Program-made: the position numbers and the translations under genes | The notes under the pieces: generated by a model | The model's input: only the letters and a program-made list of their open reading frames with translations | What the model was told of the DNA's origin: nothing | Databases searched by the model: none | NCBI GenBank assembly: GCA_049642465.1 | Contig: JBAROV010000050.1 | Coordinates: 6,857-70,856, forward strand | DNA: 64,000 nt | Reading direction: 5' to 3' | Source: Vicinamibacterales bacterium | Lineage (GTDB): Bacteria; Acidobacteriota; Vicinamibacteria; Vicinamibacterales; 2-12-FULL-66-21 | Shown here: positions 1-64,000 of the stretch, piece after piece | Numbering within the stretch: the first letter of the stretch is position 1 | Layout of the letters: the number at the start of each line of letters is the position of its first letter

Positions 1-635
1 ACGTCATGGACGCGTGCTATACGGTCCTGAAGCTCGGCGCACCGACGAGCGTGATCGCGACCCTCGCCTACAACTTCCTGCCGCCGAAACCGGGCGAGCG
101 CGGTTTCGGCCAACGTGTTCAGTACAACGACAGCTATCCGCCGTCCTCGGTCATCCACCTGTCGTTTCCGGCGCGCGACAACATGCCGCCCGTCAAGCTG
201 CACTGGTACGACGGTGGCATCCTGCCCGAGCGGCCCGAGGAACTGGAACCGGAGCGAAGGATGCCCGAGTCGGGCACGATATTCGTCGGCGACAAAGGCA
301 AGATGTGGTGCGAGACCTACTCGGAGAGCCCGCGGCTCATTCCCGAGACCGCGATGGCCGCCTTCGTGCGCCCGGCGAGGAGCCTGCCCCGCGTCCCGGA
401 GGGCCGGCCCGGCCACGAGAAGAACTGGCTGGACGCGATCAGGCAGAAGGGCCAGGCCGTCTCGCACTTCGACTACGCCGGGCCGTTCACCGAGACGGTG
501 CTGCTCGGGAACGTCGCGCTGCGCTACCCCGGCACGCGGCTCATGTGGGACACAGCGACGATGAAGGTGACCAACATGCCGGACGCCGATCAGTTCATCC
601 AGCATCAGTACCGCCAGGGCTGGTCGCTGACGTAG
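1..635 (+). CDS. Gfo/Idh/MocA-family oxidoreductase, C-terminal part (5' end outside window)
   Basis: Frame is open to the window edge. MPPVKLHWYDGG...FVGDKGKMW...PRLIPE is colinear with the C-terminus of in-window paralog 3828-5432 (MPAVKLTWYDGG...YVGSKGKMM...PRLLPK). Confidence 0.75.
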   Translation, partial: VMDACYTVLKLGAPTSVIATLAYNFLPPKPGERGFGQRVQYNDSYPPSSVIHLSFPARDNMPPVKLHWYDGGILPERPEELEPERRMPESGTIFVGDKGKMWCETYSESPRLIPETAMAAFVRPARSLPRVPEGRPGHEKNWLDAIRQKGQAVSHFDYAGPFTETVLLGNVALRYPGTRLMWDTATMKVTNMPDADQFIQHQYRQGWSLT

Positions 636-712
636 GCCACATATCTCCCAAGGAGCGGGCGCTCGGAAACGGCGCCCGCTCGTGTTCTTCATCCGCAAGG
701 GACGAACGATAC

Positions 713-1675
713 GTGCCGGAAGCCGCCGACAGGTATGCAACGAGGCCGCGGACCGAGGCGGATGTCGGTCTCGCGATCGAGAGGCCCCGCGAACTCGGCC
801 ACATCCTTCGCTTCTCGCACGAGGCGATGGCCACCGTGTTCGAGGTGTACGCCGAGCACCCCGATGCGCGGTACGCGGCACAAGCGGCGCAGGCTGCCTT
901 CGACCTGGCGGATCGACTCGAGCGGGAGCTGAGCCGCTTCCTGTCCAACAGCGACATCGCGCGCGTCAACCATCTGGCGGCGCGCGGGAGCACGCAGGTC
1001 AGCGCGTCGACGCTCGAATGCCTCGTGATCGCGCGCCACATGTTCGACCTGACGGCCGGCGCGTTCGACATCTCGATCGGCACGGGGCTGCCGTCGCTCG
1101 AGCTCAACCCCGATGCGTTCCTGGTGCACGCGACGAAAGGCGGCGTGCAAGTCGATCTCGGGGGTATCGGCAAGGGCTATGCTGTGGACTTGATGGCGGA
1201 ACTGCTCGAGGAATGGGGACTGCAGGTCGCGCTCGTCCACGGCGGCTTCAGCTCCGTCATCGCGCTCGAGCCGCCTGCGGATCGCCATGGCTGGCCGCTG
1301 ACCCTGAGCGATCCCGCGTCTCCTTCGCGCGTGCTGGCCCGTCTCTCGGTGCGCCAGACAGCGCTCGGGGCCTCCGGCTTGCGTAAGGGGGACCACATCC
1401 TGGACCCGCGCACCGGCGAACCGGCGCGGGGACGGGTCGCCACCTGGGTGGCGGTGCCCCGGCCGCAGAGCGCGGGGGCCGTTGAGGACGCGCCCAGGAT
1501 CGCGGCGGCAGCGGTGACAGACGCTCTTACGACGGCATTCATGCTGCTGAGCACTGAAGAGATCGAAGGACTGTGCGAGCGCACGCCCGGACTCGAGGCC
1601 TGGCTCCTGCCGGAGCCCGCCGCTCGTCCGCACGAGGCGAGCCACCTGCTTCACTTCGGCGGTCCCGCAGACTAA
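713..1675 (+). CDS. apbE: ApbE-family FAD:protein FMN transferase
   Basis: Back part of ORF 14..1675 carries FSHEAMATVFEV, DISIGTG, DLGGIGKGYAVD and GDHILDPRTGEP, as in ApbE. The 5' part of that ORF overlaps gene 1 out of frame and is ignored. Start at in-frame GTG 713 is a guess; ATG 827 is too late because it falls inside the conserved MGT-like motif. Confidence 0.75.
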   Translation: MPEAADRYATRPRTEADVGLAIERPRELGHILRFSHEAMATVFEVYAEHPDARYAAQAAQAAFDLADRLERELSRFLSNSDIARVNHLAARGSTQVSASTLECLVIARHMFDLTAGAFDISIGTGLPSLELNPDAFLVHATKGGVQVDLGGIGKGYAVDLMAELLEEWGLQVALVHGGFSSVIALEPPADRHGWPLTLSDPASPSRVLARLSVRQTALGASGLRKGDHILDPRTGEPARGRVATWVAVPRPQSAGAVEDAPRIAAAAVTDALTTAFMLLSTEEIEGLCERTPGLEAWLLPEPAARPHEASHLLHFGGPAD

Positions 1676-1700
1676 GAGCGCTGCTGCAAGGAGAGACGAA

Positions 1701-3110
1701 ATGGCTGGGGAGAACGATAAGGAACCGAAAAGGCTGGATCGGCGCGAAGTGCTAAAGGGACTGTCCACCGTCCCCGCACTCGGTCTCTTCGGCTACGCCT
1801 GGAAGAAGCAGCGCGACTATCAGCAGGCGCGGGCGGAGGCGGCCGCGGCGGCGCCCGTAGCGCCCGCCGACCTGCAAGTGATCAACATCGCGCTCCTGGG
1901 CGCGGGGGCGCAGGGCCAGGTACTGACCGACGCGATGCTTCGAATCCCAGGGCTGCGCTTCCGCGCGGTGTGCGACATCTGGACGGAGTACAACCAGCGG
2001 CGCGTCGTCAACAGCCTGAAGCGGTACAAGCACGAGCCGAACGCCTACGAGGACTACCGCGAGATGCTCGACAAGGAGAAGGAGCTCGACGCGGTCCTCA
2101 TCGCGACGCCCGACTTCTGGCACGAGCGGCACACGATCGACTGCCTCAAGGCCGGCAAGCACGTGTACTGCGAGAAGGAGATGTCGAACACGCTCGAGGG
2201 GGCGCGGAACATGGTCGCGGCCGCGCGCGAGACCGGCAAGCTCCTGCAGATCGGCCACCAGCGCCGCTCGAATCCGCGCTACCTCCACTGCTACGACAAG
2301 CTGCTCACCGAGGCGAAGCTGCTCGGCCGTATCGTGACGGTCAACGGGCAATGGAACCGCGCGGTCACGCCGGACCTCGGCGCTCCCGATCGGTATGCCA
2401 TTCCTGCGGAGCGGCTCAAGCAGTACGGCTTCAAGGACATGCACCAGTTCCGCAACTGGCGCTGGTACAAAGGCCTGGGGGGCGGTCCGATCGTGGATCT
2501 CGGCTCGCATCAGATTGACATCTACAGCTGGTTCCTCGGCGCGAATCCCTCGCACGTCACCGCGAGCGGAGGGCTCCTGTACTACGATCCGAAGAACCAC
2601 GAGTGGTACGACACGGTGATGGCCGTCTACGACTACGAGACGCCGCAGGGGCCGGCCAAGGCGTACTACCAGACGCAGACGACCAACGGCAGCCAGGGCT
2701 ACTTCGAAAACTTCATGGGTGACCAGGGCACGCTGATCCTCTCGGAGTCTGAACTGAACTACGCCGGCCAGTTGTACCGCGACCCGAACGCGCCCGCCTG
2801 GGACGAGTGGATTCAGAAGGGCTACATCAGCGCGCCGCAGATCCAGGAAAAACCGGCGACGAGCGACTCGGGCGCGATCGCGGACGTACGCGAGTCGGTG
2901 GCGCCCGATCGGCACACGGTGCCGGTCGCGCTGCGCGACCCGTACCACCAGCCGCACCTGCAGAATTTCTTCGACGCGGTGCGCGGCAAGGCGAAACTGA
3001 ACTGCCCGTCGGAGGTCGCCTACGAGACGGCGGTCGCCGTGCTCAAGGTCAACGAGGCGATCGAGGCGAAGACGCGGCTGTCGTTCAACGCCGCGGAATT
3101 CAAGATCTAA
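1701..3110 (+). CDS. Gfo/Idh/MocA-family oxidoreductase with Tat-like signal
   Basis: N-terminal DRREVLKGLSTVPALGLFG, Rossmann segment NIALLGAGAQG, and LIATPDFWHERHTIDCLKAGKHVYCEKEM. Confidence 0.85.
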   Translation: MAGENDKEPKRLDRREVLKGLSTVPALGLFGYAWKKQRDYQQARAEAAAAAPVAPADLQVINIALLGAGAQGQVLTDAMLRIPGLRFRAVCDIWTEYNQRRVVNSLKRYKHEPNAYEDYREMLDKEKELDAVLIATPDFWHERHTIDCLKAGKHVYCEKEMSNTLEGARNMVAAARETGKLLQIGHQRRSNPRYLHCYDKLLTEAKLLGRIVTVNGQWNRAVTPDLGAPDRYAIPAERLKQYGFKDMHQFRNWRWYKGLGGGPIVDLGSHQIDIYSWFLGANPSHVTASGGLLYYDPKNHEWYDTVMAVYDYETPQGPAKAYYQTQTTNGSQGYFENFMGDQGTLILSESELNYAGQLYRDPNAPAWDEWIQKGYISAPQIQEKPATSDSGAIADVRESVAPDRHTVPVALRDPYHQPHLQNFFDAVRGKAKLNCPSEVAYETAVAVLKVNEAIEAKTRLSFNAAEFKI

Positions 3111-3123
3111 AGGAGATCGGAAA

Positions 3124-3624
3124 ATGGAGGACGCACGGCTCTCCCGCCGGGCGCTCGCGGCGATCACGGTGCTGCGCGTCGTCGTCGGATGGCACTTCCT
3201 CTACGAGGGCGTCGCGAAGCTGACGTCGCCCTCGTGGTCGGCCGCAGGCTACATGAAGCAGGCTCGGGGACCGTTTGCCGATCTGTTCAGGTGGCTGGCC
3301 AGCCAGCCGAACCTGCTCGCCAACGCCGACCTCATCACGATGTGCGGGCTCACGCTAGTCGGGGTCTTTCTGATCCTGGGCCTGTTCACGCGGCTCGCGA
3401 GCCTCGCGGGGATCGGGTTCATCCTGCTGTTCTACCTGTGCAACCCGCCGTTGGTGGGCTACTTCTACTCCATTCCCACCGAGGGCAGCTACTTGATCGT
3501 GAACAAGAACCTGGTGGAATTGTGCGCGCTCGTCGTGATCCTCGTGACGGGCAGCGGCCGTTTCGCCGGGATCGATCGCCTCCTGCACGGCGTTTTCGTC
3601 CGGCGGCCGCTCGCCGCCGCGTGA
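3124..3624 (+). CDS. DoxX-family membrane protein
   Basis: LRVVVGWHFLYEGVAKL plus about four hydrophobic segments. Lies 14 nt after the upstream gene. Confidence 0.65.
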   Translation: MEDARLSRRALAAITVLRVVVGWHFLYEGVAKLTSPSWSAAGYMKQARGPFADLFRWLASQPNLLANADLITMCGLTLVGVFLILGLFTRLASLAGIGFILLFYLCNPPLVGYFYSIPTEGSYLIVNKNLVELCALVVILVTGSGRFAGIDRLLHGVFVRRPLAAA

Positions 3625-3827
3625 CGTGATCGCCCGGGCCCTGGCGCTTCAGTGGCCCCCCCGTCCAGCGCGCGTTGCCCATCGCGCCGTTCGAGAGCTG
3701 GCCCGTTGACGCGGGGTGTGAAGTGACCGCGGCTGTTACCGGAACACTGGTTCACCGCGGTCGAGTGTACGTTGCCGGACAGGGGACAGCGGACGGCGGT
3801 AGAATCCGTGCTCTGCGAGGAGATTCC

Positions 3828-5432
3828 ATGAGCGACATCTCGAGACGCACGTTCCTTTCAACGACCGCCGCGGGAGCAGGCTTGACCATTCTGCCGCGGC
3901 ATGTGCTCGGCCGCGGGTTCCAGGCGCCCAGCGACACGGTAAACATCGCGACCGTAGGATTCGGGGGCATGGGGGGCAGCAACACGCGTCGGCTCATGAG
4001 TCAGAACATCGTGGCGATCTGCGACGTGGATGAAGCCCTCGTCGATGCACAGCTGAAGCGCATGCAGGACGACGCGGCGAAAGCGCCGACCTCGCCGCAG
4101 GGACCGCCGCTACGGACCGCCATGTCGAAGGCGCAAGTGACGGCTAATGCCCGCAGGCCTCGAATCGACAACGCGGTTGCGCTGCGGCGCTTCACGAGCG
4201 AGCAGATCCCGCGGCTGAAGCGATACCGCGATTATCGCGAGATGCTCGACAAGCAGAAGGACATCGATGCGATTGTGGTCGCGACACCGGATCACATGCA
4301 TGCAGTCATAGCGCTCGCAGCCATGGATCTGAACAAGCACGTCTACGTGCAGAAGCCCCTCTGCTGGTCGGTCGAGGAGGCGCGTGCGCTGGCGAAGAAG
4401 GCGAAGGAGAAGCCCAGCGTCGTCACGCAGATGGGCAACCAGGGACACTCGAGCGACGGCTCGCGCACCGGCTACGAATACATTCGCGGCGGCGCCATCG
4501 GCGACGTGCGTGAGGTCCAGGTGTGGACGAATCGACCGCTCGGCTTCTGGCCGCAGGGGATTCCGCGTCCGGCGCCGCTCGAGGCCGCCACCAACGCGCC
4601 GCGGCCGCTGCGTTTCCCCTCCGGACGTGTCGCACCGCTGATAGCCGACGCGCTGTATCGCGAGAACGCGTCCATCCCCTCGACGCTCTCATGGGATCTG
4701 TTCCTCGGCGTTGCGCCCGACGTGGATTACCACCCGATCTATCATCCGCATCACTGGCGCGGATGGGTGGACTGGGGCCAAGGTGCGCTCGGCGATATGG
4801 GCGCGCACCTGATCGATCACCCGTTCAAGGCGCTCAACCTCGGTCTGCCTACCGTGATCGAAACATTGTCGACGCCGTTCAACGGCGTCTGCTATCCGCA
4901 TGCCACAACGACCTACTATCAGTTCCCGGCGCGCGGCGACATGCCGGCAGTGAAGCTGACGTGGTACGACGGCGGACTCACACCGCCGCGGCTCGAGGAG
5001 CTCGGCGAGGAAAAGCTGAACGGCGAGGGCGGCATCATCTACGTGGGCAGCAAGGGCAAGATGATGCAGCTGACGTACGGCCACGAACCGCGGCTGCTGC
5101 CGAAGTCGCTGCACGATCGGATCGGCGAGCCGAAGCCCCTGCTCCCGCGCATCGCGCACGCGCAGGACGAGCACGAGATGAACTGGGTCGAGGCGATTCA
5201 AGGCAAGGCGCAGATCTCCTGCCCCTTCGAGTACGCCACACGGCTGACGGAGGTCATGCTCCTCGGTATCGTGTCGCTGCGCGCCGGACAGAAGACGCCG
5301 GGGGACAGTAAGATCCGCTACGACGGCGCCAGCATGCGCGTCACCAATACGATCAAAGGACCGGGGGGGACAGTGACCGATCCGAACGAGTTCCTCCGGC
5401 GCGAGTACCGCCGGCCATGGAAGCTGACGTAG
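3828..5432 (+). CDS. Gfo/Idh/MocA-family oxidoreductase with twin-arginine signal
   Basis: ATG 3828 is preceded by GAGGAG. MSDISRRTFLSTTAAGAGLTILP is Tat-like. Also VATPDHMHAVIALAAMDLNKHVYVQKPL. The listed ORF start at 3675 is probably too early. Confidence 0.85.
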   Translation: MSDISRRTFLSTTAAGAGLTILPRHVLGRGFQAPSDTVNIATVGFGGMGGSNTRRLMSQNIVAICDVDEALVDAQLKRMQDDAAKAPTSPQGPPLRTAMSKAQVTANARRPRIDNAVALRRFTSEQIPRLKRYRDYREMLDKQKDIDAIVVATPDHMHAVIALAAMDLNKHVYVQKPLCWSVEEARALAKKAKEKPSVVTQMGNQGHSSDGSRTGYEYIRGGAIGDVREVQVWTNRPLGFWPQGIPRPAPLEAATNAPRPLRFPSGRVAPLIADALYRENASIPSTLSWDLFLGVAPDVDYHPIYHPHHWRGWVDWGQGALGDMGAHLIDHPFKALNLGLPTVIETLSTPFNGVCYPHATTTYYQFPARGDMPAVKLTWYDGGLTPPRLEELGEEKLNGEGGIIYVGSKGKMMQLTYGHEPRLLPKSLHDRIGEPKPLLPRIAHAQDEHEMNWVEAIQGKAQISCPFEYATRLTEVMLLGIVSLRAGQKTPGDSKIRYDGASMRVTNTIKGPGGTVTDPNEFLRREYRRPWKLT

Positions 5433-5812
5433 TCGACTGTTCACTCGTCCGGGAAGGAGCCTTTGCGTTCGAGGGGAGCATCGCCGCCTTCCTCGACGCG
5501 TCCCGGACCGGCACGCCGCTGTTCTCGACACACCTCACCGGCGATGGGCTGGCACAGGTATTCTTCGGGATGGAGAGCGATCAGTTGCTCGTGCATGATC
5601 TCGACTACAGGTTTGAAGCGGGGGACCCCGTGCCCGAGCCTTCCTCGATGCTGTTAATCGGCACGGGCATCGCCCTGGGAGTGAGACGGTTCAGGCGACG
5701 TCGCGGAAGTCCAGACGTACCCAGGCGCTGTGCGAGCACTCACGAAAACGACGGTCGGACTGCCTTCGCCGGTGCAGTGAATATTGAGCGTTCTGCCACC
5801 GATATCAACTGA
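5417..5812 (+). pseudogene. PEP-CTERM sorting-domain remnant (no signal peptide, runs on past the sorting motif)
   Basis: VPEPSSMLLIGTGIALGVRRFRRRR is a PEP-CTERM motif, but the ORF continues about 35 codons beyond it into the antisense of a hydrolase fragment and lacks an N-terminal signal. Confidence 0.35.
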
Positions 5813-5962
5813 ACGCCCAATCTGCTTCAACACGTGACGATCACGCCACGCGCCGATGAGCACGTACAAGGCAGCGCCGAGTAGCACCGCCGCTACCAGT
5901 ACAGCGACCAGCCGAGCGCCTGTGCGAACCAGGCGGGCCAGAAGATTCCCGATGCTGATCAT
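5654..5962 (-). pseudogene. alpha/beta-hydrolase N-terminal fragment
   Basis: From ATG 5962: a TM anchor, then GRSVDIGGRTLNIHCTGEGSPTVVFVS as in the hydrolase N-terminus. Similarity then stops; no nucleophile elbow follows. Confidence 0.4.
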
Positions 5963-6086
5963 CGTGACGCCCAACATCAGCGGCGAACCGCAGCATATCA
6001 AGGAGATTGACTCGCGAGTCAGGCTGTGACGCAAGCCGGCTGAGCCGCCTGGGCATGCGTTCGGAGCGCCGACCGCACTGGCAGCT

Positions 6087-6389
6087 ATGACGCTTGACAC
6101 CGCCCCCCACCGCGCGGAGATTGCGCACCAACCATATGTGGACATCTCCCCGCGAGAGGGCGCCGTGAGCTACCCCGGGGAGTGGCGACAGTTGCAGTAC
6201 GATCTCACCTCGCTCTCAGGACGAGGATGTTTGACGATCGCTCGACAGTCCGGTGACGTGGTACCGGTCGACCAACCACAGGTCGTTGTGGACGCGATCC
6301 GGACGGTCGTGGAGAGAGCCCGCGGCCACGATGTCCCACTGTGCGCCACGCCTGCTCCGGACGTTCACCGCGAGACACCTCGGTCATGA
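6087..6389 (+). pseudogene. alpha/beta-hydrolase C-terminal-like fragment, opposite strand
   Basis: SGDVVPVDQPQVVVDAIRTVVERAR resembles the GH..P.E.P...ai..fl C-terminal motif, with the catalytic His position occupied by Asp. Confidence 0.3.
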
Positions 6390-6626
6390 ATTTGCGCTCA
6401 GGCAGCGCACTGACAGGAGCCTCACCGGCGAGTCTACGGCGGCCTGTCGCAGCGCTTCGATCCGAAGCAGCAGGGTCGGGAGATGGTTCCAATTTGCGAA
6501 ATTTTGGCTCACCACCTCACTCAGTCAACACCATCAAGCACTCTCGGACCGTGACGACCGACATCGCTTATAGGAGTCGAACCGCGTCACTTCTTCTTGT
6601 AGATCGTCGTCAGCACGCGAGCGCTT

Positions 6627-7013
6627 TCACAACGCCACGGTCACTCGAGCGTTTCGACATTCCGGAGGGCACGCTGACCCATTCGGTCGGGTGACGACAT
6701 ACGTCGGCTGTCTGGTCTCTTCGGTGGTCTGGGTGCCAGCCGACACGCGAATGGTGACGCTGGCGGGTGTGAAATCGGGGAAGGACACAGGGCAAGTGCC
6801 CGTCGCCGCGGTGCAGGTGGTGCTTCTCGTCGATCCATCAGGCGCGGTTACCACGACCGTCGCTGGAGTCTGACCCGGCACACCCGTCACTTCGACGACC
6901 AAGCCCGTACAACCGATCAGCGTGCAAGCACCCGGGCCGACGACATCGCATCCTGCGCCACAGGCGGCGACCAATACTAGAATGATCGCCAACACCTCGC
7001 GCGGAGTTGTCAC
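6627..7013 (-). CDS. small lipoprotein
   Basis: GTG 7013 gives VTTPREVLAIILVLVAACGAGC (lipobox LVAAC). Last gene of the ABC operon, 61 nt after the permease stop. Confidence 0.5.
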   Translation of the reverse strand: MTTPREVLAIILVLVAACGAGCDVVGPGACTLIGCTGLVVEVTGVPGQTPATVVVTAPDGSTRSTTCTAATGTCPVSFPDFTPASVTIRVSAGTQTTEETRQPTYVVTRPNGSACPPECRNARVTVAL

Positions 7014-7074
7014 TCGCCGAATCGTAGCATGGGATGGCGCGCGCGCCCGGGGCAGGAAAAAGCCTCTGCGGACA

Positions 7075-8616
7075 TCAGGTTTCGCCGCCGTAGGAGATCT
7101 GCATGCGCCGGACGGCGACACCGGCGATCCACAGGACGAATGCGGTCAGGAGCAGCAACCCGAGCATCGCGCCTGGACGCGAAGCGGGAGCGGCTGGCGC
7201 CGCCAGCAACTGGATCAGCGTCGGGACGTCCTCGTCGATCGGAGCAGGCACGGGACACAGGGACTGCAGGTAGTACAGGATGCTCAGCTTCTGCAGCGCA
7301 TGCGGCAGGATGCCGTTGACCCCCTCCCAGACGAGCAGCACGGCCGCCGGGATAATGGGATTGCGAACATACAATCCGACCGCGAGGAAGACGCTTCCGT
7401 AGCCCACGCAGCCGAGCGCGGCAGCCGCGGCATACCAGAACACGTGTCCCAGGCCACCGGCATTCCAGTAGGACTGGACCTCCACCGCATCGTGCGGCCA
7501 CATCATGGCCGCAAAGGTAAGCAGGGCACCGCCGGCGAAGATCGCAGCGGACGCAATCAGCCCGGCGGCATACTTGCCCATGAGCAGCACGTCGCGCCGC
7601 GCGGGCGCAAGAAACCAGAAGTGCAGCGTCCGGTTGCTCATCTCCCCGCGGAAGAGATACATGAAGATGCCCAGACAGCCGAAGAAGATGGCGAGCCGCA
7701 GGTAGAAGTACTGGAAGATGCCCGCGAAGACCATGCGGTCCTCTTCGAAGTCGAGCAGGCGGTGAATGTCTCTGCGCTGCACCTTGCCGTCCACGAAAAG
7801 GAATCGGGCGGACCGCCGTCCGTCGAAGTAGATCAGCTCGCGGATTTCGGTCCGCTCATCGACGAACCCGGCGCCCGTGGACGAGGCGACCGTGGTGAAT
7901 CTCTTTCCGTCGTTGCTCAGCTGAATGTTGAAATCGCGGGTGTCGGAGTCCTCGTTTTCGCCTCCCGCACTGGCGTGCTTCACGACGAAGCGCGTCACGG
8001 CACGAGCCGATCCGAGATCCACCTGCAGGAACAGGGGGAAGTCCTCGGCACACCATCGGTCGGCCTCGCCTCCCGACACGCTGCCATTCACGGCCTTCTC
8101 CGGCCCCTGATCCGGTTTGCACGGCACACTTCCGGTCGCTGGCCGATTGAGCGCCAGATTCACCCGGCCATTCGGCTCGTAGACCTCGAACTCGTAAATC
8201 TTCGCCACCGGCTCGCCGCTGTAAGAAGGGCGGTTGATATTCAGGCGGACGAAGCGGGCTTCGACCGCCGGCTCGATCACGTGCGTCGTCGTCCCCGCCT
8301 TCCCAGTGCGTTGCCGGACGCGCCGGTTCCGCACCGACCAGCGTTCCTCGGCCGGCTTTCCCAGCCGCTTCTTCACGTCGTCTGTCAGTTCTCCCTCGCC
8401 TACGCTGTCTATCAGGGCCGGGGTCGTCAGACCGCGCCGGGCAAGCCGCTCGCTCCGGAACTTCGCCTCGAGGCCGTGCCCGAAGAAGATCACCGAGGGC
8501 AGGAGCGCCAACGCGTAGACCCACAGAGAGCGCTTGGCGAAGAAGACACGTCGGAGTTCGATCTTTGCGATCGTCCACGCCTGCCTGGCCCGTTCGGGGA
8601 AGGAACGCGAAATCAT
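7075..8616 (-). CDS. ABC-2-type permease with inserted F5/8 type C (discoidin)-like extracytoplasmic domain(s)
   Basis: N-terminal TM, then about 200 aa with NLALNRPATGS...AVNGSVSGGEADRWCAEDFPLFLQVDLG...FVVKHASAGGEN...RDFNIQLSNDGKRFTTV, preceded by FVRLNINRPSYSGEPVAKIYEFEVY. Five or six TM segments follow. ATGA overlap with the upstream ATPase gene. Confidence 0.7.
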   Translation of the reverse strand: MISRSFPERARQAWTIAKIELRRVFFAKRSLWVYALALLPSVIFFGHGLEAKFRSERLARRGLTTPALIDSVGEGELTDDVKKRLGKPAEERWSVRNRRVRQRTGKAGTTTHVIEPAVEARFVRLNINRPSYSGEPVAKIYEFEVYEPNGRVNLALNRPATGSVPCKPDQGPEKAVNGSVSGGEADRWCAEDFPLFLQVDLGSARAVTRFVVKHASAGGENEDSDTRDFNIQLSNDGKRFTTVASSTGAGFVDERTEIRELIYFDGRRSARFLFVDGKVQRRDIHRLLDFEEDRMVFAGIFQYFYLRLAIFFGCLGIFMYLFRGEMSNRTLHFWFLAPARRDVLLMGKYAAGLIASAAIFAGGALLTFAAMMWPHDAVEVQSYWNAGGLGHVFWYAAAAALGCVGYGSVFLAVGLYVRNPIIPAAVLLVWEGVNGILPHALQKLSILYYLQSLCPVPAPIDEDVPTLIQLLAAPAAPASRPGAMLGLLLLTAFVLWIAGVAVRRMQISYGGET

Positions 8617-9593
8617 GACTCACCCCCGATCAGGTACTCGTATAACGCGTCCACATTCTCGTCGGCCGGCACGACGCTCTCGATTCTGTGGCCGTCGAGG
8701 GCGATGCGCCCGAGCGCACGCGCGAACTGCTCCCGATCGCGGGTCATCACCAGCATGACGAACCGGTCGTCGTTGATTTTGATCTCGGTGATGTGTTCCT
8801 CGGCGAACAGCAGCGCCGCTACGCCCGATGCGTCCCGGTCGCGGCACCGCACGATGAACTGGCTGGGATGCTCCTGAATCTCCTCGCGCACCTTGCGGAT
8901 CTTCCCCTCGGCCACGATCATCCCGTTGGCGATCAGGATGACCTGATCGCTGACGAGGTCCACTTCCTGGAGGACGTGGCTCGAGATGATGACGTGCTTT
9001 CCCTGGGCGGCCCACGAGCGGAACAAGTCGATCGTTTCTGCGCGAACCAGCGGGTCGAGGCCGTTCAGCGGCTCGTCGAGCACCAGCACGTCGGGATCGT
9101 GCGCAATGGCTTGCGCCAGCCGCACCCGCTGCCGCATGCCCTTGGAATACGCCGCGACCTTGCGGTTCGCCGCGTCGGTCAGGCTCAGGCGCTCGAGCGC
9201 TTTCCACGCCCGTTCCTCCGCTTCCGAGCGGCTGTATCCGAAAAGAAGGAGACCGGTGGTGATAAACGTGAACCCGGTTGCCCAGCGCGGCGCAGTGTCG
9301 TACTGCGTGGCGTATCCAGTGATCCGCATCAGCGCTTCGGGATCGCGTGGCGAGATCCCGCGCATGAGGATGCTGCCGTGGTCGGGGAAGATCAGGCCGG
9401 TCATCAGGTTCATCAGCGTCGTCTTGCCGGCGCCGTTCGGCCCGACCAAGCTGGTGATTCCGGGCGGGATATTCAACGAGACGCGGTTCACGCCGAGCAC
9501 TTCGCCGTAGAACTTCGAGACCTCGTCAAAGATGACCGAGGGGCTTCCCGCCTTCGCCAACGCTACGGCGGGCAGGCGCGAGATCTTTTTCAT
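8613..9593 (-). CDS. ABC transporter ATP-binding protein
   Basis: Walker A GPNGAGKTT, signature-like YSKGMRQR, Walker B LVLDEPLNGLD. Confidence 0.9.
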   Translation of the reverse strand: MKKISRLPAVALAKAGSPSVIFDEVSKFYGEVLGVNRVSLNIPPGITSLVGPNGAGKTTLMNLMTGLIFPDHGSILMRGISPRDPEALMRITGYATQYDTAPRWATGFTFITTGLLLFGYSRSEAEERAWKALERLSLTDAANRKVAAYSKGMRQRVRLAQAIAHDPDVLVLDEPLNGLDPLVRAETIDLFRSWAAQGKHVIISSHVLQEVDLVSDQVILIANGMIVAEGKIRKVREEIQEHPSQFIVRCRDRDASGVAALLFAEEHITEIKINDDRFVMLVMTRDREQFARALGRIALDGHRIESVVPADENVDALYEYLIGGES

Positions 9594-9678
9594 CGGCCGC
9601 TCCGGCTTGGGCGCCGTAGCGCGAAGCGCGAAGGCGGCTCGCGTGGCTCACTCGCTGCGCTCGTTCGCGCTGCCTCTG

Positions 9679-10539
9679 TCACCTCACCACCTCGACGGGC
9701 CGCAGCTTGCGTTCGATGACCAGGACAAGCACAAGAACGAATCCAGCCAGCGCCAACAGGGAGGCCCCGACGCCCGGGCCGTCGGGCGGCTCCACTGCCA
9801 GCAGCGCGCACCACACGCGGTTGACCGCCCATGCCGGATCCAGCACGTGCCCCCACGTGACGCGAAAGATCTCGTCGATCATCTCGGACACGCCGGCGAG
9901 GATGAAGAAGAAGGCGAGGCTCACCGCGCCGGCCACGACCCTCCACTTCACATACGCGGAAGTGGCGATCGCCACCAGGCTCAGCACCAGCAACCATAGA
10001 AGGAACCCGACCACCATGCCGGCACCGAGCGTCCAGTTTGCGAGGAACCACCAGCCGCCGGCGAGGCCCACCTGCAGCGCGAACAGTAAGAGGCCGGGAA
10101 TCCACGTCACGACCGAGAGCATGCCGACGATGACGGTCAGGCGCGCCAGGGCGTAGCTCCAGCGTGTGAGGGGTCGGCTGAAGTACAGCGGCAGGGCGTT
10201 GTTCGCGAGGTCTGGCGCAATAAGGCCGGGGCCTGCCAGCGCTGCCAGGAAGACGGCGAAGCCCGCCTGGACGTACATGAAGATCGAGAAGAACCTGCCG
10301 TTAACCTGGATGAACTCGAGAAACTCTTTGTCGAGCCCCTGGAGCAGGTCCACATGATTGGTGAGATAGATGAAGCCGGCGCACAGGAGAGGCCAGACGA
10401 ACGACACCATCGTGAGTAGAAGAACCAGCCTCTGCTCATACAGCCTTCGCCACGCGTAGCGGGGCAGGACCATGAACCGCGTCCAGCGCCCCGTGAGGGG
10501 GCCCGCGTACCGCTGATATCCGCGCTTGTAGACCGCCAT
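9679..10539 (-). CDS. ABC transporter permease
   Basis: MAVYKRGYQRYAGPLTGRW, then about six TM segments. Start abuts the stop of the upstream ATPase gene. Confidence 0.7.
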   Translation of the reverse strand: MAVYKRGYQRYAGPLTGRWTRFMVLPRYAWRRLYEQRLVLLLTMVSFVWPLLCAGFIYLTNHVDLLQGLDKEFLEFIQVNGRFFSIFMYVQAGFAVFLAALAGPGLIAPDLANNALPLYFSRPLTRWSYALARLTVIVGMLSVVTWIPGLLLFALQVGLAGGWWFLANWTLGAGMVVGFLLWLLVLSLVAIATSAYVKWRVVAGAVSLAFFFILAGVSEMIDEIFRVTWGHVLDPAWAVNRVWCALLAVEPPDGPGVGASLLALAGFVLVLVLVIERKLRPVEVVR

Positions 10540-11592
10540 TTAGGTGCGATTGACTTCGACGGATACGTTTTCCCCAGGCGTATGAGCCAGGTGACCCATG
10601 GCTTTCAGGAAGATCTCCTCCAGCGTGTCTCGACGGTGAGTGAGCTTCCTAACCAGCAGGTTCTGCCGATCGGCGAGCCCCCAGATGGCTTCGACTTCGA
10701 CCCCCGCCGGCAGGACGATACGCCAGCGCCCTCCACCTTCGGACACGCCCTCTGCTCCGATCTCCGGCAGGGCCATCCGCAGGTTCCGATCGTCGCCGGT
10801 CACCTCGAGCTCTACGAAAGACCGGTTCGACCGCCGCTCTTCTTCGAGATTGCAATGGTGCACGATCGCGCCGTCCTTCAGGATGACCGCCTCGTCGCAC
10901 ACCTGCTCGATGTCGGGAAGCAAATGAGAGCAGACGAGCACGTTCATCCCTTGCTCCGTCTTCATATCGGCGACGAGCTTGAGCATCCGCCGGCGCGCGG
11001 CCGGATCGAGCCCGTTGGTCGGCTCGTCCAGAACCACCAGCTCGGGTCCGTGGACGATCGCCTGCGCGAGCTTGGCCATCTGCTTCATCCCGTACGAGTA
11101 GGTCCGCAGCTCGCGGTAGCGCGACTCGCCGAGCCCCACATGGAACAGGACCTCGTGCGCCTTCTCGAGCGCCGCCTTTGGAGGAAGGCCAGATAGTTCC
11201 GCCATCTGCCGCAAGAAGGTGACTGCCGTCATCTCGCCGACGAACGAGTCGTTCTCGGGCATGTACCCGATCCTCGATCGAGCCTCGCCCATGTTGCTGC
11301 GGCAGTCCATGCCCAGGATACGAGCGCGACCCGCACTGGGCTTGAGGAATCCAAGCAGTGTCAGGATCAGCGTGGACTTGCCCGCCCCGTTGGGCCCGAG
11401 CAATCCCACTGCTTTTCCTGTCCCCGAAACGCCGAGACGGCAGGTGATCCCGTGGAGGATCTCCCGCCGTCCCAACTTGACCTTGAGGTTCTCGAGTTCA
11501 ACGACTGGTGTCTTGTCCAATCCGCAATCGCTCGAGGGGTCAGATCTTGTTTCTTGCACGATTGTCCTCTTTCCTAGAAAAGGGACAACCAT
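10540..11592 (-). CDS. ABC transporter ATP-binding protein
   Basis: GPNGAGKSTL, YSYGMKQMAKLA and VVLDEPTNGLD. An alternative start at GTG 11559 has a better RBS (AAGAGGA). Both starts lie inside the hairpin 11536-11614. Confidence 0.9.
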   Translation of the reverse strand: MVVPFLGKRTIVQETRSDPSSDCGLDKTPVVELENLKVKLGRREILHGITCRLGVSGTGKAVGLLGPNGAGKSTLILTLLGFLKPSAGRARILGMDCRSNMGEARSRIGYMPENDSFVGEMTAVTFLRQMAELSGLPPKAALEKAHEVLFHVGLGESRYRELRTYSYGMKQMAKLAQAIVHGPELVVLDEPTNGLDPAARRRMLKLVADMKTEQGMNVLVCSHLLPDIEQVCDEAVILKDGAIVHHCNLEEERRSNRSFVELEVTGDDRNLRMALPEIGAEGVSEGGGRWRIVLPAGVEVEAIWGLADRQNLLVRKLTHRRDTLEEIFLKAMGHLAHTPGENVSVEVNRT

Positions 11593-11614
11593 GCAAGAAA
11601 CAAGATCTGACCCC
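11536..11614 (-). promoter_or_regulatory. perfect 23-bp inverted repeat (33-nt spacer) between the anti-sigma stop and the ABC start
   Basis: 11536-11558 GGGGTCAGATCTTGTTTCTTGCA is the exact reverse complement of 11592-11614. The spacer holds an inner imperfect palindrome TTGTCC...GGACAA. No U-run follows on the minus strand. Confidence 0.85.
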
Positions 11615-11619
11615 CCAAT

Positions 11620-14109
11620 TTAGAAGTTCGCGCGGCCCAGGCTTTCGATCAGCATCATGTCCACGATAAGCCCCGTTACACGAGTCCGGCTCGCTGCGTG
11701 GATTTGTTCCGGCGTTCCATCGAACACGACGAGAATCGGATCGCGCTCGGCGACGAGTTCCCGGAGCGCCGGGCTCGAGCTCAGCGCCGACAGGATTCCG
11801 AGAGCCCCCTTCGCGTTCAGCCAGACGAACGCGGACGGATGGAGTCCGGCGGACGAGGGGAGCTGGCCGAGGAACGCGGGCGACCAGACGAGCGGCGATC
11901 CGCCGTTCCGCGTCGCGATGGCACGCTCCGCGACGCCGCGATCGGAGGCTGCCACCATGTAGCCGCCATCGTAAGTCCAGGTGATGCCGAGCGGAAGTCC
12001 TCCAGGTTTCATCGTGCTCCAGGTCCGTCCGCCCGCGCTCTCCTGCTCGAACACGATCCGCTTGCCCTGCTCGTCGGGCCCAAGCTCCGCGTTGAACGCT
12101 TCCACCAGCTTCTGGAGGGAACTGTCGATGACGGTCGGGTTGTTCACAACGCTCGCTATGACCCATGTCGGACCGCTGGCCGAGAGTCCAGTCACCGCCA
12201 ACGCCGCTTCGGTCCCCAACGCGGCGGTCAGGTTCTGGATGAAACCGGCGCCGAGCTTTTCCTCCAGCGTGGCCAGACCCCTTTCGAAGTCCGGCTCCGC
12301 CCTGGTCAGCTGCGCAGTGAACTCCTCGAACAACTGCAAGGGCTCGCGCGTCGACACGTAGCCGGCGAGGAGCGCATCGACCGGGAGATACTCCGCCGCG
12401 CCCCCGGAGCCGGCGTCAGCCAGCCACGACCCCATTCCCGTTCGTGCCCCCTGGAACGCGAACGTTACCTCGTTCTCTTCCGCTCCCGCTGGAGCACGCT
12501 GCTCGAGGAAGAGGTACTTCATCCCGATCATGCCGGCAAGCTCGATTGGCGGCGCATCGTCACCGGACGCCGCCGAGACTAATGGGGGCGCATCGATCCC
12601 GATAAGCCAGCCCACGCCGCGCCGGTACCGCTCTCCGATCGCTGCAGCGAACGGCGACCCGGCGCCCTGCCCCAGGTGAGCGAGGGCCCACGCCAGGTGC
12701 GACGGCGAATCTGAAACCACCATCAGGTCGTCAGAAACCGAAAACGGTGGGGAAGATTCGCCCGCCTCGGCGAAAAGCGCGTTCATGGCGCTCGTGAGCT
12801 CCGCACTTCTGCCGGGCTGCACCCGGGCCATCACCATCGGCACGGGCTCGTTGCCTGTGGGGATGCTGGCAGAGAGGACGATTTCGTCCCCGAGCAGCGG
12901 GCTCACCGACTGGACGCGATCCGCAAGTTGTCTCAACAGCCGTCCTGTTTCCGAATTCCACCAAGCCCCGAACGTCGCGTTCTGCGCCGACTGCTCCTCG
13001 GCAAGGGCCAGGGCGCGGGCGAACGTGACGCCCGGATTCGGGACGGTGCCGTAGACGACTGCCCCTCCGGGAAGATACGAGAGCAGGGCCGAGTTGGTGC
13101 GCAGCTCCGCGGGGAAATTCGCCAGCTCGCGTTCGATCTTCGCGAACGACCGGAGCAGCTCCAGGTAGGACTCCGCGTCGGGGCTCCATGAGACGGCTGT
13201 CGCGACCGAGCTCGCGAGCGCCGGGATCGAAGCGGCCTGCTCGCCGGGCCTGAGGACCACTTCCCTTCCGGGTTGGTTCACCGCCACCGATCCCTCGACC
13301 ACCGAGACCACCGAGCCGCCCATACCAGCGGACACCGCGAAGACGGTTCCCTTCACCGAAGCGATCGAATCGCGGGTCAGCACTCGAAGGTGGCCCCTGC
13401 GTTGTTTGGCGGCCTTGACGATGATGTCGCCGCGCTGGAGGTGAACCGCCTGGCCGCTCCAGGCGGCGGTGACGAACAGCTCCGTTCGCTCGTTGACATC
13501 CACCACCGAACCGTCGGCGAGCCGCAACACCGCGTGCGCTCCGGGGCCCGTGCGGATCGAATCCCGCTCGCCGATGACGGCGCCTGTTTCGAGAGAGCCC
13601 TCCGCCTTCGCACCTCGCGCTTCCACCTTCGCGCTGCGCGCTCCGGCGGACGAGTCGGTGGACAAGGCGGCCAGGCGGTAGAGGCCGCCGTCGGCGGAAA
13701 CGACCGTGGCGCGCGGGCCGCCGGGAGCCATCATAGTGTCGATCGCGCCGCGGCCGAGATACAGGACCGACAGAACCAGTGCGGCTGCTGCCGCCAGCGC
13801 TCCGCGCTGCACCCAGCGCGAGGAAGACCGCACCGGCATCGCGACGACCGTCCTCTCGCCCTTCATTTCGGCGATCCGGGCGCGACAAGCGGGGCAGCGG
13901 CTGAGATGATCTTCCACGAGGATGCGGCGGCTGCCGCCCAGCTCTGTGCCCAGATACGCGCGGAAGTCCTGCCGAAACTCCGCACACGTGGCGCTGCCGG
14001 CGCTCGTCACGTTCTGCCAGACGCGCGCCCGCGCCGCCTCGAGCGTGCCACCGTCCACGCCTTCCTCTTTCATCTGCTGTAGTGCTCGTTCGAGACGCTC
14101 TTCGGACAT
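11620..14109 (-). CDS. anti-sigma factor (zf-HC2 + TM + FecR domain) with ~550 aa periplasmic C-terminal extension
   Basis: HLSRCPACRARIAEMKG (zf-HC2), a TM segment ALAAAAALVLSVLYL, FecR-like IRTGPGAHAVLRLADGSVVDVNERTELFV...GTVFAV, then a long C-terminal domain I could not assign. Confidence 0.8.
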   Translation of the reverse strand: MSEERLERALQQMKEEGVDGGTLEAARARVWQNVTSAGSATCAEFRQDFRAYLGTELGGSRRILVEDHLSRCPACRARIAEMKGERTVVAMPVRSSSRWVQRGALAAAAALVLSVLYLGRGAIDTMMAPGGPRATVVSADGGLYRLAALSTDSSAGARSAKVEARGAKAEGSLETGAVIGERDSIRTGPGAHAVLRLADGSVVDVNERTELFVTAAWSGQAVHLQRGDIIVKAAKQRRGHLRVLTRDSIASVKGTVFAVSAGMGGSVVSVVEGSVAVNQPGREVVLRPGEQAASIPALASSVATAVSWSPDAESYLELLRSFAKIERELANFPAELRTNSALLSYLPGGAVVYGTVPNPGVTFARALALAEEQSAQNATFGAWWNSETGRLLRQLADRVQSVSPLLGDEIVLSASIPTGNEPVPMVMARVQPGRSAELTSAMNALFAEAGESSPPFSVSDDLMVVSDSPSHLAWALAHLGQGAGSPFAAAIGERYRRGVGWLIGIDAPPLVSAASGDDAPPIELAGMIGMKYLFLEQRAPAGAEENEVTFAFQGARTGMGSWLADAGSGGAAEYLPVDALLAGYVSTREPLQLFEEFTAQLTRAEPDFERGLATLEEKLGAGFIQNLTAALGTEAALAVTGLSASGPTWVIASVVNNPTVIDSSLQKLVEAFNAELGPDEQGKRIVFEQESAGGRTWSTMKPGGLPLGITWTYDGGYMVAASDRGVAERAIATRNGGSPLVWSPAFLGQLPSSAGLHPSAFVWLNAKGALGILSALSSSPALRELVAERDPILVVFDGTPEQIHAASRTRVTGLIVDMMLIESLGRANF

Positions 14110-14118
14110 CGCTCACCC

Positions 14119-14156
14119 CTTACCAGTCTTGACGCACGAGGAGGACGACTATTACA
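14119..14156 (-). promoter_or_regulatory. 38-bp leader/promoter-like element, copy A (upstream of anti-sigma gene)
   Basis: Minus strand reads TGTAATAGTCGTCCTCCTCGTGCGTCAAGACTGGTAAG. It matches copy B at 36/38 positions and ends exactly 9 nt before ATG 14109. Confidence 0.7.
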
Positions 14157-14163
14157 AAGGAGA

Positions 14164-14691
14164 CTAACGTTCCATCTCGCCCTGCAGCCGCTGCCGGATC
14201 CGGTGGAGCCTGACCGCGACGTTGTTTTTCTCAATCTCGAACATCCCGGCCAGCTCTTCGATCGACAGCCCTTCGACGTGCCGCAGCAGGAACAGGCTGG
14301 CGTCCTCGCTCTCCAGGGAGGCGATGGCGCGCCGAAGCTGCTCCTTCAGCAGCACAGGGGTGGAGACGAGGGCGTGCGGCGCCCGGTCGTCGTACACCGA
14401 CTCGGCACGAAGCGTCCGGCGGCGCAGCACGTCGACAGCCGCATTGACGGCGGCGCGCCGGAAGTAAGCCGCCGGCAGCGCAACGTTCTCGATGTCTCCA
14501 CCCTGAGCCAGGGCGCGCAGGAAGACCGTCTGCAGGACGTCCTCGGCGTCGGCCGGATTCCCGGTGACGCGCAGGGCCGCGCGGAATACCGCCTCGTAAT
14601 GGCGGTCGTACAGTTCGGCAAACCCTGCCAGCGCAGTCGTGGAAGTCATGGGGATCCGCAGCCCGTCGATTTGCGCGCTGGCTGTGGGCAC
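14164..14691 (-). CDS. ECF-type RNA polymerase sigma-70 factor
   Basis: Region 2 ELYDRHYEAVFRAALRVTGNPADAEDVLQTVFLRAL and region 4 SIEELAGMFEIEKNNVAVRLHRIRQRL. GTG start at 14691. Confidence 0.9.
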   Translation of the reverse strand: MPTASAQIDGLRIPMTSTTALAGFAELYDRHYEAVFRAALRVTGNPADAEDVLQTVFLRALAQGGDIENVALPAAYFRRAAVNAAVDVLRRRTLRAESVYDDRAPHALVSTPVLLKEQLRRAIASLESEDASLFLLRHVEGLSIEELAGMFEIEKNNVAVRLHRIRQRLQGEMER

Positions 14692-14700
14692 TTTGTCCGC

Positions 14701-14738
14701 CTTACCAGCCTTGACGCACGAGGAGGCCGACTATTACA
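14701..14738 (-). promoter_or_regulatory. 38-bp leader/promoter-like element, copy B (upstream of ECF sigma gene)
   Basis: Minus strand reads TGTAATAGTCGGCCTCCTCGTGCGTCAAGGCTGGTAAG and ends exactly 9 nt before GTG 14691. It contains TGTAAT-N16-CGTC spacing reminiscent of ECF promoters. Confidence 0.7.
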
Positions 14739-15136
14739 TGTCGGCCCCGGAAGCGCGAGAGCCGCAGGACGGCCCGAGCCGCAAGATCCTCGAGGTTGCG
14801 TTTCATGTCCGGCCCTCGCGCGAAGTCGCCGACACCTCAGCGGGACTGCGTCATTCTTTCACCCCAAAAACGTCGTCCACGCAAAAAGTTCTGAGTTTTG
14901 GCGCGTCACACGTTCGAGACGCCCGAGCTCATCGGCAATCGACCCGCATGGACGCCACTCCGATCGGTCGGTGCCAACCGTGGCAACTATCTTGCCCCTC
15001 GTTACCGACGAAGACCCTGCTTCAGACGTGGTGAGCGTGTGCGCCGGCTTACATCGGCCCGCGGACACGAGACGCTGGAGGTGTGCGTTGCCGACGGTAC
15101 AGGGGCCGCGCGCTTGCCGAGCTGACAGGAGCTGTG

Positions 15137-17830
15137 GTGACGAACGAGCGAGTATGGATTGGGCGGGTGGTCATTTGTCTTGGGTTGATTTCGGCGATGG
15201 CGTCGCTCGCGGGCGCGCAAGCGCTCCCGGTGCCGTGGGTCAACACGGACATCGGCAGTCCCAACGTCGCGGGCGCTGCCAGCGTGTCGGGCGGGACGTT
15301 CACGGTGACCGGCGGAGGCACGGACATCTGGGGCACGTCGGATCAATTTCAGTTCATGTACCAGCCAGTGGACGGCGACATGGAGATCGTCGCGAGGGTC
15401 GACAGCATCGAACAGAGGCACCAATGGTCCAAAGCCGGCGTCATGATCCGCGCGGCTCTGACACCGGGGTCTTCCCACGCGTTCATGACAGGAAGCGCCG
15501 CAAAGGGCTGGGCATTTCAATCTCGCCTCGTCACGGGCGGATCCTCCGTCAGTACGCCAGGGTCGTTCGCCAATCCACCTGGCTGGGTGAAGCTCGTTCG
15601 GAGCGGCGACACTTTCCGTGGGTACGAATCGATCGACGGCTCGACGTGGGTGCTCGTCGGCACCGAAACTGTTCAAATGGCGCAGACCGTGTACGTCGGC
15701 CTGGCCGTCACGAGCCACAATTCGCGGAGGGCGGCGAGGGCCACCTTCACGAACGTGACCGTCGTTTCCACACAACCCGCGAATCAGCCGCCGACCGTGA
15801 CGCTGATCGGTCCCGCCTCCGGTACGACATACACGGCTCCCGCGACCGTCACGTTCCAGGCGACGGTTGGTGATACCGACGGAACGATCAGCCGGGTCGA
15901 TTTCTACGCTGGCGCGCAGCTGATCCTGAGCGACACAACGAGTCCCTACGGCGCGACATGGAATAACGTCCCCGCCGGCACCTACGACCTCACTGCGGTT
16001 GCGACCGATAACGGCGGGGCGGCGACGACTTCCTCCACGGCCCGCGTGACGGTCAACGCGCCGACCAACCAGTCACCAAGCGTCTCGATCACCAGTCCAA
16101 CAAACGGGGCGTCGTACACGGCCCCCGCGACGGTGACGGTCAACGCCAACGCAACGGACGCCGACGGCACGGTAACGCGGGTCGACTTCTATCGAGGCTC
16201 GACGCTCATCGCGAGCGACACAACCTCGCCGTACAGCGTCACCTGGAGCAGCGCGCCGGCGGGCACGTATGCATTGACCGCCGTGGCGTTCGACAATGCC
16301 GGGGCCTCGGCCTCGTCGGCTGCCGTGAACATCACGGTCAGCACCGCGCCGTCCGCTCCAGCGCCGGTCGCCTTCGTGCAGCGGGCGGGCATCGACGCCG
16401 GCAGCACGACCTCGGCCAGCCTCACGTTTCCATCCGCCAACACGGCGGGGAATTTCATTGTCGTGGCCATCCGTGCCGGCAGTCTCGACCAGGTATTCAC
16501 GATCACCGATACCGTCGGCAATCAGTATCGGAAGGCCACACAGTTCAACGTCACGCGCGACGGTGTGTCACTGGCAGTTTTCTATGCCGAGAACATCATC
16601 GGCGGAACCAACACCGTCAGAGTCGCGGACTCGAAGTCGGGAACCCTGCGGTTTTCGATCCTGGAGTATGCGGGGGTGGCGACGACCGGTTCGCTTAACG
16701 TATCGGCGGCTGCCGAAGGCAGCGGCACCGCTCCGAACAGCGGGACCGCCACGACCACGACCGACGGCGCCCTGCTGATCGGCATCATCATGACAGCGAA
16801 TCCCGCCACCGTGACGGCTGGCAGTGGCTACACGATCCGCAGCGCCGTACCCGGCACGACCAACGCCAAGCTCGTCGTCGAGGATCGCGTGCAATCAACG
16901 GCGGGACCGGCCGGAGCGACCGCAACCCTGGGGATCACCGACGTCTGGGGTGCTGTATTCGCGGCCTTCAGAGTTGGCACAGCCACGCAACAACCCCCGG
17001 GCACCCCTACTTCTCCGAGCCCTTCGAATGGCTCCTCCATCACTGGGACGACGGCGACGCTCTCATGGACGGCAGCGGGGGCAACCACCTACGACGTGCG
17101 GTTTGGCACGACCAGCAGCCCACCACTTGTCGCGACCAACCTGACGTCGCCCACCCATGCGAGGTCAGGACTCACCAGCAATACGACTTACTTCTGGCAG
17201 ATTGTGGCTCGTAACACCGCTGGAACGACTACGGGCCCCGTCTGGAGTTTTACGACGGCGGCGACGACGAACCAGCCACCAACCGTATCGATCACGAGTC
17301 CAGCCAACGGCGCTTCGTACACGGCACCAGCGACGGTTACCATCAACGCCAACGCAACGGACGCCGACGGCACGGTGACGCGGGTCGACTTCTATCGAGG
17401 ATCGACGCTCATCGGCAGCGACACGACCTCGCCGTACAGCGTCTCCTGGAACAACGTGGCCGCCGGGACCTACGCCCTCACCGCGGTGGCCGTCGATAAC
17501 GCCGGTGCATCGACGACGTCTGCGACGGTCAATGTGACCGTGAGCAGCACGGCGCTCCTGCCGACGAAGGTCGCCTTCACGCCATCAGCGGATCACGCCA
17601 CCGCAGTGACGTCGTACTCGGTCGCCATTCGGCGCGCCACCGACCCCGTCACCGCGACACCGGTCGCGACCAAGAACCTCGGGAAACCCGCGCCGGTGAA
17701 CAACGAGATCACAGTCGACATCTCGGACATCGTCAATCCGCTCTCTGCCGGCTCGTATTACGCGGTGGTCACAGCGATCGGTGCGGGAGGTGCATCCGAG
17801 AGCACGCCGTCAGGATCCTTCACTCGATGA
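15137..17830 (+). CDS. large secreted multidomain protein (ConA/LamG-like N-domain, 3 Ig-like repeats, unassigned beta-rich domain, FN3, C-terminal domain)
   Basis: Signal-like VVICLGLISAMASLAGAQA. Three ~90-aa repeats of the form NQPPTV.I..P..G..YTAPATV...A...D.DGT..RVDFY.G...I..DTTSPY...W...PAGTY.LTAVA.DN.GA. FN3-like LSWTAAGATTYDVRFGT...TTYFWQIVARN. Start is uncertain (GTG 15134/15137 after AGGAG; listed ORF starts at 15083). Confidence 0.8.
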   Translation: MTNERVWIGRVVICLGLISAMASLAGAQALPVPWVNTDIGSPNVAGAASVSGGTFTVTGGGTDIWGTSDQFQFMYQPVDGDMEIVARVDSIEQRHQWSKAGVMIRAALTPGSSHAFMTGSAAKGWAFQSRLVTGGSSVSTPGSFANPPGWVKLVRSGDTFRGYESIDGSTWVLVGTETVQMAQTVYVGLAVTSHNSRRAARATFTNVTVVSTQPANQPPTVTLIGPASGTTYTAPATVTFQATVGDTDGTISRVDFYAGAQLILSDTTSPYGATWNNVPAGTYDLTAVATDNGGAATTSSTARVTVNAPTNQSPSVSITSPTNGASYTAPATVTVNANATDADGTVTRVDFYRGSTLIASDTTSPYSVTWSSAPAGTYALTAVAFDNAGASASSAAVNITVSTAPSAPAPVAFVQRAGIDAGSTTSASLTFPSANTAGNFIVVAIRAGSLDQVFTITDTVGNQYRKATQFNVTRDGVSLAVFYAENIIGGTNTVRVADSKSGTLRFSILEYAGVATTGSLNVSAAAEGSGTAPNSGTATTTTDGALLIGIIMTANPATVTAGSGYTIRSAVPGTTNAKLVVEDRVQSTAGPAGATATLGITDVWGAVFAAFRVGTATQQPPGTPTSPSPSNGSSITGTTATLSWTAAGATTYDVRFGTTSSPPLVATNLTSPTHARSGLTSNTTYFWQIVARNTAGTTTGPVWSFTTAATTNQPPTVSITSPANGASYTAPATVTINANATDADGTVTRVDFYRGSTLIGSDTTSPYSVSWNNVAAGTYALTAVAVDNAGASTTSATVNVTVSSTALLPTKVAFTPSADHATAVTSYSVAIRRATDPVTATPVATKNLGKPAPVNNEITVDISDIVNPLSAGSYYAVVTAIGAGGASESTPSGSFTR
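16067..16335 (+). repeat. intragenic Ig-like domain repeat R2 (DNA-level repeat of 17270-17535)
   Basis: Long near-identical stretches, e.g. AACGCCAACGCAACGGACGCCGACGGCACGGT[A/G]ACGCGGGTCGACTTCTATCGAGG in both copies. A more diverged copy R1 lies at about 15781-16053. Confidence 0.8.
17270..17535 (+). repeat. intragenic Ig-like domain repeat R3
   Basis: See 16067-16335. The copies are offset by about 1203 bp in the same frame. Confidence 0.8.
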
Positions 17831-17870
17831 TGCACGTGAGTCGGCATGGAGCGGGCGATGTAGCTAGCTG

Positions 17871-19466
17871 CTAGCGCGGCACCTTGGTGGCCGGTCCATG
17901 CAGCACGCGCCCCGGCCGCGCGTCCGTCATGCTCCCGTTCTCCAACACGACCTCGCCGTTCACCAGCACGATGCGCACACCTTCGGCATAACTGTGCGGC
18001 TTCTCAAAGGTCGCCGTGTCGCGCACGACCGCTGGATCGAACACAACGATATCGGCCTTGAGGCCCTGGCGCAGGACGCCGCGATCGGTGAGGCCGAGAC
18101 GCTGCGCGGGGAAGCTCGACATCTTCTGCACGGCCGATTCCAGTGACAAGAGTTTCTTCTCGCGGACGTATACACCAAGCACGCGCGCAAACGTGCCGTA
18201 GCTGCGTGGGTGGGGATGGTTTTGGCCAAAGCTCGGGATTTCACCGTCCGATCCGATCATCGTCGCGGGGTGCACCAGGATGCGCTGCAGATCCTCTTCA
18301 CCAATCGCGTGAAAGATGCCTTGGGCGCCACCGCGTTCGACGATCCAGAGCGCCGTATCCGCCGCGTGCGCGACCGTCACCGGGAGCCCGCGATGCGCGG
18401 TAATGGCGGCGAGATCCATGCCAGCCAGAGACGGATCCCATTCGCAGCGTGCGACGACGACATTCTTTGGATCGCCGCCACCACGCTCGTCCAGGATGAG
18501 TGCCGTGGTGGCGGCCTCGATCTTTTCGCGGGTCGACGGATCCTTCAGGCGTTTCAATGTGGCATCCCGTCCGCCTTCCTGAGCCCACGCCGGCAGTAGC
18601 GCGGCGGCGATACTGGTGCTTGACGCGGTGTACGGATACATATCGATCGTTGCGTCGACGCCGCGCGCTCGGGCCTCGTCCACAAGCCGCAGTGTTTCCA
18701 CGGAGCTGCCCCAGTACTTCTTCCCGATCACTTTGTGATGCGTCAGCTGGGTCGGCAGCCCGCCGCGCTCGCCGATCGCGATCGTCTCGCGAACGCTGTC
18801 GAGGAGGCCCTTCGCTTCGTCGCGCATGTGCGAGATGTAGATTCCGCCCATGTCTCCAGCTACCCTCGCGAGCTCGACCAGTTCGTCGGTCGCCGTGAAG
18901 TTGCCGGGCACGTAGAACAGCCCCGAACTCAGGCCGAATGCTCCATCCTCCATCCCTTGGCGCACGAGCGCGCGCATGCGATCCAGTTCGTCCGGCGTGG
19001 GCGGTCGATTCACCGTGCCGATCACGTCGCTGCGGATCGACCCCTGGCCGATGAAGCTGAGGAAATTTGGTGTGATCCGCGTGGCGGCCACTTTCACGAG
19101 AAACGGCCGCAACGGGATCGGAGAACTGCCATCAGGCCCTTCGACGAGTGTCGTCACCCCCTGGCGGACGTAATTCTCCGCCGTCGGCACGGCGAAGATG
19201 CCGCGACGCGCATGCGTGTGGATATCGATGAATCCAGGAGCCACGACGAGTCCCTTCAAATCAATCATCCGGGCGGCGGGCGCAGGGATTGAGGGCGCGA
19301 TCTGGACGATCGTGTCACCCGCGATCGCAATGTCGCCGCGGTACCACGGGCTGTTGGTGCCGTCAACGATGCGGCCACCGCTGAGCACGATGTCGTAGGC
19401 GGGCGCCTGCGGACCCGGCCATGCAGCCGGAGCGATCAGGAGCAGGAGGATGAACAGCCGTCGCAT
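17871..19466 (-). CDS. N-acyl-D-amino-acid deacylase (D-aminoacylase)-family amidohydrolase, secreted
   Basis: Signal MRRLFILLLLIAPAAWPG. Also DIVLSGGRIVDGT...GDIAIAGDTIVQI, GFIDIHTHA and YISHMRDE. Confidence 0.85.
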   Translation of the reverse strand: MRRLFILLLLIAPAAWPGPQAPAYDIVLSGGRIVDGTNSPWYRGDIAIAGDTIVQIAPSIPAPAARMIDLKGLVVAPGFIDIHTHARRGIFAVPTAENYVRQGVTTLVEGPDGSSPIPLRPFLVKVAATRITPNFLSFIGQGSIRSDVIGTVNRPPTPDELDRMRALVRQGMEDGAFGLSSGLFYVPGNFTATDELVELARVAGDMGGIYISHMRDEAKGLLDSVRETIAIGERGGLPTQLTHHKVIGKKYWGSSVETLRLVDEARARGVDATIDMYPYTASSTSIAAALLPAWAQEGGRDATLKRLKDPSTREKIEAATTALILDERGGGDPKNVVVARCEWDPSLAGMDLAAITAHRGLPVTVAHAADTALWIVERGGAQGIFHAIGEEDLQRILVHPATMIGSDGEIPSFGQNHPHPRSYGTFARVLGVYVREKKLLSLESAVQKMSSFPAQRLGLTDRGVLRQGLKADIVVFDPAVVRDTATFEKPHSYAEGVRIVLVNGEVVLENGSMTDARPGRVLHGPATKVPR

Positions 19467-19598
19467 GGCGCGGACTATACGCTACGGAGGCCCTGTTGGG
19501 GTGCTCTACAGGTGAACAATGATTCGAGGGAATGCGCCATGCATCCTCGCGCCGTGCCCGGGTTTTCGGATATTCGCCACGCGAGGGAGGTGCCGAAA

Positions 19599-20306
19599 AT
19601 GCGCAAAGGATTTCTGGTTTTGTTCTTGCTGACCTTCGGTGTGTTAGCCCGTCCGGCTTCTGCTGAGCCGCTTCAGATCACGAGTGGCGTGTTTCTCCTC
19701 GACATCGAAGGGGACCTGTTCACATTGAGCGGACCCGGTTTCAGCCTCACGACGATCGCACCTGACGGACGCTCACCCATTCAGCCTGGTGCGCTCGGGA
19801 TCTATTCGACGAAGCTGTTTCCAGGGCGATGCGAGCCGTCGGTCGAGCAGTTCGGGTTCTGCCCAGAAGCCGAAGGCTCCCTCGTCGACTGGAGCTTCCA
19901 GACCACCGGCGGTGAACAGCTCCTCGGAAGGGGAAACGTCGTGCTTGACGGCTCGAGTGCCACGAACGTGGACTTCGTCGGATCGATGCAATTCAACGTC
20001 GTCCCGACACGGCTCTCAACGGGTGGCATCCTGGATTTCGACTTCATGGCGCCATTCTCGTTCGAGGCGACGATTCGCGGGCTTCAGAACGGACAGGAGC
20101 TCTTTGCGCGGCAGTTCATCGGCAGTGGCCAGGTGAGCGTCAACTACGAGGGGACCCAGACGCCTGGCGTTCTGGCCGCTGCGGACGAGACGATCGAGTA
20201 CCAGTTCGCGGCCGCCCCTGCGCCAATTCCGGAACCAGGGACGATGGTGCTGCTGGGTTCAGGGCTGACGGCCGCACTGCTGCGAAAACGACAGCGCGCG
20301 AGATAG
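19599..20306 (+). CDS. PEP-CTERM sorting-domain protein
   Basis: ATG 19599 follows GGGAGG. Signal MRKGFLVLFLLTFGVLARPASA and C-terminal IPEPGTMVLLGSGLTAALLRKRQRAR. Confidence 0.75.
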   Translation: MRKGFLVLFLLTFGVLARPASAEPLQITSGVFLLDIEGDLFTLSGPGFSLTTIAPDGRSPIQPGALGIYSTKLFPGRCEPSVEQFGFCPEAEGSLVDWSFQTTGGEQLLGRGNVVLDGSSATNVDFVGSMQFNVVPTRLSTGGILDFDFMAPFSFEATIRGLQNGQELFARQFIGSGQVSVNYEGTQTPGVLAAADETIEYQFAAAPAPIPEPGTMVLLGSGLTAALLRKRQRAR

Positions 20307-20366
20307 CGAGAAACGGTCACCAATTCGACAATCGGCTCGAGGATCGATCGTGCCAGAATTTGCCTT

Positions 20367-21344
20367 CTGACACAGATCAGCGCGAAGGACCGGATTCTCG
20401 GCTGCCTCAAGGGCCTTGCAACCGGGGACGCGATCGGCAAGCAGACGGAGACGCTGTCGCACGACAGCGTCCTCCGTTGGTATCCCGAAGGCGTCCGCGG
20501 CTTCGAAGGACTGCCTGGAACCGTCATTCCGCGATACGCCGGAAACGCCAAGCGAGAGTGGTTGATTGGCGAAACCACCGACGACACCGAGCGAACGACA
20601 GCCGTGGCCAGGGCGATTCTTTGCGATCGGGCGGTCAGACACGTGACGGTCGGGCAGGAGTTGCTCACTTGCACGAAATGCGTGCATCCGGGCCTGAAGT
20701 CGTTGTGGGAATTCCATCAGGCCGCGGATCCCGCACGCGTGGCGGATCGCCACGACGGGTGCGGCGCCGCGGTTCGCGTTGCCCCGGTCGGCATCCTCTT
20801 TAGGTCGACGCACTTCGAGGAAATCGTAGCCGGAGCGCGGGAAGCCTCCATCTCCACGCACGGCGGTCCGCTGGCGCTCGCGGCCGCCGCCGCAACCGCT
20901 GCTGCAGTGTCAGCGGCTATCGACGAAGCCGGGTCGGACGAGGCGCTCGAACTCGCGCAGCGTGCCGCGGATCGGGCGGAGTCTGACCGAACGGGTTCAT
21001 CAGCAACCGTCTTCGCGACGGCGATCCGAACGATCTCCAGCGACTTGAGCCGATGGCCGCGGCTCGATCCTGCGGCGGTGGCGGCGACGTACTTTCCAGA
21101 CAATCCTCTGACGATCGTGCCGCTTGCCCTTGCGTTGGCAACCGTCACGCACTCGGCTGAGGCAGCGATTCTCCTGGCAACGAACATCGGCGGAGACAGC
21201 GACTCGGTTGCGTCGATCGCGGGCGCGATCCTCGGTGCGCGTTATCCAGAGACCGTGAACGAAGACTGGTACCGAATTGTGGAGACGGTCAACGGCCACA
21301 ATCTCGTCGCGGTTGGGGAGGCCTTGAGCGATCTCCGCGGCTGA
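20367..21344 (+). CDS. ADP-ribosylglycohydrolase-family protein (start codon unresolved)
   Basis: DRILGCLKGLATGDAIG, GETTDDTERT and GGDSDSVASIAGAILGA. Family similarity begins near 20376, but there is no in-frame ATG/GTG/TTG between the stop at 20304 and TTG 20562. Confidence 0.7.
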   Translation: MTQISAKDRILGCLKGLATGDAIGKQTETLSHDSVLRWYPEGVRGFEGLPGTVIPRYAGNAKREWLIGETTDDTERTTAVARAILCDRAVRHVTVGQELLTCTKCVHPGLKSLWEFHQAADPARVADRHDGCGAAVRVAPVGILFRSTHFEEIVAGAREASISTHGGPLALAAAAATAAAVSAAIDEAGSDEALELAQRAADRAESDRTGSSATVFATAIRTISSDLSRWPRLDPAAVAATYFPDNPLTIVPLALALATVTHSAEAAILLATNIGGDSDSVASIAGAILGARYPETVNEDWYRIVETVNGHNLVAVGEALSDLRG

Positions 21345-21380
21345 TGACGGTCCCCCGCGAGCGAGCGTGTAGGGGAGTTC

Positions 21381-21399
21381 GAGGGGCCGAAGCCCCCTC
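21381..21399. terminator. GC-rich stem-loop between ADP-ribosylglycohydrolase gene and tRNA-Arg
   Basis: GAGGGGC-CGAA-GCCCCCTC, followed by ACCAAAAG on plus and preceded by CTTTTGGT as read on minus. Could terminate either strand. Confidence 0.4.
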
Positions 21400-21413
21400 G
21401 ACCAAAAGAGAAG

Positions 21414-21487
21414 CGCGCCCGACAGGGCTCGAACCTGTAACCTTCGGCTCCGGAGGCCGACGCTCTATCCAGTTGAGCTACGGGCGC
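21414..21487 (-). tRNA. tRNA-Arg (anticodon CCG)
   Basis: Minus strand GCGCCCGTAGCTCAACTGGATAGAGCGTCGGCCTCCGGAGCCGAAGGTTACAGGTTCGAGCCCTGTCGGGCGCG folds as a cloverleaf. Anticodon loop is CTCCGGA. Confidence 0.9.
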
Positions 21488-21569
21488 AAAATCGTCAAGT
21501 CGCTATTCGCTAGTCCTTTTCGCGTGGCCTGCCCACCCGTAGCTCCCGCTGTCCCGCGTGAGCGAAGGG

Positions 21570-21646
<77 letters not shown>

Positions 21647-21671
21647 AGCCTGTCGAAACTCCGATCATACT

Positions 21672-22082
21672 TCAGCTCCCGGATTCGTTGTGGACTGGCA
21701 GACTCTCATCATCCTCGGAGGGCAGCGGGTTCCTGGCGAAGCACAAGTCGTCGACGATCCGGCCGTTGATGAGGTGTTCCTGAATGATGCGCTCCGCGTT
21801 TTCAGGCGTCACATTCCGATACCACGTGCCTTCGGGGTAAACGACACAAATCGGTCCCTGGGTGCAGATGCGAAGGCAGAGACACTTGGTGCGGTAGCAC
21901 GGGCCGTCAGGACCTGAGATGTTCAACGCCTTCATCCGCGCTTTTACATAATTCCAGATCTCTTCACCAGTGGCTGGATCGGTGCAGTCGGGACCAATGC
22001 AGATGAACAGGTGCCGTCGCAGCCGGCCGACGCCGAAGCTGGCGGCGGCTTGTTCGGGCGTCAAGTCTTTTCGCTTGGCCAT
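21672..22082 (-). CDS. thioredoxin-like (2Fe-2S) ferredoxin-domain protein
   Basis: [10 protein letters not shown]...[27 protein letters not shown]. Confidence 0.7.
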
Positions 22083-22213
22083 CGATCGTTCCGGCTCGAC
22101 AGTTCACGCGGCCCCGCGCGCCTCGCGGTCGCTCGTGTCGAGTCGCCTTGATGATAGCCCACGTGTTCGTGGCACCTGCTTTGCTCGGCTTGGGTCACGC
22201 GAAAGGAGAGTGC

Positions 22214-22429
22214 ATGGCGAACCAACGCGACCGCGACACGAACGATCTCATCAGGGACAGCGACGAGTTCGGTGGCAGCAGCGCCGATCGGACGCCGGGG
22301 GCGCCATCCGGCGAGCGGGTGGGTGGACGCTCGGAAGAGAACATGCGCGGAACGGGAGACGACAGCGACGAGGACGAATTCGAAGATAGCGACGACGTGG
22401 AAGACGAAGACGAGGAAGGGACTATCTGA
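22214..22429 (+). CDS. small highly acidic protein, unknown function
   Basis: ATG 22214 follows AAAGGAGAG. C-terminal run DDSDEDEFEDSDDVEDEDEE. Confidence 0.4.
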   Translation: MANQRDRDTNDLIRDSDEFGGSSADRTPGAPSGERVGGRSEENMRGTGDDSDEDEFEDSDDVEDEDEEGTI

Positions 22430-22431
22430 AA

Positions 22432-22502
22432 GGGAAAAGGGAGAAGGGAGAAGGGAGAAGGGAAAAGGGAAAAGCGTTTTCCCTTCTCCCTTTTCCCTTT
22501 TC
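22432..22502. repeat. purine heptad array (GGGARAA x6) plus partial complement: long imperfect hairpin, also a G-quadruplex motif
   Basis: GGGAAAA GGGAGAA GGGAGAA GGGAGAA GGGAAAA GGGAAAA GCG TTTTCCC TTCTCCC TTTTCCC TTTTC. It fills the whole gap between two convergent stop codons. Confidence 0.85.
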
Positions 22503-24553
22503 TAGACCTGTCGAGCGTACTTTCTGAACACGGCCTCGAGATTCGCGGCTTTTGCCGTCCGCAGACGTTGCCACAGATCCCCCACCTGCTCGAATCGGGC
22601 CGGTGCCGTTACGACCGTGTAGTCACGCGGATCGATCGGCGCGTCGAGTTCCTCCCACGTGAGTGGCGTTGACACGCCGGCGAACTCGCTTGCCCTGGCG
22701 CTGTAGGCCGTGGCGAGTGTCTTTCCCAGGATGTTCTGGAGAAAATCGATGTAGACCGTCCCTCGGGGTCGCGCGCGCACGGCGCGTTCCACAGTCGCGA
22801 CTTTCGGATGCCGCGACGCAATCACGGTAGCCACGATCTGACAGAACAGCATGCCGGACTCGTACGACGTGCCCGGCGGCAGCGGGATGTACACATGCAG
22901 TCCGCTCGACCCCGAAGTCTTCGGTACGCCCGACACCTTGAGGGACGCAAGCTCGTCGCGCACCCACCGCGCCACGTCCAGCACCCGCGAGAATGGCGTG
23001 TTGTCACCGGGATCCAGATCGAGCGCGACGTAGTCCGCGTCGAGCGGCGATTGGACGCGCGAGAACCAGGGGTCCTGCGAGATCGCCGCAATCTGCGTCA
23101 TGTAGAGGAGCGTGATCAGCGAGCCGCCGACGAACCGCCGGGCACCAGGTTCGGAAATCGGGTCCAGTTCATCAGGCAGCGTTTCGATGCGGACGCTCGG
23201 CGGAGGTTTTTCCTGACGCGAACGCTGCTGATAGAACGCCGGACCGTCAACGCCGTTCGGAAACCGCTTCATGACGAGCGGTCGATCAGCAACGGCGGGA
23301 AGAATGTACGGTGAGACACGAGCGTAGTACCGAAGCAGATCGCCTTTGGTCAATTTCAGCTTCGGCCAGAAAATCTTTGAGAGATTCGTGACCCCGAGTC
23401 TCGAGCCATCGGGCAATTCGATCGTGCCATCGCGCCGAGCGTCCTCGAGCCCACGTAACTGATCCACGACCGGCTGGAGGGAGGCGTCGGGGGGCTTCTC
23501 TTTCCCGCGCTTCCTTTTCACGGGCACTTCTTTTGTCAGGGCTCGCGGGGCCCCAGCAGGGGCTTCTTTTATTACTTCGGCGGCTTTCTTGTCGTCGCGC
23601 AGGCCGAGATAAACGGGGTGGCGCAGCTTGTTGTCGTCGGTCCACTCGGTGAAGCGGACTTGCGCCACCAGATCCGGACGTACCCAATGGGCCGGCTCGT
23701 TCGTCTTGATCCGCTCGCGGAACGGCGAGGTCTTCGTCTCGCGTGCCTCGAGCAGCTTCGACACGCGTGCGAGTTCCGCCTGATCGAACCCCGTGCCCGT
23801 GTGACCGACATACGTCAGCGGCGCGTGCGGATCCTTTCCGTCGTGAACGCCGAGGAGCAGTGCGCCGAAGTACTGCCGTGTCTGACGAGGCTCGGTCCAG
23901 CCGCCGACGACGAATTCCTGTTGCTGGACGATCTTGAGTTTGCGCCAGGCAGGGGTTCGGCGTCCTGAGTGATACGGCGAACGGGCATCCTTGGCAATCA
24001 GACCCTCCCAACCCTCCTTTCGTGCACGTGAAAGGAGCGCACGGGCGTCGCCCGCCACCTGCTCGCTCAATCGAAGCGCTTGCGACAGCGCCGGGCGGAC
24101 GCGCGCTTCGAGACGCTGCCGACGTTCGGTCAGCGCGAGGCCGCGGACGTCTTCTGCGCCATCTCGAAGGAGGTCGAAGAGGATGAGCGCCGTCGGCTGA
24201 CTCGCGTCGAGCCGCTCGACGTCGCGCGATCCCTTCAGGTGAATGCGTCCTTGCAGCCGCTGAAATCCAGCCGGCCGGCCCTCTTTGTCGAGCGCGACGA
24301 TCTCGCCATCAAGCAGCAGCGGCCCTTTGACAGAGGCTGCCAGCGGGGTGAGGGCTTTGACAATCGAAGGAAACTGGCTGGTCTTGTCGTTGCCGAGGCG
24401 GGACCAGATCTGAATACGCCCGGGTTCCACATGAACGAGCGCCCGGATGCCATCATATTTGGGTTCGTAGACAAGGCCTGGTTGGGTCAGTGGGGGCTCG
24501 GACAGCGTGGCCAGCATGGGCCGGACGTTTGCGGGGTTCTCGCGCCACTGCAT
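22502..24553 (-). CDS. ligD: ATP-dependent DNA ligase LigD (ligase domain + polymerase/primase domain)
   Basis: Adenylation motif EPKYDGIRAL. C-terminal half carries VPKTSGSSGLHVYIPL, as in the LigD polymerase domain. No phosphoesterase module recognised. Confidence 0.9.
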   Translation of the reverse strand: MQWRENPANVRPMLATLSEPPLTQPGLVYEPKYDGIRALVHVEPGRIQIWSRLGNDKTSQFPSIVKALTPLAASVKGPLLLDGEIVALDKEGRPAGFQRLQGRIHLKGSRDVERLDASQPTALILFDLLRDGAEDVRGLALTERRQRLEARVRPALSQALRLSEQVAGDARALLSRARKEGWEGLIAKDARSPYHSGRRTPAWRKLKIVQQQEFVVGGWTEPRQTRQYFGALLLGVHDGKDPHAPLTYVGHTGTGFDQAELARVSKLLEARETKTSPFRERIKTNEPAHWVRPDLVAQVRFTEWTDDNKLRHPVYLGLRDDKKAAEVIKEAPAGAPRALTKEVPVKRKRGKEKPPDASLQPVVDQLRGLEDARRDGTIELPDGSRLGVTNLSKIFWPKLKLTKGDLLRYYARVSPYILPAVADRPLVMKRFPNGVDGPAFYQQRSRQEKPPPSVRIETLPDELDPISEPGARRFVGGSLITLLYMTQIAAISQDPWFSRVQSPLDADYVALDLDPGDNTPFSRVLDVARWVRDELASLKVSGVPKTSGSSGLHVYIPLPPGTSYESGMLFCQIVATVIASRHPKVATVERAVRARPRGTVYIDFLQNILGKTLATAYSARASEFAGVSTPLTWEELDAPIDPRDYTVVTAPARFEQVGDLWQRLRTAKAANLEAVFRKYARQV

Positions 24554-24571
24554 TCGGCGATCTTACGTGAC

Positions 24572-24599
24572 GGGGCTCGGGGCTCGGGACTCGGGGCGC
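24572..24599. repeat. G-rich heptad array in the ligD-ku divergent intergenic region
   Basis: GGGGCTC GGGGCTC GGGACTC GGGGCGC. Confidence 0.85.
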
Positions 24600-24674
24600 G
24601 CAATTGTGTGCAGCCTCTAAAAGTGTGCGGAAGAGGCACGAAAAGCCGATAATCTGGGCTGCGAAGGAGAGAGT

Positions 24675-25535
24675 ATGGCCGCGCGTCCGACTTGGAAAGG
24701 CTTTCTCAAAATCAGCTTGGTCAATATCCCGGTTCGGGTGTTTCCGGCGACGGACTCGGCCGCGACCATCAGCTTCAACCAGCTGCACGCCGAATGTCAG
24801 ACCCGTATTCAACAGAAGCGCTGGTGCCCGCACTGCGAGCGCGAAGTGCCGATGTCGGAAATCGCCAAGGGCTACGAATTCGAGAAGGGGCGATACGTGG
24901 TGATGTCGGAAGATGACATCTCGAAAGTGCGACCGGAGTCGACGCGGGTGATCGATCTGGTGCAGTTCACGGACGCCGCCGCGATCGATCCGATCTACGT
25001 CGAGCGTCCGTATTACCTCGCCCCGGACGGGGCGATGGCGCAGGAAGCCTTCGCCGTCATGCGCGAGGGGATGAAGGGGAAAGCGGGCATCGGCAAACTG
25101 GCCCTCTACGGTCGCGAGTACCTGGTCGCGGTTCAGCCAAAGGACAAGGGGCTCGTCATGTACACCATGCGGCACGCCAAAGAAGTACGCAGCATGGAAC
25201 ACATCGAAGAGCTCGACAGTGTGCCATCAAAGGTGAAGCCCGACGAAATCAAGCTCGCCAAGCAGGTGATTGAAAACTTCGAAGGCGAGCTGGATCTTCG
25301 AGAGTACCGCGACGAGTATCAGGAGGAACTGCAGCGCATCATCGACGCGAAGATCGCGGGCGAGGAGGTTGTCGCGACGGTCGAGGAGACACCACCCAAA
25401 GTGGTCAACCTGATGGATGCGCTGCGCCAGAGCCTCGATCGCGTCAGCACCGGCAAGAAGAAGTCAGCCAAAGCTGACATGGAGAAGCCCGTGAAGGCGG
25501 CGCGAGTGCCGGCCAAGAAACGCGCGGCGCGCTAG
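24675..25535 (+). CDS. ku: Ku (NHEJ DNA end-binding protein)
   Basis: MAARPTWKGFLKISLVNIPVRVFPAT, YYLAPD, and a basic C-terminal tail. Confidence 0.9.
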   Translation: MAARPTWKGFLKISLVNIPVRVFPATDSAATISFNQLHAECQTRIQQKRWCPHCEREVPMSEIAKGYEFEKGRYVVMSEDDISKVRPESTRVIDLVQFTDAAAIDPIYVERPYYLAPDGAMAQEAFAVMREGMKGKAGIGKLALYGREYLVAVQPKDKGLVMYTMRHAKEVRSMEHIEELDSVPSKVKPDEIKLAKQVIENFEGELDLREYRDEYQEELQRIIDAKIAGEEVVATVEETPPKVVNLMDALRQSLDRVSTGKKKSAKADMEKPVKAARVPAKKRAAR

Positions 25536-25846
25536 CGGGAGAGCAGCTCGAATATCTGCGCGCGCACCCACTGCGGCGTCGATCCCTGACCGCAGCGGAT
25601 ACTCAGCGACTTATTGTCGAATTCAATCCGCCACACGCCTGGTTGCGACGGAGCCTGGACCACCGTGAGTGTCGACGCACTCACACCCAGCTCCTTGAGC
25701 GCCTTGCGCGCGATGCGTTCCACGTCCTGTTGTTCCAAGTGTTCCTCGACTGGGGACGACTGCATTCTCCGCGACGTGACCAGTCGCGTCAAGCGTTCTC
25801 GCGCCCGCTCGAATTCCTCCCGGACACAGTTTGGTGTTGTTGACAC
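25532..25846 (-). CDS. hypothetical protein
   Basis: 104-aa ORF with coding-like composition. No motif recognised. Confidence 0.35.
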   Translation of the reverse strand: MSTTPNCVREEFERARERLTRLVTSRRMQSSPVEEHLEQQDVERIARKALKELGVSASTLTVVQAPSQPGVWRIEFDNKSLSIRCGQGSTPQWVRAQIFELLSR

Positions 25847-25899
25847 AGTTTGGTTGACAAGCGTTTTGGGCGCCGATACGCTCGCCCGTCACAACCATA

Positions 25900-26661
25900 A
25901 TGCGACATGCCTTGGAGTTTCCGCCGGCGCGGCTCCTCAGACTCTCCCAGCTGGAGCGTTGGCATTTCTGGTTCGTCGCCCGCCGAAAACTCCTCGATCG
26001 CTTGCTGAGCACGGCGTGCCCCTCGGGGTTCGCCCGGGCGCTCGATGTGGGTTGTGGGACCGGAGCCAACGTTGCCGTCATTCGCTCGCACGCTCGTCGT
26101 GTCGCCTGTATCGATTTCCGACCGGAGGGACTCGTTCAGGCCGCGGAGCAACCCCGCCGAGACGTCCATTTCGTCCGCGGCGTCGCCACTCTGCTCCCAT
26201 TTTTGAGCGGCGGATTCGACCTCGTGACGGTACTCGACGTCCTCGAGCACGTGGACGACGAGGCCGCGCTCGCCGAGATCCGGCGCGTGCTTCGTCCGGG
26301 CGGAGCCCTGGTGATCAGCGTCCCGGCAATGCCGTGGTTGTGGAGTTACCGCGACCGTGATGCGGGCCACCGTCGCCGCTATCAGCGGCACCGCCTGCTG
26401 GAGTTGATTCGGGAGTCGCAGTTCGATTTGCATTGGGTGAACTACTTTCAATGCCTGCTTTTTCCATTGGTCCTGGCGCGCGCGGTCGGCCGGAACACCC
26501 CGGGCGTCAGGGATCTCGAAGAGACGCCGGCCCCTCTGCTGAACGCCGTGCTGGGCTGGATTAGCCGCGCGGAAGTGCACCTCAGTCGATTCGTGTCGTG
26601 GCCGTTCGGATCATCGTTGGTCGCCGTGTGTCGGAAGCCGGACCATGAAGTCTCTCTTTGA
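25900..26661 (+). CDS. class I SAM-dependent methyltransferase
   Basis: LDVGCGTGAN and RPGGALVISVP. Confidence 0.8.
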   Translation: MRHALEFPPARLLRLSQLERWHFWFVARRKLLDRLLSTACPSGFARALDVGCGTGANVAVIRSHARRVACIDFRPEGLVQAAEQPRRDVHFVRGVATLLPFLSGGFDLVTVLDVLEHVDDEAALAEIRRVLRPGGALVISVPAMPWLWSYRDRDAGHRRRYQRHRLLELIRESQFDLHWVNYFQCLLFPLVLARAVGRNTPGVRDLEETPAPLLNAVLGWISRAEVHLSRFVSWPFGSSLVAVCRKPDHEVSL

Positions 26662-27457
26662 TCTGTTCCTGTTTTCGACGAACCCACGCGAGATTCGAGA
26701 AGCAGTGGCGGCCGGCGTCGAAGGTGTGGTCGTCGACTGGGAGCAGCTTGGGAAGGCGGATCGCCAGCATCACGCGGATACGGAAATCAATAGACACACT
26801 GTGGAGGATTTGCGCATCGCGCGTGCAAGCACGCGGGCAACCGTCGTGTGTCGGATCAACCCGGTCGGCGTGACGACCAAACGAGAGATTGAGGACGCAA
26901 TCGCGGCGGGCGCCGATGAAATCCTGCTGCCGATGGTGCGGTCGGTCAAGGAAGTCAGCGCGGCGGTTGGAATGGCGCGGGAGCGCTGTGGCGTCGGGAT
27001 TCTGGTGGAGACGGTCGAGGCGGTCGAGTCCGCCGGCGAGCTGGCCCGCCTGCCTCTTTCGCGGGTCTACGTCGGGTTGAACGATTTGATGATCGATCGC
27101 GGGCACACCAACATCTTTACCGCAGTACTCGACGGTACGATCGAGCGCATCCGCTCGAACTTCGCTGTGCCGTTCGGCTTCGGGGGCCTGACGTTGGTCG
27201 AGCGCGGATTTCCTGTACCTTGCCGCCTGTTGATCGCTGAAATGGCTCGACTCGACTGCAGGTTCAGCTTTCTCCGCCGGTCGTTCCACCGCGACATGGC
27301 CGGTCATCGGCCGAGCGACGAGATCCCTCGCATCCTGGAAGCCATCACCATCGCCACGCGCCGACGATCGGATGACGTCGTTCGCGATCGATTCGAACTC
27401 ACTGACACGATCAACCGCATGCTGTTCGAGCGTCCGGCGCGTTTGGAGATCGCGTGA
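26645..27457 (+). CDS. HpcH/HpaI aldolase / citrate-lyase-beta-like family protein
   Basis: VCRINPV...AGADEILLPMVRSVKEV...ILVETVEAVESAGELA...VYVGLNDL matches the family's R/E/D motif order. Confidence 0.6.
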   Translation: MKSLFDLFLFSTNPREIREAVAAGVEGVVVDWEQLGKADRQHHADTEINRHTVEDLRIARASTRATVVCRINPVGVTTKREIEDAIAAGADEILLPMVRSVKEVSAAVGMARERCGVGILVETVEAVESAGELARLPLSRVYVGLNDLMIDRGHTNIFTAVLDGTIERIRSNFAVPFGFGGLTLVERGFPVPCRLLIAEMARLDCRFSFLRRSFHRDMAGHRPSDEIPRILEAITIATRRRSDDVVRDRFELTDTINRMLFERPARLEIA

Positions 27458-28416
27458 CCAGCCGCTGGCACGGGAGCTCAGTGCTCATCACCGGCGCCGG
27501 CGGTTTCATCGGGGCCAACCTCGCTCGTCGGCTGGTGCATCTCGGAGCGCGCGTGCACGCGGTTCTCCGTCCGTCCACTCCGCTCTGGCGGCTCGAAGAT
27601 GTCGTGTCGAGCCTCGTCATCCACCGCGCGGACATGACGGAGCGTGTCGATCTGGAGCGCGCGGTTCGCAGAGCCGAACCCGCCGTCGTCTTCCACCTCG
27701 CCGCCCAGGGGGCGAGCCGTCACGGCGTCGAGGCGGCGCAACTGTTTCACACGAACGTCGTCGGCACTTTGAACCTCCTGGTTGCGACGGAGTGTCAGTC
27801 CGTTGCACGGTTCGTCCAGCTCGGCGGGTCGTCCGAATACGGGCCCCGAACGTCGGCGTTGTGCGAGACGGATCGTCTGGAACCTGTTACGCCGTATGGC
27901 GTCTCGAAGGCCGCTGCGACGCTCACGTGTCAGCAGTATGCGCGGGCCAACGGCCGTGGCATCGTCATCTTGCGTCCGTTCTCTGTCTACGGCCCCTGGG
28001 AGGCGGCGTCGCGGCTGATCCCGACGGCCATGCTGGCTGCGCTGGAGGACCGCGAACTACCGCTGACCCCACTCGGGTATCGCCGCGATTTGGTGTACGT
28101 CGACGACGTCGTGGATGCGTGCCTGATGGCAGCGGTTCAAGACGTTGCCCCCGGCGAGATTCTGAACGTGGGCACCGGCCGTCACTGGACCAACGAAGAG
28201 GTCATCAGCACGATCGAGCGCGTATGCGGCCGTCCGATTCGAGTCCGGGTGGGTCAGTTTCAGCCGCGGCTTTCAGACACCTCTCATTGGGTGGCGGACA
28301 CGAGCAAGACCGAACGCGTTCTCGGCTGGAAGGCCACACGCACGCTGGAAGCAGGGCTGGCCGAGACCGTCGCCTGGTTTGTCGCGCAGCGCGAAAGAAC
28401 CTATGCCCGCGAGTGA
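27454..28416 (+). CDS. NAD-dependent epimerase/dehydratase
   Basis: VLITGAGGFIGANL and YGVSKAAA (YxxxK). Confidence 0.85.
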   Translation: MTSRWHGSSVLITGAGGFIGANLARRLVHLGARVHAVLRPSTPLWRLEDVVSSLVIHRADMTERVDLERAVRRAEPAVVFHLAAQGASRHGVEAAQLFHTNVVGTLNLLVATECQSVARFVQLGGSSEYGPRTSALCETDRLEPVTPYGVSKAAATLTCQQYARANGRGIVILRPFSVYGPWEAASRLIPTAMLAALEDRELPLTPLGYRRDLVYVDDVVDACLMAAVQDVAPGEILNVGTGRHWTNEEVISTIERVCGRPIRVRVGQFQPRLSDTSHWVADTSKTERVLGWKATRTLEAGLAETVAWFVAQRERTYARE

Positions 28417-29119
28417 CGCGCCTCCTGCAGTTCTGGATGTGAGCGTGGTTGTTCCCGTCTACGACAACCGGGACACGGTGTGCGCGCTGCACGAACGACT
28501 GCGGCGTGTACTGCGCGATGAAAATCTCACCTACGAGATCCTGTTCGTCAACGATGCCTGCCCGTCAGGCTCGCAGGCGATGCTCGAGCGCCTCGCGTCC
28601 AGTGACTCGAATGTCAGAGTGACGGCGCTCTCCCGCAACGTCGGACAACACAAGTCCGTCCTCATCGGGCTCGCGCAGGCACGCGGGCGATGCGCCGTGA
28701 TTATGGATGCCGACCTTCAGGATCCTCCAGAGGCGCTTCCCCTGATGTTCGAAGAGTTGAGGAACGGGTATGCGGCCGTCTTCGCCGGAAGACGCGGCCG
28801 ATACGAGTCGGCCGGTCGCCTCGTCACGTCACGGATCTTCAAGACGGTGCTACATCTCCTCAGCGGCGTCCCTCGCGACGCCGGCATGTACGTCGTCACC
28901 AGCCGCGCGATGATCGATCATCTCGTGGCCAGGCGGGTGGAGCACCCGTTCGTCGTGGCGATGATTGGCACATCGGGGCTGCCGCTCTCGTCGATTCCCA
29001 TCCCTCGGGCGACGCGCCCCTCGGGACGGTCACGCTACAGTGGCTGGATGCGGCTCAGAGCAGGGTTGTCGGCCCTCAGCATCGTTCTTCGTACTGCCAG
29101 TCGAGCAGATCTGCCGTGA
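28379..29119 (+). CDS. family 2 glycosyltransferase (polyprenyl-phosphate sugar transferase-like)
   Basis: VSVVVPVYDN and MDADLQDPPE. Confidence 0.85.
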   Translation: MSRSAKEPMPASDAPPAVLDVSVVVPVYDNRDTVCALHERLRRVLRDENLTYEILFVNDACPSGSQAMLERLASSDSNVRVTALSRNVGQHKSVLIGLAQARGRCAVIMDADLQDPPEALPLMFEELRNGYAAVFAGRRGRYESAGRLVTSRIFKTVLHLLSGVPRDAGMYVVTSRAMIDHLVARRVEHPFVVAMIGTSGLPLSSIPIPRATRPSGRSRYSGWMRLRAGLSALSIVLRTASRADLP

Positions 29120-29850
29120 CGATACCGATATCCGCGCTCGACAGCGATCACAACGGGCAGCAGCGCGCCTACTTCGAGGGTGCCGTCAAGCGGACGATGA
29201 TTCCGATCGACTCCCCTTATTTGCAGCGGCACGTTGACGCGCTGCTGCAGTTTGGGAACATCACGAGCGCCGATCGGATTCTCGAGGTGGGCTGTGGCAT
29301 GGGGCGCTACACACTCCTGCTCGCGAGGCGCGGCATCCAGATCGAAGGCCTCGACTTGTCGCCTGTCCTGCTGGCCCGGCTGCGGGCGTACGCGGCGGGA
29401 AGCTTCGACGGCCCGCTGTACGAGGCGGACATCGCGCATCCTCCCAGCGAGCTGATTGGCAGATTCGACGGCGTCATCGCGCTCTTTGCGTTGCATCACA
29501 TGCGGGACCTCACCGCGATCTTTACGTCGATGTTCCGTCTCGTGAAGCCCGGCGGGCGAGTCGTCTTTCTCGAGCCGAATCCTTACAATCCGCTGTACTA
29601 CCTCCAGATGCTGGTCACGCCAGGGATGGGCTGGAAGGGCGACGGGGGCATCATCCGGATGCGGCGCCGCGTGATTTCGGAAGCGCTGAGCCACGCAGGA
29701 TTTGCGGATCCCGAAATGGTCCGCTTCGGATTTCTCCCGCCCTTTGCAGTCAACCGCCCGGCAGGCAGGCGGGTCGAAGCGGTCCTGGAACGGATCCCAC
29801 TCTGGCAGTGGATGCTGCCGTTCCAATTGATCCGCGCTCACCGGCCGTGA
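29116..29850 (+). CDS. class I SAM-dependent methyltransferase
   Basis: GTG 29116 overlaps the upstream stop (GTGA). LEVGCGMGRY and KPGGRVVFLEPN. The listed ORF start at 28690 is out-of-context overlap. Confidence 0.8.
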   Translation: MTIPISALDSDHNGQQRAYFEGAVKRTMIPIDSPYLQRHVDALLQFGNITSADRILEVGCGMGRYTLLLARRGIQIEGLDLSPVLLARLRAYAAGSFDGPLYEADIAHPPSELIGRFDGVIALFALHHMRDLTAIFTSMFRLVKPGGRVVFLEPNPYNPLYYLQMLVTPGMGWKGDGGIIRMRRRVISEALSHAGFADPEMVRFGFLPPFAVNRPAGRRVEAVLERIPLWQWMLPFQLIRAHRP

Positions 29851-31481
29851 TCAGTGCTGGTTCCGACCTCAGACACTTGCGCGTAGCTTTCGCGCCTGCG
29901 GGGATAATGGGTCTGGCAGGCGCTGCCGCAATCGCGGCGGTGATGTGGATCACCGTCGTTGCGGAAGGTTTCGCCGCGCCTGACGAGTCCTGGTTCCTGC
30001 AGGTCGTGGCTCGCGTCCAGACTGGTCAGACGCTCTATCGAGACGTCCATTTCAATGTGACGCCTCTCTCCGTTTACATCGCGCTCGGTCTCACATCCAT
30101 CTTCCCAACAGAACTCCTGGTGGTCCGATTTCTTGTCGCGGCGGCGCTCGTGTTCACCATAGCCATGTGCTGGATGTTGTGCCGAGTCCTTGGCGTCGGC
30201 CGGCTCGCGCCATGGCTGCTGGTGTGCGCGTGGACTCAACCGACGCCTTACACGCCACTCGCGGTCGTTTTCTTTGCAGCGGCATTCTATGCAACGACGC
30301 TTTGGATGCGAGACGTGCACGAGGTCGGGGCCGCCGCGGACAATCGGAACCTGGCATTTGCGGCCGTGTCTGCCGGTCTCTGCTTCAGCGCCAAGCAGAA
30401 CCTCGGACTGCTCTGTCTGGGCGCCGTGCTCCTCTCGATCCTGATTGTGGCTGGCCGCAGGGCGCCCGCCGTTCGCCACGCGCTGGTCGTTCTGGGCGGC
30501 TTCCTGCTCACCGCGATGGCCGTCATGCTGCCGGTGTTCGTAAGCGGAGCGTTGGATCGCTTCGTGGTCTACGGATTCGGAAAGACTGTCTACGTGCAAA
30601 CGGGAGGCGTTCCCTATAGCGCACCAATCGAACGATTCCTGACTGCCGTCTCAGACGTCTCGAGCGTCGATGCGCTGGCGGCAGCCTATCGCGAGTGTGC
30701 CTTCCTCCTTCCGCCCGTGGTGTTCATGCTCCTCGGAGCGGCCTGCCTGCGTGCTCGTTCGCTCGAGCGCCAGACCGCCCTCGTCGTGACCACGTTCGTT
30801 GCGGCCGGATACCTCGTCGTGTTCCCGGGGCAGGGCGGCTCGGCGATCATGTTTGCCATTCCCATCCTCGTGGTAGGGCTCGCGTTTGGTTGGAGCCGCG
30901 CGCGAGATCTCGTGTCACGCCGGTGGGCATTCACCGTTCAGGCTGCCATCACGGTGCTGTTCTTCGGTCAGATCGGCCTGCGCTTCGTGCGCCACACGAA
31001 CGCGCTGTTGTCGACGGAATACGTCACCTCTGAGATTCCCCATTTTCGGGGCATCAAGGTGCCTGAGGCGACGCACACCCGCATCCACGCCGAGGTGGGA
31101 CTGCTCTCGAGCCTCGCTGCCGGTCAGCCGATGTTCCTGATCGGTCCGAACGCAGGTTTCTATTACCTCGCCGCCAACCTCAGAAACCCGGGCGCCTTCG
31201 ATTTTCCTTACGTCAGCGTGTTCGGCCGCGCGGGCCAGGGGGAAGTGATCGCGCGAATTTTGGCAGATGACATCCGATCGGTGTTCGTCTTTTCAGGCCC
31301 TGTCGATCGCCAGACGCCGCGGGTCTTGCACGAGTTCGTGCGGACGTCGATGCTGCGCGTTCGGGATGAGCCGCTCGGTGTGCTCTATCGTGGGCGGAGG
31401 AATGCCGGCGGGGAGGCGTTGTTTGGGGTGGACGACGGGGTTCGAACCCGCGACTTCCGGAGCCACAGTCGAAAGGAGTGA
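29808..31481 (+). CDS. polytopic membrane protein, GT-C (ArnT/PMT-like) glycosyltransferase candidate
   Basis: At least 10 hydrophobic segments, and it follows a GT2 gene. The last ~20 codons read through the attL repeat, and the stop lies in island DNA. Confidence 0.5.
   Translation: MDAAVPIDPRSPAVISAGSDLRHLRVAFAPAGIMGLAGAAAIAAVMWITVVAEGFAAPDESWFLQVVARVQTGQTLYRDVHFNVTPLSVYIALGLTSIFPTELLVVRFLVAAALVFTIAMCWMLCRVLGVGRLAPWLLVCAWTQPTPYTPLAVVFFAAAFYATTLWMRDVHEVGAAADNRNLAFAAVSAGLCFSAKQNLGLLCLGAVLLSILIVAGRRAPAVRHALVVLGGFLLTAMAVMLPVFVSGALDRFVVYGFGKTVYVQTGGVPYSAPIERFLTAVSDVSSVDALAAAYRECAFLLPPVVFMLLGAACLRARSLERQTALVVTTFVAAGYLVVFPGQGGSAIMFAIPILVVGLAFGWSRARDLVSRRWAFTVQAAITVLFFGQIGLRFVRHTNALLSTEYVTSEIPHFRGIKVPEATHTRIHAEVGLLSSLAAGQPMFLIGPNAGFYYLAANLRNPGAFDFPYVSVFGRAGQGEVIARILADDIRSVFVFSGPVDRQTPRVLHEFVRTSMLRVRDEPLGVLYRGRRNAGGEALFGVDDGVRTRDFRSHSRKE
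31424..31470. repeat. attL: duplicated 3' 47 nt of tRNA-His
   Basis: TGGGGTGGACGACGGGGTTCGAACCCGCGACTTCCGGAGCCACAGTC matches 52104-52150 at 46/47 positions (C31433 vs T52113). Confidence 0.9.
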
Positions 31482-32048
31482 TAACCGAGGCTGTTCGGCC
31501 GAGTTGGATCCTCTCGGTTTTCTTGGCCTCACGTTCCGACCGTTTCCGTTCGTGTCGGCCCGTCTGCGGCGCAGATCACACACAAACCTTGCACAGCGGA
31601 GCGGTCCCGAGCGCCCGGCGCGGGGCACTGCGCCCGTTAGCTTCGGCTCTGATCGTCCAAACCACCTCGGCGTGCGGCCCGTGTCGATAGCGCCGCGGAG
31701 CGGCCGGGCTCTGAGCCACACAGCGCGTTACGGTTTCGTTCGCTTTCGTGGCTTCCGACGTGAGCCTGAGACGCGCGGTGGGGTGGATGCCTGTGAGCGT
31801 AACCGCGCCGCCGAGTGCCGCGCCAGATCCCGCTGCAGTTGACGCGCTTCCGCCTCCAGCGCTCGAAGCCTTGCGCTGATCTCACCCAGCGTCTGCGGCT
31901 TCTTCACAGTCGTGTGCGCCTTTTGAGACAGTGTGCGGGGACGAGTGTGGGAGTTTTAGGGCCGGAAAGCAGGATGGACGCCGAGCTGTGAAAAAAGGCA
32001 ATCCTGCGGCTGGCCGACGCGCGTGTAAACGCCGATAATGGCGCCGAC

Positions 32049-32414
32049 GTGCCGATAGAAGTGACAGCAGCCGATGACGCGGTAACAACCATCACATTCT
32101 CGGATCCTTACACGTTTGACGAGTGGCTCGCCGCAGTATCACCGCTGCTGGCGCACGGACCGACGCTGCGAGCGCTCGTCGATCGGACACGCGCTACCGC
32201 ACCGTCTCGCGAGTTCGTGGATCGGATGGCGAACTTCTTCCAACGGAATGCGGAGCACACGAAGGGTTGGCGCGCGGCCGTCGTGACGGGAACCGACGCG
32301 GGCTACGGCGTCGCGCGGATGCTGCAGTTGACGAACGAAGCGCGCGCCGTACCGATGCAGCTCCGGGCGTTTCGAGATTTTGCGGAGGCGCGGCGCTGGC
32401 TGGCGAGCAGTTGA
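32049..32414 (+). CDS. hypothetical protein
   Basis: 121-aa ORF. Weak resemblance to small STAS-like proteins; not asserted. Confidence 0.35.
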   Translation: MPIEVTAADDAVTTITFSDPYTFDEWLAAVSPLLAHGPTLRALVDRTRATAPSREFVDRMANFFQRNAEHTKGWRAAVVTGTDAGYGVARMLQLTNEARAVPMQLRAFRDFAEARRWLASS

Positions 32415-32574
32415 AGGCGCCCTCTAGTTCAGTCCACCCCAGCGCGCGAGCGCGGCCGGCCTCGATAGGATTTCGAGTGCCGGGATTAGCCGTGCGAGCA
32501 CCTCGAAATCAGGAACGGGATCGCGCAGAGAATCGAATCGGCGGAGATCGGTGTCCACGATTACACCTTCCCTC

Positions 32575-33948
32575 TCAGGTTTTTGTGACCCTTCGCAGCA
32601 GACGACGGTACTGCGGAACAAGCCGGTACACCTGCGATCCGTCCGGGTTCGGCGGCAGTTCCTCGACCACATCGAGGGCCACGAGGTCATCAACAGCCCG
32701 CCGCAGCGAACTTTCAGACGTATTCTTGTGCCGCTTTATGAGGTCATTGACCGTGGCGGTAACACAGTCCGCGAAGTCGCGCACCACGAGCCGGCGGATC
32801 GTGGGCAGCGAGTCGAAGGCGACGCGAGCGACGAGCGTCATATCGGCGGCACTAATTTCCGTTCGCCGTTCGATCACAGCTAAGCCCCGCGCGAGGCCGT
32901 GAAGCTGTTTGACGAATCGACCAGGGCCTTCGGGATCGTCGGGCGTATATTCAAACTGGCGCGTGTATCCGTTGCGCACGACCGCACTACGCGCTCGGGT
33001 GCTGAACTCTGCAATCTCTACGAGCTGCTGTCGAGAGTCTGGTGAGAGGGTCGGATCCACATACGGGAGCGAGTCAAAGAAGAGAGCCACGCGGCCCTTC
33101 AGTTCATCGCGCAGCGGGTCCGCGTTGAGGTTGCTGTCCAGCGCCTGCAAGGCGGAGGCGATCCGATCCGGCTGCTGAAAACGCAGGAGCAGGAATCGCT
33201 GCCCAAGCGCTGACATCACCTCGTAGTGTTTGTCGATCTCGTGGGTCACGCCAGCGACGAGCGTGATCCGGCCCTTCCACTCGAAGCGTTTCCCGCTGCC
33301 GAAGTTCTTCCGGTATTCGCCGTCGTAGATTTCGCGGAGCTGCCCGAGGATCTCTTTGCGTTTTTCACTCCGCATCGAGAGCACGGTCGTGAAGTCCTTC
33401 AGCGACAGTAAGCCGCTGCCGAGTTCGGTCAGCAGGCTTGCGTCTCCGCCGCCGGTCTTGTGCGCCCCCGATGCGAACGTTTTTTCTGTGAGGTCGGAGA
33501 GGGGGTAGACCCCAGCCGTCAGGTTGAGCGTCTGGATCAACTCGGTCTTCGCTCCCGAGGATGGCCCGACGATGAGCAACCAGACGGGCGCACCGGACAG
33601 CCGGTGCGCGGCCACCGCGGCCAGAAGGATCCGAAACGCAGCGCGGTCCTTCATCCGGAGCAAACCATCAATGCTTTTTTCCAAATCTGCCAGGGACGGT
33701 GCAGATTTACTGAGGGATTCTTCGCTTTCCGAGAAATACACTTGCTGATTTTTATTTTTGGTACCCAATGGGGGCTCCGCCCCGTGTTGGGTGTACATCT
33801 CGGAAACTGGAGTTTTTGGGCCAAAACCGGCCCCTTCGGCGGCTGCCGGACTGTTCGGTTTGGTGTTGGTAGCCATCACGCGGCCGCCGCCCAGGCACGA
33901 GAGCGCGACGGCAGCGGGCCGCCCACGCGGTGCTCGCAGGTAATCCAC
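32575..33948 (-). CDS. P-loop NTPase, putative island replication/primase-helicase-associated protein with C-terminal wHTH-like region
   Basis: Walker A-like LLIVGPSSGAKTE and Walker B-like LLSLKDF. Size and position are typical of satellite/island replication genes. Confidence 0.55.
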   Translation of the reverse strand: MDYLRAPRGRPAAVALSCLGGGRVMATNTKPNSPAAAEGAGFGPKTPVSEMYTQHGAEPPLGTKNKNQQVYFSESEESLSKSAPSLADLEKSIDGLLRMKDRAAFRILLAAVAAHRLSGAPVWLLIVGPSSGAKTELIQTLNLTAGVYPLSDLTEKTFASGAHKTGGGDASLLTELGSGLLSLKDFTTVLSMRSEKRKEILGQLREIYDGEYRKNFGSGKRFEWKGRITLVAGVTHEIDKHYEVMSALGQRFLLLRFQQPDRIASALQALDSNLNADPLRDELKGRVALFFDSLPYVDPTLSPDSRQQLVEIAEFSTRARSAVVRNGYTRQFEYTPDDPEGPGRFVKQLHGLARGLAVIERRTEISAADMTLVARVAFDSLPTIRRLVVRDFADCVTATVNDLIKRHKNTSESSLRRAVDDLVALDVVEELPPNPDGSQVYRLVPQYRRLLRRVTKT

Positions 33949-34289
33949 CGAACCTTACAGCGACGGCAGCGACGAAGGTGAAGAGTCACAACTTCACGGT
34001 TTCGGCGGCGGCGAGCCTTACTCAACCGCACCCGGCTCCTGCCACCGCAGAGCGGGCAGCGGCTAGGTTGTTCCATTCGCAGGATTGGAGCCTGCGGTTT
34101 CCGTTGTCGACGACGATAATCGTTGAGCGGCTGCCGCTTCGGCCGCGTCGAGCGGTGTCGGGGTTTGGGCGCGTCGGTCTGGGCGGCCAGTTCGGCCCGC
34201 CGTTGCGCGGCTTTGCGAAAGTAGCGGAGGCCGCTTTGCTGCACCTCGGTCCCGTTCTTGCAAGGTGCGTATAATAGTTTCAGACTCAC
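33876..34289 (-). CDS. basic zinc-ribbon-like protein
   Basis: CPLCGG...CRRCKVRW. True start is possibly the internal MEQPSRC. Overlaps the downstream gene by 73 nt. Confidence 0.3.
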   Translation of the reverse strand: MSLKLLYAPCKNGTEVQQSGLRYFRKAAQRRAELAAQTDAPKPRHRSTRPKRQPLNDYRRRQRKPQAPILRMEQPSRCPLCGGRSRVRLSKARRRRNREVVTLHLRRCRRCKVRWITCEHRVGGPLPSRSRAWAAAA

Positions 34290-34353
34290 TGGAACTCTCC
34301 TTCTAACTGGAAACTCGATGGCCGATCCTGGGCGGGGTCGGCTATCGCCGTTT

Positions 34354-34842
34354 TTACCCAGTCACGTTCGATTTCTCTCCATTCAGTGGTTGGCGTCGGC
34401 GGCGCAGCCGAGCGCGGTCCCGCAGCATCGCGTTCTTCCTCGCTCGACGCTCACGAACGTGTTCGGCGCTGACGTGAACACGCGGCCGTTTGTGAACCGC
34501 GGGCGCAAAGATCCCACGGGCCCTCAGCGCATCGAGTACGAATTTTTCGGCGGCGGAGGCGTCGCTGTTATAGGCGGTCACGATCCATCCATCTGCACGC
34601 TGATACGTTCGGGGCGGAAACAGCGCCCGCACCTGCGACCGCAGACCAGGGTCGGGTTCTGTTCCGTTGCCGAGCCACGCGGTGCGCAACAATTCCTCGC
34701 GCGTCTTGATCGCTGAAGCGATGAGAGCTGCCAATTGGGGTTGCCGCTTCGTGACGTCGATATACCTCGCGAGCGCGGCCGAGGGACGCGGCGGGCGCGG
34801 TTTCGTGTGCGAGCGGAAGAAACGGCCGGCAGTCACGGTCAC
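34354..34842 (-). CDS. hypothetical protein
   Basis: 162-aa ORF with a 4-nt overlap with the upstream HTH gene. Confidence 0.4.
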   Translation of the reverse strand: MTVTAGRFFRSHTKPRPPRPSAALARYIDVTKRQPQLAALIASAIKTREELLRTAWLGNGTEPDPGLRSQVRALFPPRTYQRADGWIVTAYNSDASAAEKFVLDALRARGIFAPAVHKRPRVHVSAEHVRERRARKNAMLRDRARLRRRRQPLNGEKSNVTG

Positions 34843-35138
34843 GCCTCGCGTCCCGTGGCCGCTCGGTAGCGCGCGAACCGATCGCTCGCGTGCGCCGAAA
34901 CTGAAGCCTTTGGCGTCGTCGGTTCTATCGTGGCCGTGAACGCCGAGATGCCCACGAGGACGTCGAGCGACACGCCCAAGTACTGAGCGATCTGCGTCGC
35001 GCGCTCCCGACTGATAGGCCGCCGGCCGCTTTCAACCAAACTGATGAACGCTGTGGACGTTCCGATCAGGTCAGCGAGTGCGGCCTGTGGCACGTTCAGC
35101 CAGCGACGCACGCGGCGAAGGTTTGGGATCGTAAGCAA
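34839..35138 (-). CDS. XRE-family HTH transcriptional regulator
   Basis: LNVPQAALADLIGTSTAFISLVESGRRPIS. Confidence 0.75.
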   Translation of the reverse strand: MLTIPNLRRVRRWLNVPQAALADLIGTSTAFISLVESGRRPISRERATQIAQYLGVSLDVLVGISAFTATIEPTTPKASVSAHASDRFARYRAATGREA

Positions 35139-35337
35139 AGTTCCCCCTTACGAATTCGTGACGATTGAGTTGGTGTTACGAGTCCAGGGTGACGTTTCGA
35201 AGCCCGGACTCGGTCAGGAACGGCAGGAGGTTCGTGGCGCGGTTAGAAGGTGCAGGCTGTGAAGGCTTTGAGAATTACCGACCCTGTTAAACAATTCCAC
35301 TGCATGTGTCATGCCAAAGTAATTGTGGATAGAGCCG

Positions 35338-36093
35338 CTAGGCTGCTGGAGCCGCCGGCACCGCGTTCGCTGCGACGGTCGGCTGCGTCGGCTGGTCCGC
35401 CGAATGCGACGGCCGATACTCCACACTGACGCGGGAGTCGCGGTAGAAGCCAAACGCGACGGCGAGCTGCGAGGAGGGCGGCCGCAGGCCGGAGATCACT
35501 TCGGCCACTCTCCACCGCGGTACCTTGGCGAGTCGACTGAGCGCGTACTGGCTACCGGCGCGGTCCACCTCGTGAGCAACCACTGCTTTCATCTGTTCCG
35601 GCGTGAGCGTCATGATTCGGCCATCGAAGATCGCGTTCACCGGGACGCCGAGAATCTGTGCGGCCATCTCGACACGGGCGGCGGATTCGGGTCTGAGGCT
35701 CTGGTAGCGGAGGACACGACGATCGGTGCGCTGAAACCCTAGCGCGCGAGCAAGCGCCGCAGACACGCGACGTCTACCGACGATAGCGTCAGAGATCGCA
35801 ACCTGAGGAGTCTTCAGCAACCGCGCCAGGGCTTGCTGGCCGTGCGCTTCGGCGACCCGATCAATCAACCAAACCCTCATCCAGGCGTTATCAAAAAACC
35901 CGGCCTGGGCAAACGCGCGTTGGTAGTCCTCAATCGCGAGCGGCGCGTGTTGGCTTCGTTTCCGCCTCATGACGTTCTTTCTCCTGCGACGGTTCTTCGT
36001 TTTCGGTGGACGGGATGAGGATGCTCGCTGTAGGTGCGACTGAAAGTAGCGGCGCGTGCGGGGAGCCGCTGGCGCTGGGCCTGATGCCGTCAT
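35338..36093 (-). CDS. hypothetical protein with two copies of an HTH-like module
   Basis: ALARLLKTPQVAISDAIVGRRRVSAALARALGF and ALSRLAKVPRWRVAEVISGLRPPSSQLAVAFGF. Confidence 0.45.
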   Translation of the reverse strand: MTASGPAPAAPRTRRYFQSHLQRASSSRPPKTKNRRRRKNVMRRKRSQHAPLAIEDYQRAFAQAGFFDNAWMRVWLIDRVAEAHGQQALARLLKTPQVAISDAIVGRRRVSAALARALGFQRTDRRVLRYQSLRPESAARVEMAAQILGVPVNAIFDGRIMTLTPEQMKAVVAHEVDRAGSQYALSRLAKVPRWRVAEVISGLRPPSSQLAVAFGFYRDSRVSVEYRPSHSADQPTQPTVAANAVPAAPAA

Positions 36094-36389
36094 CGCGGGC
36101 GGCGGCGAAACCGCACCTTGCGAGGTTCGACGAACCGATCAAAGCCGAGCGCGAGGGCCACGGATTTGCTTACGGGTCGCAGTCCATTTATGGCCATCGA
36201 CAGTTCGCGCTGCGACAGGCCGAAGCGGAGCGCCATTTGGCGTTGACCACCGTACATCTGTACGGTGTTCATCAAGTGAATACGCATCGCGTTTGCGTCG
36301 AGGACGAGAGGGGACGTTGTATCTGGCATTCGGACCGAACCCACGGCTTTCTGCGCCTCACATCCACGTATGTAGATGAGGCGATACAT
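36090..36389 (-). CDS. small protein with a third copy of the same HTH-like module
   Basis: MALRFGLSQRELSMAINGLRPVSKSVALALGF. 4-nt overlap with the downstream gene. Confidence 0.45.
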   Translation of the reverse strand: MYRLIYIRGCEAQKAVGSVRMPDTTSPLVLDANAMRIHLMNTVQMYGGQRQMALRFGLSQRELSMAINGLRPVSKSVALALGFDRFVEPRKVRFRRRPR

Positions 36390-36711
36390 CTAGTGTATAG
36401 CACCTGCGAGGTTGATTGAGTCGCGTCGAACCAACGCAGTCTCCGTCGTCGGGTTGACCGCTAGCGTGCGACTCGCCGCGAACGCCCTTACCACCAAAGC
36501 AATAGACGACATTTGGAGCGCGTAGGGCGGCAGAGGAATCGGTGCCGAGCGTGTCGAGCCTGCTCCCCAATCGAAGGACATGATTCAGAACCCCCTTCAC
36601 TTGGAACCTGCTGCTGCGAGGCTACTAGTCGGCCTTCCAGCGGACTTTCTCAGCCGTATACGTAGACTTCTGGCGAGAGGCCCGCGTAACTACTGACCCG
36701 CGCGCGGCCCG

Positions 36712-37344
36712 ATGTTTGCCAGCGCCGCACCGGGAGGTGTGTCCGTGCGTCTGTTTCGCTGGACCCTTGGAGCGTGGCTGCTGCTGGGTGCGGCGCCAGT
36801 TCAAGCCAATGTCACGACGTTTCCTCCACCCGGCGCGTTCTACGATGTGATGGGCTCCTTTACCGCGTGGAACGAAGACGCGGCGATCTGGTTGCCAGAC
36901 GTAATGGCACACCCTGACTTCATTGGTACGACCTTCATCGAACCGGGTTCGGGGCAAGTCGCGCGCGTGAGTCTCTTCACCGCCGACTACAACTTTATTG
37001 GTGGCGGAACAAAAGCGACGAACGCTGATGGCAGTTGGTGGATCAATCAGATGTACCACGGCGTCGTGGGCTCGTCGATCGTCTTCTACAACTTTCACTT
37101 CGTCATGAACGCCGAGGGTACCGGCGGAATTGTGAGCTGGTTGGGGTACACCCCGGGTGAATGGATCTCTGAAGGCAACACGACACGGCCGCCGGGCTTG
37201 TTGTCGGTCAGCGGAACATTCACGGTCGTTACCGAGCCAACATCGATAGCTTCGTTCGGGTTCGGGCTCGCGGTCCTGGCTCTCGCGACACGTCGACGAC
37301 CCAGGCTGGCACTTCTTGTTAGGACGCCTCCGCTGCGCACCTAG
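36712..37344 (+). CDS. secreted protein with PEP-CTERM-like (TEP variant) C-terminal anchor
   Basis: Signal WTLGAWLLLGAAPVQA and C-terminal VTEPTSIASFGFGLAVLALATRRRP. Confidence 0.55.
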   Translation: MFASAAPGGVSVRLFRWTLGAWLLLGAAPVQANVTTFPPPGAFYDVMGSFTAWNEDAAIWLPDVMAHPDFIGTTFIEPGSGQVARVSLFTADYNFIGGGTKATNADGSWWINQMYHGVVGSSIVFYNFHFVMNAEGTGGIVSWLGYTPGEWISEGNTTRPPGLLSVSGTFTVVTEPTSIASFGFGLAVLALATRRRPRLALLVRTPPLRT

Positions 37345-38048
37345 CTGCAGTGTCCGTTCTCGCCCCGATACATCCCGATGGCCATCCCCAACGGCCACGC
37401 CCGCGTATTCTTCGTGACGCGGCCCCCGCCACCTGCAGCCGCTTTCATCGCGACCCCCGACACCGCCCACCCGGTATCCTCTGCTTGTCCCCACTGGACG
37501 GTGGGATTCGTCGTGGTGTAGTACTGCCCCGCGTGGGACGTATCGCCGTTCACGTTCTCGACTTCCCACAGTTGCGTTCCGGTCGGCGTAATACCCGATC
37601 CTGAATCCGAGCCAATGGCACCAACCGTGACCTCTCCGCTCCCCGCCGTAACCGCGACGGACGCCGTCGTGCTACTGCCACCGTTAACGGCCGCCGTTCC
37701 GAACGGGACGGTCTGATGCACGCCACTAAAGTTGGTGGCCCCGGCGGCGACTTGGGACGAGGTACCGATGGTTACTGTAATGTCCGCCGTCGTAATGTTC
37801 GGGGCGATGAGATACCAGATCGCTGAGCGGCAAAAGTTCCCGTCATCGCCCGCGCTGCTTGGCACTTCTGTGAGCGACTGCGCGCCGAAACTGACCGCCG
37901 TGACTGTGCGTCCCGAGGCTGGACCTGACGTGCCCGTCCCAGCCGTGACGACCAGCATGTCCGTCCCGGCCACCGTGGTATGAGACCAGACCAGCGAGCC
38001 CGTGCTGCTACTGGAACTTGACGACGAACTGCCGACGCTTATCGCCAT
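37341..38048 (-). CDS. Ser/Thr/Gly-rich beta-rich protein, paralogous to the central domain of 15137-17830
   Basis: Poly-Ser N-terminus. Segment order resembles aa ~420-630 of the large secreted protein. Confidence 0.5.
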   Translation of the reverse strand: MAISVGSSSSSSSSSTGSLVWSHTTVAGTDMLVVTAGTGTSGPASGRTVTAVSFGAQSLTEVPSSAGDDGNFCRSAIWYLIAPNITTADITVTIGTSSQVAAGATNFSGVHQTVPFGTAAVNGGSSTTASVAVTAGSGEVTVGAIGSDSGSGITPTGTQLWEVENVNGDTSHAGQYYTTTNPTVQWGQAEDTGWAVSGVAMKAAAGGGGRVTKNTRAWPLGMAIGMYRGENGHCS

Positions 38049-38269
38049 ATGTCACCTGCTCGAATCATGTCCACCTCCGTACGGCAACTGATAGCCGCGG
38101 GGATCGATGTGCCAACATCTTCAGCGCCGACCCCAGACCCCGTCACAAAGGCAATCGCCATATCATTTCCTCTCACCATCTAACGCACTTCCCGAATTCT
38201 TCGGTACCTAAGTCCTCGAACGACCAGCGCCCGGTTGGACGCTTCCACTCAGTGAATCCCACCGCACAC

Positions 38270-38788
38270 TCATCCAACGATCGTCGCCCACTCGCGGCCG
38301 ACAATGTTCGTCGGGTTCGCCTCGAACCACACGTGATCGAGCACGATGTCTCTGAGCGGAAAGGGTGAGCCGGGTTGAGGATCGATCACGACGCCGGCCT
38401 TCGTGTTCAGCTCTACGATGCAGCGATTGACCAACGAGATCCCCGCGCCAGTCTGGATCATCAAGCCGTAGGGCGCGCCGCGGAACGCGCAGGCGTCGAA
38501 TACGATCGTCGTCGCAATGGTATTCCACGGAATGAATACATTGGCCTCCGTCGCGCGCGAGAAGTGGCAGCTCCGAAACGTGACGCTGACCGCGTTGGAG
38601 AGCACGAGGTTGATGTAGAAGCCTCTCACCCAGACCCGCTCAAAAACGACGTACGAGGCATCGCAGTGAATTCCGTAGCCCGTCCCGTCACCCTCAAGCA
38701 CGAGATCGTGGACATACTGGATCTTCGGGACGCCCCAATCCTGATGCGCGACGATGCCGCCGGTGAGGCTTAGCTGCGCCTTCGTCAT
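38270..38788 (-). CDS. right-handed beta-helix (pectate-lyase/tailspike-like) repeat protein, possibly truncated
   Basis: Repetitive V.F..C.F / I.L.N.. rungs, e.g. VVFERVWVRGFYINLVLSNAVSVTFRSCHF. Confidence 0.45.
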   Translation of the reverse strand: MTKAQLSLTGGIVAHQDWGVPKIQYVHDLVLEGDGTGYGIHCDASYVVFERVWVRGFYINLVLSNAVSVTFRSCHFSRATEANVFIPWNTIATTIVFDACAFRGAPYGLMIQTGAGISLVNRCIVELNTKAGVVIDPQPGSPFPLRDIVLDHVWFEANPTNIVGREWATIVG

Positions 38789-39039
38789 AGAAGCGGCGCG
38801 TGCTGAAAGAGCAGCGGCTCCTCGCCACGCGCGGCGCGTTCGGCGTTCACCTCAGCGATCATCTCGGCAGGCCCGATCTGGATCGTGAGACTGTATATTT
38901 CCTGCTGCAGTTGCCGTGCTTCCTTGGTGGCCTTTTCGGCGCACGCGATTGCGCGAGCCCGGAGGTCGCGAACGGTGAGCAATCGGCTCTTCGCCGCCGC
39001 GAGCCGGTGTTGAAGTTCACGCAGTTCTGAAGTGTCCAT
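38785..39039 (-). CDS. coiled-coil protein
   Basis: 84 aa with a heptad-like pattern. ATGA-type overlap with the downstream gene. Confidence 0.4.
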   Translation of the reverse strand: MDTSELRELQHRLAAAKSRLLTVRDLRARAIACAEKATKEARQLQQEIYSLTIQIGPAEMIAEVNAERAARGEEPLLFQHAPLL

Positions 39040-39055
39040 ATACGCTCCTGTTGTT

Positions 39056-39253
39056 CTACTTCTTTACCGAGCCGGGTTGCGGTGCGTCGCGCTCAGCGTC
39101 GTTGTTGAGCAGCTCCGCGAGCAGCTCCTTCTGTGCCTGTAACCGCACGACCTGCGTCGCCGCGTTCTGTGCCGCCGCGACTGCTCGCGCGTGCAACTGC
39201 TGGGCGGCGGTGAGTTCAGCGTCCACCGTCAGTAACCGTTCCTGAAGTGTCAT
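39056..39253 (-). CDS. coiled-coil protein
   Basis: 65 aa. 4-nt overlap with the upstream tail-fibre-like gene. Confidence 0.35.
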   Translation of the reverse strand: MTLQERLLTVDAELTAAQQLHARAVAAAQNAATQVVRLQAQKELLAELLNNDAERDAPQPGSVKK

Positions 39254-40059
39254 GGTTCTGTCGCGATGACCTGCACGGCGCCCGTATTGAACCGCGCGAC
39301 GATCTGCGTCTTTCCAGCGCCGTTGTCGCGGGCGTAGAGTTTGACTTCGTTCGCGCTAGGCGCTGCAGGATCAGACGAGGCTTCATTCAGCTTCAGGTGC
39401 ATCGCCGCGTTTTCGATCTGCAGCTTCCCGAGATCCGCGCCGGCGCCGTCCTGGAACAGCAGGCTGGCGTTCGTGAACAGGATCAGGTTCCCGTCGAGGC
39501 GGCTCACGCCGGAGTCGATCCACAGCGCGTAGTTGTTGGTCGCCTCGCTCGGAGCGTTGACGACATAGAGCGACGCCGCGGAGGTTACACTACCGGCACC
39601 CGCTGTGATCGTCGGCTTTGTTACCTGCAGGCCGGAGAAGATGCTGTGCGTGCCGGATGCCGCTTCGTCGAGCGTCCCCGCGATGTGCGCGACTGCGGCA
39701 CTCACTCCTGCGCCGGGTTGAAGCCGTGACGTGACTTCGAGCCCGTGAACGCCGGTTGCGAGTGTGCCCGCCAGAAGCAACTGACGCGTCGAACTGACCG
39801 CGCCTCCTATCGCATGTGGCCCGGCACCGGCAACGTTGAGATCGCCTGCGAGCCACAAGTCTCTGAATTTGAGCGCCGACGTGCCGAGGTCGTACGTGTC
39901 ATTCGCCTGCGGTTTGAGGTGATGCGCGAAGCCGTCGAGCAGACCCTGCTCGACCGCCACGACCTCGTCTTGGAGGTCGTTGATGTGGGCGGCGGAGAAG
40001 ATGTCGACGCCGTCGTTTTTACTGGTGTAGGTCTTTACAGCGGTTGGATAGCTTGCCAT
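39250..40059 (-). CDS. phage tail-fibre-like protein
   Basis: N-terminal YPTAVKTYTSKNDGVDIFSAAHINDLQDEVVAVEQGL is a motif I recognise from phage tail-fibre N-termini. Confidence 0.55.
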   Translation of the reverse strand: MASYPTAVKTYTSKNDGVDIFSAAHINDLQDEVVAVEQGLLDGFAHHLKPQANDTYDLGTSALKFRDLWLAGDLNVAGAGPHAIGGAVSSTRQLLLAGTLATGVHGLEVTSRLQPGAGVSAAVAHIAGTLDEAASGTHSIFSGLQVTKPTITAGAGSVTSAASLYVVNAPSEATNNYALWIDSGVSRLDGNLILFTNASLLFQDGAGADLGKLQIENAAMHLKLNEASSDPAAPSANEVKLYARDNGAGKTQIVARFNTGAVQVIATEP

Positions 40060-40573
40060 TGGAATCCTTTGCGTTGTGGCTGCGCCGCCGTCGAAGCGGA
40101 CGCCTTGATCGGTAAGTCTTCGAGCGGCTGCAGCGGCCCGCCGCCAGCGGGTCGCAGGTAGGCGCGGTGATGTGGGCCGCCGCCGGCCGTGCCGCGTCGA
40201 AAAGTTCGTCGATCGTGGTGAAGACGCGCTCGCGGCCGCGGAGGCGCTCAGTGTGACCGGCGTCGGGAGCTATGCCACGGCGATCAGCGAGAGCAGCCAG
40301 TTCCGGATGCGACTGACACAGGTTCTCCACGAGCATTGCGGCTCCTGGACACGCCAAGGCATGGTCCGCGGTCAGATTGCCGTCGGCGTCAATCTCCGTC
40401 GTCAAATGACAGTCGAACGCTCCGCCGCTGAACAAGTGTTCAAGAGTTCTGAGTGTCTGCGCCGAGGTCAAGCGGAGCGCGGCGGCATCGTGCGTGAACG
40501 GGCACGACGCGCACGGTCGGATCAGGCTTGCTGGCTTCTTCGATGCGCCGGACGTTTCACGGTCGGCGGTCAT
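40019..40573 (-). CDS. Cys-rich hypothetical protein
   Basis: RPCASCPF...FDCH...ACPG. The basic C-terminal tail may be read-through. Confidence 0.4.
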   Translation of the reverse strand: MTADRETSGASKKPASLIRPCASCPFTHDAAALRLTSAQTLRTLEHLFSGGAFDCHLTTEIDADGNLTADHALACPGAAMLVENLCQSHPELAALADRRGIAPDAGHTERLRGRERVFTTIDELFDAARPAAAHITAPTCDPLAAGRCSRSKTYRSRRPLRRRRSHNAKDSNGKLSNRCKDLHQ

Positions 40574-40583
40574 GACAATCCTT

Positions 40584-40793
40584 TTAGCGCGCGCCTAATT
40601 CGAGCCGGGACGGTGGAACGTTGAGCGCGGAGGCGAAGCGCTCCACGACGTCGACCGGATTCAGCGGGCGCAGCCCGCGTTCGAGTTGTGAAACGTACGC
40701 CTGTGAGAAGCCGGCGGCTTCGGCAAGCTCGCGCTGGGTCAGCCGGCGACGCTGCCGAAGTGTGCGCAGTGTGGAGGCGAATACGGGACTCAT
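40584..40793 (-). CDS. XRE-family HTH regulator
   Basis: From ATG 40793: LRTLRQRRRLTQRELAEAAGFSQAYVSQLERG. The listed ORF start at 40937 is probably too early. Confidence 0.7.
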   Translation of the reverse strand: MSPVFASTLRTLRQRRRLTQRELAEAAGFSQAYVSQLERGLRPLNPVDVVERFASALNVPPSRLELGAR

Positions 40794-41034
40794 TGATCGA
40801 ACCCTTCGATCACCGATTGATCTCAGATGCGTGGCGAATCGCGGTAAACGCCAGAGCGCCGAACGGCGCTGATCTCCGCTCTGTCGCGGCGGAGGGACGA
40901 TGCAGTGTGGATGCGGGACTTGCTGCGCGGGCTCCACATGACGACCCGCAAGTTCTGATTACATTTTAACTATTTTTCTCCGTACGACGACGGGAAAAGA
41001 CGGACAAAAAACAGCCGAGTACAATTCGCTCACG

Positions 41035-42288
41035 ATGCCGAAAACCAAGGTCGTGCTCATTGGCGCCTCCGGCTACACGGCCGATACCGTGACGCACCAA
41101 CTTGTGTCGTTCGGTTGGAACCAGCTCGTCAACCTGCCGAATCTCCAGGACTTTGACATTGTGGTGATCAATTTGCTGGAGAACGTCCCTGCTGCGGGCG
41201 ACGTAACGATCTGGACACCATTCTTTGCGCACGTCACCGAATACACCGCAAAGCAGATCCTCGAACACAACGGCAGCGTCTACGTTCTGGGTGACCCGCG
41301 ACTGACGGTATTGAGGCTCACCGACGACAAGAAGGACCAAACGAAGCACGCATTTCTCGACTGGACCGGCGCCAAGTTTCACTGGAATGTGGCAGGGGGC
41401 ACTTTCATCGAGATCACCACCGGAAATACCCAGCTTCGGGAATATCTCGGGCACCTCCAACGGTGGGACTATGCCATGGCCGCAGTAACCGACCGCAAGG
41501 GACAGGGATACGGTGTCCATCCGTTCGCCCGCAACCGAACGAATCAACCACTCGCGGCGGGGATTGGCTATGAACGCTTGGTGCTACTGCCCGCGATTCC
41601 GCTGCCGAGTGAAGACACTCTCCTTTTAGCACTCCGCCTCTTCGCGGGTATTGACGTAGCGCCGGTTGCTGAACCTGAGTGGGCCGCCCGCCTAGCCGCT
41701 CCGGGGCAGGCCGAGATAGACCGACAGATCGCAGACGTCGAGCGCCAGCTTGCCGCACTCCGAACGCAGCGCTCAGAGCTGGCGACGGAGCGGGAGAAGG
41801 CTCGTAGCGTTTTGAAAGTGCTGTATGAACGCGGGTCGGCGTTGGAGCGAATAGTACGCGAATTGCTCGCGGCACTCGGCGGCACTGTGACGGACCCTGT
41901 CGAAGCAAACAAGGAGGATGGCTGGATTCAGTTCGGCAGCGATGAGGGCGTGCTGGAGATCAAGAGTACTGCGGGATCCTCGTTCGCTGAAGATGGCCTT
42001 CGACAGTTGGCCGAGTGGATACTTCGAGGTGAATCCGCAAGCAACAGCTACAAAGGGATTTTCATCGGGCTGCACAATGCGGGGCAACCTCCAGGTTCGG
42101 GCGCCTCACCGTTCAGTTCAAGTTTCGTGCGGAGTGCCACGAGGTTCGGCATTGTGGCGGTTTTGACGACCGATCTGTATCTCGCGTACGAGCTAATGAA
42201 GGCGGGAAAGCTCACACCAGCAGAGTTCTGGCCGACGCTGTTTCAGACGAACGGGATCTACGATGCCGCGTGGCTTCGGGAGAAGTGA
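41035..42288 (+). CDS. three-part protein: unassigned N-domain + coiled coil + PD-(D/E)xK-like nuclease-fold C-domain
   Basis: Coiled coil QAEIDRQIADVERQLAALRTQRSELATEREKAR, then LLAALGGTV...EDGWIQFGSDEGVLEIKSTAG (D...E.K). The N-terminal ~190 aa (KVVLIGASG...DFDIVVINL) is not recognised. Confidence 0.6.
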   Translation: MPKTKVVLIGASGYTADTVTHQLVSFGWNQLVNLPNLQDFDIVVINLLENVPAAGDVTIWTPFFAHVTEYTAKQILEHNGSVYVLGDPRLTVLRLTDDKKDQTKHAFLDWTGAKFHWNVAGGTFIEITTGNTQLREYLGHLQRWDYAMAAVTDRKGQGYGVHPFARNRTNQPLAAGIGYERLVLLPAIPLPSEDTLLLALRLFAGIDVAPVAEPEWAARLAAPGQAEIDRQIADVERQLAALRTQRSELATEREKARSVLKVLYERGSALERIVRELLAALGGTVTDPVEANKEDGWIQFGSDEGVLEIKSTAGSSFAEDGLRQLAEWILRGESASNSYKGIFIGLHNAGQPPGSGASPFSSSFVRSATRFGIVAVLTTDLYLAYELMKAGKLTPAEFWPTLFQTNGIYDAAWLREK

Positions 42289-42453
42289 GGGAAGGGTCGC
42301 GCAACTCGCGGTTCCGCTTATGCAGCGCACCGCGGACGGGGTTTGAGTGGGCCAATGTCGCCGCGTAGGCCGGCGTTGTACCGGAATCACTCGCTTGCTG
42401 AAGGCAGAGTTAACCTCACACCCTCCGAAGCGTCAATCGGATCGCGCGCCGGT

Positions 42454-43512
42454 TCACGCGTCCAGCGCACCGAGTGCTTCAGCGCCGTAACTGAACAGCT
42501 CCCAGCCCGCTAGCCCGTACCGCACTTTCGCGTCGGTCAGAAGTGCCGTGAGGGCGAGCATTTCCTCCGGGCGTACTGTAATTCGACCTGATACGGCCGC
42601 AATGTCGATCAGGTTCATGTCGAGCTGTTCCAGATCAAAGGCGAGCGCATCCTCGAAGTCGTCGTAGAAAACTTCTGCCATCCGCTTCAGCTCTTGCTCT
42701 GTCGGAGGGCGATAGAGGGTCGGTTCCCGGCCTAGGAACCGATCGGTTTCGTCGGTCGGCGCAGGCTCCTTGTATCGTTCGGCCGCATTCCTCCTTGTTT
42801 CAAGCGCCGACTCATATAAATCCCGCAGCCGGCCTTGGTGCTTCAAATCGTAGACGCTGATGTCGTGTCGTCCTTCGGCTGCTAGGGTTGCGAGGTATAC
42901 GGCTAGCAGGCCAGCCGTGGGAGTGCTCAGTTCGATAGTTTTTACCGCCTCACGGAAGACAAAGTCCTGAGACTGCATCATCCTAGTTACGAGCCCTTGG
43001 ATCCGGCGATCTGGCAGCCGCAAGAAATTCAGACTGTACGTTGGTTCAATAACAATCGTGCGCTCCGCGCCTCTGAATTCGGCTTCGATGTTCCTAATCG
43101 CATCTTTGTCGCGGTCTTCATCCGTACAGAGAACGATGTAGTAACCGGCCAAGTAGGGAATCTTTCTCAAGGCGTCGTCGCGCTGAGCTTTCAACGCCCG
43201 AAATAAATCGCTCCGGCGGAAGTCCTCAAACGACTTGATTTGAAATCCCAATAGTTCTGGGGCCTCTTGATCAAGGCGTTCCTGATGGCGAATGCGCACC
43301 ACGATATCTGCGCCATGATCAATTAGCCCTTGGGTGTCGTAGACTACCGGCTCAAACTGCCCAACAGCGCGAAGAACCGCCTCCAGCTGGAGCTGAAATC
43401 GGGGGCAGAGGTCATCGTTGTGACGGAGATCACGAAATTCTCTCGTCTCGATGATGAGCGTGCGGTGCAGACGCAGAAAGTGATCGACGGTGTGCGTCGG
43501 GCTGATCCGCAA
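42454..43512 (-). CDS. Mrr-cat-like restriction-endonuclease-fold N-domain + unassigned ~200 aa C-domain
   Basis: FQLQLEAVLRAVG...DHGADIVVRIRH...LLGFQIKSFED...YYIVLCTDE follows the Mrr catalytic-domain motif order. Confidence 0.6.
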   Translation of the reverse strand: MRISPTHTVDHFLRLHRTLIIETREFRDLRHNDDLCPRFQLQLEAVLRAVGQFEPVVYDTQGLIDHGADIVVRIRHQERLDQEAPELLGFQIKSFEDFRRSDLFRALKAQRDDALRKIPYLAGYYIVLCTDEDRDKDAIRNIEAEFRGAERTIVIEPTYSLNFLRLPDRRIQGLVTRMMQSQDFVFREAVKTIELSTPTAGLLAVYLATLAAEGRHDISVYDLKHQGRLRDLYESALETRRNAAERYKEPAPTDETDRFLGREPTLYRPPTEQELKRMAEVFYDDFEDALAFDLEQLDMNLIDIAAVSGRITVRPEEMLALTALLTDAKVRYGLAGWELFSYGAEALGALDA

Positions 43513-43773
43513 CCTTAACCTCTTCTAGAATCGGGGCACACCAAGTCACCTGTCACGGTGTAACCTACCCCAGACGATGATTCGGAAGTCATCGACAACA
43601 AACGACGTCTGCGACCCGTTATCCTCCTGCGACGCCGGCTCGCACGGCAACAGCAATCGAACGATTTGAGCCGGGTGTGCGGACGCGACACAGCGTGGCT
43701 GTTAGACGAGTCGCGAGAATTGCCTCACGCGAGCCTCCCACGTTAGACTGCACCACCCCTCAAAGGAGCCGCT

Positions 43774-44181
43774 ATGCGCAGGCTGCACGTTCGCGCGGTG
43801 CTGGTCCTTCTCTCGCTTCTTATCCCGATCTCTGCGGGACTCGCCGCACGGCAAGCCGCGGCCCGTGCACCAGTGCCGACGGACACCGTCTACGTGACAC
43901 GGACCGGCGCGAAGTATCACGCCGCAGGCTGCCGCTCGCTTTCACGCAGCCGGATCGCGACCACGCTGGGCGAGGCGTCGAAGCGGTACGGCGCGTGTCG
44001 CATTTGCAAGCCGCCAGTGCTCTCGACAGGAGCAGCGCCTGCAACGGCCGCTGCCGCGCCGCGCGAGTCACCACGGCCTGCTGCTCGCTCAGCGCGATGC
44101 GCCGCGATTACGAAGAAGGGCACTCAGTGCTCGCGGAATGCGAAGCCGGGCAGCGCGTACTGCTGGCAACACGGAGGCTGA
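43774..44181 (+). CDS. secreted Cys-motif protein
   Basis: Signal MRRLHVRAVLVLLSLLIPISAGLA. Also VYVTRTGAKYHAAGCRSL...CRICKP and CAAITKKGTQCSRNAKPGSAYCWQH. Confidence 0.5.
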   Translation: MRRLHVRAVLVLLSLLIPISAGLAARQAAARAPVPTDTVYVTRTGAKYHAAGCRSLSRSRIATTLGEASKRYGACRICKPPVLSTGAAPATAAAAPRESPRPAARSARCAAITKKGTQCSRNAKPGSAYCWQHGG

Positions 44182-44270
44182 TACGCACAGGCGTGCGGGT
44201 TTTATGAGGACAGCGTCTTGCGGACACTCACCAGAATGCGATCGACCGAATTTCTGGAAAGGAGCCGGTC

Positions 44271-44756
44271 ATGAAGCGAATGCTCGCCGTCGGGCTCATC
44301 GTGTCGTTCATCGTGGCGGAAGCGCGCCTATTCGCTGTCGATTCGAACAAGGCTCAGTACATGGGTGGCACCGTCGCCGGCCTGAAAGAAAAGGCGCAGG
44401 GTAGGTTCTCGACTTCGGCTGAGGACGCAATTACGTTCACCCCCGACGGAAAGAAGTCCGTGCCCGTGTCGATCCCTTACGCGGCCATCACCGAGTTGGA
44501 GTACGGCCAGAAGGCGGGTCGGCGTGTCGCCGTCGGCATCCTCGTCTCACCGTGGGCCCTCTTTTCCAAGAAGCGCAACCACTACCTGACGATCAGCTAC
44601 AAAGACGCAGCGGGCAAAGAACAGGCCGCAGTGTTCGAGCTGGGAAAAGACATCGTGCGTACGACCGTGAAGATCCTCGAAACGCGGTCGGGCAAGGATG
44701 TTCAGTACCAGGACGATGAGGCGCGCAAGTCGCTCGGTGGCGGAAAGGGGAAGTAG
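44271..44756 (+). CDS. secreted hypothetical protein
   Basis: Signal MKRMLAVGLIVSFIVAEA, with GGAG upstream. Confidence 0.5.
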   Translation: MKRMLAVGLIVSFIVAEARLFAVDSNKAQYMGGTVAGLKEKAQGRFSTSAEDAITFTPDGKKSVPVSIPYAAITELEYGQKAGRRVAVGILVSPWALFSKKRNHYLTISYKDAAGKEQAAVFELGKDIVRTTVKILETRSGKDVQYQDDEARKSLGGGKGK

Positions 44757-44810
44757 CCGCAGGGGATCGGTTGACCTCACTAGCGAAACGAACAGCGCAG
44801 GAGGGGCCTC

Positions 44811-45344
44811 ATGATGCGGTTTACAGGTTCGGTCGGAGCGATCGTAGTACTAACGTGGGCCACCCTTTCGATTCTGCGTGGAGATGGACAGCTACCAAGC
44901 GACTTCGAGACGTGCGCGTCCGAAATTGACGATCTTCAAGGCAACGCAGACGAAGCCCATTCGGCCGCCGAGGAGGCAGCGTCGGCGAAAGACGAACTGG
45001 AAGATGCAGCTTCGGCAGCTCGCTCGCGGTGTTCGTCTTATGGCGAGTCGAATTACCTATGTGAATCCGCGCGGCGCCTGGCGAGAGATGCAAAAAACGA
45101 GTTCGAGTCCGCGGCGGACACATTTCTAAGCGCGTACGGTGAGTTGACGTCCAGCATTCGATCCGTCCAATTGGCCTGTGGAGTTCGTACGCCGATTGCT
45201 GGGATTCCTGATCATAAACAGGGATTGTGCCGAGCCGTCAGGAACTTGGGCAATGTCTTCTCAGGCTCGTTAACACCCGCCATGCGCGAACAGTTTTGTA
45301 AGGGCCTCACGGCGGCGGAGTGCTCTACCTGCCTCTCCCGGTGA
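44811..45344 (+). CDS. secreted/membrane-anchored Cys-containing hypothetical protein
   Basis: Hydrophobic N-terminus, an acidic helical region and 8 Cys. Confidence 0.45.
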   Translation: MMRFTGSVGAIVVLTWATLSILRGDGQLPSDFETCASEIDDLQGNADEAHSAAEEAASAKDELEDAASAARSRCSSYGESNYLCESARRLARDAKNEFESAADTFLSAYGELTSSIRSVQLACGVRTPIAGIPDHKQGLCRAVRNLGNVFSGSLTPAMREQFCKGLTAAECSTCLSR

Positions 45345-45350
45345 TATTGA

Positions 45351-45602
45351 CTGGACGTTCTTCAGCGTCTCCGTCTCACTTGGAACGGCGATCCGAAGGA
45401 ACTCGGCGACCTGTTCCGCCTGCGAAAGAATCGCCGGCAGGCACGCGCGGCCCTCTACTCGCACCAATTCGGCTGGGAAGTGCGTCTGCTGGTCGGTGCG
45501 CAACCTGAGACTGTGCAGTCCCGCGTGTGTCGGTCGCAGGAGGAAGTGTTGTGGACGGGCGAAGAGTGGAAGGCAGCGATGATTGAGAAGGGGTGGCGGT
45601 GA
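45351..45602 (+). other. 83-codon open frame without canonical start
   Basis: Ends ...FGWEVRLLVGAQPETVQSRVCRSQEEVLWTGEEWKAAMIEKGWR. Protein-like, but there is no ATG/GTG/TTG until near the end. It begins right after the stop of 44811-45344. Confidence 0.3.
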
Positions 45603-45651
45603 CACGCCTTCGGCGTACGCCAGTCTTTCTCTCTCCAGGTTTGGCATCATT

Positions 45652-46101
45652 GTGAGTCTGCTTCTCCTGCTTCGCCATCACGGGCCTCCATATCATCTGT
45701 CGTTGCTCGATGTCGCCGAAAGCCTGGTAACGGACCAGCGCAATGCGGAGATCGTCGTAGTGACAGCACAGATGGCCTGCGAAATCCAAATCGAGCTCGC
45801 ATTCGCCAAGGTGATGGCTGCACGCAGTCTTGGCGACGTGGTGGCAAAGTCCATCCTCGACTTGCTACCGAGTCGGAATATTGCGAATGAAAGGGTGCGG
45901 CGGCTCTATACAGCACTCAGTGGCGACAGCATCCAGCATCAAGCATTTTGGCCCGCCTACGTCGAACTCTCGCGTCTGCGCAATCGAGTGATTCACAGCG
46001 GCGCTCGCGCGACGCTTCAGGAAGCGCGGGCGGCCATCGAGGCTGCGCGCGAACTCACGAGCCACGTCAGCGCTTTGTTGGCGCGCCCGGAATGGCGTTG
46101 A
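45652..46101 (+). CDS. HEPN-like (RNxxxH motif) protein
   Basis: All-helical sequence with YVELSRLRNRVIHSGARAT. Start is uncertain (TTG 45583, GTG 45652 or ATG 45772). Confidence 0.45.
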   Translation: MSLLLLLRHHGPPYHLSLLDVAESLVTDQRNAEIVVVTAQMACEIQIELAFAKVMAARSLGDVVAKSILDLLPSRNIANERVRRLYTALSGDSIQHQAFWPAYVELSRLRNRVIHSGARATLQEARAAIEAARELTSHVSALLARPEWR

Positions 46102-46136
46102 GCAGCCCAGGCGCACCGGCCGCTTTACGTCGCATT

Positions 46137-46889
46137 TCAGGCTTGAGCTGTTTTGCTGAACCCAGTCTTCTCACAATGATCGAAGAACTCGATCGCGTGA
46201 AAGTATTTCGACTCGGCGCCGGCCGGTACTGGCTGTGTGCCGAGAACGCCGAGGAGAGTGGCCCGAGCGCGCACGGCGTCCTTCTGGTGGGTGAGATAGA
46301 GCGTCTTGGGCCAGTTGACGGCCTTCAGGTGCATCCTGCTCTTGTCTTTAAGGGGAACGTTGTAATCGAGCAGGACGTGATCGAGCGCCTCGGGTTTTTC
46401 GCACAGCAGGGATCGTACAAAGACTGTGGCCTGGGGTGTGGTGTGGATCCCGATCCAATCGGCGCGCGTATACCAAGCCGCAGCGTCGCTGATCGCTGGC
46501 CCCATGACGGTGTTTGTTTGTTCATCCGCTCTGTAGAGTTCGCCGATTGCAAGCGCACCGCGAAAGAAGATGCGCTGCCTCAAGAAGTACGCCTCGACTG
46601 TCCGTAAGAGCCCGCAGAAGCCGTTGATGTCGTCGGTATTCAAAGGCTCGCGACGCACGTACGTCAGTACTACGGTATCGCTAAAGATAAATCGCATGAG
46701 GCCGCTTTTGTCGATCCGGAAACTGGCGGTGGTAGCGGTTTCGTTCAGCAGCTTCATCACCTGATCGCGCGCCTGGAGGAATCGATCTGCCTCTTCACGC
46801 GAGTAGACGGCTGCGCCTAGTGCGTCGAGAACCGCTACCACACCCTGAACGGGCTCGGCGGGGGAACCGACCGACGTGTTGGCGGGCAT
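46137..46889 (-). CDS. class III nucleotidyl-cyclase-fold (palm) protein
   Basis: VVAVLDALGAAVYS ... RFIFSDTVVLTY ... FFRGALAIGELY...VMGPAISDAAAWYTRADWIGIHTTP follows the metal-Asp / second-Asp / RxGxxxG...G..vn.Aar order of cyclase homology domains. Confidence 0.55.
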   Translation of the reverse strand: MPANTSVGSPAEPVQGVVAVLDALGAAVYSREEADRFLQARDQVMKLLNETATTASFRIDKSGLMRFIFSDTVVLTYVRREPLNTDDINGFCGLLRTVEAYFLRQRIFFRGALAIGELYRADEQTNTVMGPAISDAAAWYTRADWIGIHTTPQATVFVRSLLCEKPEALDHVLLDYNVPLKDKSRMHLKAVNWPKTLYLTHQKDAVRARATLLGVLGTQPVPAGAESKYFHAIEFFDHCEKTGFSKTAQA

Positions 46890-47048
46890 GCGCCAGCATT
46901 TTACAGTGCGGTTTGGATCCTGAGACCATCGCCCTCTCGGCCGCTTAAAACCTAACGGCCAATGCCTGCACCCCTGCAAACTTGCAGGGATCAAATTTTC
47001 ACCCCTGCAACTCGCGCACGCGAACGGTTGCTCGATTACGATGCGGGC

Positions 47049-47600
47049 ATGCCGGAAGTCACACTCACGCGCAAGGAACTCTACACGCTCGTCTGGTCGG
47101 AGTCGCTATTCAAACTCTCGAAGCGCTTCGACCTATCCGACGTCGGCCTGCGAAAGCTCTGCGAACGGCACCGCGTGCCCGTACCGTGGCGGGGTTATTG
47201 GGCGCAGAAGGCCGCTAGCCAGCGTGTCTTTCCTGCGCCACTCATTGACGCTCCAGGATTGCGCGATCAGAAGATCGTTCTTCAAGAACGTCAACCGAAC
47301 GCTGCCGCCGCCGAATCGGCACCGTTGCCGCCGGAGATCGCCTTTGAGCGCGATCCTGCGAACCTCATCGTCGTAGAAGGCCAGAAGCCGATTGCTCACC
47401 CGCTCGTTCGCCGGAGAGCCGAAGAATTCCGCCGGAGCGACGCGGCTTCAGATCGCGACGTGTTCTACAAAGGGCGGCGGTGCATCAGCATTGGTGTGTC
47501 GCGCTGCCTACGTTCGCGTGCACTCCGAATCTTTGAGGCCCTCATATATGCCCTCGAAGCTCGCGGCTATGCCATTGCTGTGAACGACGCACGCGCGTGA
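47049..47600 (+). CDS. conserved-hypothetical N-terminal half
   Basis: ELYTLVWSESLFKLSKRFDLSDVGLRKLCERHRVPVPWRGYWAQK is an N-terminal module I have seen in island-borne hypotheticals. Confidence 0.5.
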   Translation: MPEVTLTRKELYTLVWSESLFKLSKRFDLSDVGLRKLCERHRVPVPWRGYWAQKAASQRVFPAPLIDAPGLRDQKIVLQERQPNAAAAESAPLPPEIAFERDPANLIVVEGQKPIAHPLVRRRAEEFRRSDAASDRDVFYKGRRCISIGVSRCLRSRALRIFEALIYALEARGYAIAVNDARA

Positions 47601-48436
47601 CCGTCCTTGGTCAGGCGGTCAAAATTCATTTGGGAGAGCTAGCCCGTCGCGTACCTGCTGAGCCCAAAAAGTACAGCACCAGACGTTACAAGACTGAGCT
47701 GACAGGTCGGCTCGGCCTCTTTGTCGACTCTTGGAGCGGGTTGCGTCCCGCCGCAACCGACGGGAAGGCGCAGCGACTAGAAACCCGCCTGAATCATTTC
47801 ATTGAATCGATCGTACGCCGTGCGCTGGTGCTCAACGCGAGGGACGCTGAACTGGCGCGCCGGCATGACCTGAGGCAGCAAGAGGCAAAGCGCCGCACCG
47901 ACGCGAACAACCGGACCTACATCGAGGCGGGCCGCCACGATCACTTTGACAAGCTGGTCGACTATTGGGTTCGTGCGCGAGAGCGGAGGGCGTTCCTGGC
48001 ACGGCTTCGTGAGGTCGCGGGCGAGGTGACGCCGGAATCCGAAATCGGCTGCTGGCTTGCGTGGGCCGAAGGCTTCGCTCGTGCCCCCGATCCACTCGCT
48101 CGTTTCTCCGAACGTGGCAAGACTCTGAAGGTTTATTACTACGATCCAGGGTTTGGGTTGGTCGCCAAGCGCATCGAGGGTTTTACCGACCCTCATCCAA
48201 CACCGGATCAGAAACGCGGTGCACTGATCGGCATCACGCTGACCAGTGCGCCCCCGGACAACTTCGAACACGCGATCGAGTTTGAACTTGCCCTGGATGA
48301 CATATTGCCGTACGAGACTACAGAACCGGGTTGGGTTCCACGTCTGTTTGTGGTGCCAGCGCGCGTACTGAACGCTGCGCTCGTGATCGGTTCGACGAAG
48401 TCAGATGCCGGCGGTGCTGCTGTAGTTGGAGCCTGA
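47597..48436 (+). CDS. conserved-hypothetical C-terminal half (GTGA overlap with previous ORF; possibly one frameshifted gene)
   Basis: GTG 47597 overlaps TGA 47598-47600. The sequence continues seamlessly (TVLGQAVKIHLGE). Confidence 0.5.
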   Translation: MTVLGQAVKIHLGELARRVPAEPKKYSTRRYKTELTGRLGLFVDSWSGLRPAATDGKAQRLETRLNHFIESIVRRALVLNARDAELARRHDLRQQEAKRRTDANNRTYIEAGRHDHFDKLVDYWVRARERRAFLARLREVAGEVTPESEIGCWLAWAEGFARAPDPLARFSERGKTLKVYYYDPGFGLVAKRIEGFTDPHPTPDQKRGALIGITLTSAPPDNFEHAIEFELALDDILPYETTEPGWVPRLFVVPARVLNAALVIGSTKSDAGGAAVVGA

Positions 48437-48978
48437 CTGCGTGATCATGCACGCGCAGTGATAGCAAGAACTGTATCAGGCTTGAGAAATTTTCATATAG
48501 CTGGGAGAAACCCCACACGACCGGGCGCTAAAGGTCGGGGGATCCGTAAAAGGGCGAACCGGGGGGGGTACGTGCGGACGGCAGGATCCCTGCGGCCGCG
48601 CGGATTGCCCGCGAAACGTGCGAGGAGCGGTTAGGAGCTGCGCGGAGCTGAGGGGCTGGCCGAGGTGAGGTAGGGAAAAGAAGAGGGCAGCATTGTCAGC
48701 CTGCCCCTGTCTGGCGGGAACGTCGCGCGCGTGCGCGCGTTACGTTGTTGCTGCCGGGATACGCTGCCGTGACGCGAATGAGAGCAGGATGCTGCGGGAC
48801 TCAGTTCGATTGATAGTAACCAGGCGCGCACCGGAGGCGTGCACGCGGACAACGCGGGTGTGCTGGCGAGGCGTCGGCCGGTTGCGGTTGATCATCGGAA
48901 CGTCCTTTCTGACTTGTTTGGCATGGAAGAGGGTGCCGGGGGAACGTGTGTGCGGCGCTCCCCCGGCTGTAGGCGGGT

Positions 48979-49178
48979 TTACCGGGAGCGAGTCGGGATC
49001 GGGAGGTATCCGAGCGCGGTCAGCTCCGCGCGAAGCGGAGTCAGCAGAAACGATGCCGGGAGTTTCGAGACGATCGACGCGGTCAACGCGAGCGTGCTAT
49101 CGGCGCGCAGGAACGCGCGCGCAGCAACGGACTCGGGAACCGGAACGGAGAGGTTGAACGCCCATCGCGGAGTTGCCA
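48979..49178 (-). CDS. 66-aa ORF driven by island promoter P1
   Basis: ATG 49178 lies about 80 nt downstream of TTGACA-N17-TATATT. A GC-rich stem-loop follows the stop. A further 51-codon ORF (48740-48895, minus) follows with AAAGGA upstream. Confidence 0.3.
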
Positions 49179-49267
49179 TTGTCAGCCTGCCTTTCGTGTG
49201 GGTTGAGTGTGTTGGGACGTGTGAACATTGGGTGCGTGTATTGCCGACGGCAATATTTGCTGATGGC

Positions 49268-49296
49268 AATATAGGTCCGTGCGTCCGTTGTGTCAA
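49268..49296 (-). promoter_or_regulatory. island promoter P1: TTGACA-N17-TATATT
   Basis: Minus strand has TTGACA (49296-49291), a 17-nt spacer and TATATT (49273-49268). Flanked by three 13-bp palindromes TTGC[C/T]GA[C/T]GGCAA at 49241-53, 49257-69 and 49307-19. Confidence 0.6.
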
Positions 49297-49658
49297 GCGG
49301 AAAGCATTGCTGACGGCAAACTATATTTTTGCCGCAGGAGTCTCAATCAGTAGGTATCTGGCGTCTCATTTGCAGGGTTCTTCTGGTTTGGCAGTCGCAT
49401 CCTTCAACAGTCCGGACGATGGGCGTAGCGGTCAACGGTCGCGGCCGAATGCGGCGGACGTGTGTCCGCGCTCAGTCGCCGGAGTCTGCTCGGCCCCTCG
49501 CGAGCAGGAACGCAGGCGGGGGACCGGGACCGGGATTACGGTGTTCAGGTGCGACTCGCGGCCAGTGCGCGCAACGGTTCAACTCGTTTGCGCGAGCACG
49601 AAGGATCCCCGGCCGGCGGGGCGGGCGGTCGCGAACGGTGTCGAGCAGAAGAGGAAAC

Positions 49659-50078
49659 GTGCGTAGGGCTGCGCTCGCTGCGTTGCTCGCACTGATGGTC
49701 GCCTGTGGCGGATCGCCCACGCGGCCAACGCAATCGGGACCGCCGCCGGGCGCTCCGCGTGCGCGCCTCGTTGCCGTACCGGATCAGCAGCTCGCGTTCC
49801 CTGATTGGCCGTGTCCTACCGGCGAGTGCCGCTACGGCTTTGACTTCCGCAATGAGGGGCCGGACTGCGCGACGAGGATTGCCGGCACGCTGAAGGTATT
49901 CAACGCGGACCAGACGACACAACTTGCGATGGATGAGTGGACGATCGATCCGACGAAACGTGTGCAGCCGCAGGAGACGGTGCGCGTGGAGGACGGGCCG
50001 CTGCCGTTCAGTGTCCTATCAGGCTTGGATGGGCGCTTTACGGTGGCGTTCGAGTTTGACGCCGTGCGGTGCTTGTAA
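49659..50078 (+). CDS. small lipoprotein
   Basis: GTG 49659 follows AGAGGA. VRRAALAALLALMVACGG carries a lipobox. Confidence 0.5.
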   Translation: MRRAALAALLALMVACGGSPTRPTQSGPPPGAPRARLVAVPDQQLAFPDWPCPTGECRYGFDFRNEGPDCATRIAGTLKVFNADQTTQLAMDEWTIDPTKRVQPQETVRVEDGPLPFSVLSGLDGRFTVAFEFDAVRCL

Positions 50079-50201
50079 GCTATCCGTCACCAGCCCGGAT
50101 CACAATTCTCTCCGCGCGGCTGGCACACCTCGTGCTGGGTAGCCCCTAAACGCACGGACGCAACCGTACAGCGCCCGCGCCGAACCCGGAAGGATCGAGG
50201 A

Positions 50202-50444
50202 ATGACACCAGACCACACATCTGCGGCGGCGGCGGAGCCCGCGCGCGTGCCGTCGCCTTGGCTCACGGTGGCCGCGGCAGCCGACTACGCGGCCGTTTCG
50301 ACTGACACCATTTACTTCGCGTGCGGGCGCGGCGAGCTGCGGCACGTGCGCGTGGGAGGCCGGCGGAGCATTCGGCTGCGGGCGGAGTGGATCGACGCGT
50401 GGCTGGAGCGTGGAGCGAACAGGGAAGCGAAGCGTCTGCAGTGA
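50202..50444 (+). CDS. xis: excisionase-family (MerR-like HTH) DNA-binding protein
   Basis: LTVAAAADYAAVSTDTIYFACGRGELRHVRVGGRRSIRLRAEWIDAWL. Confidence 0.7.
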   Translation: MTPDHTSAAAAEPARVPSPWLTVAAAADYAAVSTDTIYFACGRGELRHVRVGGRRSIRLRAEWIDAWLERGANREAKRLQ

Positions 50445-50475
50445 GCAACGCCCCCACGAAACGTCTGAGCGGCCG

Positions 50476-50504
50476 TTGACAACCGTGGCCGTGGATCCTA
50501 TATT
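50476..50504 (+). promoter_or_regulatory. island promoter P2: TTGACA-N17-TATATT
   Basis: TTGACA 50476-81, 17-nt spacer, TATATT 50499-504. Followed by TATATTGCCGTCGG TATATTGCCGTAAGG, which shares TATATTGCC with P1. Confidence 0.6.
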
Positions 50505-50543
50505 GCCGTCGGTATATTGCCGTAAGGTGGGTAAACGCGCCGC

Positions 50544-50780
50544 ATGAGAACGAAACGCCCGAAGGGCCAGCGACCGGAGTTGGCGACAGCGGCCGAAGCG
50601 TGGAAGCGCCGCCGGACGAACCTCGGACTGACGCAGGCCGAGTTGGCCGAACTCCTCGGGGTCAAATGGAACACGGTGGCGCGCTACGAGACGGCGCAGC
50701 ACGAGATCCCTGAGATGGCGATCAGGTTGTTGGGTTATATCGAGCGGGACGCGCGCGAGAAGCGCCGGAAGGAGCGGTAA
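50544..50780 (+). CDS. XRE-family HTH regulator
   Basis: LGLTQAELAELLGVKWNTVARYETAQHEIP. Confidence 0.7.
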   Translation: MRTKRPKGQRPELATAAEAWKRRRTNLGLTQAELAELLGVKWNTVARYETAQHEIPEMAIRLLGYIERDAREKRRKER

Positions 50781-51015
50781 GGGTACGGGCCTGCACAAGC
50801 GCTGCGAGCACAAGGCCCGCGCGCGCGATCGCTGCGCGCACCCGTGGCACGGGTCGTTCCAGCACCGCGGCACGCTGCACCGGGTCAGCCTCGGCAAGTG
50901 GGCCAATGAGGACATCACGTCCAAGGCCCAGGCGCAGGCGATTTATGAGCGGTTTCGGGCCGCCGTCCGCGCCGGGCGTTTCACGCGGGAGCGGGAGGAG
51001 CCGGCGGCTGCTGGG

Positions 51016-52167
51016 ATGACCTTCAATGCACTCGCGGATCTCTACGTCGAGCGGTACATCGAACCCAACCGGCTCAGTTCGGCGGACACGATCGGGAGTC
51101 GGCTAGCGCCGCTACGAGCACACTTCGGCACGCGACCGATCGCCGACATTCGCACAGCAGACGTGGAGGATTTCATCGCGACGTTGAAGGCGCCTGCGCT
51201 GCTGGCTCCGCACCATAAGACGCCGCGCATTCGACGACCGGCAACGATCAACCGATACCTGTCGCTGCTGCGGCATATGTTCAATTGGGCGGTGGGACGG
51301 GAGTACCTGGAGCGCACCCCGTTCCGGCGCGGCAACGCGACGCTCATCAGGCAGGAGCCGGAGGACAACCGCCGGCACCGCCGCATCCGTCCCGAGGAAG
51401 AGCGCGCCCTGATCGACGCGTCGGCGCCGCACCTGAAGCTGTTGATCATCACGGCCCTCGATACGGGCATGCGACGCGGCGAAATGCTCGCCCTGACGTG
51501 GAGCGACATTGACGCGCGACCCGGCTGGATTCGGCTGAGAGGGGAGACGACGAAGTCGGGGAAAACCCGGTGGGTGCCGATCTCGACGGTGCGCCTGCAG
51601 GCGGTGCTTAACTTCCTACGGCTGGACGCCGCCGGAAAGCGGAAGCCTGGGAATGCGCCAGTGTTCAGTAACGCCGCCGGGGAGCCGATCCGGTACTACC
51701 AGACCGCCTTCCGCGCGGCCGTGCTGCGAGCGCACGGCGTCGAGCCTAGGCGCGCCGGAGAGAAGGGTGCGCGGCGCGTCGGCCGGCTCCGTGAGGACTG
51801 CCGGGAAGCGCTGCGGCGGATCGACCTCCGCTGGCACGATCTTCGGCACGAGTACGCTTCGCGGCTAGCCGAGCGCGGCACCCCGCTGTCGCAGATCCGC
51901 GACCTCCTCGGGCACCACTCGATCGTGACGACGGAGCGGTATGACACGCAGACCTCCGAGGCGCTGATGACGGCTGTAAAGCGCCTCGACACTGGCGAAA
52001 CCTTCACACCGCCTTCACAAAACGCCAACGAGGACCTAGCAACGGTCGCCGTGCACACCAATGAGACGAGCTGCAACTTGTCGGAGGAGAGTGAGTTGGG
52101 GAGTGGGGTGGATGACGGGGTTCGAACCCGCGACTTCCGGAGCCACAGTCCGGCGCTCTACCGCTGA
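51016..52167 (+). CDS. int: tyrosine recombinase / phage integrase (an in-frame N-terminal arm-binding-like region extends upstream to ~50770 without a canonical start)
   Basis: TGMRRGEMLALTW, WHDLRHEYASRL and LLGHHSIVTTERY. The 3' end reads through attR/tRNA-His. Confidence 0.85.
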   Translation: MTFNALADLYVERYIEPNRLSSADTIGSRLAPLRAHFGTRPIADIRTADVEDFIATLKAPALLAPHHKTPRIRRPATINRYLSLLRHMFNWAVGREYLERTPFRRGNATLIRQEPEDNRRHRRIRPEEERALIDASAPHLKLLIITALDTGMRRGEMLALTWSDIDARPGWIRLRGETTKSGKTRWVPISTVRLQAVLNFLRLDAAGKRKPGNAPVFSNAAGEPIRYYQTAFRAAVLRAHGVEPRRAGEKGARRVGRLREDCREALRRIDLRWHDLRHEYASRLAERGTPLSQIRDLLGHHSIVTTERYDTQTSEALMTAVKRLDTGETFTPPSQNANEDLATVAVHTNETSCNLSEESELGSGVDDGVRTRDFRSHSPALYR

Positions 52168-52179
52168 GCTACACCCACC
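52104..52179 (-). tRNA. tRNA-His (anticodon GTG) with G-1 and encoded CCA; its 3' 47 nt form attR
   Basis: Minus strand GGTGGGTGTAGCTCAGCGGTAGAGCGCCGGACTGTGGCTCCGGAAGTCGCGGGTTCGAACCCCGTCATCCACCCCA. Anticodon loop is CTGTGGC. Confidence 0.9.
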
Positions 52180-52194
52180 ATTGAATTCGGTTCT

Positions 52195-52270
52195 GTCGCT
52201 TGTCAGTCGCTAGTCGCTGGTCGCTAGTCCACGTCTGACGCGTATCAGTCGGTGGTCGCTGGTCAGCGAC
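52195..52270. repeat. GTCGCTR heptad array plus GTCGCTG-GT-CAGCGAC palindrome
   Basis: GTCGCTT GTCA GTCGCTA GTCGCTG GTCGCTA GTCC ... GTCGGTG GTCGCTG GT CAGCGAC. Confidence 0.85.
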
Positions 52271-52304
52271 TGACCGAAACAATGATTGTACCAAAAAGGG
52301 AGAC

Positions 52305-53288
52305 TTAGAGGGCTTCGCGGGTCTGACGTTCGCGGCGCTGCTGGCGGCCTTCCATGTCTTTGAACGCGTCGGGGATTTCCACCAGTTCTCCTCGATCGAT
52401 CCGGACGGCCGTGGCATACACGTGGTCGGCGCGAGTGCCTTTGGCGTCGTACATCAACGTATCCGCACGATGGATTAGTTCCGCGGCGAGCTTGCGCGCG
52501 ACGCCGCGCCGCTCGATCACACTTCCGAGTCTCAGGCACACGACGCCAACATCGACCTGGACCGGTCTCGAGGAGAGACGGCGATCATCGCGCGTCCAGT
52601 CGTGCGCCTGCACCGAATCCTTGAAGCGGTCGGCAATTTCGAACGCTTCCGCGCAGCCAGGGAGATCCGGGATCAGGAAGCAGAACTCGTCGCCGCCAAA
52701 TCGTGCGTGCAGATCTCTCGCCTCGCCGCCGCGTTCGAGCGCCAGGAAGTCCTCCGATCGAATCTGATCGGAGAGAATCCGCGCCACGCGCTCAATGATC
52801 CGGTCGCCGGTGGCGTGCCCGAACGTGTCGTTGTACCACTTGAAACTGGTGATATCCACCACGCCGATGCCGCACCACCGGACTCGCTGTTCGACGGCCA
52901 GAAACGACTCCAGGCGCTCCATGAACCAGTCGAAATTCAGCAGTTTGGTTTTTGGATCGTGATGCGACTTTTCGGTGAGGTCCGCGACAACCTCCTCGAA
53001 GTACCGGGCGATGTTGCTGACGGTGACGTCTTTTTCCGTCATCTGCCGCTGCAGCCGCTCCATCTTGGCGGCAAACCCCTCCGAAAGCGCCCGAATGGCG
53101 TCGTGCTTGGACTCTTCGAGGAGCTGGCGTTGACGTGCCATGACGTGCTCGATCGCCTGAAGGAGCTGGTGCGCGCGCGCCTCGTCGAGGCCGAATCGCA
53201 TTCGGACCCACTCTCTCAGGTCCGCCGTGCTCCGGGGGAGGTCGGGAGTCCTCGAATCGTCGTTGGGGTCCAGCTGAACCGTGGCCAT
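52305..53288 (-). CDS. GGDEF-domain diguanylate cyclase with coiled-coil N-terminus
   Basis: DITSFKWYNDTFGHATGD and RFGGDEFCFLI. Confidence 0.85.
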   Translation of the reverse strand: MATVQLDPNDDSRTPDLPRSTADLREWVRMRFGLDEARAHQLLQAIEHVMARQRQLLEESKHDAIRALSEGFAAKMERLQRQMTEKDVTVSNIARYFEEVVADLTEKSHHDPKTKLLNFDWFMERLESFLAVEQRVRWCGIGVVDITSFKWYNDTFGHATGDRIIERVARILSDQIRSEDFLALERGGEARDLHARFGGDEFCFLIPDLPGCAEAFEIADRFKDSVQAHDWTRDDRRLSSRPVQVDVGVVCLRLGSVIERRGVARKLAAELIHRADTLMYDAKGTRADHVYATAVRIDRGELVEIPDAFKDMEGRQQRRERQTREAL

Positions 53289-53394
53289 GATGCGAGAAAT
53301 ATGCGTATCAATCGCTGTGCCGTAATCGCGAGACGCGGCTTCCGCGGGAACTTCGGCTCAATTCGTCAGGAAATCGCCGTCTCTGGAACGGCGG

Positions 53395-54432
53395 CTACAG
53401 CTTTTCGGCAACCGGTCGCCGCTCTTTGGCTACCACGACGGTGACGTCATCTCGACGGCGGCTGAAATCCCTATACAGGGTCGCGGCAACGGTCGTGGCC
53501 GAGTGGCGCCGCAGACCGGGATAGGCGTCCAGGTTCCAGTGCGTTCCCAGGCCGTCCGACGCCATCACGATCAGCGAGGCTTGCGGAACGACATAATTGA
53601 ATTCCTGGATTCTTGCCGCGGTGTGTCCAGCCGTCCCGTTGTGTGAGATGAAATTGCGCCGATGGGCGCCGTCGGGAACCACGCTCGCGAGGATGTTGCC
53701 AAGCCCCGCGTACGCCGCGATTCCGCGCTCGAGGTCCATCGCGACCATTGCCGCGGCAGCGCCGCGCGTCGAGCGCAGCGCCAGATGAATATTTTCGATC
53801 ACGGACGCCGGCGCGTTTTCGTGGCTCTTACGAAAAACGTCCAACGCAGTTCGGGCCGCTTCGTGAGCGGGGTAGCCATGACCCAACCCATCGACTACCA
53901 AAATTGCAAGTCGGCCTTCGCGCAACGTCCACGCCCACCCGTCACCGCAAACGTCCTCGCCGGTCTTACTGACGTGAACCGCCCCTACCTCGACCCGTCC
54001 AACAGGTGGGGTTAGGCGGCGCTGGCTTCGACCGATCGACGCCACGATGACGGTGCCCGTCGCGTGTGTGTATAAATCGAATTCGTCTGCCTGTCGCTCT
54101 GCAGCGCCGAGGCCGTGTCCGAGCGTGCCGGCCGCCGAGAATCCGTCGGTCCGCGACTGAGCGACATCCTGCAGTCCAGGTCCTTTATCGACGGCAACAA
54201 TTTCAATCCCGTCGGCTTCCGAACTGTCGAGAGAGAGGGGACGCAACAACACCTCGCCCTGCTTCGCATGTTTGACGAGGTTCGTGGCGAGCTCCGAGAC
54301 GATCAGCGCCGCCTGGCCGGCGCGCTCTTCGCTGAAGCGAAGCTGGTCGGCAAGCCAGAGAACGGTCCGCCGTGGCGCCGCGATTTGGCTCTGTTCGGTA
54401 ACGGCGAAGGCCGCCGTGACGTTCATCGCCAA
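53395..54432 (-). CDS. HATPase-like + PP2C/SpoIIE phosphatase (RsbX/RsbU-like partner-switching phosphatase)
   Basis: N-terminal LIVSELATNLVKHA. PP2C part VCGDGWAW...LVVDGLGHGYPAHEAA...MASDGL. Confidence 0.8.
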   Translation of the reverse strand: MAMNVTAAFAVTEQSQIAAPRRTVLWLADQLRFSEERAGQAALIVSELATNLVKHAKQGEVLLRPLSLDSSEADGIEIVAVDKGPGLQDVAQSRTDGFSAAGTLGHGLGAAERQADEFDLYTHATGTVIVASIGRSQRRLTPPVGRVEVGAVHVSKTGEDVCGDGWAWTLREGRLAILVVDGLGHGYPAHEAARTALDVFRKSHENAPASVIENIHLALRSTRGAAAAMVAMDLERGIAAYAGLGNILASVVPDGAHRRNFISHNGTAGHTAARIQEFNYVVPQASLIVMASDGLGTHWNLDAYPGLRRHSATTVAATLYRDFSRRRDDVTVVVAKERRPVAEKL

Positions 54433-54827
54433 CGAACGATGGTCACTCGTGTGCCCTCCCCAGGGGCGGAGTGGATGTAGAACTCGTTTGAGAGCCGGCG
54501 CGCGCCGCTCAAACCGAGTCCCAGGCCACCACCGGTGCTGTAGCCGTCGCGCATCGCCATGTCCACGTCCGGAATCCCGCCTCCTCGATCTTCGAACGTG
54601 AGCCGGAGGCCGCGGCGGCCAGCGTCTTCGAGTGTTTCGATCGTCACCTGCCCGCCGCCGCCGTGCTGCACCGTGTTGCGGGCGAGCTCGCTGGCGGCGG
54701 TGACGATTTTGGTTTGGTCGATCAGGTTGAACCCGAGCTCCACAGCCCGCTGTCGCACCGATTGCCGAACGGCGACGACATCTTCGGACGAGTGAATGGT
54801 TCGGTGATCGCTAAGAAGGACCGTCAC
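54423..54827 (-). CDS. rsbT: RsbT-like anti-sigma regulatory Ser/Thr kinase
   Basis: TAASELARNTVQHGGGGQVTIE and GLGLGLSGARRLSNEF. GTG 54827 is preferred to the listed 54881. Confidence 0.8.
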   Translation of the reverse strand: MTVLLSDHRTIHSSEDVVAVRQSVRQRAVELGFNLIDQTKIVTAASELARNTVQHGGGGQVTIETLEDAGRRGLRLTFEDRGGGIPDVDMAMRDGYSTGGGLGLGLSGARRLSNEFYIHSAPGEGTRVTIVRWR

Positions 54828-55194
54828 TCTGGCGACGCTCCTTGATACGGTCCTTGAGCAGATCCATGCCACGCTCGACATTCAGCGCCGTGCGCACGCC
54901 GGTCAACGACAATCCGAGTTCGACCAGTGTGATCGCCACGGCCGGTCGCATCCCGACGACGACGGTTTCGGCATCGAGCACGCGTGACATGGCTGCAGTG
55001 TCGCCGAGCATCCGGCCGATGAAGGAATCGACCATTTCCAGAGCCGAGATGTCGATCAGCACGCCCTTGGCACGCGTGCTGACAATTCTCGCCGTGAGAT
55101 CGTCCTGCAGCGTCATGGCAAGCCGATCGTGCATGTCCACCTGGATAGTCACGAGGAGGTACTCGCCCATCTTGAGAATGGGGATCCGTTCCAC
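54811..55194 (-). CDS. rsbS: RsbS-like STAS protein
   Basis: IPILKMGEYLLVTIQVDMHD...VLIDISALEMVDSF. Confidence 0.8.
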   Translation of the reverse strand: MERIPILKMGEYLLVTIQVDMHDRLAMTLQDDLTARIVSTRAKGVLIDISALEMVDSFIGRMLGDTAAMSRVLDAETVVVGMRPAVAITLVELGLSLTGVRTALNVERGMDLLKDRIKERRQSDGPS

Positions 55195-55196
55195 GG

Positions 55197-56111
55197 TCAG
55201 TTGTCCTCTCGCTCAGCGGACCGTTCGTCTTCGCCTGGCATGCGCCGTTTTGCCGGCGCCTGACCCTTTGAGATGTTCAGACCGAGACGGCGGAGCGCCA
55301 CCGCGAATGCGTCCGCCAACGTTGCCTTCGTCATGACCGTCCCCAGGTCAACGCCGAGGTGCACGATCGTTTGCGCGATCTGCGGACGGATCCCGCTGAT
55401 GATGCAATCGGCCCCCATCAGCCGCGCGGCCGCCACTGTTTTCAGCAGGTGCTGTGCGGTCAAGGTGTCCACGGTCGGCACGCCCGTGATATCGATGATC
55501 GCAATCGACGCGCCGCTCTCGACAATCTTTTGCAGGAGGCTCTCCATCACGACCTGGGTGCGGGCGCTGTCAAGCGTGCCAATGACCGGCAGCGCGAGCA
55601 CTCCCTCCCACAGCGTGACGACAGGCGTGGAAAGTTCCATCAACTCCTGCTGCTGCCGGACGATGATCTGCTCCCGGCTGCGCTGGAACACTTCCGTCGT
55701 GTAGAGACCAAGCTTGTCGAGCAAGGCACCCACGTCGCGGACAGCCTCGTTGAGCCCTTCCACATCGCGGCCTGCCTGCTGGCGCATCGTGTCGAACAGC
55801 GTGTCCTTCAGCGAAAACACAAAGCTGGCCGTTTCGGAAGGGGAAAAGCCTTGGTGCGCGCGACTGGCAGACAGATCTTCGAGCATCTGACGGGTGTTTG
55901 CCCATGCTGGTGATTGGATGTCCGAGGTGCCACTCGCAGACGCCTCACGCAAGAGCGAGAGAAAGCGTCGCGATTGCTCGGCAAGTTCCGCGCGGCTGAT
56001 CCTGTCTCCCCGGAAACCTGCGGCCGAAAGCTGGCTCTCAATCCAACGCTGAACGATGCCGGCTCCGTCCTGCTCCAGTACGTGCTTGAGGAGAATCGTA
56101 TCCTGCGCCAT
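55197..56111 (-). CDS. rsbR: RsbR-like stressosome sensor (N-terminal sensory domain + STAS)
   Basis: ELSTPVVTLWEGVLALPVIGTLDSARTQ...IIDITGVPTVDT. Confidence 0.8.
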   Translation of the reverse strand: MAQDTILLKHVLEQDGAGIVQRWIESQLSAAGFRGDRISRAELAEQSRRFLSLLREASASGTSDIQSPAWANTRQMLEDLSASRAHQGFSPSETASFVFSLKDTLFDTMRQQAGRDVEGLNEAVRDVGALLDKLGLYTTEVFQRSREQIIVRQQQELMELSTPVVTLWEGVLALPVIGTLDSARTQVVMESLLQKIVESGASIAIIDITGVPTVDTLTAQHLLKTVAAARLMGADCIISGIRPQIAQTIVHLGVDLGTVMTKATLADAFAVALRRLGLNISKGQAPAKRRMPGEDERSAEREDN

Positions 56112-56144
56112 CGTCGTCGTTCGGCTCCTTCAAAAAGAGATCGA

Positions 56145-58385
56145 TTATATCGATTGCGGGGACGCGGCGGCGGCAGCCGGGTCCGTGGGTCCCGTATTTC
56201 GTTTCACGAGCGATAGCACGACCGACGTCAGCGCCTCGCGTGAGATGTCGGATTTTGCAAGGAACCCGTCTGCCTGTTCGAGCAGCCGTTGGCGCGTGTC
56301 GGCATCGAGGGCCGCGGAGGTGACGACCAGGACGGGGATCTTGCGCGTGTCTTCCCGCTGACGAAGGCGCTGCAACACTTCGTAGCCATCCGGGTTCGGC
56401 ATGAGGAGATCCAGCAGGATCACGTCGGGAAGCTCGCAACTGATCATGGCCAGGCCGTCCTCGCCATTCACCGCTTCGCGCACTTCGAAGTGCGGGGCCA
56501 ACAAGCAGTGGCGTACGAGGAAGCGCATCCCTTCGTCGTCATCAATGGCGACCACGCGAATCGGGGCGTGGCCCCGCAGATTGTTCAATGTCTCAAGCAC
56601 AAGGCGGCGATCGATCGGTTTCGGCAGGTAGACATCGGCGCCGAGCGCTGCGGCCTTTTCCCGTTCGGCGAGCGAGCTCACTACGATCACGGGGACATCC
56701 CTGAGACGATCGTCGCGTTTGATCCGCAACAAGAGATCCCACGCTTCTTCATTCCCCAGCAGGATATCCAGGATGACCGCCGCAGGCTGAATGGACTGCA
56801 GCGCGACCTCGGCGTCCCGTATCGAGCGGGCCGGATAGATCTGGAAGGAGGAAGCGCTCAGCGCCTTTGCGTAGAAGTACTGCGCCTCGGCAGCATCGTC
56901 CACGACAAGGACCGGCTCTTTTTCCGGCTCGGGCACCCACTCGAAGCTCTGCGCCAGTGGCGCGCGGTAGTGCATGGGGATGCGGAGCGCGAATCTCGAA
57001 CCGACACCGTGTGCGCTCGTCACGGTGAGTGTGCCACCGAGAAGCTCCGCGAGCCGCTTCGACAGAGCCAGACCCAGTCCCGTGCCCTTGACACGTCGTT
57101 GTACCCGGTGCTCGAGCTGCGTGAACTCGTCGAAGATCCGCTCGAGGTCCTGCGCATGGATGCCGATGCCGGTGTCCGAGACTTCGAACTCGACGGTGTC
57201 GTTGGCCGGCCCCACGCGCGCGGCAATCCGCACTTCGCCGCGTTCGGTGAACTTCAACCCGTTCGAGATCAGGTTCCGCAGGATCTGCGAGACCTTGCCT
57301 TCGTCTGTGTAAAGCGGCGGGAGATCGTCACCACCTTCGAAGACGAGCGCGACCGACTGATTGAGGAGCAGGGGCCGCAGCATGCCGCGCAAAGCACCGA
57401 AGAGCGCGCTCACGTGGAACTCGCCCGGTCGGACCGTCGTCTTTCCCGCTTCGACTTTCGCAAGATCCAACAGATCGTTCACGAGCTCGGACAACTGTTC
57501 GGCTGCTTCCCGGATGTACTTGAGCTCGGGTTCGGCGTCACGACCCTCGCGCTGCCGATCGTCCATGAGCAGGCGCGTGAGACCGATGATGGAATTCACC
57601 GGAGTGCGGAACTCGTGCGTCATGTTCGACAGGAACCGTGACTTCAATTCGTCCGCGCGACGGAGGTGGTCGGCCTTTTCGTCGAGCTCGGCGTACAAGG
57701 CCACGACGCCGCGATTCGTGTCCTCGAGTTCACGATTGACGTGCACGAGCTCCTGCTGTTTTCTCTGCAGATCGTCGAGCGCTCGCAGCAGATCCTGATT
57801 CTGCCGTTGGATTTCCTCGACGAGACCCGCGGGCTGCCTTTGCAGCAGGTCTTCAGTGATTTGCTGTAGACGGACCGTGCCCAGGAGCGACCCGCGAGCG
57901 GGCAGGAACTTCTCGAGGAGGACCGTAGTACCCTCGGGAGAGGACTCGATGCTGAAGCGGTCCATCAGACGCCGTGAACCCTGAATGCCGATGCCCATTC
58001 CGGTATTCGACCGGTACCGGCCCGAGAGGACGTCATTCAGCTTGGCAATGCCCGGCCCACGATCGCTTACCCGAACCAGCAGGCGTTGCGGCCGTGACTC
58101 CTCGTCCACTGCGAAGGTGACGCTGCCCAACGTCGCGTATCTGAATGCGTTTCGGACGATTTCGGAAACCGCTGTCGCAATGCGCGTCTGTTCGGAGAGG
58201 TCGAAGCCAAGTGCCAGCGCCAGCGCGGCTGCGCGCTGCCTTGCGGTGACGACGTCTTGATCGTGGTGAAGAGCGAGGGAGAGAACCTGGTGCATCGAGG
58301 GGATCGCTACTGTAACACGGTCCACACGGATGAGCTTTGTAGGACTGGTGCTTGCATGCTGGTCGGACACTTGTCGCTCGACCAA
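56145..58385 (-). CDS. hybrid sensor histidine kinase: RsbT-like HATPase N-domain, coiled coil, HisKA, HATPase, two receiver domains
   Basis: SEIVRNAFRYA...GMGIGIQGSRRL; H-box SNMTHEFRTPVNSIIG; DTGIGI...GTGLGLALS; two DD...D receiver segments. Confidence 0.85.
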   Translation of the reverse strand: MVERQVSDQHASTSPTKLIRVDRVTVAIPSMHQVLSLALHHDQDVVTARQRAAALALALGFDLSEQTRIATAVSEIVRNAFRYATLGSVTFAVDEESRPQRLLVRVSDRGPGIAKLNDVLSGRYRSNTGMGIGIQGSRRLMDRFSIESSPEGTTVLLEKFLPARGSLLGTVRLQQITEDLLQRQPAGLVEEIQRQNQDLLRALDDLQRKQQELVHVNRELEDTNRGVVALYAELDEKADHLRRADELKSRFLSNMTHEFRTPVNSIIGLTRLLMDDRQREGRDAEPELKYIREAAEQLSELVNDLLDLAKVEAGKTTVRPGEFHVSALFGALRGMLRPLLLNQSVALVFEGGDDLPPLYTDEGKVSQILRNLISNGLKFTERGEVRIAARVGPANDTVEFEVSDTGIGIHAQDLERIFDEFTQLEHRVQRRVKGTGLGLALSKRLAELLGGTLTVTSAHGVGSRFALRIPMHYRAPLAQSFEWVPEPEKEPVLVVDDAAEAQYFYAKALSASSFQIYPARSIRDAEVALQSIQPAAVILDILLGNEEAWDLLLRIKRDDRLRDVPVIVVSSLAEREKAAALGADVYLPKPIDRRLVLETLNNLRGHAPIRVVAIDDDEGMRFLVRHCLLAPHFEVREAVNGEDGLAMISCELPDVILLDLLMPNPDGYEVLQRLRQREDTRKIPVLVVTSAALDADTRQRLLEQADGFLAKSDISREALTSVVLSLVKRNTGPTDPAAAAASPQSI

Positions 58386-58390
58386 CTCCT

Positions 58391-58433
58391 AGGACGAACT
58401 AGTAGGACCAACTAGCGACTAGCGACCAGCGAC
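58391..58433. repeat. AGGAC / TAGCGAC heptad array in the divergent kinase promoter region
   Basis: AGGAC GAACTAGT AGGAC CAAC TAGCGAC TAGCGAC CAGCGAC. This is the reverse complement of the units at 52206-52226. Confidence 0.85.
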
Positions 58434-58449
58434 TCACAACCGTAAGACG

Positions 58450-60174
58450 ATGAAATCGGATCCCATTGCGTCGTCCCTCGCCGGGTACACCCTGGCGAGG
58501 GTTCCCGTTCGCACTCCGCACGACCTCGTCGCACTCAGCCGTCGCACCCGTGCGGCGGGCGACGACCTCGGTCTTCCGGCCGACGACGTGCGTCGGCTGT
58601 CGGCCGCGACGTACGAAGCGGCACGGCTGCTGGCCACCTACAACGATGTCGTCGCTGAAATCCGTCTCGCCGAGGATCCCTCATTGCAGGTCATCTTTCG
58701 GCTTCCCGTGTCCAGCGAACGAGCGCGGGCCGGTGTTCGCCGAAAGATCGAATCCGCGCTCGCTCTTGTCGAGCCGCTCGTCGATCGACTCCAGGTGGAA
58801 CAGACGACCGAAGGACTTTGCGTGTCACTTCGTTCACTTCTCCCGACTGGCACATCCCAGCCAAACGAAACGGCCGTATCGGACGCTCGCATTTCGGAAC
58901 CGAGTCTCGACGTCCGGCCCACGCTCGACACGCTGTCCGAACGTTACGCGGCGCTGCAGCGGGATTACCGCGATCTTCAGGCAGAGTTGCAGGAGACCAA
59001 TCGCGGCGTGGTGGCGGTCTACACGGAACTCGAGGGGCAGGCGGAGCGGCTGCGACAGGCGGAGGATCGGCTCCGATTGCTGCTCGACAGCGTTCACGAT
59101 TACGCGATTTGCATGCTGAGCCCAACCGGAGAGGTCGCGAGCTGGAACGTCGGCGCCGAGCGTCTCTTCGCATACTCGACGGAGGACATCATCGGCCGCA
59201 GCTTTGCGTGCTTCTACACTGAAGACGAACGCGAACAGGGAGTGCCGGCCGAGCACCTGCGTGAGGCGCGCGAGCGCGGACGTTATGAGGGGGAATCCGT
59301 GCGCATGCGTCACGGCGGGCTGTCGTTCGACGCACATGTCGTGCTGACGCCGGTGCAGACGAATCGCGAACTGCGCGGATACTCACTCGTCGTCCGCAAC
59401 ATCACGGAGCGCAAGCGGCTCGAAGACGATCTGCGCCGGCGGGCTGAAGATCTCGCCGCGGCGAACCGTGCGAAAGAGGATTTTCTCGCGACGCTGTCGC
59501 ACGAGCTGCGGACGCCGTTGAACGCGATGCTCGGTTGGACTCGTCTCCTCAGAATGAGGAAGCTGCAAGGCGATGCCGCGGAGCGCGCGCTGGAGACCAT
59601 CGAACGCAACGCCCGCGCGCAGGAGCAGCTCATCGCGGACATCCTCGACGTGTCGCGAATCGTGACGGGAAAACTGCGGCTCGAATTGATCCCATGCGAG
59701 CTGGCGCCCGTCGTCGACGCCGCGCTCGACGCCGTGCGTCCCGCGGCAGATGCGAAAGGCGTCCAAATCGCCTGTGATATCGCGTGGTCAGGGGCGGTCC
59801 TGGGAGACTCCGACCGCCTGCAGCAGGTGCTGTGGAATCTCCTGGTCAACGGTATCAAGTTCACGCCGCCAGGCGGGTCCGTCTCGATTGCGGTCAGCCG
59901 CGTGGGGCCGACCGCCGGGATCACCGTGACCGATTCGGGCGAGGGCATCTCCGAGGAATTGCTGCCGTTCATCTTCGATCGCTTCCGTCAGGGAGACAGC
60001 TCGGTGACGCGTCCGCATGGGGGCCTCGGTCTCGGGTTGTCGATCGTTCGGCACATCGTGGAACTCCACGGCGGCAAGGTGCAGGCGTGGAGTGCGGGCA
60101 CGGGCGCGGGTTCCACGTTTTCGGTGTACCTGCCTGTTCACTCGACGCGTGAGCGCGCGTCGGCCAGTGCTTGA
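58450..60174 (+). CDS. sensor histidine kinase (N-terminal partner-switch-like domain, coiled coil, PAS, HisKA, HATPase)
   Basis: H-box TLSHELRTPLNAMLGW; NLLVNGIKFTPPGG; DSGEGI; GGLGLGLSIV. Shares the TNRGVVA.Y.EL coiled-coil motif with 56145-58385. Confidence 0.85.
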   Translation: MKSDPIASSLAGYTLARVPVRTPHDLVALSRRTRAAGDDLGLPADDVRRLSAATYEAARLLATYNDVVAEIRLAEDPSLQVIFRLPVSSERARAGVRRKIESALALVEPLVDRLQVEQTTEGLCVSLRSLLPTGTSQPNETAVSDARISEPSLDVRPTLDTLSERYAALQRDYRDLQAELQETNRGVVAVYTELEGQAERLRQAEDRLRLLLDSVHDYAICMLSPTGEVASWNVGAERLFAYSTEDIIGRSFACFYTEDEREQGVPAEHLREARERGRYEGESVRMRHGGLSFDAHVVLTPVQTNRELRGYSLVVRNITERKRLEDDLRRRAEDLAAANRAKEDFLATLSHELRTPLNAMLGWTRLLRMRKLQGDAAERALETIERNARAQEQLIADILDVSRIVTGKLRLELIPCELAPVVDAALDAVRPAADAKGVQIACDIAWSGAVLGDSDRLQQVLWNLLVNGIKFTPPGGSVSIAVSRVGPTAGITVTDSGEGISEELLPFIFDRFRQGDSSVTRPHGGLGLGLSIVRHIVELHGGKVQAWSAGTGAGSTFSVYLPVHSTRERASASA

Positions 60175-60980
60175 TCCGCGGCGTCACTGCGCGCCTTCGC
60201 GGCGTCCCGTTTGTTTCTGGCCTGTTCGGCCTCGCGTTCCGCTTCCTTCAATTCGGCTTCGGCTGCTTCGAGCCCTTCGCGGGCGCGAACGACGCGCCGG
60301 TCTGCTTTTTCGGCCTCGCGTGCCGTCCGGGCGGCCTCGAACTCTTCCCGTCGCGCCGCCTGCTCGGCAGCGGCCACGGCCTTGGCTACCGCTTCCGACT
60401 GTTTCCTGGCGCGCGCCTGCGCCGCCTTGTCCTCTTTGGTCGCAGCAGCGCGTGTGTCTTTTCCGGCCGCGCGCTTTGGCTCCGTTCGTGCCGGAGTCGC
60501 GATGACCCGTCCGCCGGAGGGAAGCCCCGACAGCATCTCAAACCCGCCGGGAGCGAGAGCCTGCCGAAGACGACCGGGGGGATCGTCGGCGGGCAGCGCG
60601 CGCAGCGTCGTCCCGATCGTTTGGCGCGTCGCATCGCTCGGTGGGTGACCGTCCTCGCTGGCAATCTCGAGCGTGGCTTTGAGCGCGGCTTCGAGCGCTT
60701 CTTCATGAGCCCGGCCCGCCGCTCGTAAATCGGCGCGGCGCCCGGCCATGACGGCTTTGTGCGTCGCGCGAAGATTCTCTGCGGCCTGGACCAGTGAACG
60801 GTACAGCGCTGGCTTGCGCCAATGCAGTTGGTTCACGGCCCAGACCGCTGCGGTGGGTTTGGGGAGGGCGCGGATGTCAGCGGCACCATCGCCGGCACGT
60901 TTCGCAATCGCGTTACGCTCGGCGATGAACTCCGAGGGTTTCAGCTGGTATAACCGATCGAGGTCCGTGTCGAGGGACAT
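60138..60980 (-). CDS. hypothetical protein with Ala/Glu/Arg-rich coiled-coil C-terminus
   Basis: ATG 60980 (MSLDTDLDRLYQLKPSEF). The listed start at 61184 would overlap the divergent gene. Confidence 0.45.
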   Translation of the reverse strand: MSLDTDLDRLYQLKPSEFIAERNAIAKRAGDGAADIRALPKPTAAVWAVNQLHWRKPALYRSLVQAAENLRATHKAVMAGRRADLRAAGRAHEEALEAALKATLEIASEDGHPPSDATRQTIGTTLRALPADDPPGRLRQALAPGGFEMLSGLPSGGRVIATPARTEPKRAAGKDTRAAATKEDKAAQARARKQSEAVAKAVAAAEQAARREEFEAARTAREAEKADRRVVRAREGLEAAEAELKEAEREAEQARNKRDAAKARSDAADQALADARSRVE

Positions 60981-60997
60981 AGCGGAGAATTGATGCA

Positions 60998-62389
60998 ATG
61001 CCGGAATTTCACGCCGAGCCTTACATCTATCTTGCTGGACTATCCCACAAGTCGGCCTTGATTGCCTGGGGCGCGTTCTACTTCCGGACGAAGAGCAACG
61101 GAAGAATGAAGATCGTGGACGATCACGATCTCCAGTGGATCCATCCGCCGCGTTGCGACTCGATCGGGTGTCGCTCGAAGCCATACGGCCCGGCCAGAGT
61201 GGAAATCACCGATGAGACTGGCGCCGTGGTTGCGTCAGCGCTGACCAACGACACGAACCACGTGGCGATTTCCGGTTTGAAAGCTGACACGCGATACACC
61301 TATTCGGTGCGGGTCAAACACGAAGAATGGGCGAGCGGGGTGCGATGGGATTGGGATCCCACGGCCCAGGCGCTGGTGCAGAACGGCGGCGTGTATCGCA
61401 ACGAATTCCGTACCCTGCCCGATCCGACCGAGCCGCTGGCGGCGCCATTCACGTTCGCCGTGATCGGGGATTTTGGCACGGGCGTCCGCAAGCCCTCGAC
61501 ACCGCTGCGTCGACAAGGCGAGGTTGCGCGCGCGCTCGAGCGTGCCGTTGCCGATCACGACGTTCGCCTGATCCTCACGACTGGCGACAACATTTATGCG
61601 TCCAACCGGTTTCTTCTTTGGACCGGCGACTCGGGTGGAGAGGACGATGATTGGTTTTTCACGTTCTTTCAGCCTTACCGCTACGCGATCGCTCGCGTCC
61701 CCGTTTGCCCGTCTATCGGCAACCACGATACGGGCGAGACCGAGGAGTGCGACGACCGGGAACAGGTCCTCGACAACTTCTATCTCCGGGAACGCCTCGC
61801 GACGGAGGAAGCAGCGGGCCGAGCGTCACTCGGGCCTGGACTCTTCTATCGATTTCGCGTCGCGAGCGACGTGGAGTTTGTGTGCATCGACACATCCAAA
61901 GAGCACTTCTTCAAACGAGGACGGTTGTTTGAATATCCCAAGCATCGCGAGTTCCTGCGTCACGCGTTCCCAGGTTCGGCGGCGGGAGGCATCAGGTGGC
62001 GTATTCCCTTTTGTCACCACCCACCGTTCTGCGCCGGTCCCCAGCATCGCAACACCGACCGGATGGAAGAAGTGGTGTCGCTCTTCGAACGCGGAGGGGT
62101 TCGGGCCTGCTTCAGCGGGCACGAGCACAATTTTCAGCACTCGCTCTGGAACGGAATCCACTATTTCGTCTCGGGCGCGGGCAGCAAGATTCGCTCCGGT
62201 GCCCCCGGGCGCATGGATGAGGCGCATACGGTGAGCTGGGCGCCAGTCTGTCATTTTCTGCTCGTCACGATTGACGGCGATCGAATGACGGTAAGAGCGA
62301 TCGGTGAGTCCGACTACGGCCTCGTGGACATCGAGCGTTTCGATGTTGACTCGAACCGCGTCAGCGGCCCCATCGTGGTGACGGGCTGA
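60998..62389 (+). CDS. calcineurin-like metallophosphoesterase (purple-acid-phosphatase-like)
   Basis: VIGDFG, TGDNIY, GNHD and GHEHNFQH. Confidence 0.8.
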   Translation: MPEFHAEPYIYLAGLSHKSALIAWGAFYFRTKSNGRMKIVDDHDLQWIHPPRCDSIGCRSKPYGPARVEITDETGAVVASALTNDTNHVAISGLKADTRYTYSVRVKHEEWASGVRWDWDPTAQALVQNGGVYRNEFRTLPDPTEPLAAPFTFAVIGDFGTGVRKPSTPLRRQGEVARALERAVADHDVRLILTTGDNIYASNRFLLWTGDSGGEDDDWFFTFFQPYRYAIARVPVCPSIGNHDTGETEECDDREQVLDNFYLRERLATEEAAGRASLGPGLFYRFRVASDVEFVCIDTSKEHFFKRGRLFEYPKHREFLRHAFPGSAAGGIRWRIPFCHHPPFCAGPQHRNTDRMEEVVSLFERGGVRACFSGHEHNFQHSLWNGIHYFVSGAGSKIRSGAPGRMDEAHTVSWAPVCHFLLVTIDGDRMTVRAIGESDYGLVDIERFDVDSNRVSGPIVVTG

Positions 62390-62402
62390 TGACAACGCCG
62401 GC

Positions 62403-63128
62403 TCAGTGACGGTGCCCGCCGGCGCCAATCGTCCGCCCCAATAAGCCGACGACTGACATCTTGGCCATGATCACTGCCGCTCGCAGGGACGAGAGTGGTG
62501 TCGTTCGAAGTTCCACCCGTCCGGCGCGGATCGCTTCGCAAATCGCGTCCGGGTGAGGCTCGGCATCGACCAGCGAATATGTCGTGCCAAGCTGCTCCAG
62601 GCGATGGAGGTCCGTATTGCCAACAATCGGCTTGCCGCGAGCGCGAGCCCACGTCGCCGCGCGCTCGTTGAAGTTCAGCCAGCGCGTGTACATGGCGTTG
62701 TACTCAATCGCGTCGATGAGACGGTGATGCGTGTCGAGGTAGCGTCCCAGACTGGTTCCGGTCGGATAGAACGCGTGCGGCACAACTACCAATCCACACT
62801 GCCCCTTCAATGCGGCGACGTCTTCGAAACTGCGCGCGCCTTCGACCTCTTTGGTGAAATTGAGCAGAAGGACGTGCCGCCCGCCGATGGTGCGTTCGAT
62901 CCCGGGGATCAAGACAAGGCCGCGCTCCCGGGCATAGGAGGCGTCAGGCGTGGGATCGTAGAAACGGTCGTGCAGAGTGATCGCGAGTCCCTGGTAGCCC
63001 AGCGACGCGGCATGATCGATTAATTGCCGGGATGTGTGTGGAATTCGATCAAGCGGATCGAAGTTGGTATGGGTATGCAGCTCGACCTTCAACATTGATT
63101 CCGCATCATTTTGACCCGGATACTGCAT
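62403..63128 (-). CDS. PHP-domain metal-dependent phosphoesterase
   Basis: VELHTHTNFD...GLAITLHD. Confidence 0.75.
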   Translation of the reverse strand: MQYPGQNDAESMLKVELHTHTNFDPLDRIPHTSRQLIDHAASLGYQGLAITLHDRFYDPTPDASYARERGLVLIPGIERTIGGRHVLLLNFTKEVEGARSFEDVAALKGQCGLVVVPHAFYPTGTSLGRYLDTHHRLIDAIEYNAMYTRWLNFNERAATWARARGKPIVGNTDLHRLEQLGTTYSLVDAEPHPDAICEAIRAGRVELRTTPLSSLRAAVIMAKMSVVGLLGRTIGAGGHRH

Positions 63129-63206
63129 CCCGAGACTCAGGAAGAAGCCGGAGTTGACCTTGAGTGGCCGCGGACGGATAATACAGGCTTCCGATCGGAG
63201 CCCAAC

Positions 63207-63905
63207 GTGTCAGTACTGAACGTCGACGATAACGCGCCGTCGCGTTTTCTGCGTTCCCGTATCCTCGAACGCGCCGGCTACGAGGTGAGAGAAGCGGAAA
63301 ACGCCGAACAGGCTATTGCGAGCTGCCTTTCCGGCAAGCCACCAGAGTTGATTCTGCTCGATGTGGCGCTTCCGGACTCGGACGGCTTCACCGTCTGCGA
63401 GCGCGTCAAAGCGGCGGGCGGACAGATTCCGATCGTAATGATTACCTCGGTCTATCGCAGCGCCCAGGCGCGTCGCGACGGATTCGCCGCTGGAGCCGAC
63501 GAGTACCTCCTCGAACCGATCGAGCCCGATCACCTCGTTGCGTCCGTACGCCGCTTCCTCGACCCTTCGCGCCGGGGCGAAGTGTCGCCTCCCGCCACGA
63601 TCATTACGGATGCGACGGGACAGATTCTGTCCGCGAATGCGGCCGCTGGACGATTGCTGAATCTCTCCACGCGCGGGATGACCGATAGGTCGCTCCTCAC
63701 ATTCTTTGCCGCCGCGCGCGATCGCGTCAGCGCGCATATGCGGCGTGCGCTGCAGGGTCAGATCGTCCAGGAACAGGCGAGCATTCGTCCCAGGGACCGT
63801 AAGCCATTCGACGTGCGCATCGACGTCAGTGCGACGCCCTTCGAGCAGGGTGGCGAGCTGGAATGGCGGATCGAACCGATCAACATCTACACGTCTCAAA
63901 ACTGA
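63207..63905 (+). CDS. response regulator receiver + PAS-like C-terminal domain
   Basis: GTG 63207. VLNVDDN...LILLDVALPDSDG...IVMITS, then ITDATGQILSANAAAGRLLN. Confidence 0.75.
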   Translation: MSVLNVDDNAPSRFLRSRILERAGYEVREAENAEQAIASCLSGKPPELILLDVALPDSDGFTVCERVKAAGGQIPIVMITSVYRSAQARRDGFAAGADEYLLEPIEPDHLVASVRRFLDPSRRGEVSPPATIITDATGQILSANAAAGRLLNLSTRGMTDRSLLTFFAAARDRVSAHMRRALQGQIVQEQASIRPRDRKPFDVRIDVSATPFEQGGELEWRIEPINIYTSQN

Positions 63906-64000
63906 TCCGGCCTTCGGCAGGCCGACGTTGTCATACCGCTTCGCACCGTTTGCTGCGCTAGTACTGACGGTCCTGTCCGCCGCGATCATGCCGGCCCAGG

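Follow-up and report, generated by a model that had tools for sequence, protein, structure and literature searches.

The 64,000-nt window, the whole stretch of DNA analysed here, very probably carries an element that inserted into a tRNA-His gene. In the reading we favour, a circular element whose attP core matched the last 47 nt of tRNA-His would have recombined into the chromosomal gene by means of its tyrosine integrase. A preliminary description had proposed that an integrative island of ~20.7 kb, bounded by direct repeats, occupies tRNA-His and has its integrase, excisionase and HTH gene beside the intact tRNA, and this was borne out by the repeat, by the single tRNA and by relatives that are polymorphic at the site. 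Taken alone, the island is of an ordinary, textbook tRNA-targeted kind and matters mainly as a correct annotation. Its features are collected in Table 1.

Table 1. Features of the tRNA-His island and its surroundings (positions in the window).
Feature	Position	Strand	Evidence or remark
Ku (non-homologous end joining), conserved left chromosomal landmark	24675..25535	+
Six-gene glycosylation operon: methyltransferase, HpcH, epimerase, GT2, methyltransferase, GT-C	25749..31423	+	between Ku and left att copy
GT-C-like membrane glycosyltransferase	29808..31481	+	homologues carry PF13231
Integrase-distal att copy: displaced 3' 47 nt of tRNA-His (CCA end to anticodon stem)	31424..31470	.	one substitution, C31433; not a tRNA
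Island body, 20,633 bp	31471..52103	.	orphan ORFs almost throughout, with several XRE-type HTH regulators
Two overlapping ORFs (212 and 279 aa), function unassigned	46962..48436	+	shared with L053 island
Excisionase-family DNA-binding protein	50202..50444	+	HTH_17 / TIGR01764
Sigma-70-like promoter, TTGACA-17-TATATT	50476..50520	+	11/12 matches; upstream of XRE-integrase pair
XRE-family HTH regulator	50544..50780	+	Pfam; gene kept in L053 and L135
Tyrosine integrase, ~460 codons	50785..52167	+	PF00589, E = 7.8e-24; aligned homologues
Integrase-proximal att core, inside intact tRNA-His	52104..52150	.	element-derived 3' half by topology
tRNA-His(GTG), intact, with encoded CCA and G-1	52104..52179	-	ARAGORN, Rfam
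GGDEF diguanylate cyclase, conserved right chromosomal flank	52305..53288	-

Results

The 47-nt repeat and the tRNA-His gene

A tRNA-His(gtg) was called by ARAGORN on the minus strand (52104-52178), and the Rfam tRNA model scored 68.5 bits at 52107-52178; the G-1 typical of tRNA-His is supplied by C52179 (plus strand). The 47-nt repeat (31424-31470 and 52104-52150) is identical at 46/47 positions, the sole difference being C31433 versus T52113. With up to three mismatches allowed, the 32-nt repeat core occurred exactly twice in the window and in 0/100 dinucleotide-preserving shuffles, which indicates that the repeat is not due to chance and has no third copy. The copies match from the CCA end to a point two bases beyond the anticodon loop, in the 5' strand of the anticodon stem, and the left copy diverges from the tRNA right after ...CCACAGTC. 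Read in the sense of the tRNA, the difference turns A67 into G67, and the sequence shows directly that the acceptor pair T6:A67 becomes T6:G67; alignment of both copies thus agrees with the T:A to T:G change described earlier. Neither ARAGORN nor Rfam detected a second tRNA at 31424-31470, leaving one intact tRNA only. Together with the divergence after ...CCACAGTC, this shows that the left copy does not belong to a second complete tRNA.

Under the proposed mechanism, the 3' half of the tRNA brought by the element now completes the gene at 52104-52179, and the original 3' half has been displaced by 20.68 kb to 31424-31470. The crossover would have fallen at the anticodon loop or close to it, the usual place in such elements. 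Excision would need the integrase and the excisionase-family protein; it would restore the GT-C-tRNA-His arrangement and release a circle whose integrase gene codes for a protein ending ...SHSRKE* and not ...SHSPALYR*. Which copy is original and which is element-derived is assigned by topology alone, not by the mismatch. The earlier designation of the left copy as the displaced original and the right one as element-derived is upheld on topological grounds, but the mismatch fails as a separator. A T occupies the mismatch position in relatives without the integrase (e.g. L124, 76/76) and in the displaced fragment of contig L001, and C31433 most plausibly reflects, for this reason, a base change that the displaced, non-functional fragment acquired after integration.

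The recombination module

The integrase begins with a Cys/His-rich domain (GLHKRCEHKARARDRCAHPWHGS...) without a Pfam match, followed by a core-binding domain, the catalytic domain, a linker of ~40 residues and a tail of ~21 residues. The catalytic motifs RRGEM, HDLRH, LGH and ERY are all present, XerC, XerD and XerA were the structure matches, and some 55 codons separate the catalytic Tyr (in ERY, near residue 309 in the 383-aa ORF) from the att core downstream. The tail is read antisense through the tRNA, which the ORF enters by ~64 nt; after passing through the att core it ends ...SHSPALYR* at a TGA from the tRNA D-loop. Integrase genes of the same family often terminate antisense within their own target tRNA. 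The exact protein is not on record in other assemblies.

Upstream, the excisionase-family protein scored 39.3 bits against TIGR01764 (cutoff 28.8) and is kept in two related islands, L053 (72% identity) and L135 (57%). The stop codon of the XRE gene lies 4 nt before the integrase frame, a spacing that suggests the two genes are probably co-transcribed. Two direct TATATTGCCGT repeats overlap the sigma-70-like promoter and may be an operator. Toward the tRNA the order is excisionase, promoter, XRE regulator and integrase, att, and the integrase, excisionase and HTH gene indeed lie directly inside the intact-tRNA end as first described (PF00589, TIGR01764, XRE-type HTH).

At the codon aligned with the ATG of its homologues, the integrase has ACG (50785-50787). 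No ATG, GTG or TTG stands in the integrase frame before 51016, where the first canonical start, an ATG, would give 383 aa. The full-length integrase may not be made, and the ACG in place of ATG makes the present-day mobility of the element uncertain; it may have been recently crippled.

A stronger version of this reading, tenable but on balance doubtful, is that the element integrated as proposed, can no longer excise and is decaying in place, having lost the integrase start codon and, if translation begins at M51016, the N-terminal domain with it. Besides the ACG at 50785 and the lack of an alternative canonical start in frame, the substitution gained by the displaced att copy is consistent with such decay, as are the single L053 backbone ORF that corresponds here to two ORFs in different frames and the similar deterioration in L054 (integrase N-terminus deleted, short left att) and L001. 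However, the other 459 integrase codons are open and 79% identical to the homologue P0072, the catalytic motifs are intact and the att copies still agree at all but one position. The ACG might also be a single-base assembly error, and the CTG two codons downstream (50791) and the upstream ORF stop 4 nt away make coupled or non-canonical initiation conceivable.

Cargo of the island

GC content is slightly lower in the island, at 0.58-0.61 over its 41-47 kb stretch versus 0.62-0.65 in the flanks. Besides the recombination module, the ORFs at 46962-48436 are the sole genes common to the L053 island (46-49% identity), where their counterpart is a single 429-aa gene.

No capsid, terminase, portal, tail or lysis family was found when 20 island ORFs were compared with PHROGs and 30-odd ORFs with Pfam. 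The order excisionase, repressor-like XRE, integrase, att is lambda-like, and two ORFs, at 40019-40573 (6.9e-12) and 46137-46994 (3.9e-6), match PHROGs families, both of unknown function. A temperate prophage or phage satellite at tRNA-His is nevertheless very improbable given the missing structural and lysis families, a length of 20.6 kb that is small for a tailed phage, and an integrase whose closest IMG/VR relative is 39% identical, compared with up to 79% for chromosomal and metagenomic relatives.

Searches against Pfam and NCBIfam likewise returned no relaxase, coupling protein, FtsK/Tra-like translocase, T4SS, replication protein or Nudix gene, although remote homologues could be missed among mostly orphan ORFs. 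It is unlikely that the island is an integrative conjugative or mobilisable element (ICE, IME or AICE-like). [quoted passage not shown] We infer that the element is non-autonomous, or at least no recognisable phage or conjugative element. A defence island was considered and rejected, the 10 largest island ORFs having no match among the known anti-phage systems of PADLOC. The related island in L135 does have methylase and ResIII genes.

Relatives and variability of the site

Wherever the tRNA was located in the relatives examined, the GGDEF gene adjoins it, and variability lies on the other side. In L001, whose two flanks are ~90% identical to those of the window island, a 3.8-kb insert of unrelated sequence lies between the same left fragment and an intact tRNA; its left att shows 5 differences and it has only a doubtful integrase fragment (E = 0.037). 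L053, L054 and L135 have the order integrase, tRNA-His, GGDEF, with cargo that differs from that of the window island and integrases 79%, 72% and 58% identical to the window's, respectively. Excisionase and XRE genes accompany the integrase in L053 and L135; neither was detected in L054, where the integrase gene is N-terminally degraded and 16-20 nt of the left att are left. Ku lies 54-420 nt from tRNA-His in L069, L066, L116, L124 and L125. None of the five has an integrase at the site; L116 has a distant one (36%) ~8 kb from the tRNA. These Ku-adjacent-tRNA contigs encode a GGDEF protein 73-78% identical to that of the window and have no GT-C operon at the site. Among 80 soil contigs with a GGDEF orthologue, only the short contig L127 carries more of the integrase than the tRNA-encoded tail.

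Across relatives the distance between Ku and tRNA-His varies between ~50 nt and 26.6 kb, and the interval, judged from these contigs, is an integration hot spot at which the integrase family recurs with different cargo. The expected polymorphism in related genomes is thus evident in L001, in L053, L054 and L135, and in the Ku-adjacent contigs. Neither an exact empty GT-C-tRNA-His site nor a circular junction was found, the only close relative (L001) being occupied as well. The empty site had been predicted as the GT-C gene abutting tRNA-His; unoccupied sites do exist, but as Ku-tRNA-His junctions. Only for the immediate ancestor shared with L001 do we infer that GT-C abutted tRNA-His.

The GT-C gene and the glycosylation operon

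The GT-C ORF itself had no Pfam match, and its true start is likely at ~29919. Its conserved body stops at ...GVLYR near 31390; the final ~30 codons cross the displaced tRNA fragment and end ...SHSRKE*. Since these last residues are missing from all homologues but the closest one, the swapped codons are read-through, not functional protein. The earlier observation that the GT-C ORF and the integrase, each through its own repeat copy, share GVDDGVRTRDFRSHS is correct, but the exchanged codons are not a meaningful end of the GT-C gene.

The operon is present in L001 from ~28141 onward, the limit of that contig's reach. As it is missing from the site in all other relatives' contigs that extend past the tRNA, we assign it to the variable Ku-tRNA-His interval, though it is not repeat-bounded. 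One could go further and regard the whole interval 25749-52103 (26.4 kb) as built up by two or more insertions at tRNA-His, one after the other, with the GT-C operon the remnant of an older island, now without integrase and outer att, and the 20.6-kb element the newest arrival; this would supplement, not supplant, the integration model above. We regard it as possible but lean against it. Homology to relatives ends at 25748, next to Ku, which in those relatives lies 54-420 nt from the tRNA; the same six-gene operon stands in unrelated contexts in L002, L004 and L005; and the content of the interval is unrelated in many relatives. Yet no significant att remnant marks the left edge of the operon, where even the top local alignments to the tRNA do not rise above background and the alignment at the breakpoint is equalled by 38% of random segments. 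The operon also has no integrase fragment and the GC content of the flanks, and its presence would be accounted for just as well by ordinary rearrangement or by an ancient acquisition specific to the lineage.

Discussion

Arrangements of integrase and tRNA have been classified for islands and prophages with lambda-type integrases in tRNA genes, including an 'opposite convergent' class (PMC2951348). The island resembles members of that class in that the integrase adjoins the intact tRNA, the element provides the tRNA 3' half, the displaced fragment serves as the distal direct repeat, identity between the copies reaches from the anticodon region to CCA, and a directionality factor of the excisionase family lies upstream. 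It differs in its integrase ORF, which runs on past the att edge, ~64 nt antisense into the tRNA, in the N-terminal Cys/His-rich domain and in its unrecognisable cargo. Unlike the actinomycete ICEs pSAM2, SLP1 and pMEA300 (PMC2440964), the island yielded no Rep, Tra (FtsK-like) or Nudix gene, and its host, to all appearances an uncultured bacterium from soil, has its nearest named matches in Acidobacteriota and does not appear to be an actinomycete. Among species genomes the best match reached no more than 38% identity.

In mycobacteriophages of clusters G, N and P, the repressor ORF crosses the attP core and integration removes a degradation tag (PMC9262239). Both systems have an ORF passing through an attP core that is a tRNA 3' end, and in both integration alters the C-terminus. 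Here, in contrast, the ORF is the integrase, the change is confined to its 3 to 5 terminal residues (SRKE to SPALYR), there is no evident tag-like motif and an excisionase is present. An integration-dependent immunity system was rejected accordingly: the att core lies in the integrase tail (...SPALYR/...SRKE), not in the XRE gene.

Archaeal SSV-type integrases carry attP inside the integrase coding sequence and target tRNA genes, and integration splits and inactivates the integrase gene. The window element shares the position of attP and the type of target. A partitioned integrase of this type was rejected, the catalytic domain being untouched and only the codons after ...SHS exchanged.

The integrase appears to belong to a large, undescribed soil-bacterial family with the N-terminal Cys/His-rich domain, in many members of which the 3' end of the gene overlaps, in antisense, the tRNA that the integrase targets. 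In all three examples examined, the frame is set such that the anticodon's complement serves as the cognate codon, giving His for tails in tRNA-His, Gln for tRNA-Gln and Glu for tRNA-Glu. That this overlap is functional, not merely tolerated, with the last ~100 nt of the integrase gene doubling as an attP arm, is rather unlikely; a conserved, gap-free linker length and a TTCAC-like motif, present twice at a spacing of 11 bp and conserved in the four aligned elements, would be consistent with it. If it were so, integration and excision would switch the C-terminus and 3' UTR of the integrase (...SHSRKE* versus ...SHSPALYR*), a state-dependent control comparable to lambda sib retroregulation or mycobacteriophage integration-dependent immunity. 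This raises the question of whether the integrase is controlled differently in the integrated and excised states.

For the window, these results mark 20.6 kb (arguably 26.4 kb) of the contig as accessory DNA. The tail peptide reveals the target tRNA and could guide the prediction of att sites in the family. The att sequences and the compact excisionase-XRE-integrase module are a candidate integration tool for such bacteria, and the Ku-tRNA-His-GGDEF locus is defined as an apparent integration hot spot in a widespread uncultured soil lineage.

Results

Duplicated 3' part of tRNA-His

Positions 52104-52150 (47 nt) make up the 3' part of tRNA-His, which extends from the encoded CCA across the anticodon loop and takes in two more bases of the anticodon stem. 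A second copy at 31424-31470 differs from it at one position only (C31433 vs T52113), as the preliminary description had stated. With ≤3 mismatches allowed, a 32-nt core pattern has exactly two matches in the window and none in 100 shuffles, which excludes a chance repeat; no third att copy stands above background in the window. In a scan of 25000-53500, the only match to the Rfam tRNA model is at 52107-52178, with 68.5 bits. Past ...CCACAGTC, the left copy runs on as GAAAGGAG..., without anticodon stem and D-arm. Because this sequence replaces both, the left copy is a fragment rather than another gene. A second tRNA gene at this position can be excluded, since the sequence departs from tRNA after ...CCACAGTC and Rfam calls one tRNA only; the earlier reading of the left copy as the displaced tRNA end therefore stands.

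Read in tRNA sense, the mismatch replaces A67 by G67, and the acceptor pair T6:A67 becomes T6:G67. It had been proposed to tell a host-derived from an element-derived copy. This does not hold, as T is also found in the tRNA of integrase-free relatives (the gene on contig L124 is identical to the intact gene of the window, 76/76) and, at the position matching C31433, in the displaced fragment of the relative L001. Judged from these sequences, C31433 is most simply a post-integration substitution in a dead fragment.

Recombination module and integrase start

Directly inside the intact-tRNA end, an excisionase, a promoter, an XRE-type HTH gene and an integrase follow one another toward the tRNA on the plus strand (table below); the three genes are those named in the preliminary description.

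Coordinates of the features of the tRNA-His site and of related integrase-tRNA overlaps
Feature	Position	Strand	Evidence or remark
Ku	24675-25535		TIGR02772
Excisionase-family protein	50202-50444	plus	PF12728; TIGR01764, 39.3 bits vs cutoff 28.8
Sigma-70-like promoter, strong	50476-50504	plus	TTGACA-17-TATATT; overlaps two TATATTGCCGT repeats
XRE-type HTH protein	50544-50780	plus	between promoter and integrase
Integrase, mechanical ORF call	51016-52167	plus	383 aa; PF00589, 7.8e-24
tRNA-His(gtg)	52104-52178	minus	ARAGORN
Integrase-tRNA overlap, window	52104-52167	antisense	overlaps span 57-64 nt
Integrase-tRNA overlap, contig L216	4345-4407	antisense	
Integrase-tRNA overlap, contig L217	4333-4389	antisense	
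Integrase-tRNA overlap, contig L135	11308-11371	antisense	

Integrase homologues are 430-470 aa long and begin MGLYKxCxHxGRARDRCxHxWWGS. The same N-terminal domain is present in the window integrase, in frame and unbroken from 50788, at 80% identity to the homologue P0072. The codon that is ATG in every full-length homologue reads ACG here (50785-50787); T at 50786 would restore ATG. Upstream of 51016 the frame has no ATG, GTG or TTG; a CTG is found at 50791, and the stop codon of the XRE gene lies 4 nt upstream of the frame. From the sequence, the ACG could be a lost start codon, a site where initiation is non-canonical or coupled to the upstream gene, or a base-calling error. A look-up of the exact integrase protein returned no record.

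Polymorphism between Ku and the GGDEF gene

The forest-soil contig L001, which encodes the GT-C homologue P0001, matches the window with ~90% identity over 28141-31475 and 52104-54841 and has the same order of GT-C gene, tRNA-His 3' fragment, insert, intact tRNA-His and GGDEF gene. Its insert measures 3.8 kb and is unrelated to the window island, with no common content on comparison. Its tRNA-His fragment is more decayed (three differences inside it, two more at its inner edge), and its only integrase trace is one doubtful fragment (E = 0.037).

Three further contigs, L053, L054 and L135, encode integrases with 79%, 72% and 58% identity to that of the window, each ending within tRNA-His and adjoining a GGDEF orthologue. 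The excisionase and XRE genes are common to the window, L053 and L135, and one more backbone gene to L053 and the window (46962-48436); all remaining cargo differs. The backbone gene is a single 429-aa ORF in L053 (6239-7528) and in the window consists of two ORFs (212 and 279 aa) that overlap by 4 nt and lie in different frames, through a frameshift or a true split. In L054, the integrase is without the N-terminal Cys/His part and the left att is reduced to 16-20 nt.

A metagenome scan with the GGDEF protein gave 80 contigs from soil and rhizosphere whose orthologues are 71-92% identical; most of these contigs have tRNA-His just downstream. Only the short contig L127 among the 80 has more of this integrase than the tRNA-encoded tail; L116 has a distant integrase (36%) ~8 kb from tRNA-His. 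Where contigs reach, the next conserved gene beyond tRNA-His is Ku, at 54 nt in L069, 315 in L066, 350 in L116, 380 in L124, 420 in L125 and 983 in L067, and at 2.2-3.4 kb in six further contigs. Five contigs with an identical tRNA have mutually unrelated sequence in place of Ku. Because content and length of the interval vary among relatives, from ~50 nt to the 26.6 kb of the window, the Ku-tRNA-His site is a hot spot. Polymorphism at this site, which the preliminary description had proposed to look for, is found in the other insert of L001, the other cargo of L053, L054 and L135, and the Ku distances of 54-420 nt in five contigs.

Many metagenome contigs with a GGDEF orthologue (L055, L056, L072, L092, L093, L104, L107 and L052) stop within tRNA-His or a few nt past it, which is assembler behaviour at a population-polymorphic site. 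Two adjacent tRNA-Arg genes (ccg, tcg) lie at 21413-21646 on the minus strand, and many soil relatives share synteny over the surrounding ~21.5-25.6 kb, a region that includes Ku and a 683-aa ORF (22502-24553). Among species genomes, a search with the GT-C protein found no relative; a search with the alignment gave matches ≤38% identical, useless for the empty site. The exact GGDEF protein is on record only on a 1.7-kb contig that stops short of the tRNA.

Island cargo

About 30 island ORFs were scanned, with Pfam, NCBIfam, PHROGs, PADLOC and PDB sequence searches used between them. Pfam gave HTH regulators and weak matches only, PHROGs two families of unknown function, and PADLOC on the ORFs and PDB searches on the cargo nothing. 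The large ORFs 32575-33948, 41035-42288 and 46962-48436 are among the orphans. The 352-aa ORF 42454-43512 (minus) matches the XopAX type III effector with E = 8e-18, far below the NCBIfam family cutoff, and also shows a faint DUF4365 match. The nearest IMG/VR integrase is 39% identical to that of the window. From these results, we describe the element as an integrative genomic island, not recognisable as a prophage or a conjugative element; a prophage is rejected on present evidence, as no structural genes are found among the scanned ORFs.

At the integrase-distal end, ORF 32049-32414 (plus) is weakly SpoIIAA/STAS-like (E = 5.6e-4) and 39% identical to a gene adjoining tRNA-His in L103; a SpoIIE/anti-sigma-like gene (53395-54432) lies beyond the opposite end of the island. 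ORF 36712-37344 (plus) has a weak PEP-CTERM sorting motif, and the related island of L135 encodes a PEP-CTERM protein (6839-7120) and a methylase/ResIII restriction-like pair.

ORFs that run across the repeats

The integrase ends ...ELGSGVDDGVRTRDFRSHSPALYR and the GT-C-like ORF ...EALFGVDDGVRTRDFRSHSRKE, each followed by a stop; the peptide common to both tails is antisense translation of the att core. In an alignment of fourteen GT-C-like homologues, all except the closest stop within ~20 residues of a conserved ...GVLYR, and the long tRNA-derived tail occurs only in P0001 (94% identity). Since P0001 alone has it, the tail is read-through in a GC-rich, stop-less frame and not conserved protein. 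The proposal that integration exchanged the last codons of this gene (SPALYR-stop to SRKE-stop) is right by topology, with no evident functional weight. The label GT-C comes from the homologues (PF13231 and the record name arabinose-transferase-like glycosyltransferase), the ORF itself having no match in Pfam or NCBIfam.

Homology with relatives that have Ku beside tRNA-His stops at 25748, and the six-gene glycosylation operon that ends in the GT-C-like gene (25749-31423) is therefore also accessory with respect to them. In all other relatives' contigs that reach past the tRNA, the interval from Ku to tRNA-His lacks it. L002, L004 and L005 have this operon in other surroundings and are uninformative as empty-site comparators, with no tRNA-His and with different downstream genes. 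The operon may be an older island remnant or insertion, without a recognisable boundary repeat: the best alignments for an att remnant at its left edge are at background level. Placement by ordinary rearrangement is a possible alternative. At the homology end, ~55 nt (25748-25805) are loosely colinear with antisense tRNA-His (TGGGG..ACGAC..TCCGCGAC..GTC..GCGTTCTCGCGC), an alignment without significance, since 38% of random segments score equally well.

Integrase tails within target tRNAs

The integrase family numbers roughly 900 members. Of the 120 best homologues, 27 have the tail ...GVxxGxRTRDxRSHSPxLYx, the antisense reading of tRNA-His; in ~30 others the tail is a variant of ...WLGGRDSNPDNVVQSHVSYR, and smaller groups have ...GGPPGDRTRDTVIKSHVLYH or ...WYRYGDSNPG..AENHVS. 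Two of the other tail classes were checked: the gene of P0141 reaches 63 nt into tRNA-Gln(ctg), and that of P0178 reaches 57 nt into tRNA-Glu(ctc). Integrases of this family often end 57-64 nt into their own target tRNA gene, antisense.

From the catalytic Tyr to the stop, a 13-sequence alignment is free of gaps despite ~30 variable residues, and the length of the linker from Tyr to the core is likewise kept. At 52001-52019, within the 3' coding part of the integrase gene and ~95 nt away from the att core, the motif CCTTCACA occurs twice, 11 bp apart. With this spacing, a TTCA(C/A) pair is kept in the four aligned elements (window, L053, L054 and L135) despite surrounding amino-acid changes, which makes it a candidate for arm-type integrase sites. 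A constraint at the protein level is a possible explanation of the kept linker and motifs instead. K-mers common to both att arms gave only weak, unconvincing 8-9-mers such as CGGAGCGG. The gap-free stretch and the candidate arm-type pair fit an integrase gene whose 3' end doubles as an attP arm.

Discussion

That the 20.6-kb repeat-bounded unit is one integrase-mediated insertion is well supported, and the interpretation as an integrative island in tRNA-His is essentially right, once the readings of the mismatch and of the codon exchange are corrected and the operon is counted as accessory too, and subject to a caveat on the integrase start codon. Upon excision, the attP junction of the circle is predicted to read ...GAGTGAGTTGGGGAG / TGGGGTGGATGACGGGGTTCGAACCCGCGACTTCCGGAGCCACAGTC / GAAAGGAGTGATAACCGAGG..., and the repaired attB would read ...GGGGAGGCGTTGTT / TGGGGTGGA(C/T)GACGGGG...CCACAGTC / CCGGCGCTCTACCGCTGAGC... 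(spaced slashes separate the segments). The island belongs to a well-known kind of element. Its layout of excisionase, regulator, integrase and attP directly downstream is like that of lambda and actinomycete ICEs (PMC2440964), and it matches the 'opposite convergent' arrangement of integrase and tRNA (PMC2951348).

The nearest documented precedent for an ORF across a tRNA-type att core is the integration-dependent immunity of mycobacteriophages (PMC9262239). There the ORF is a repressor, from which integration removes a degradation tag, whereas in the island it is the integrase. A shallow search of the literature on integrase ORFs ending in tRNA genes returned related concepts and no description of the tail pattern. 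The frame is the same in the three of three cases checked, and the complement of the anticodon is therefore read as the cognate codon (H, Q or E). With the frame fixed in these cases, the tail peptide of an integrase predicts its target tRNA.
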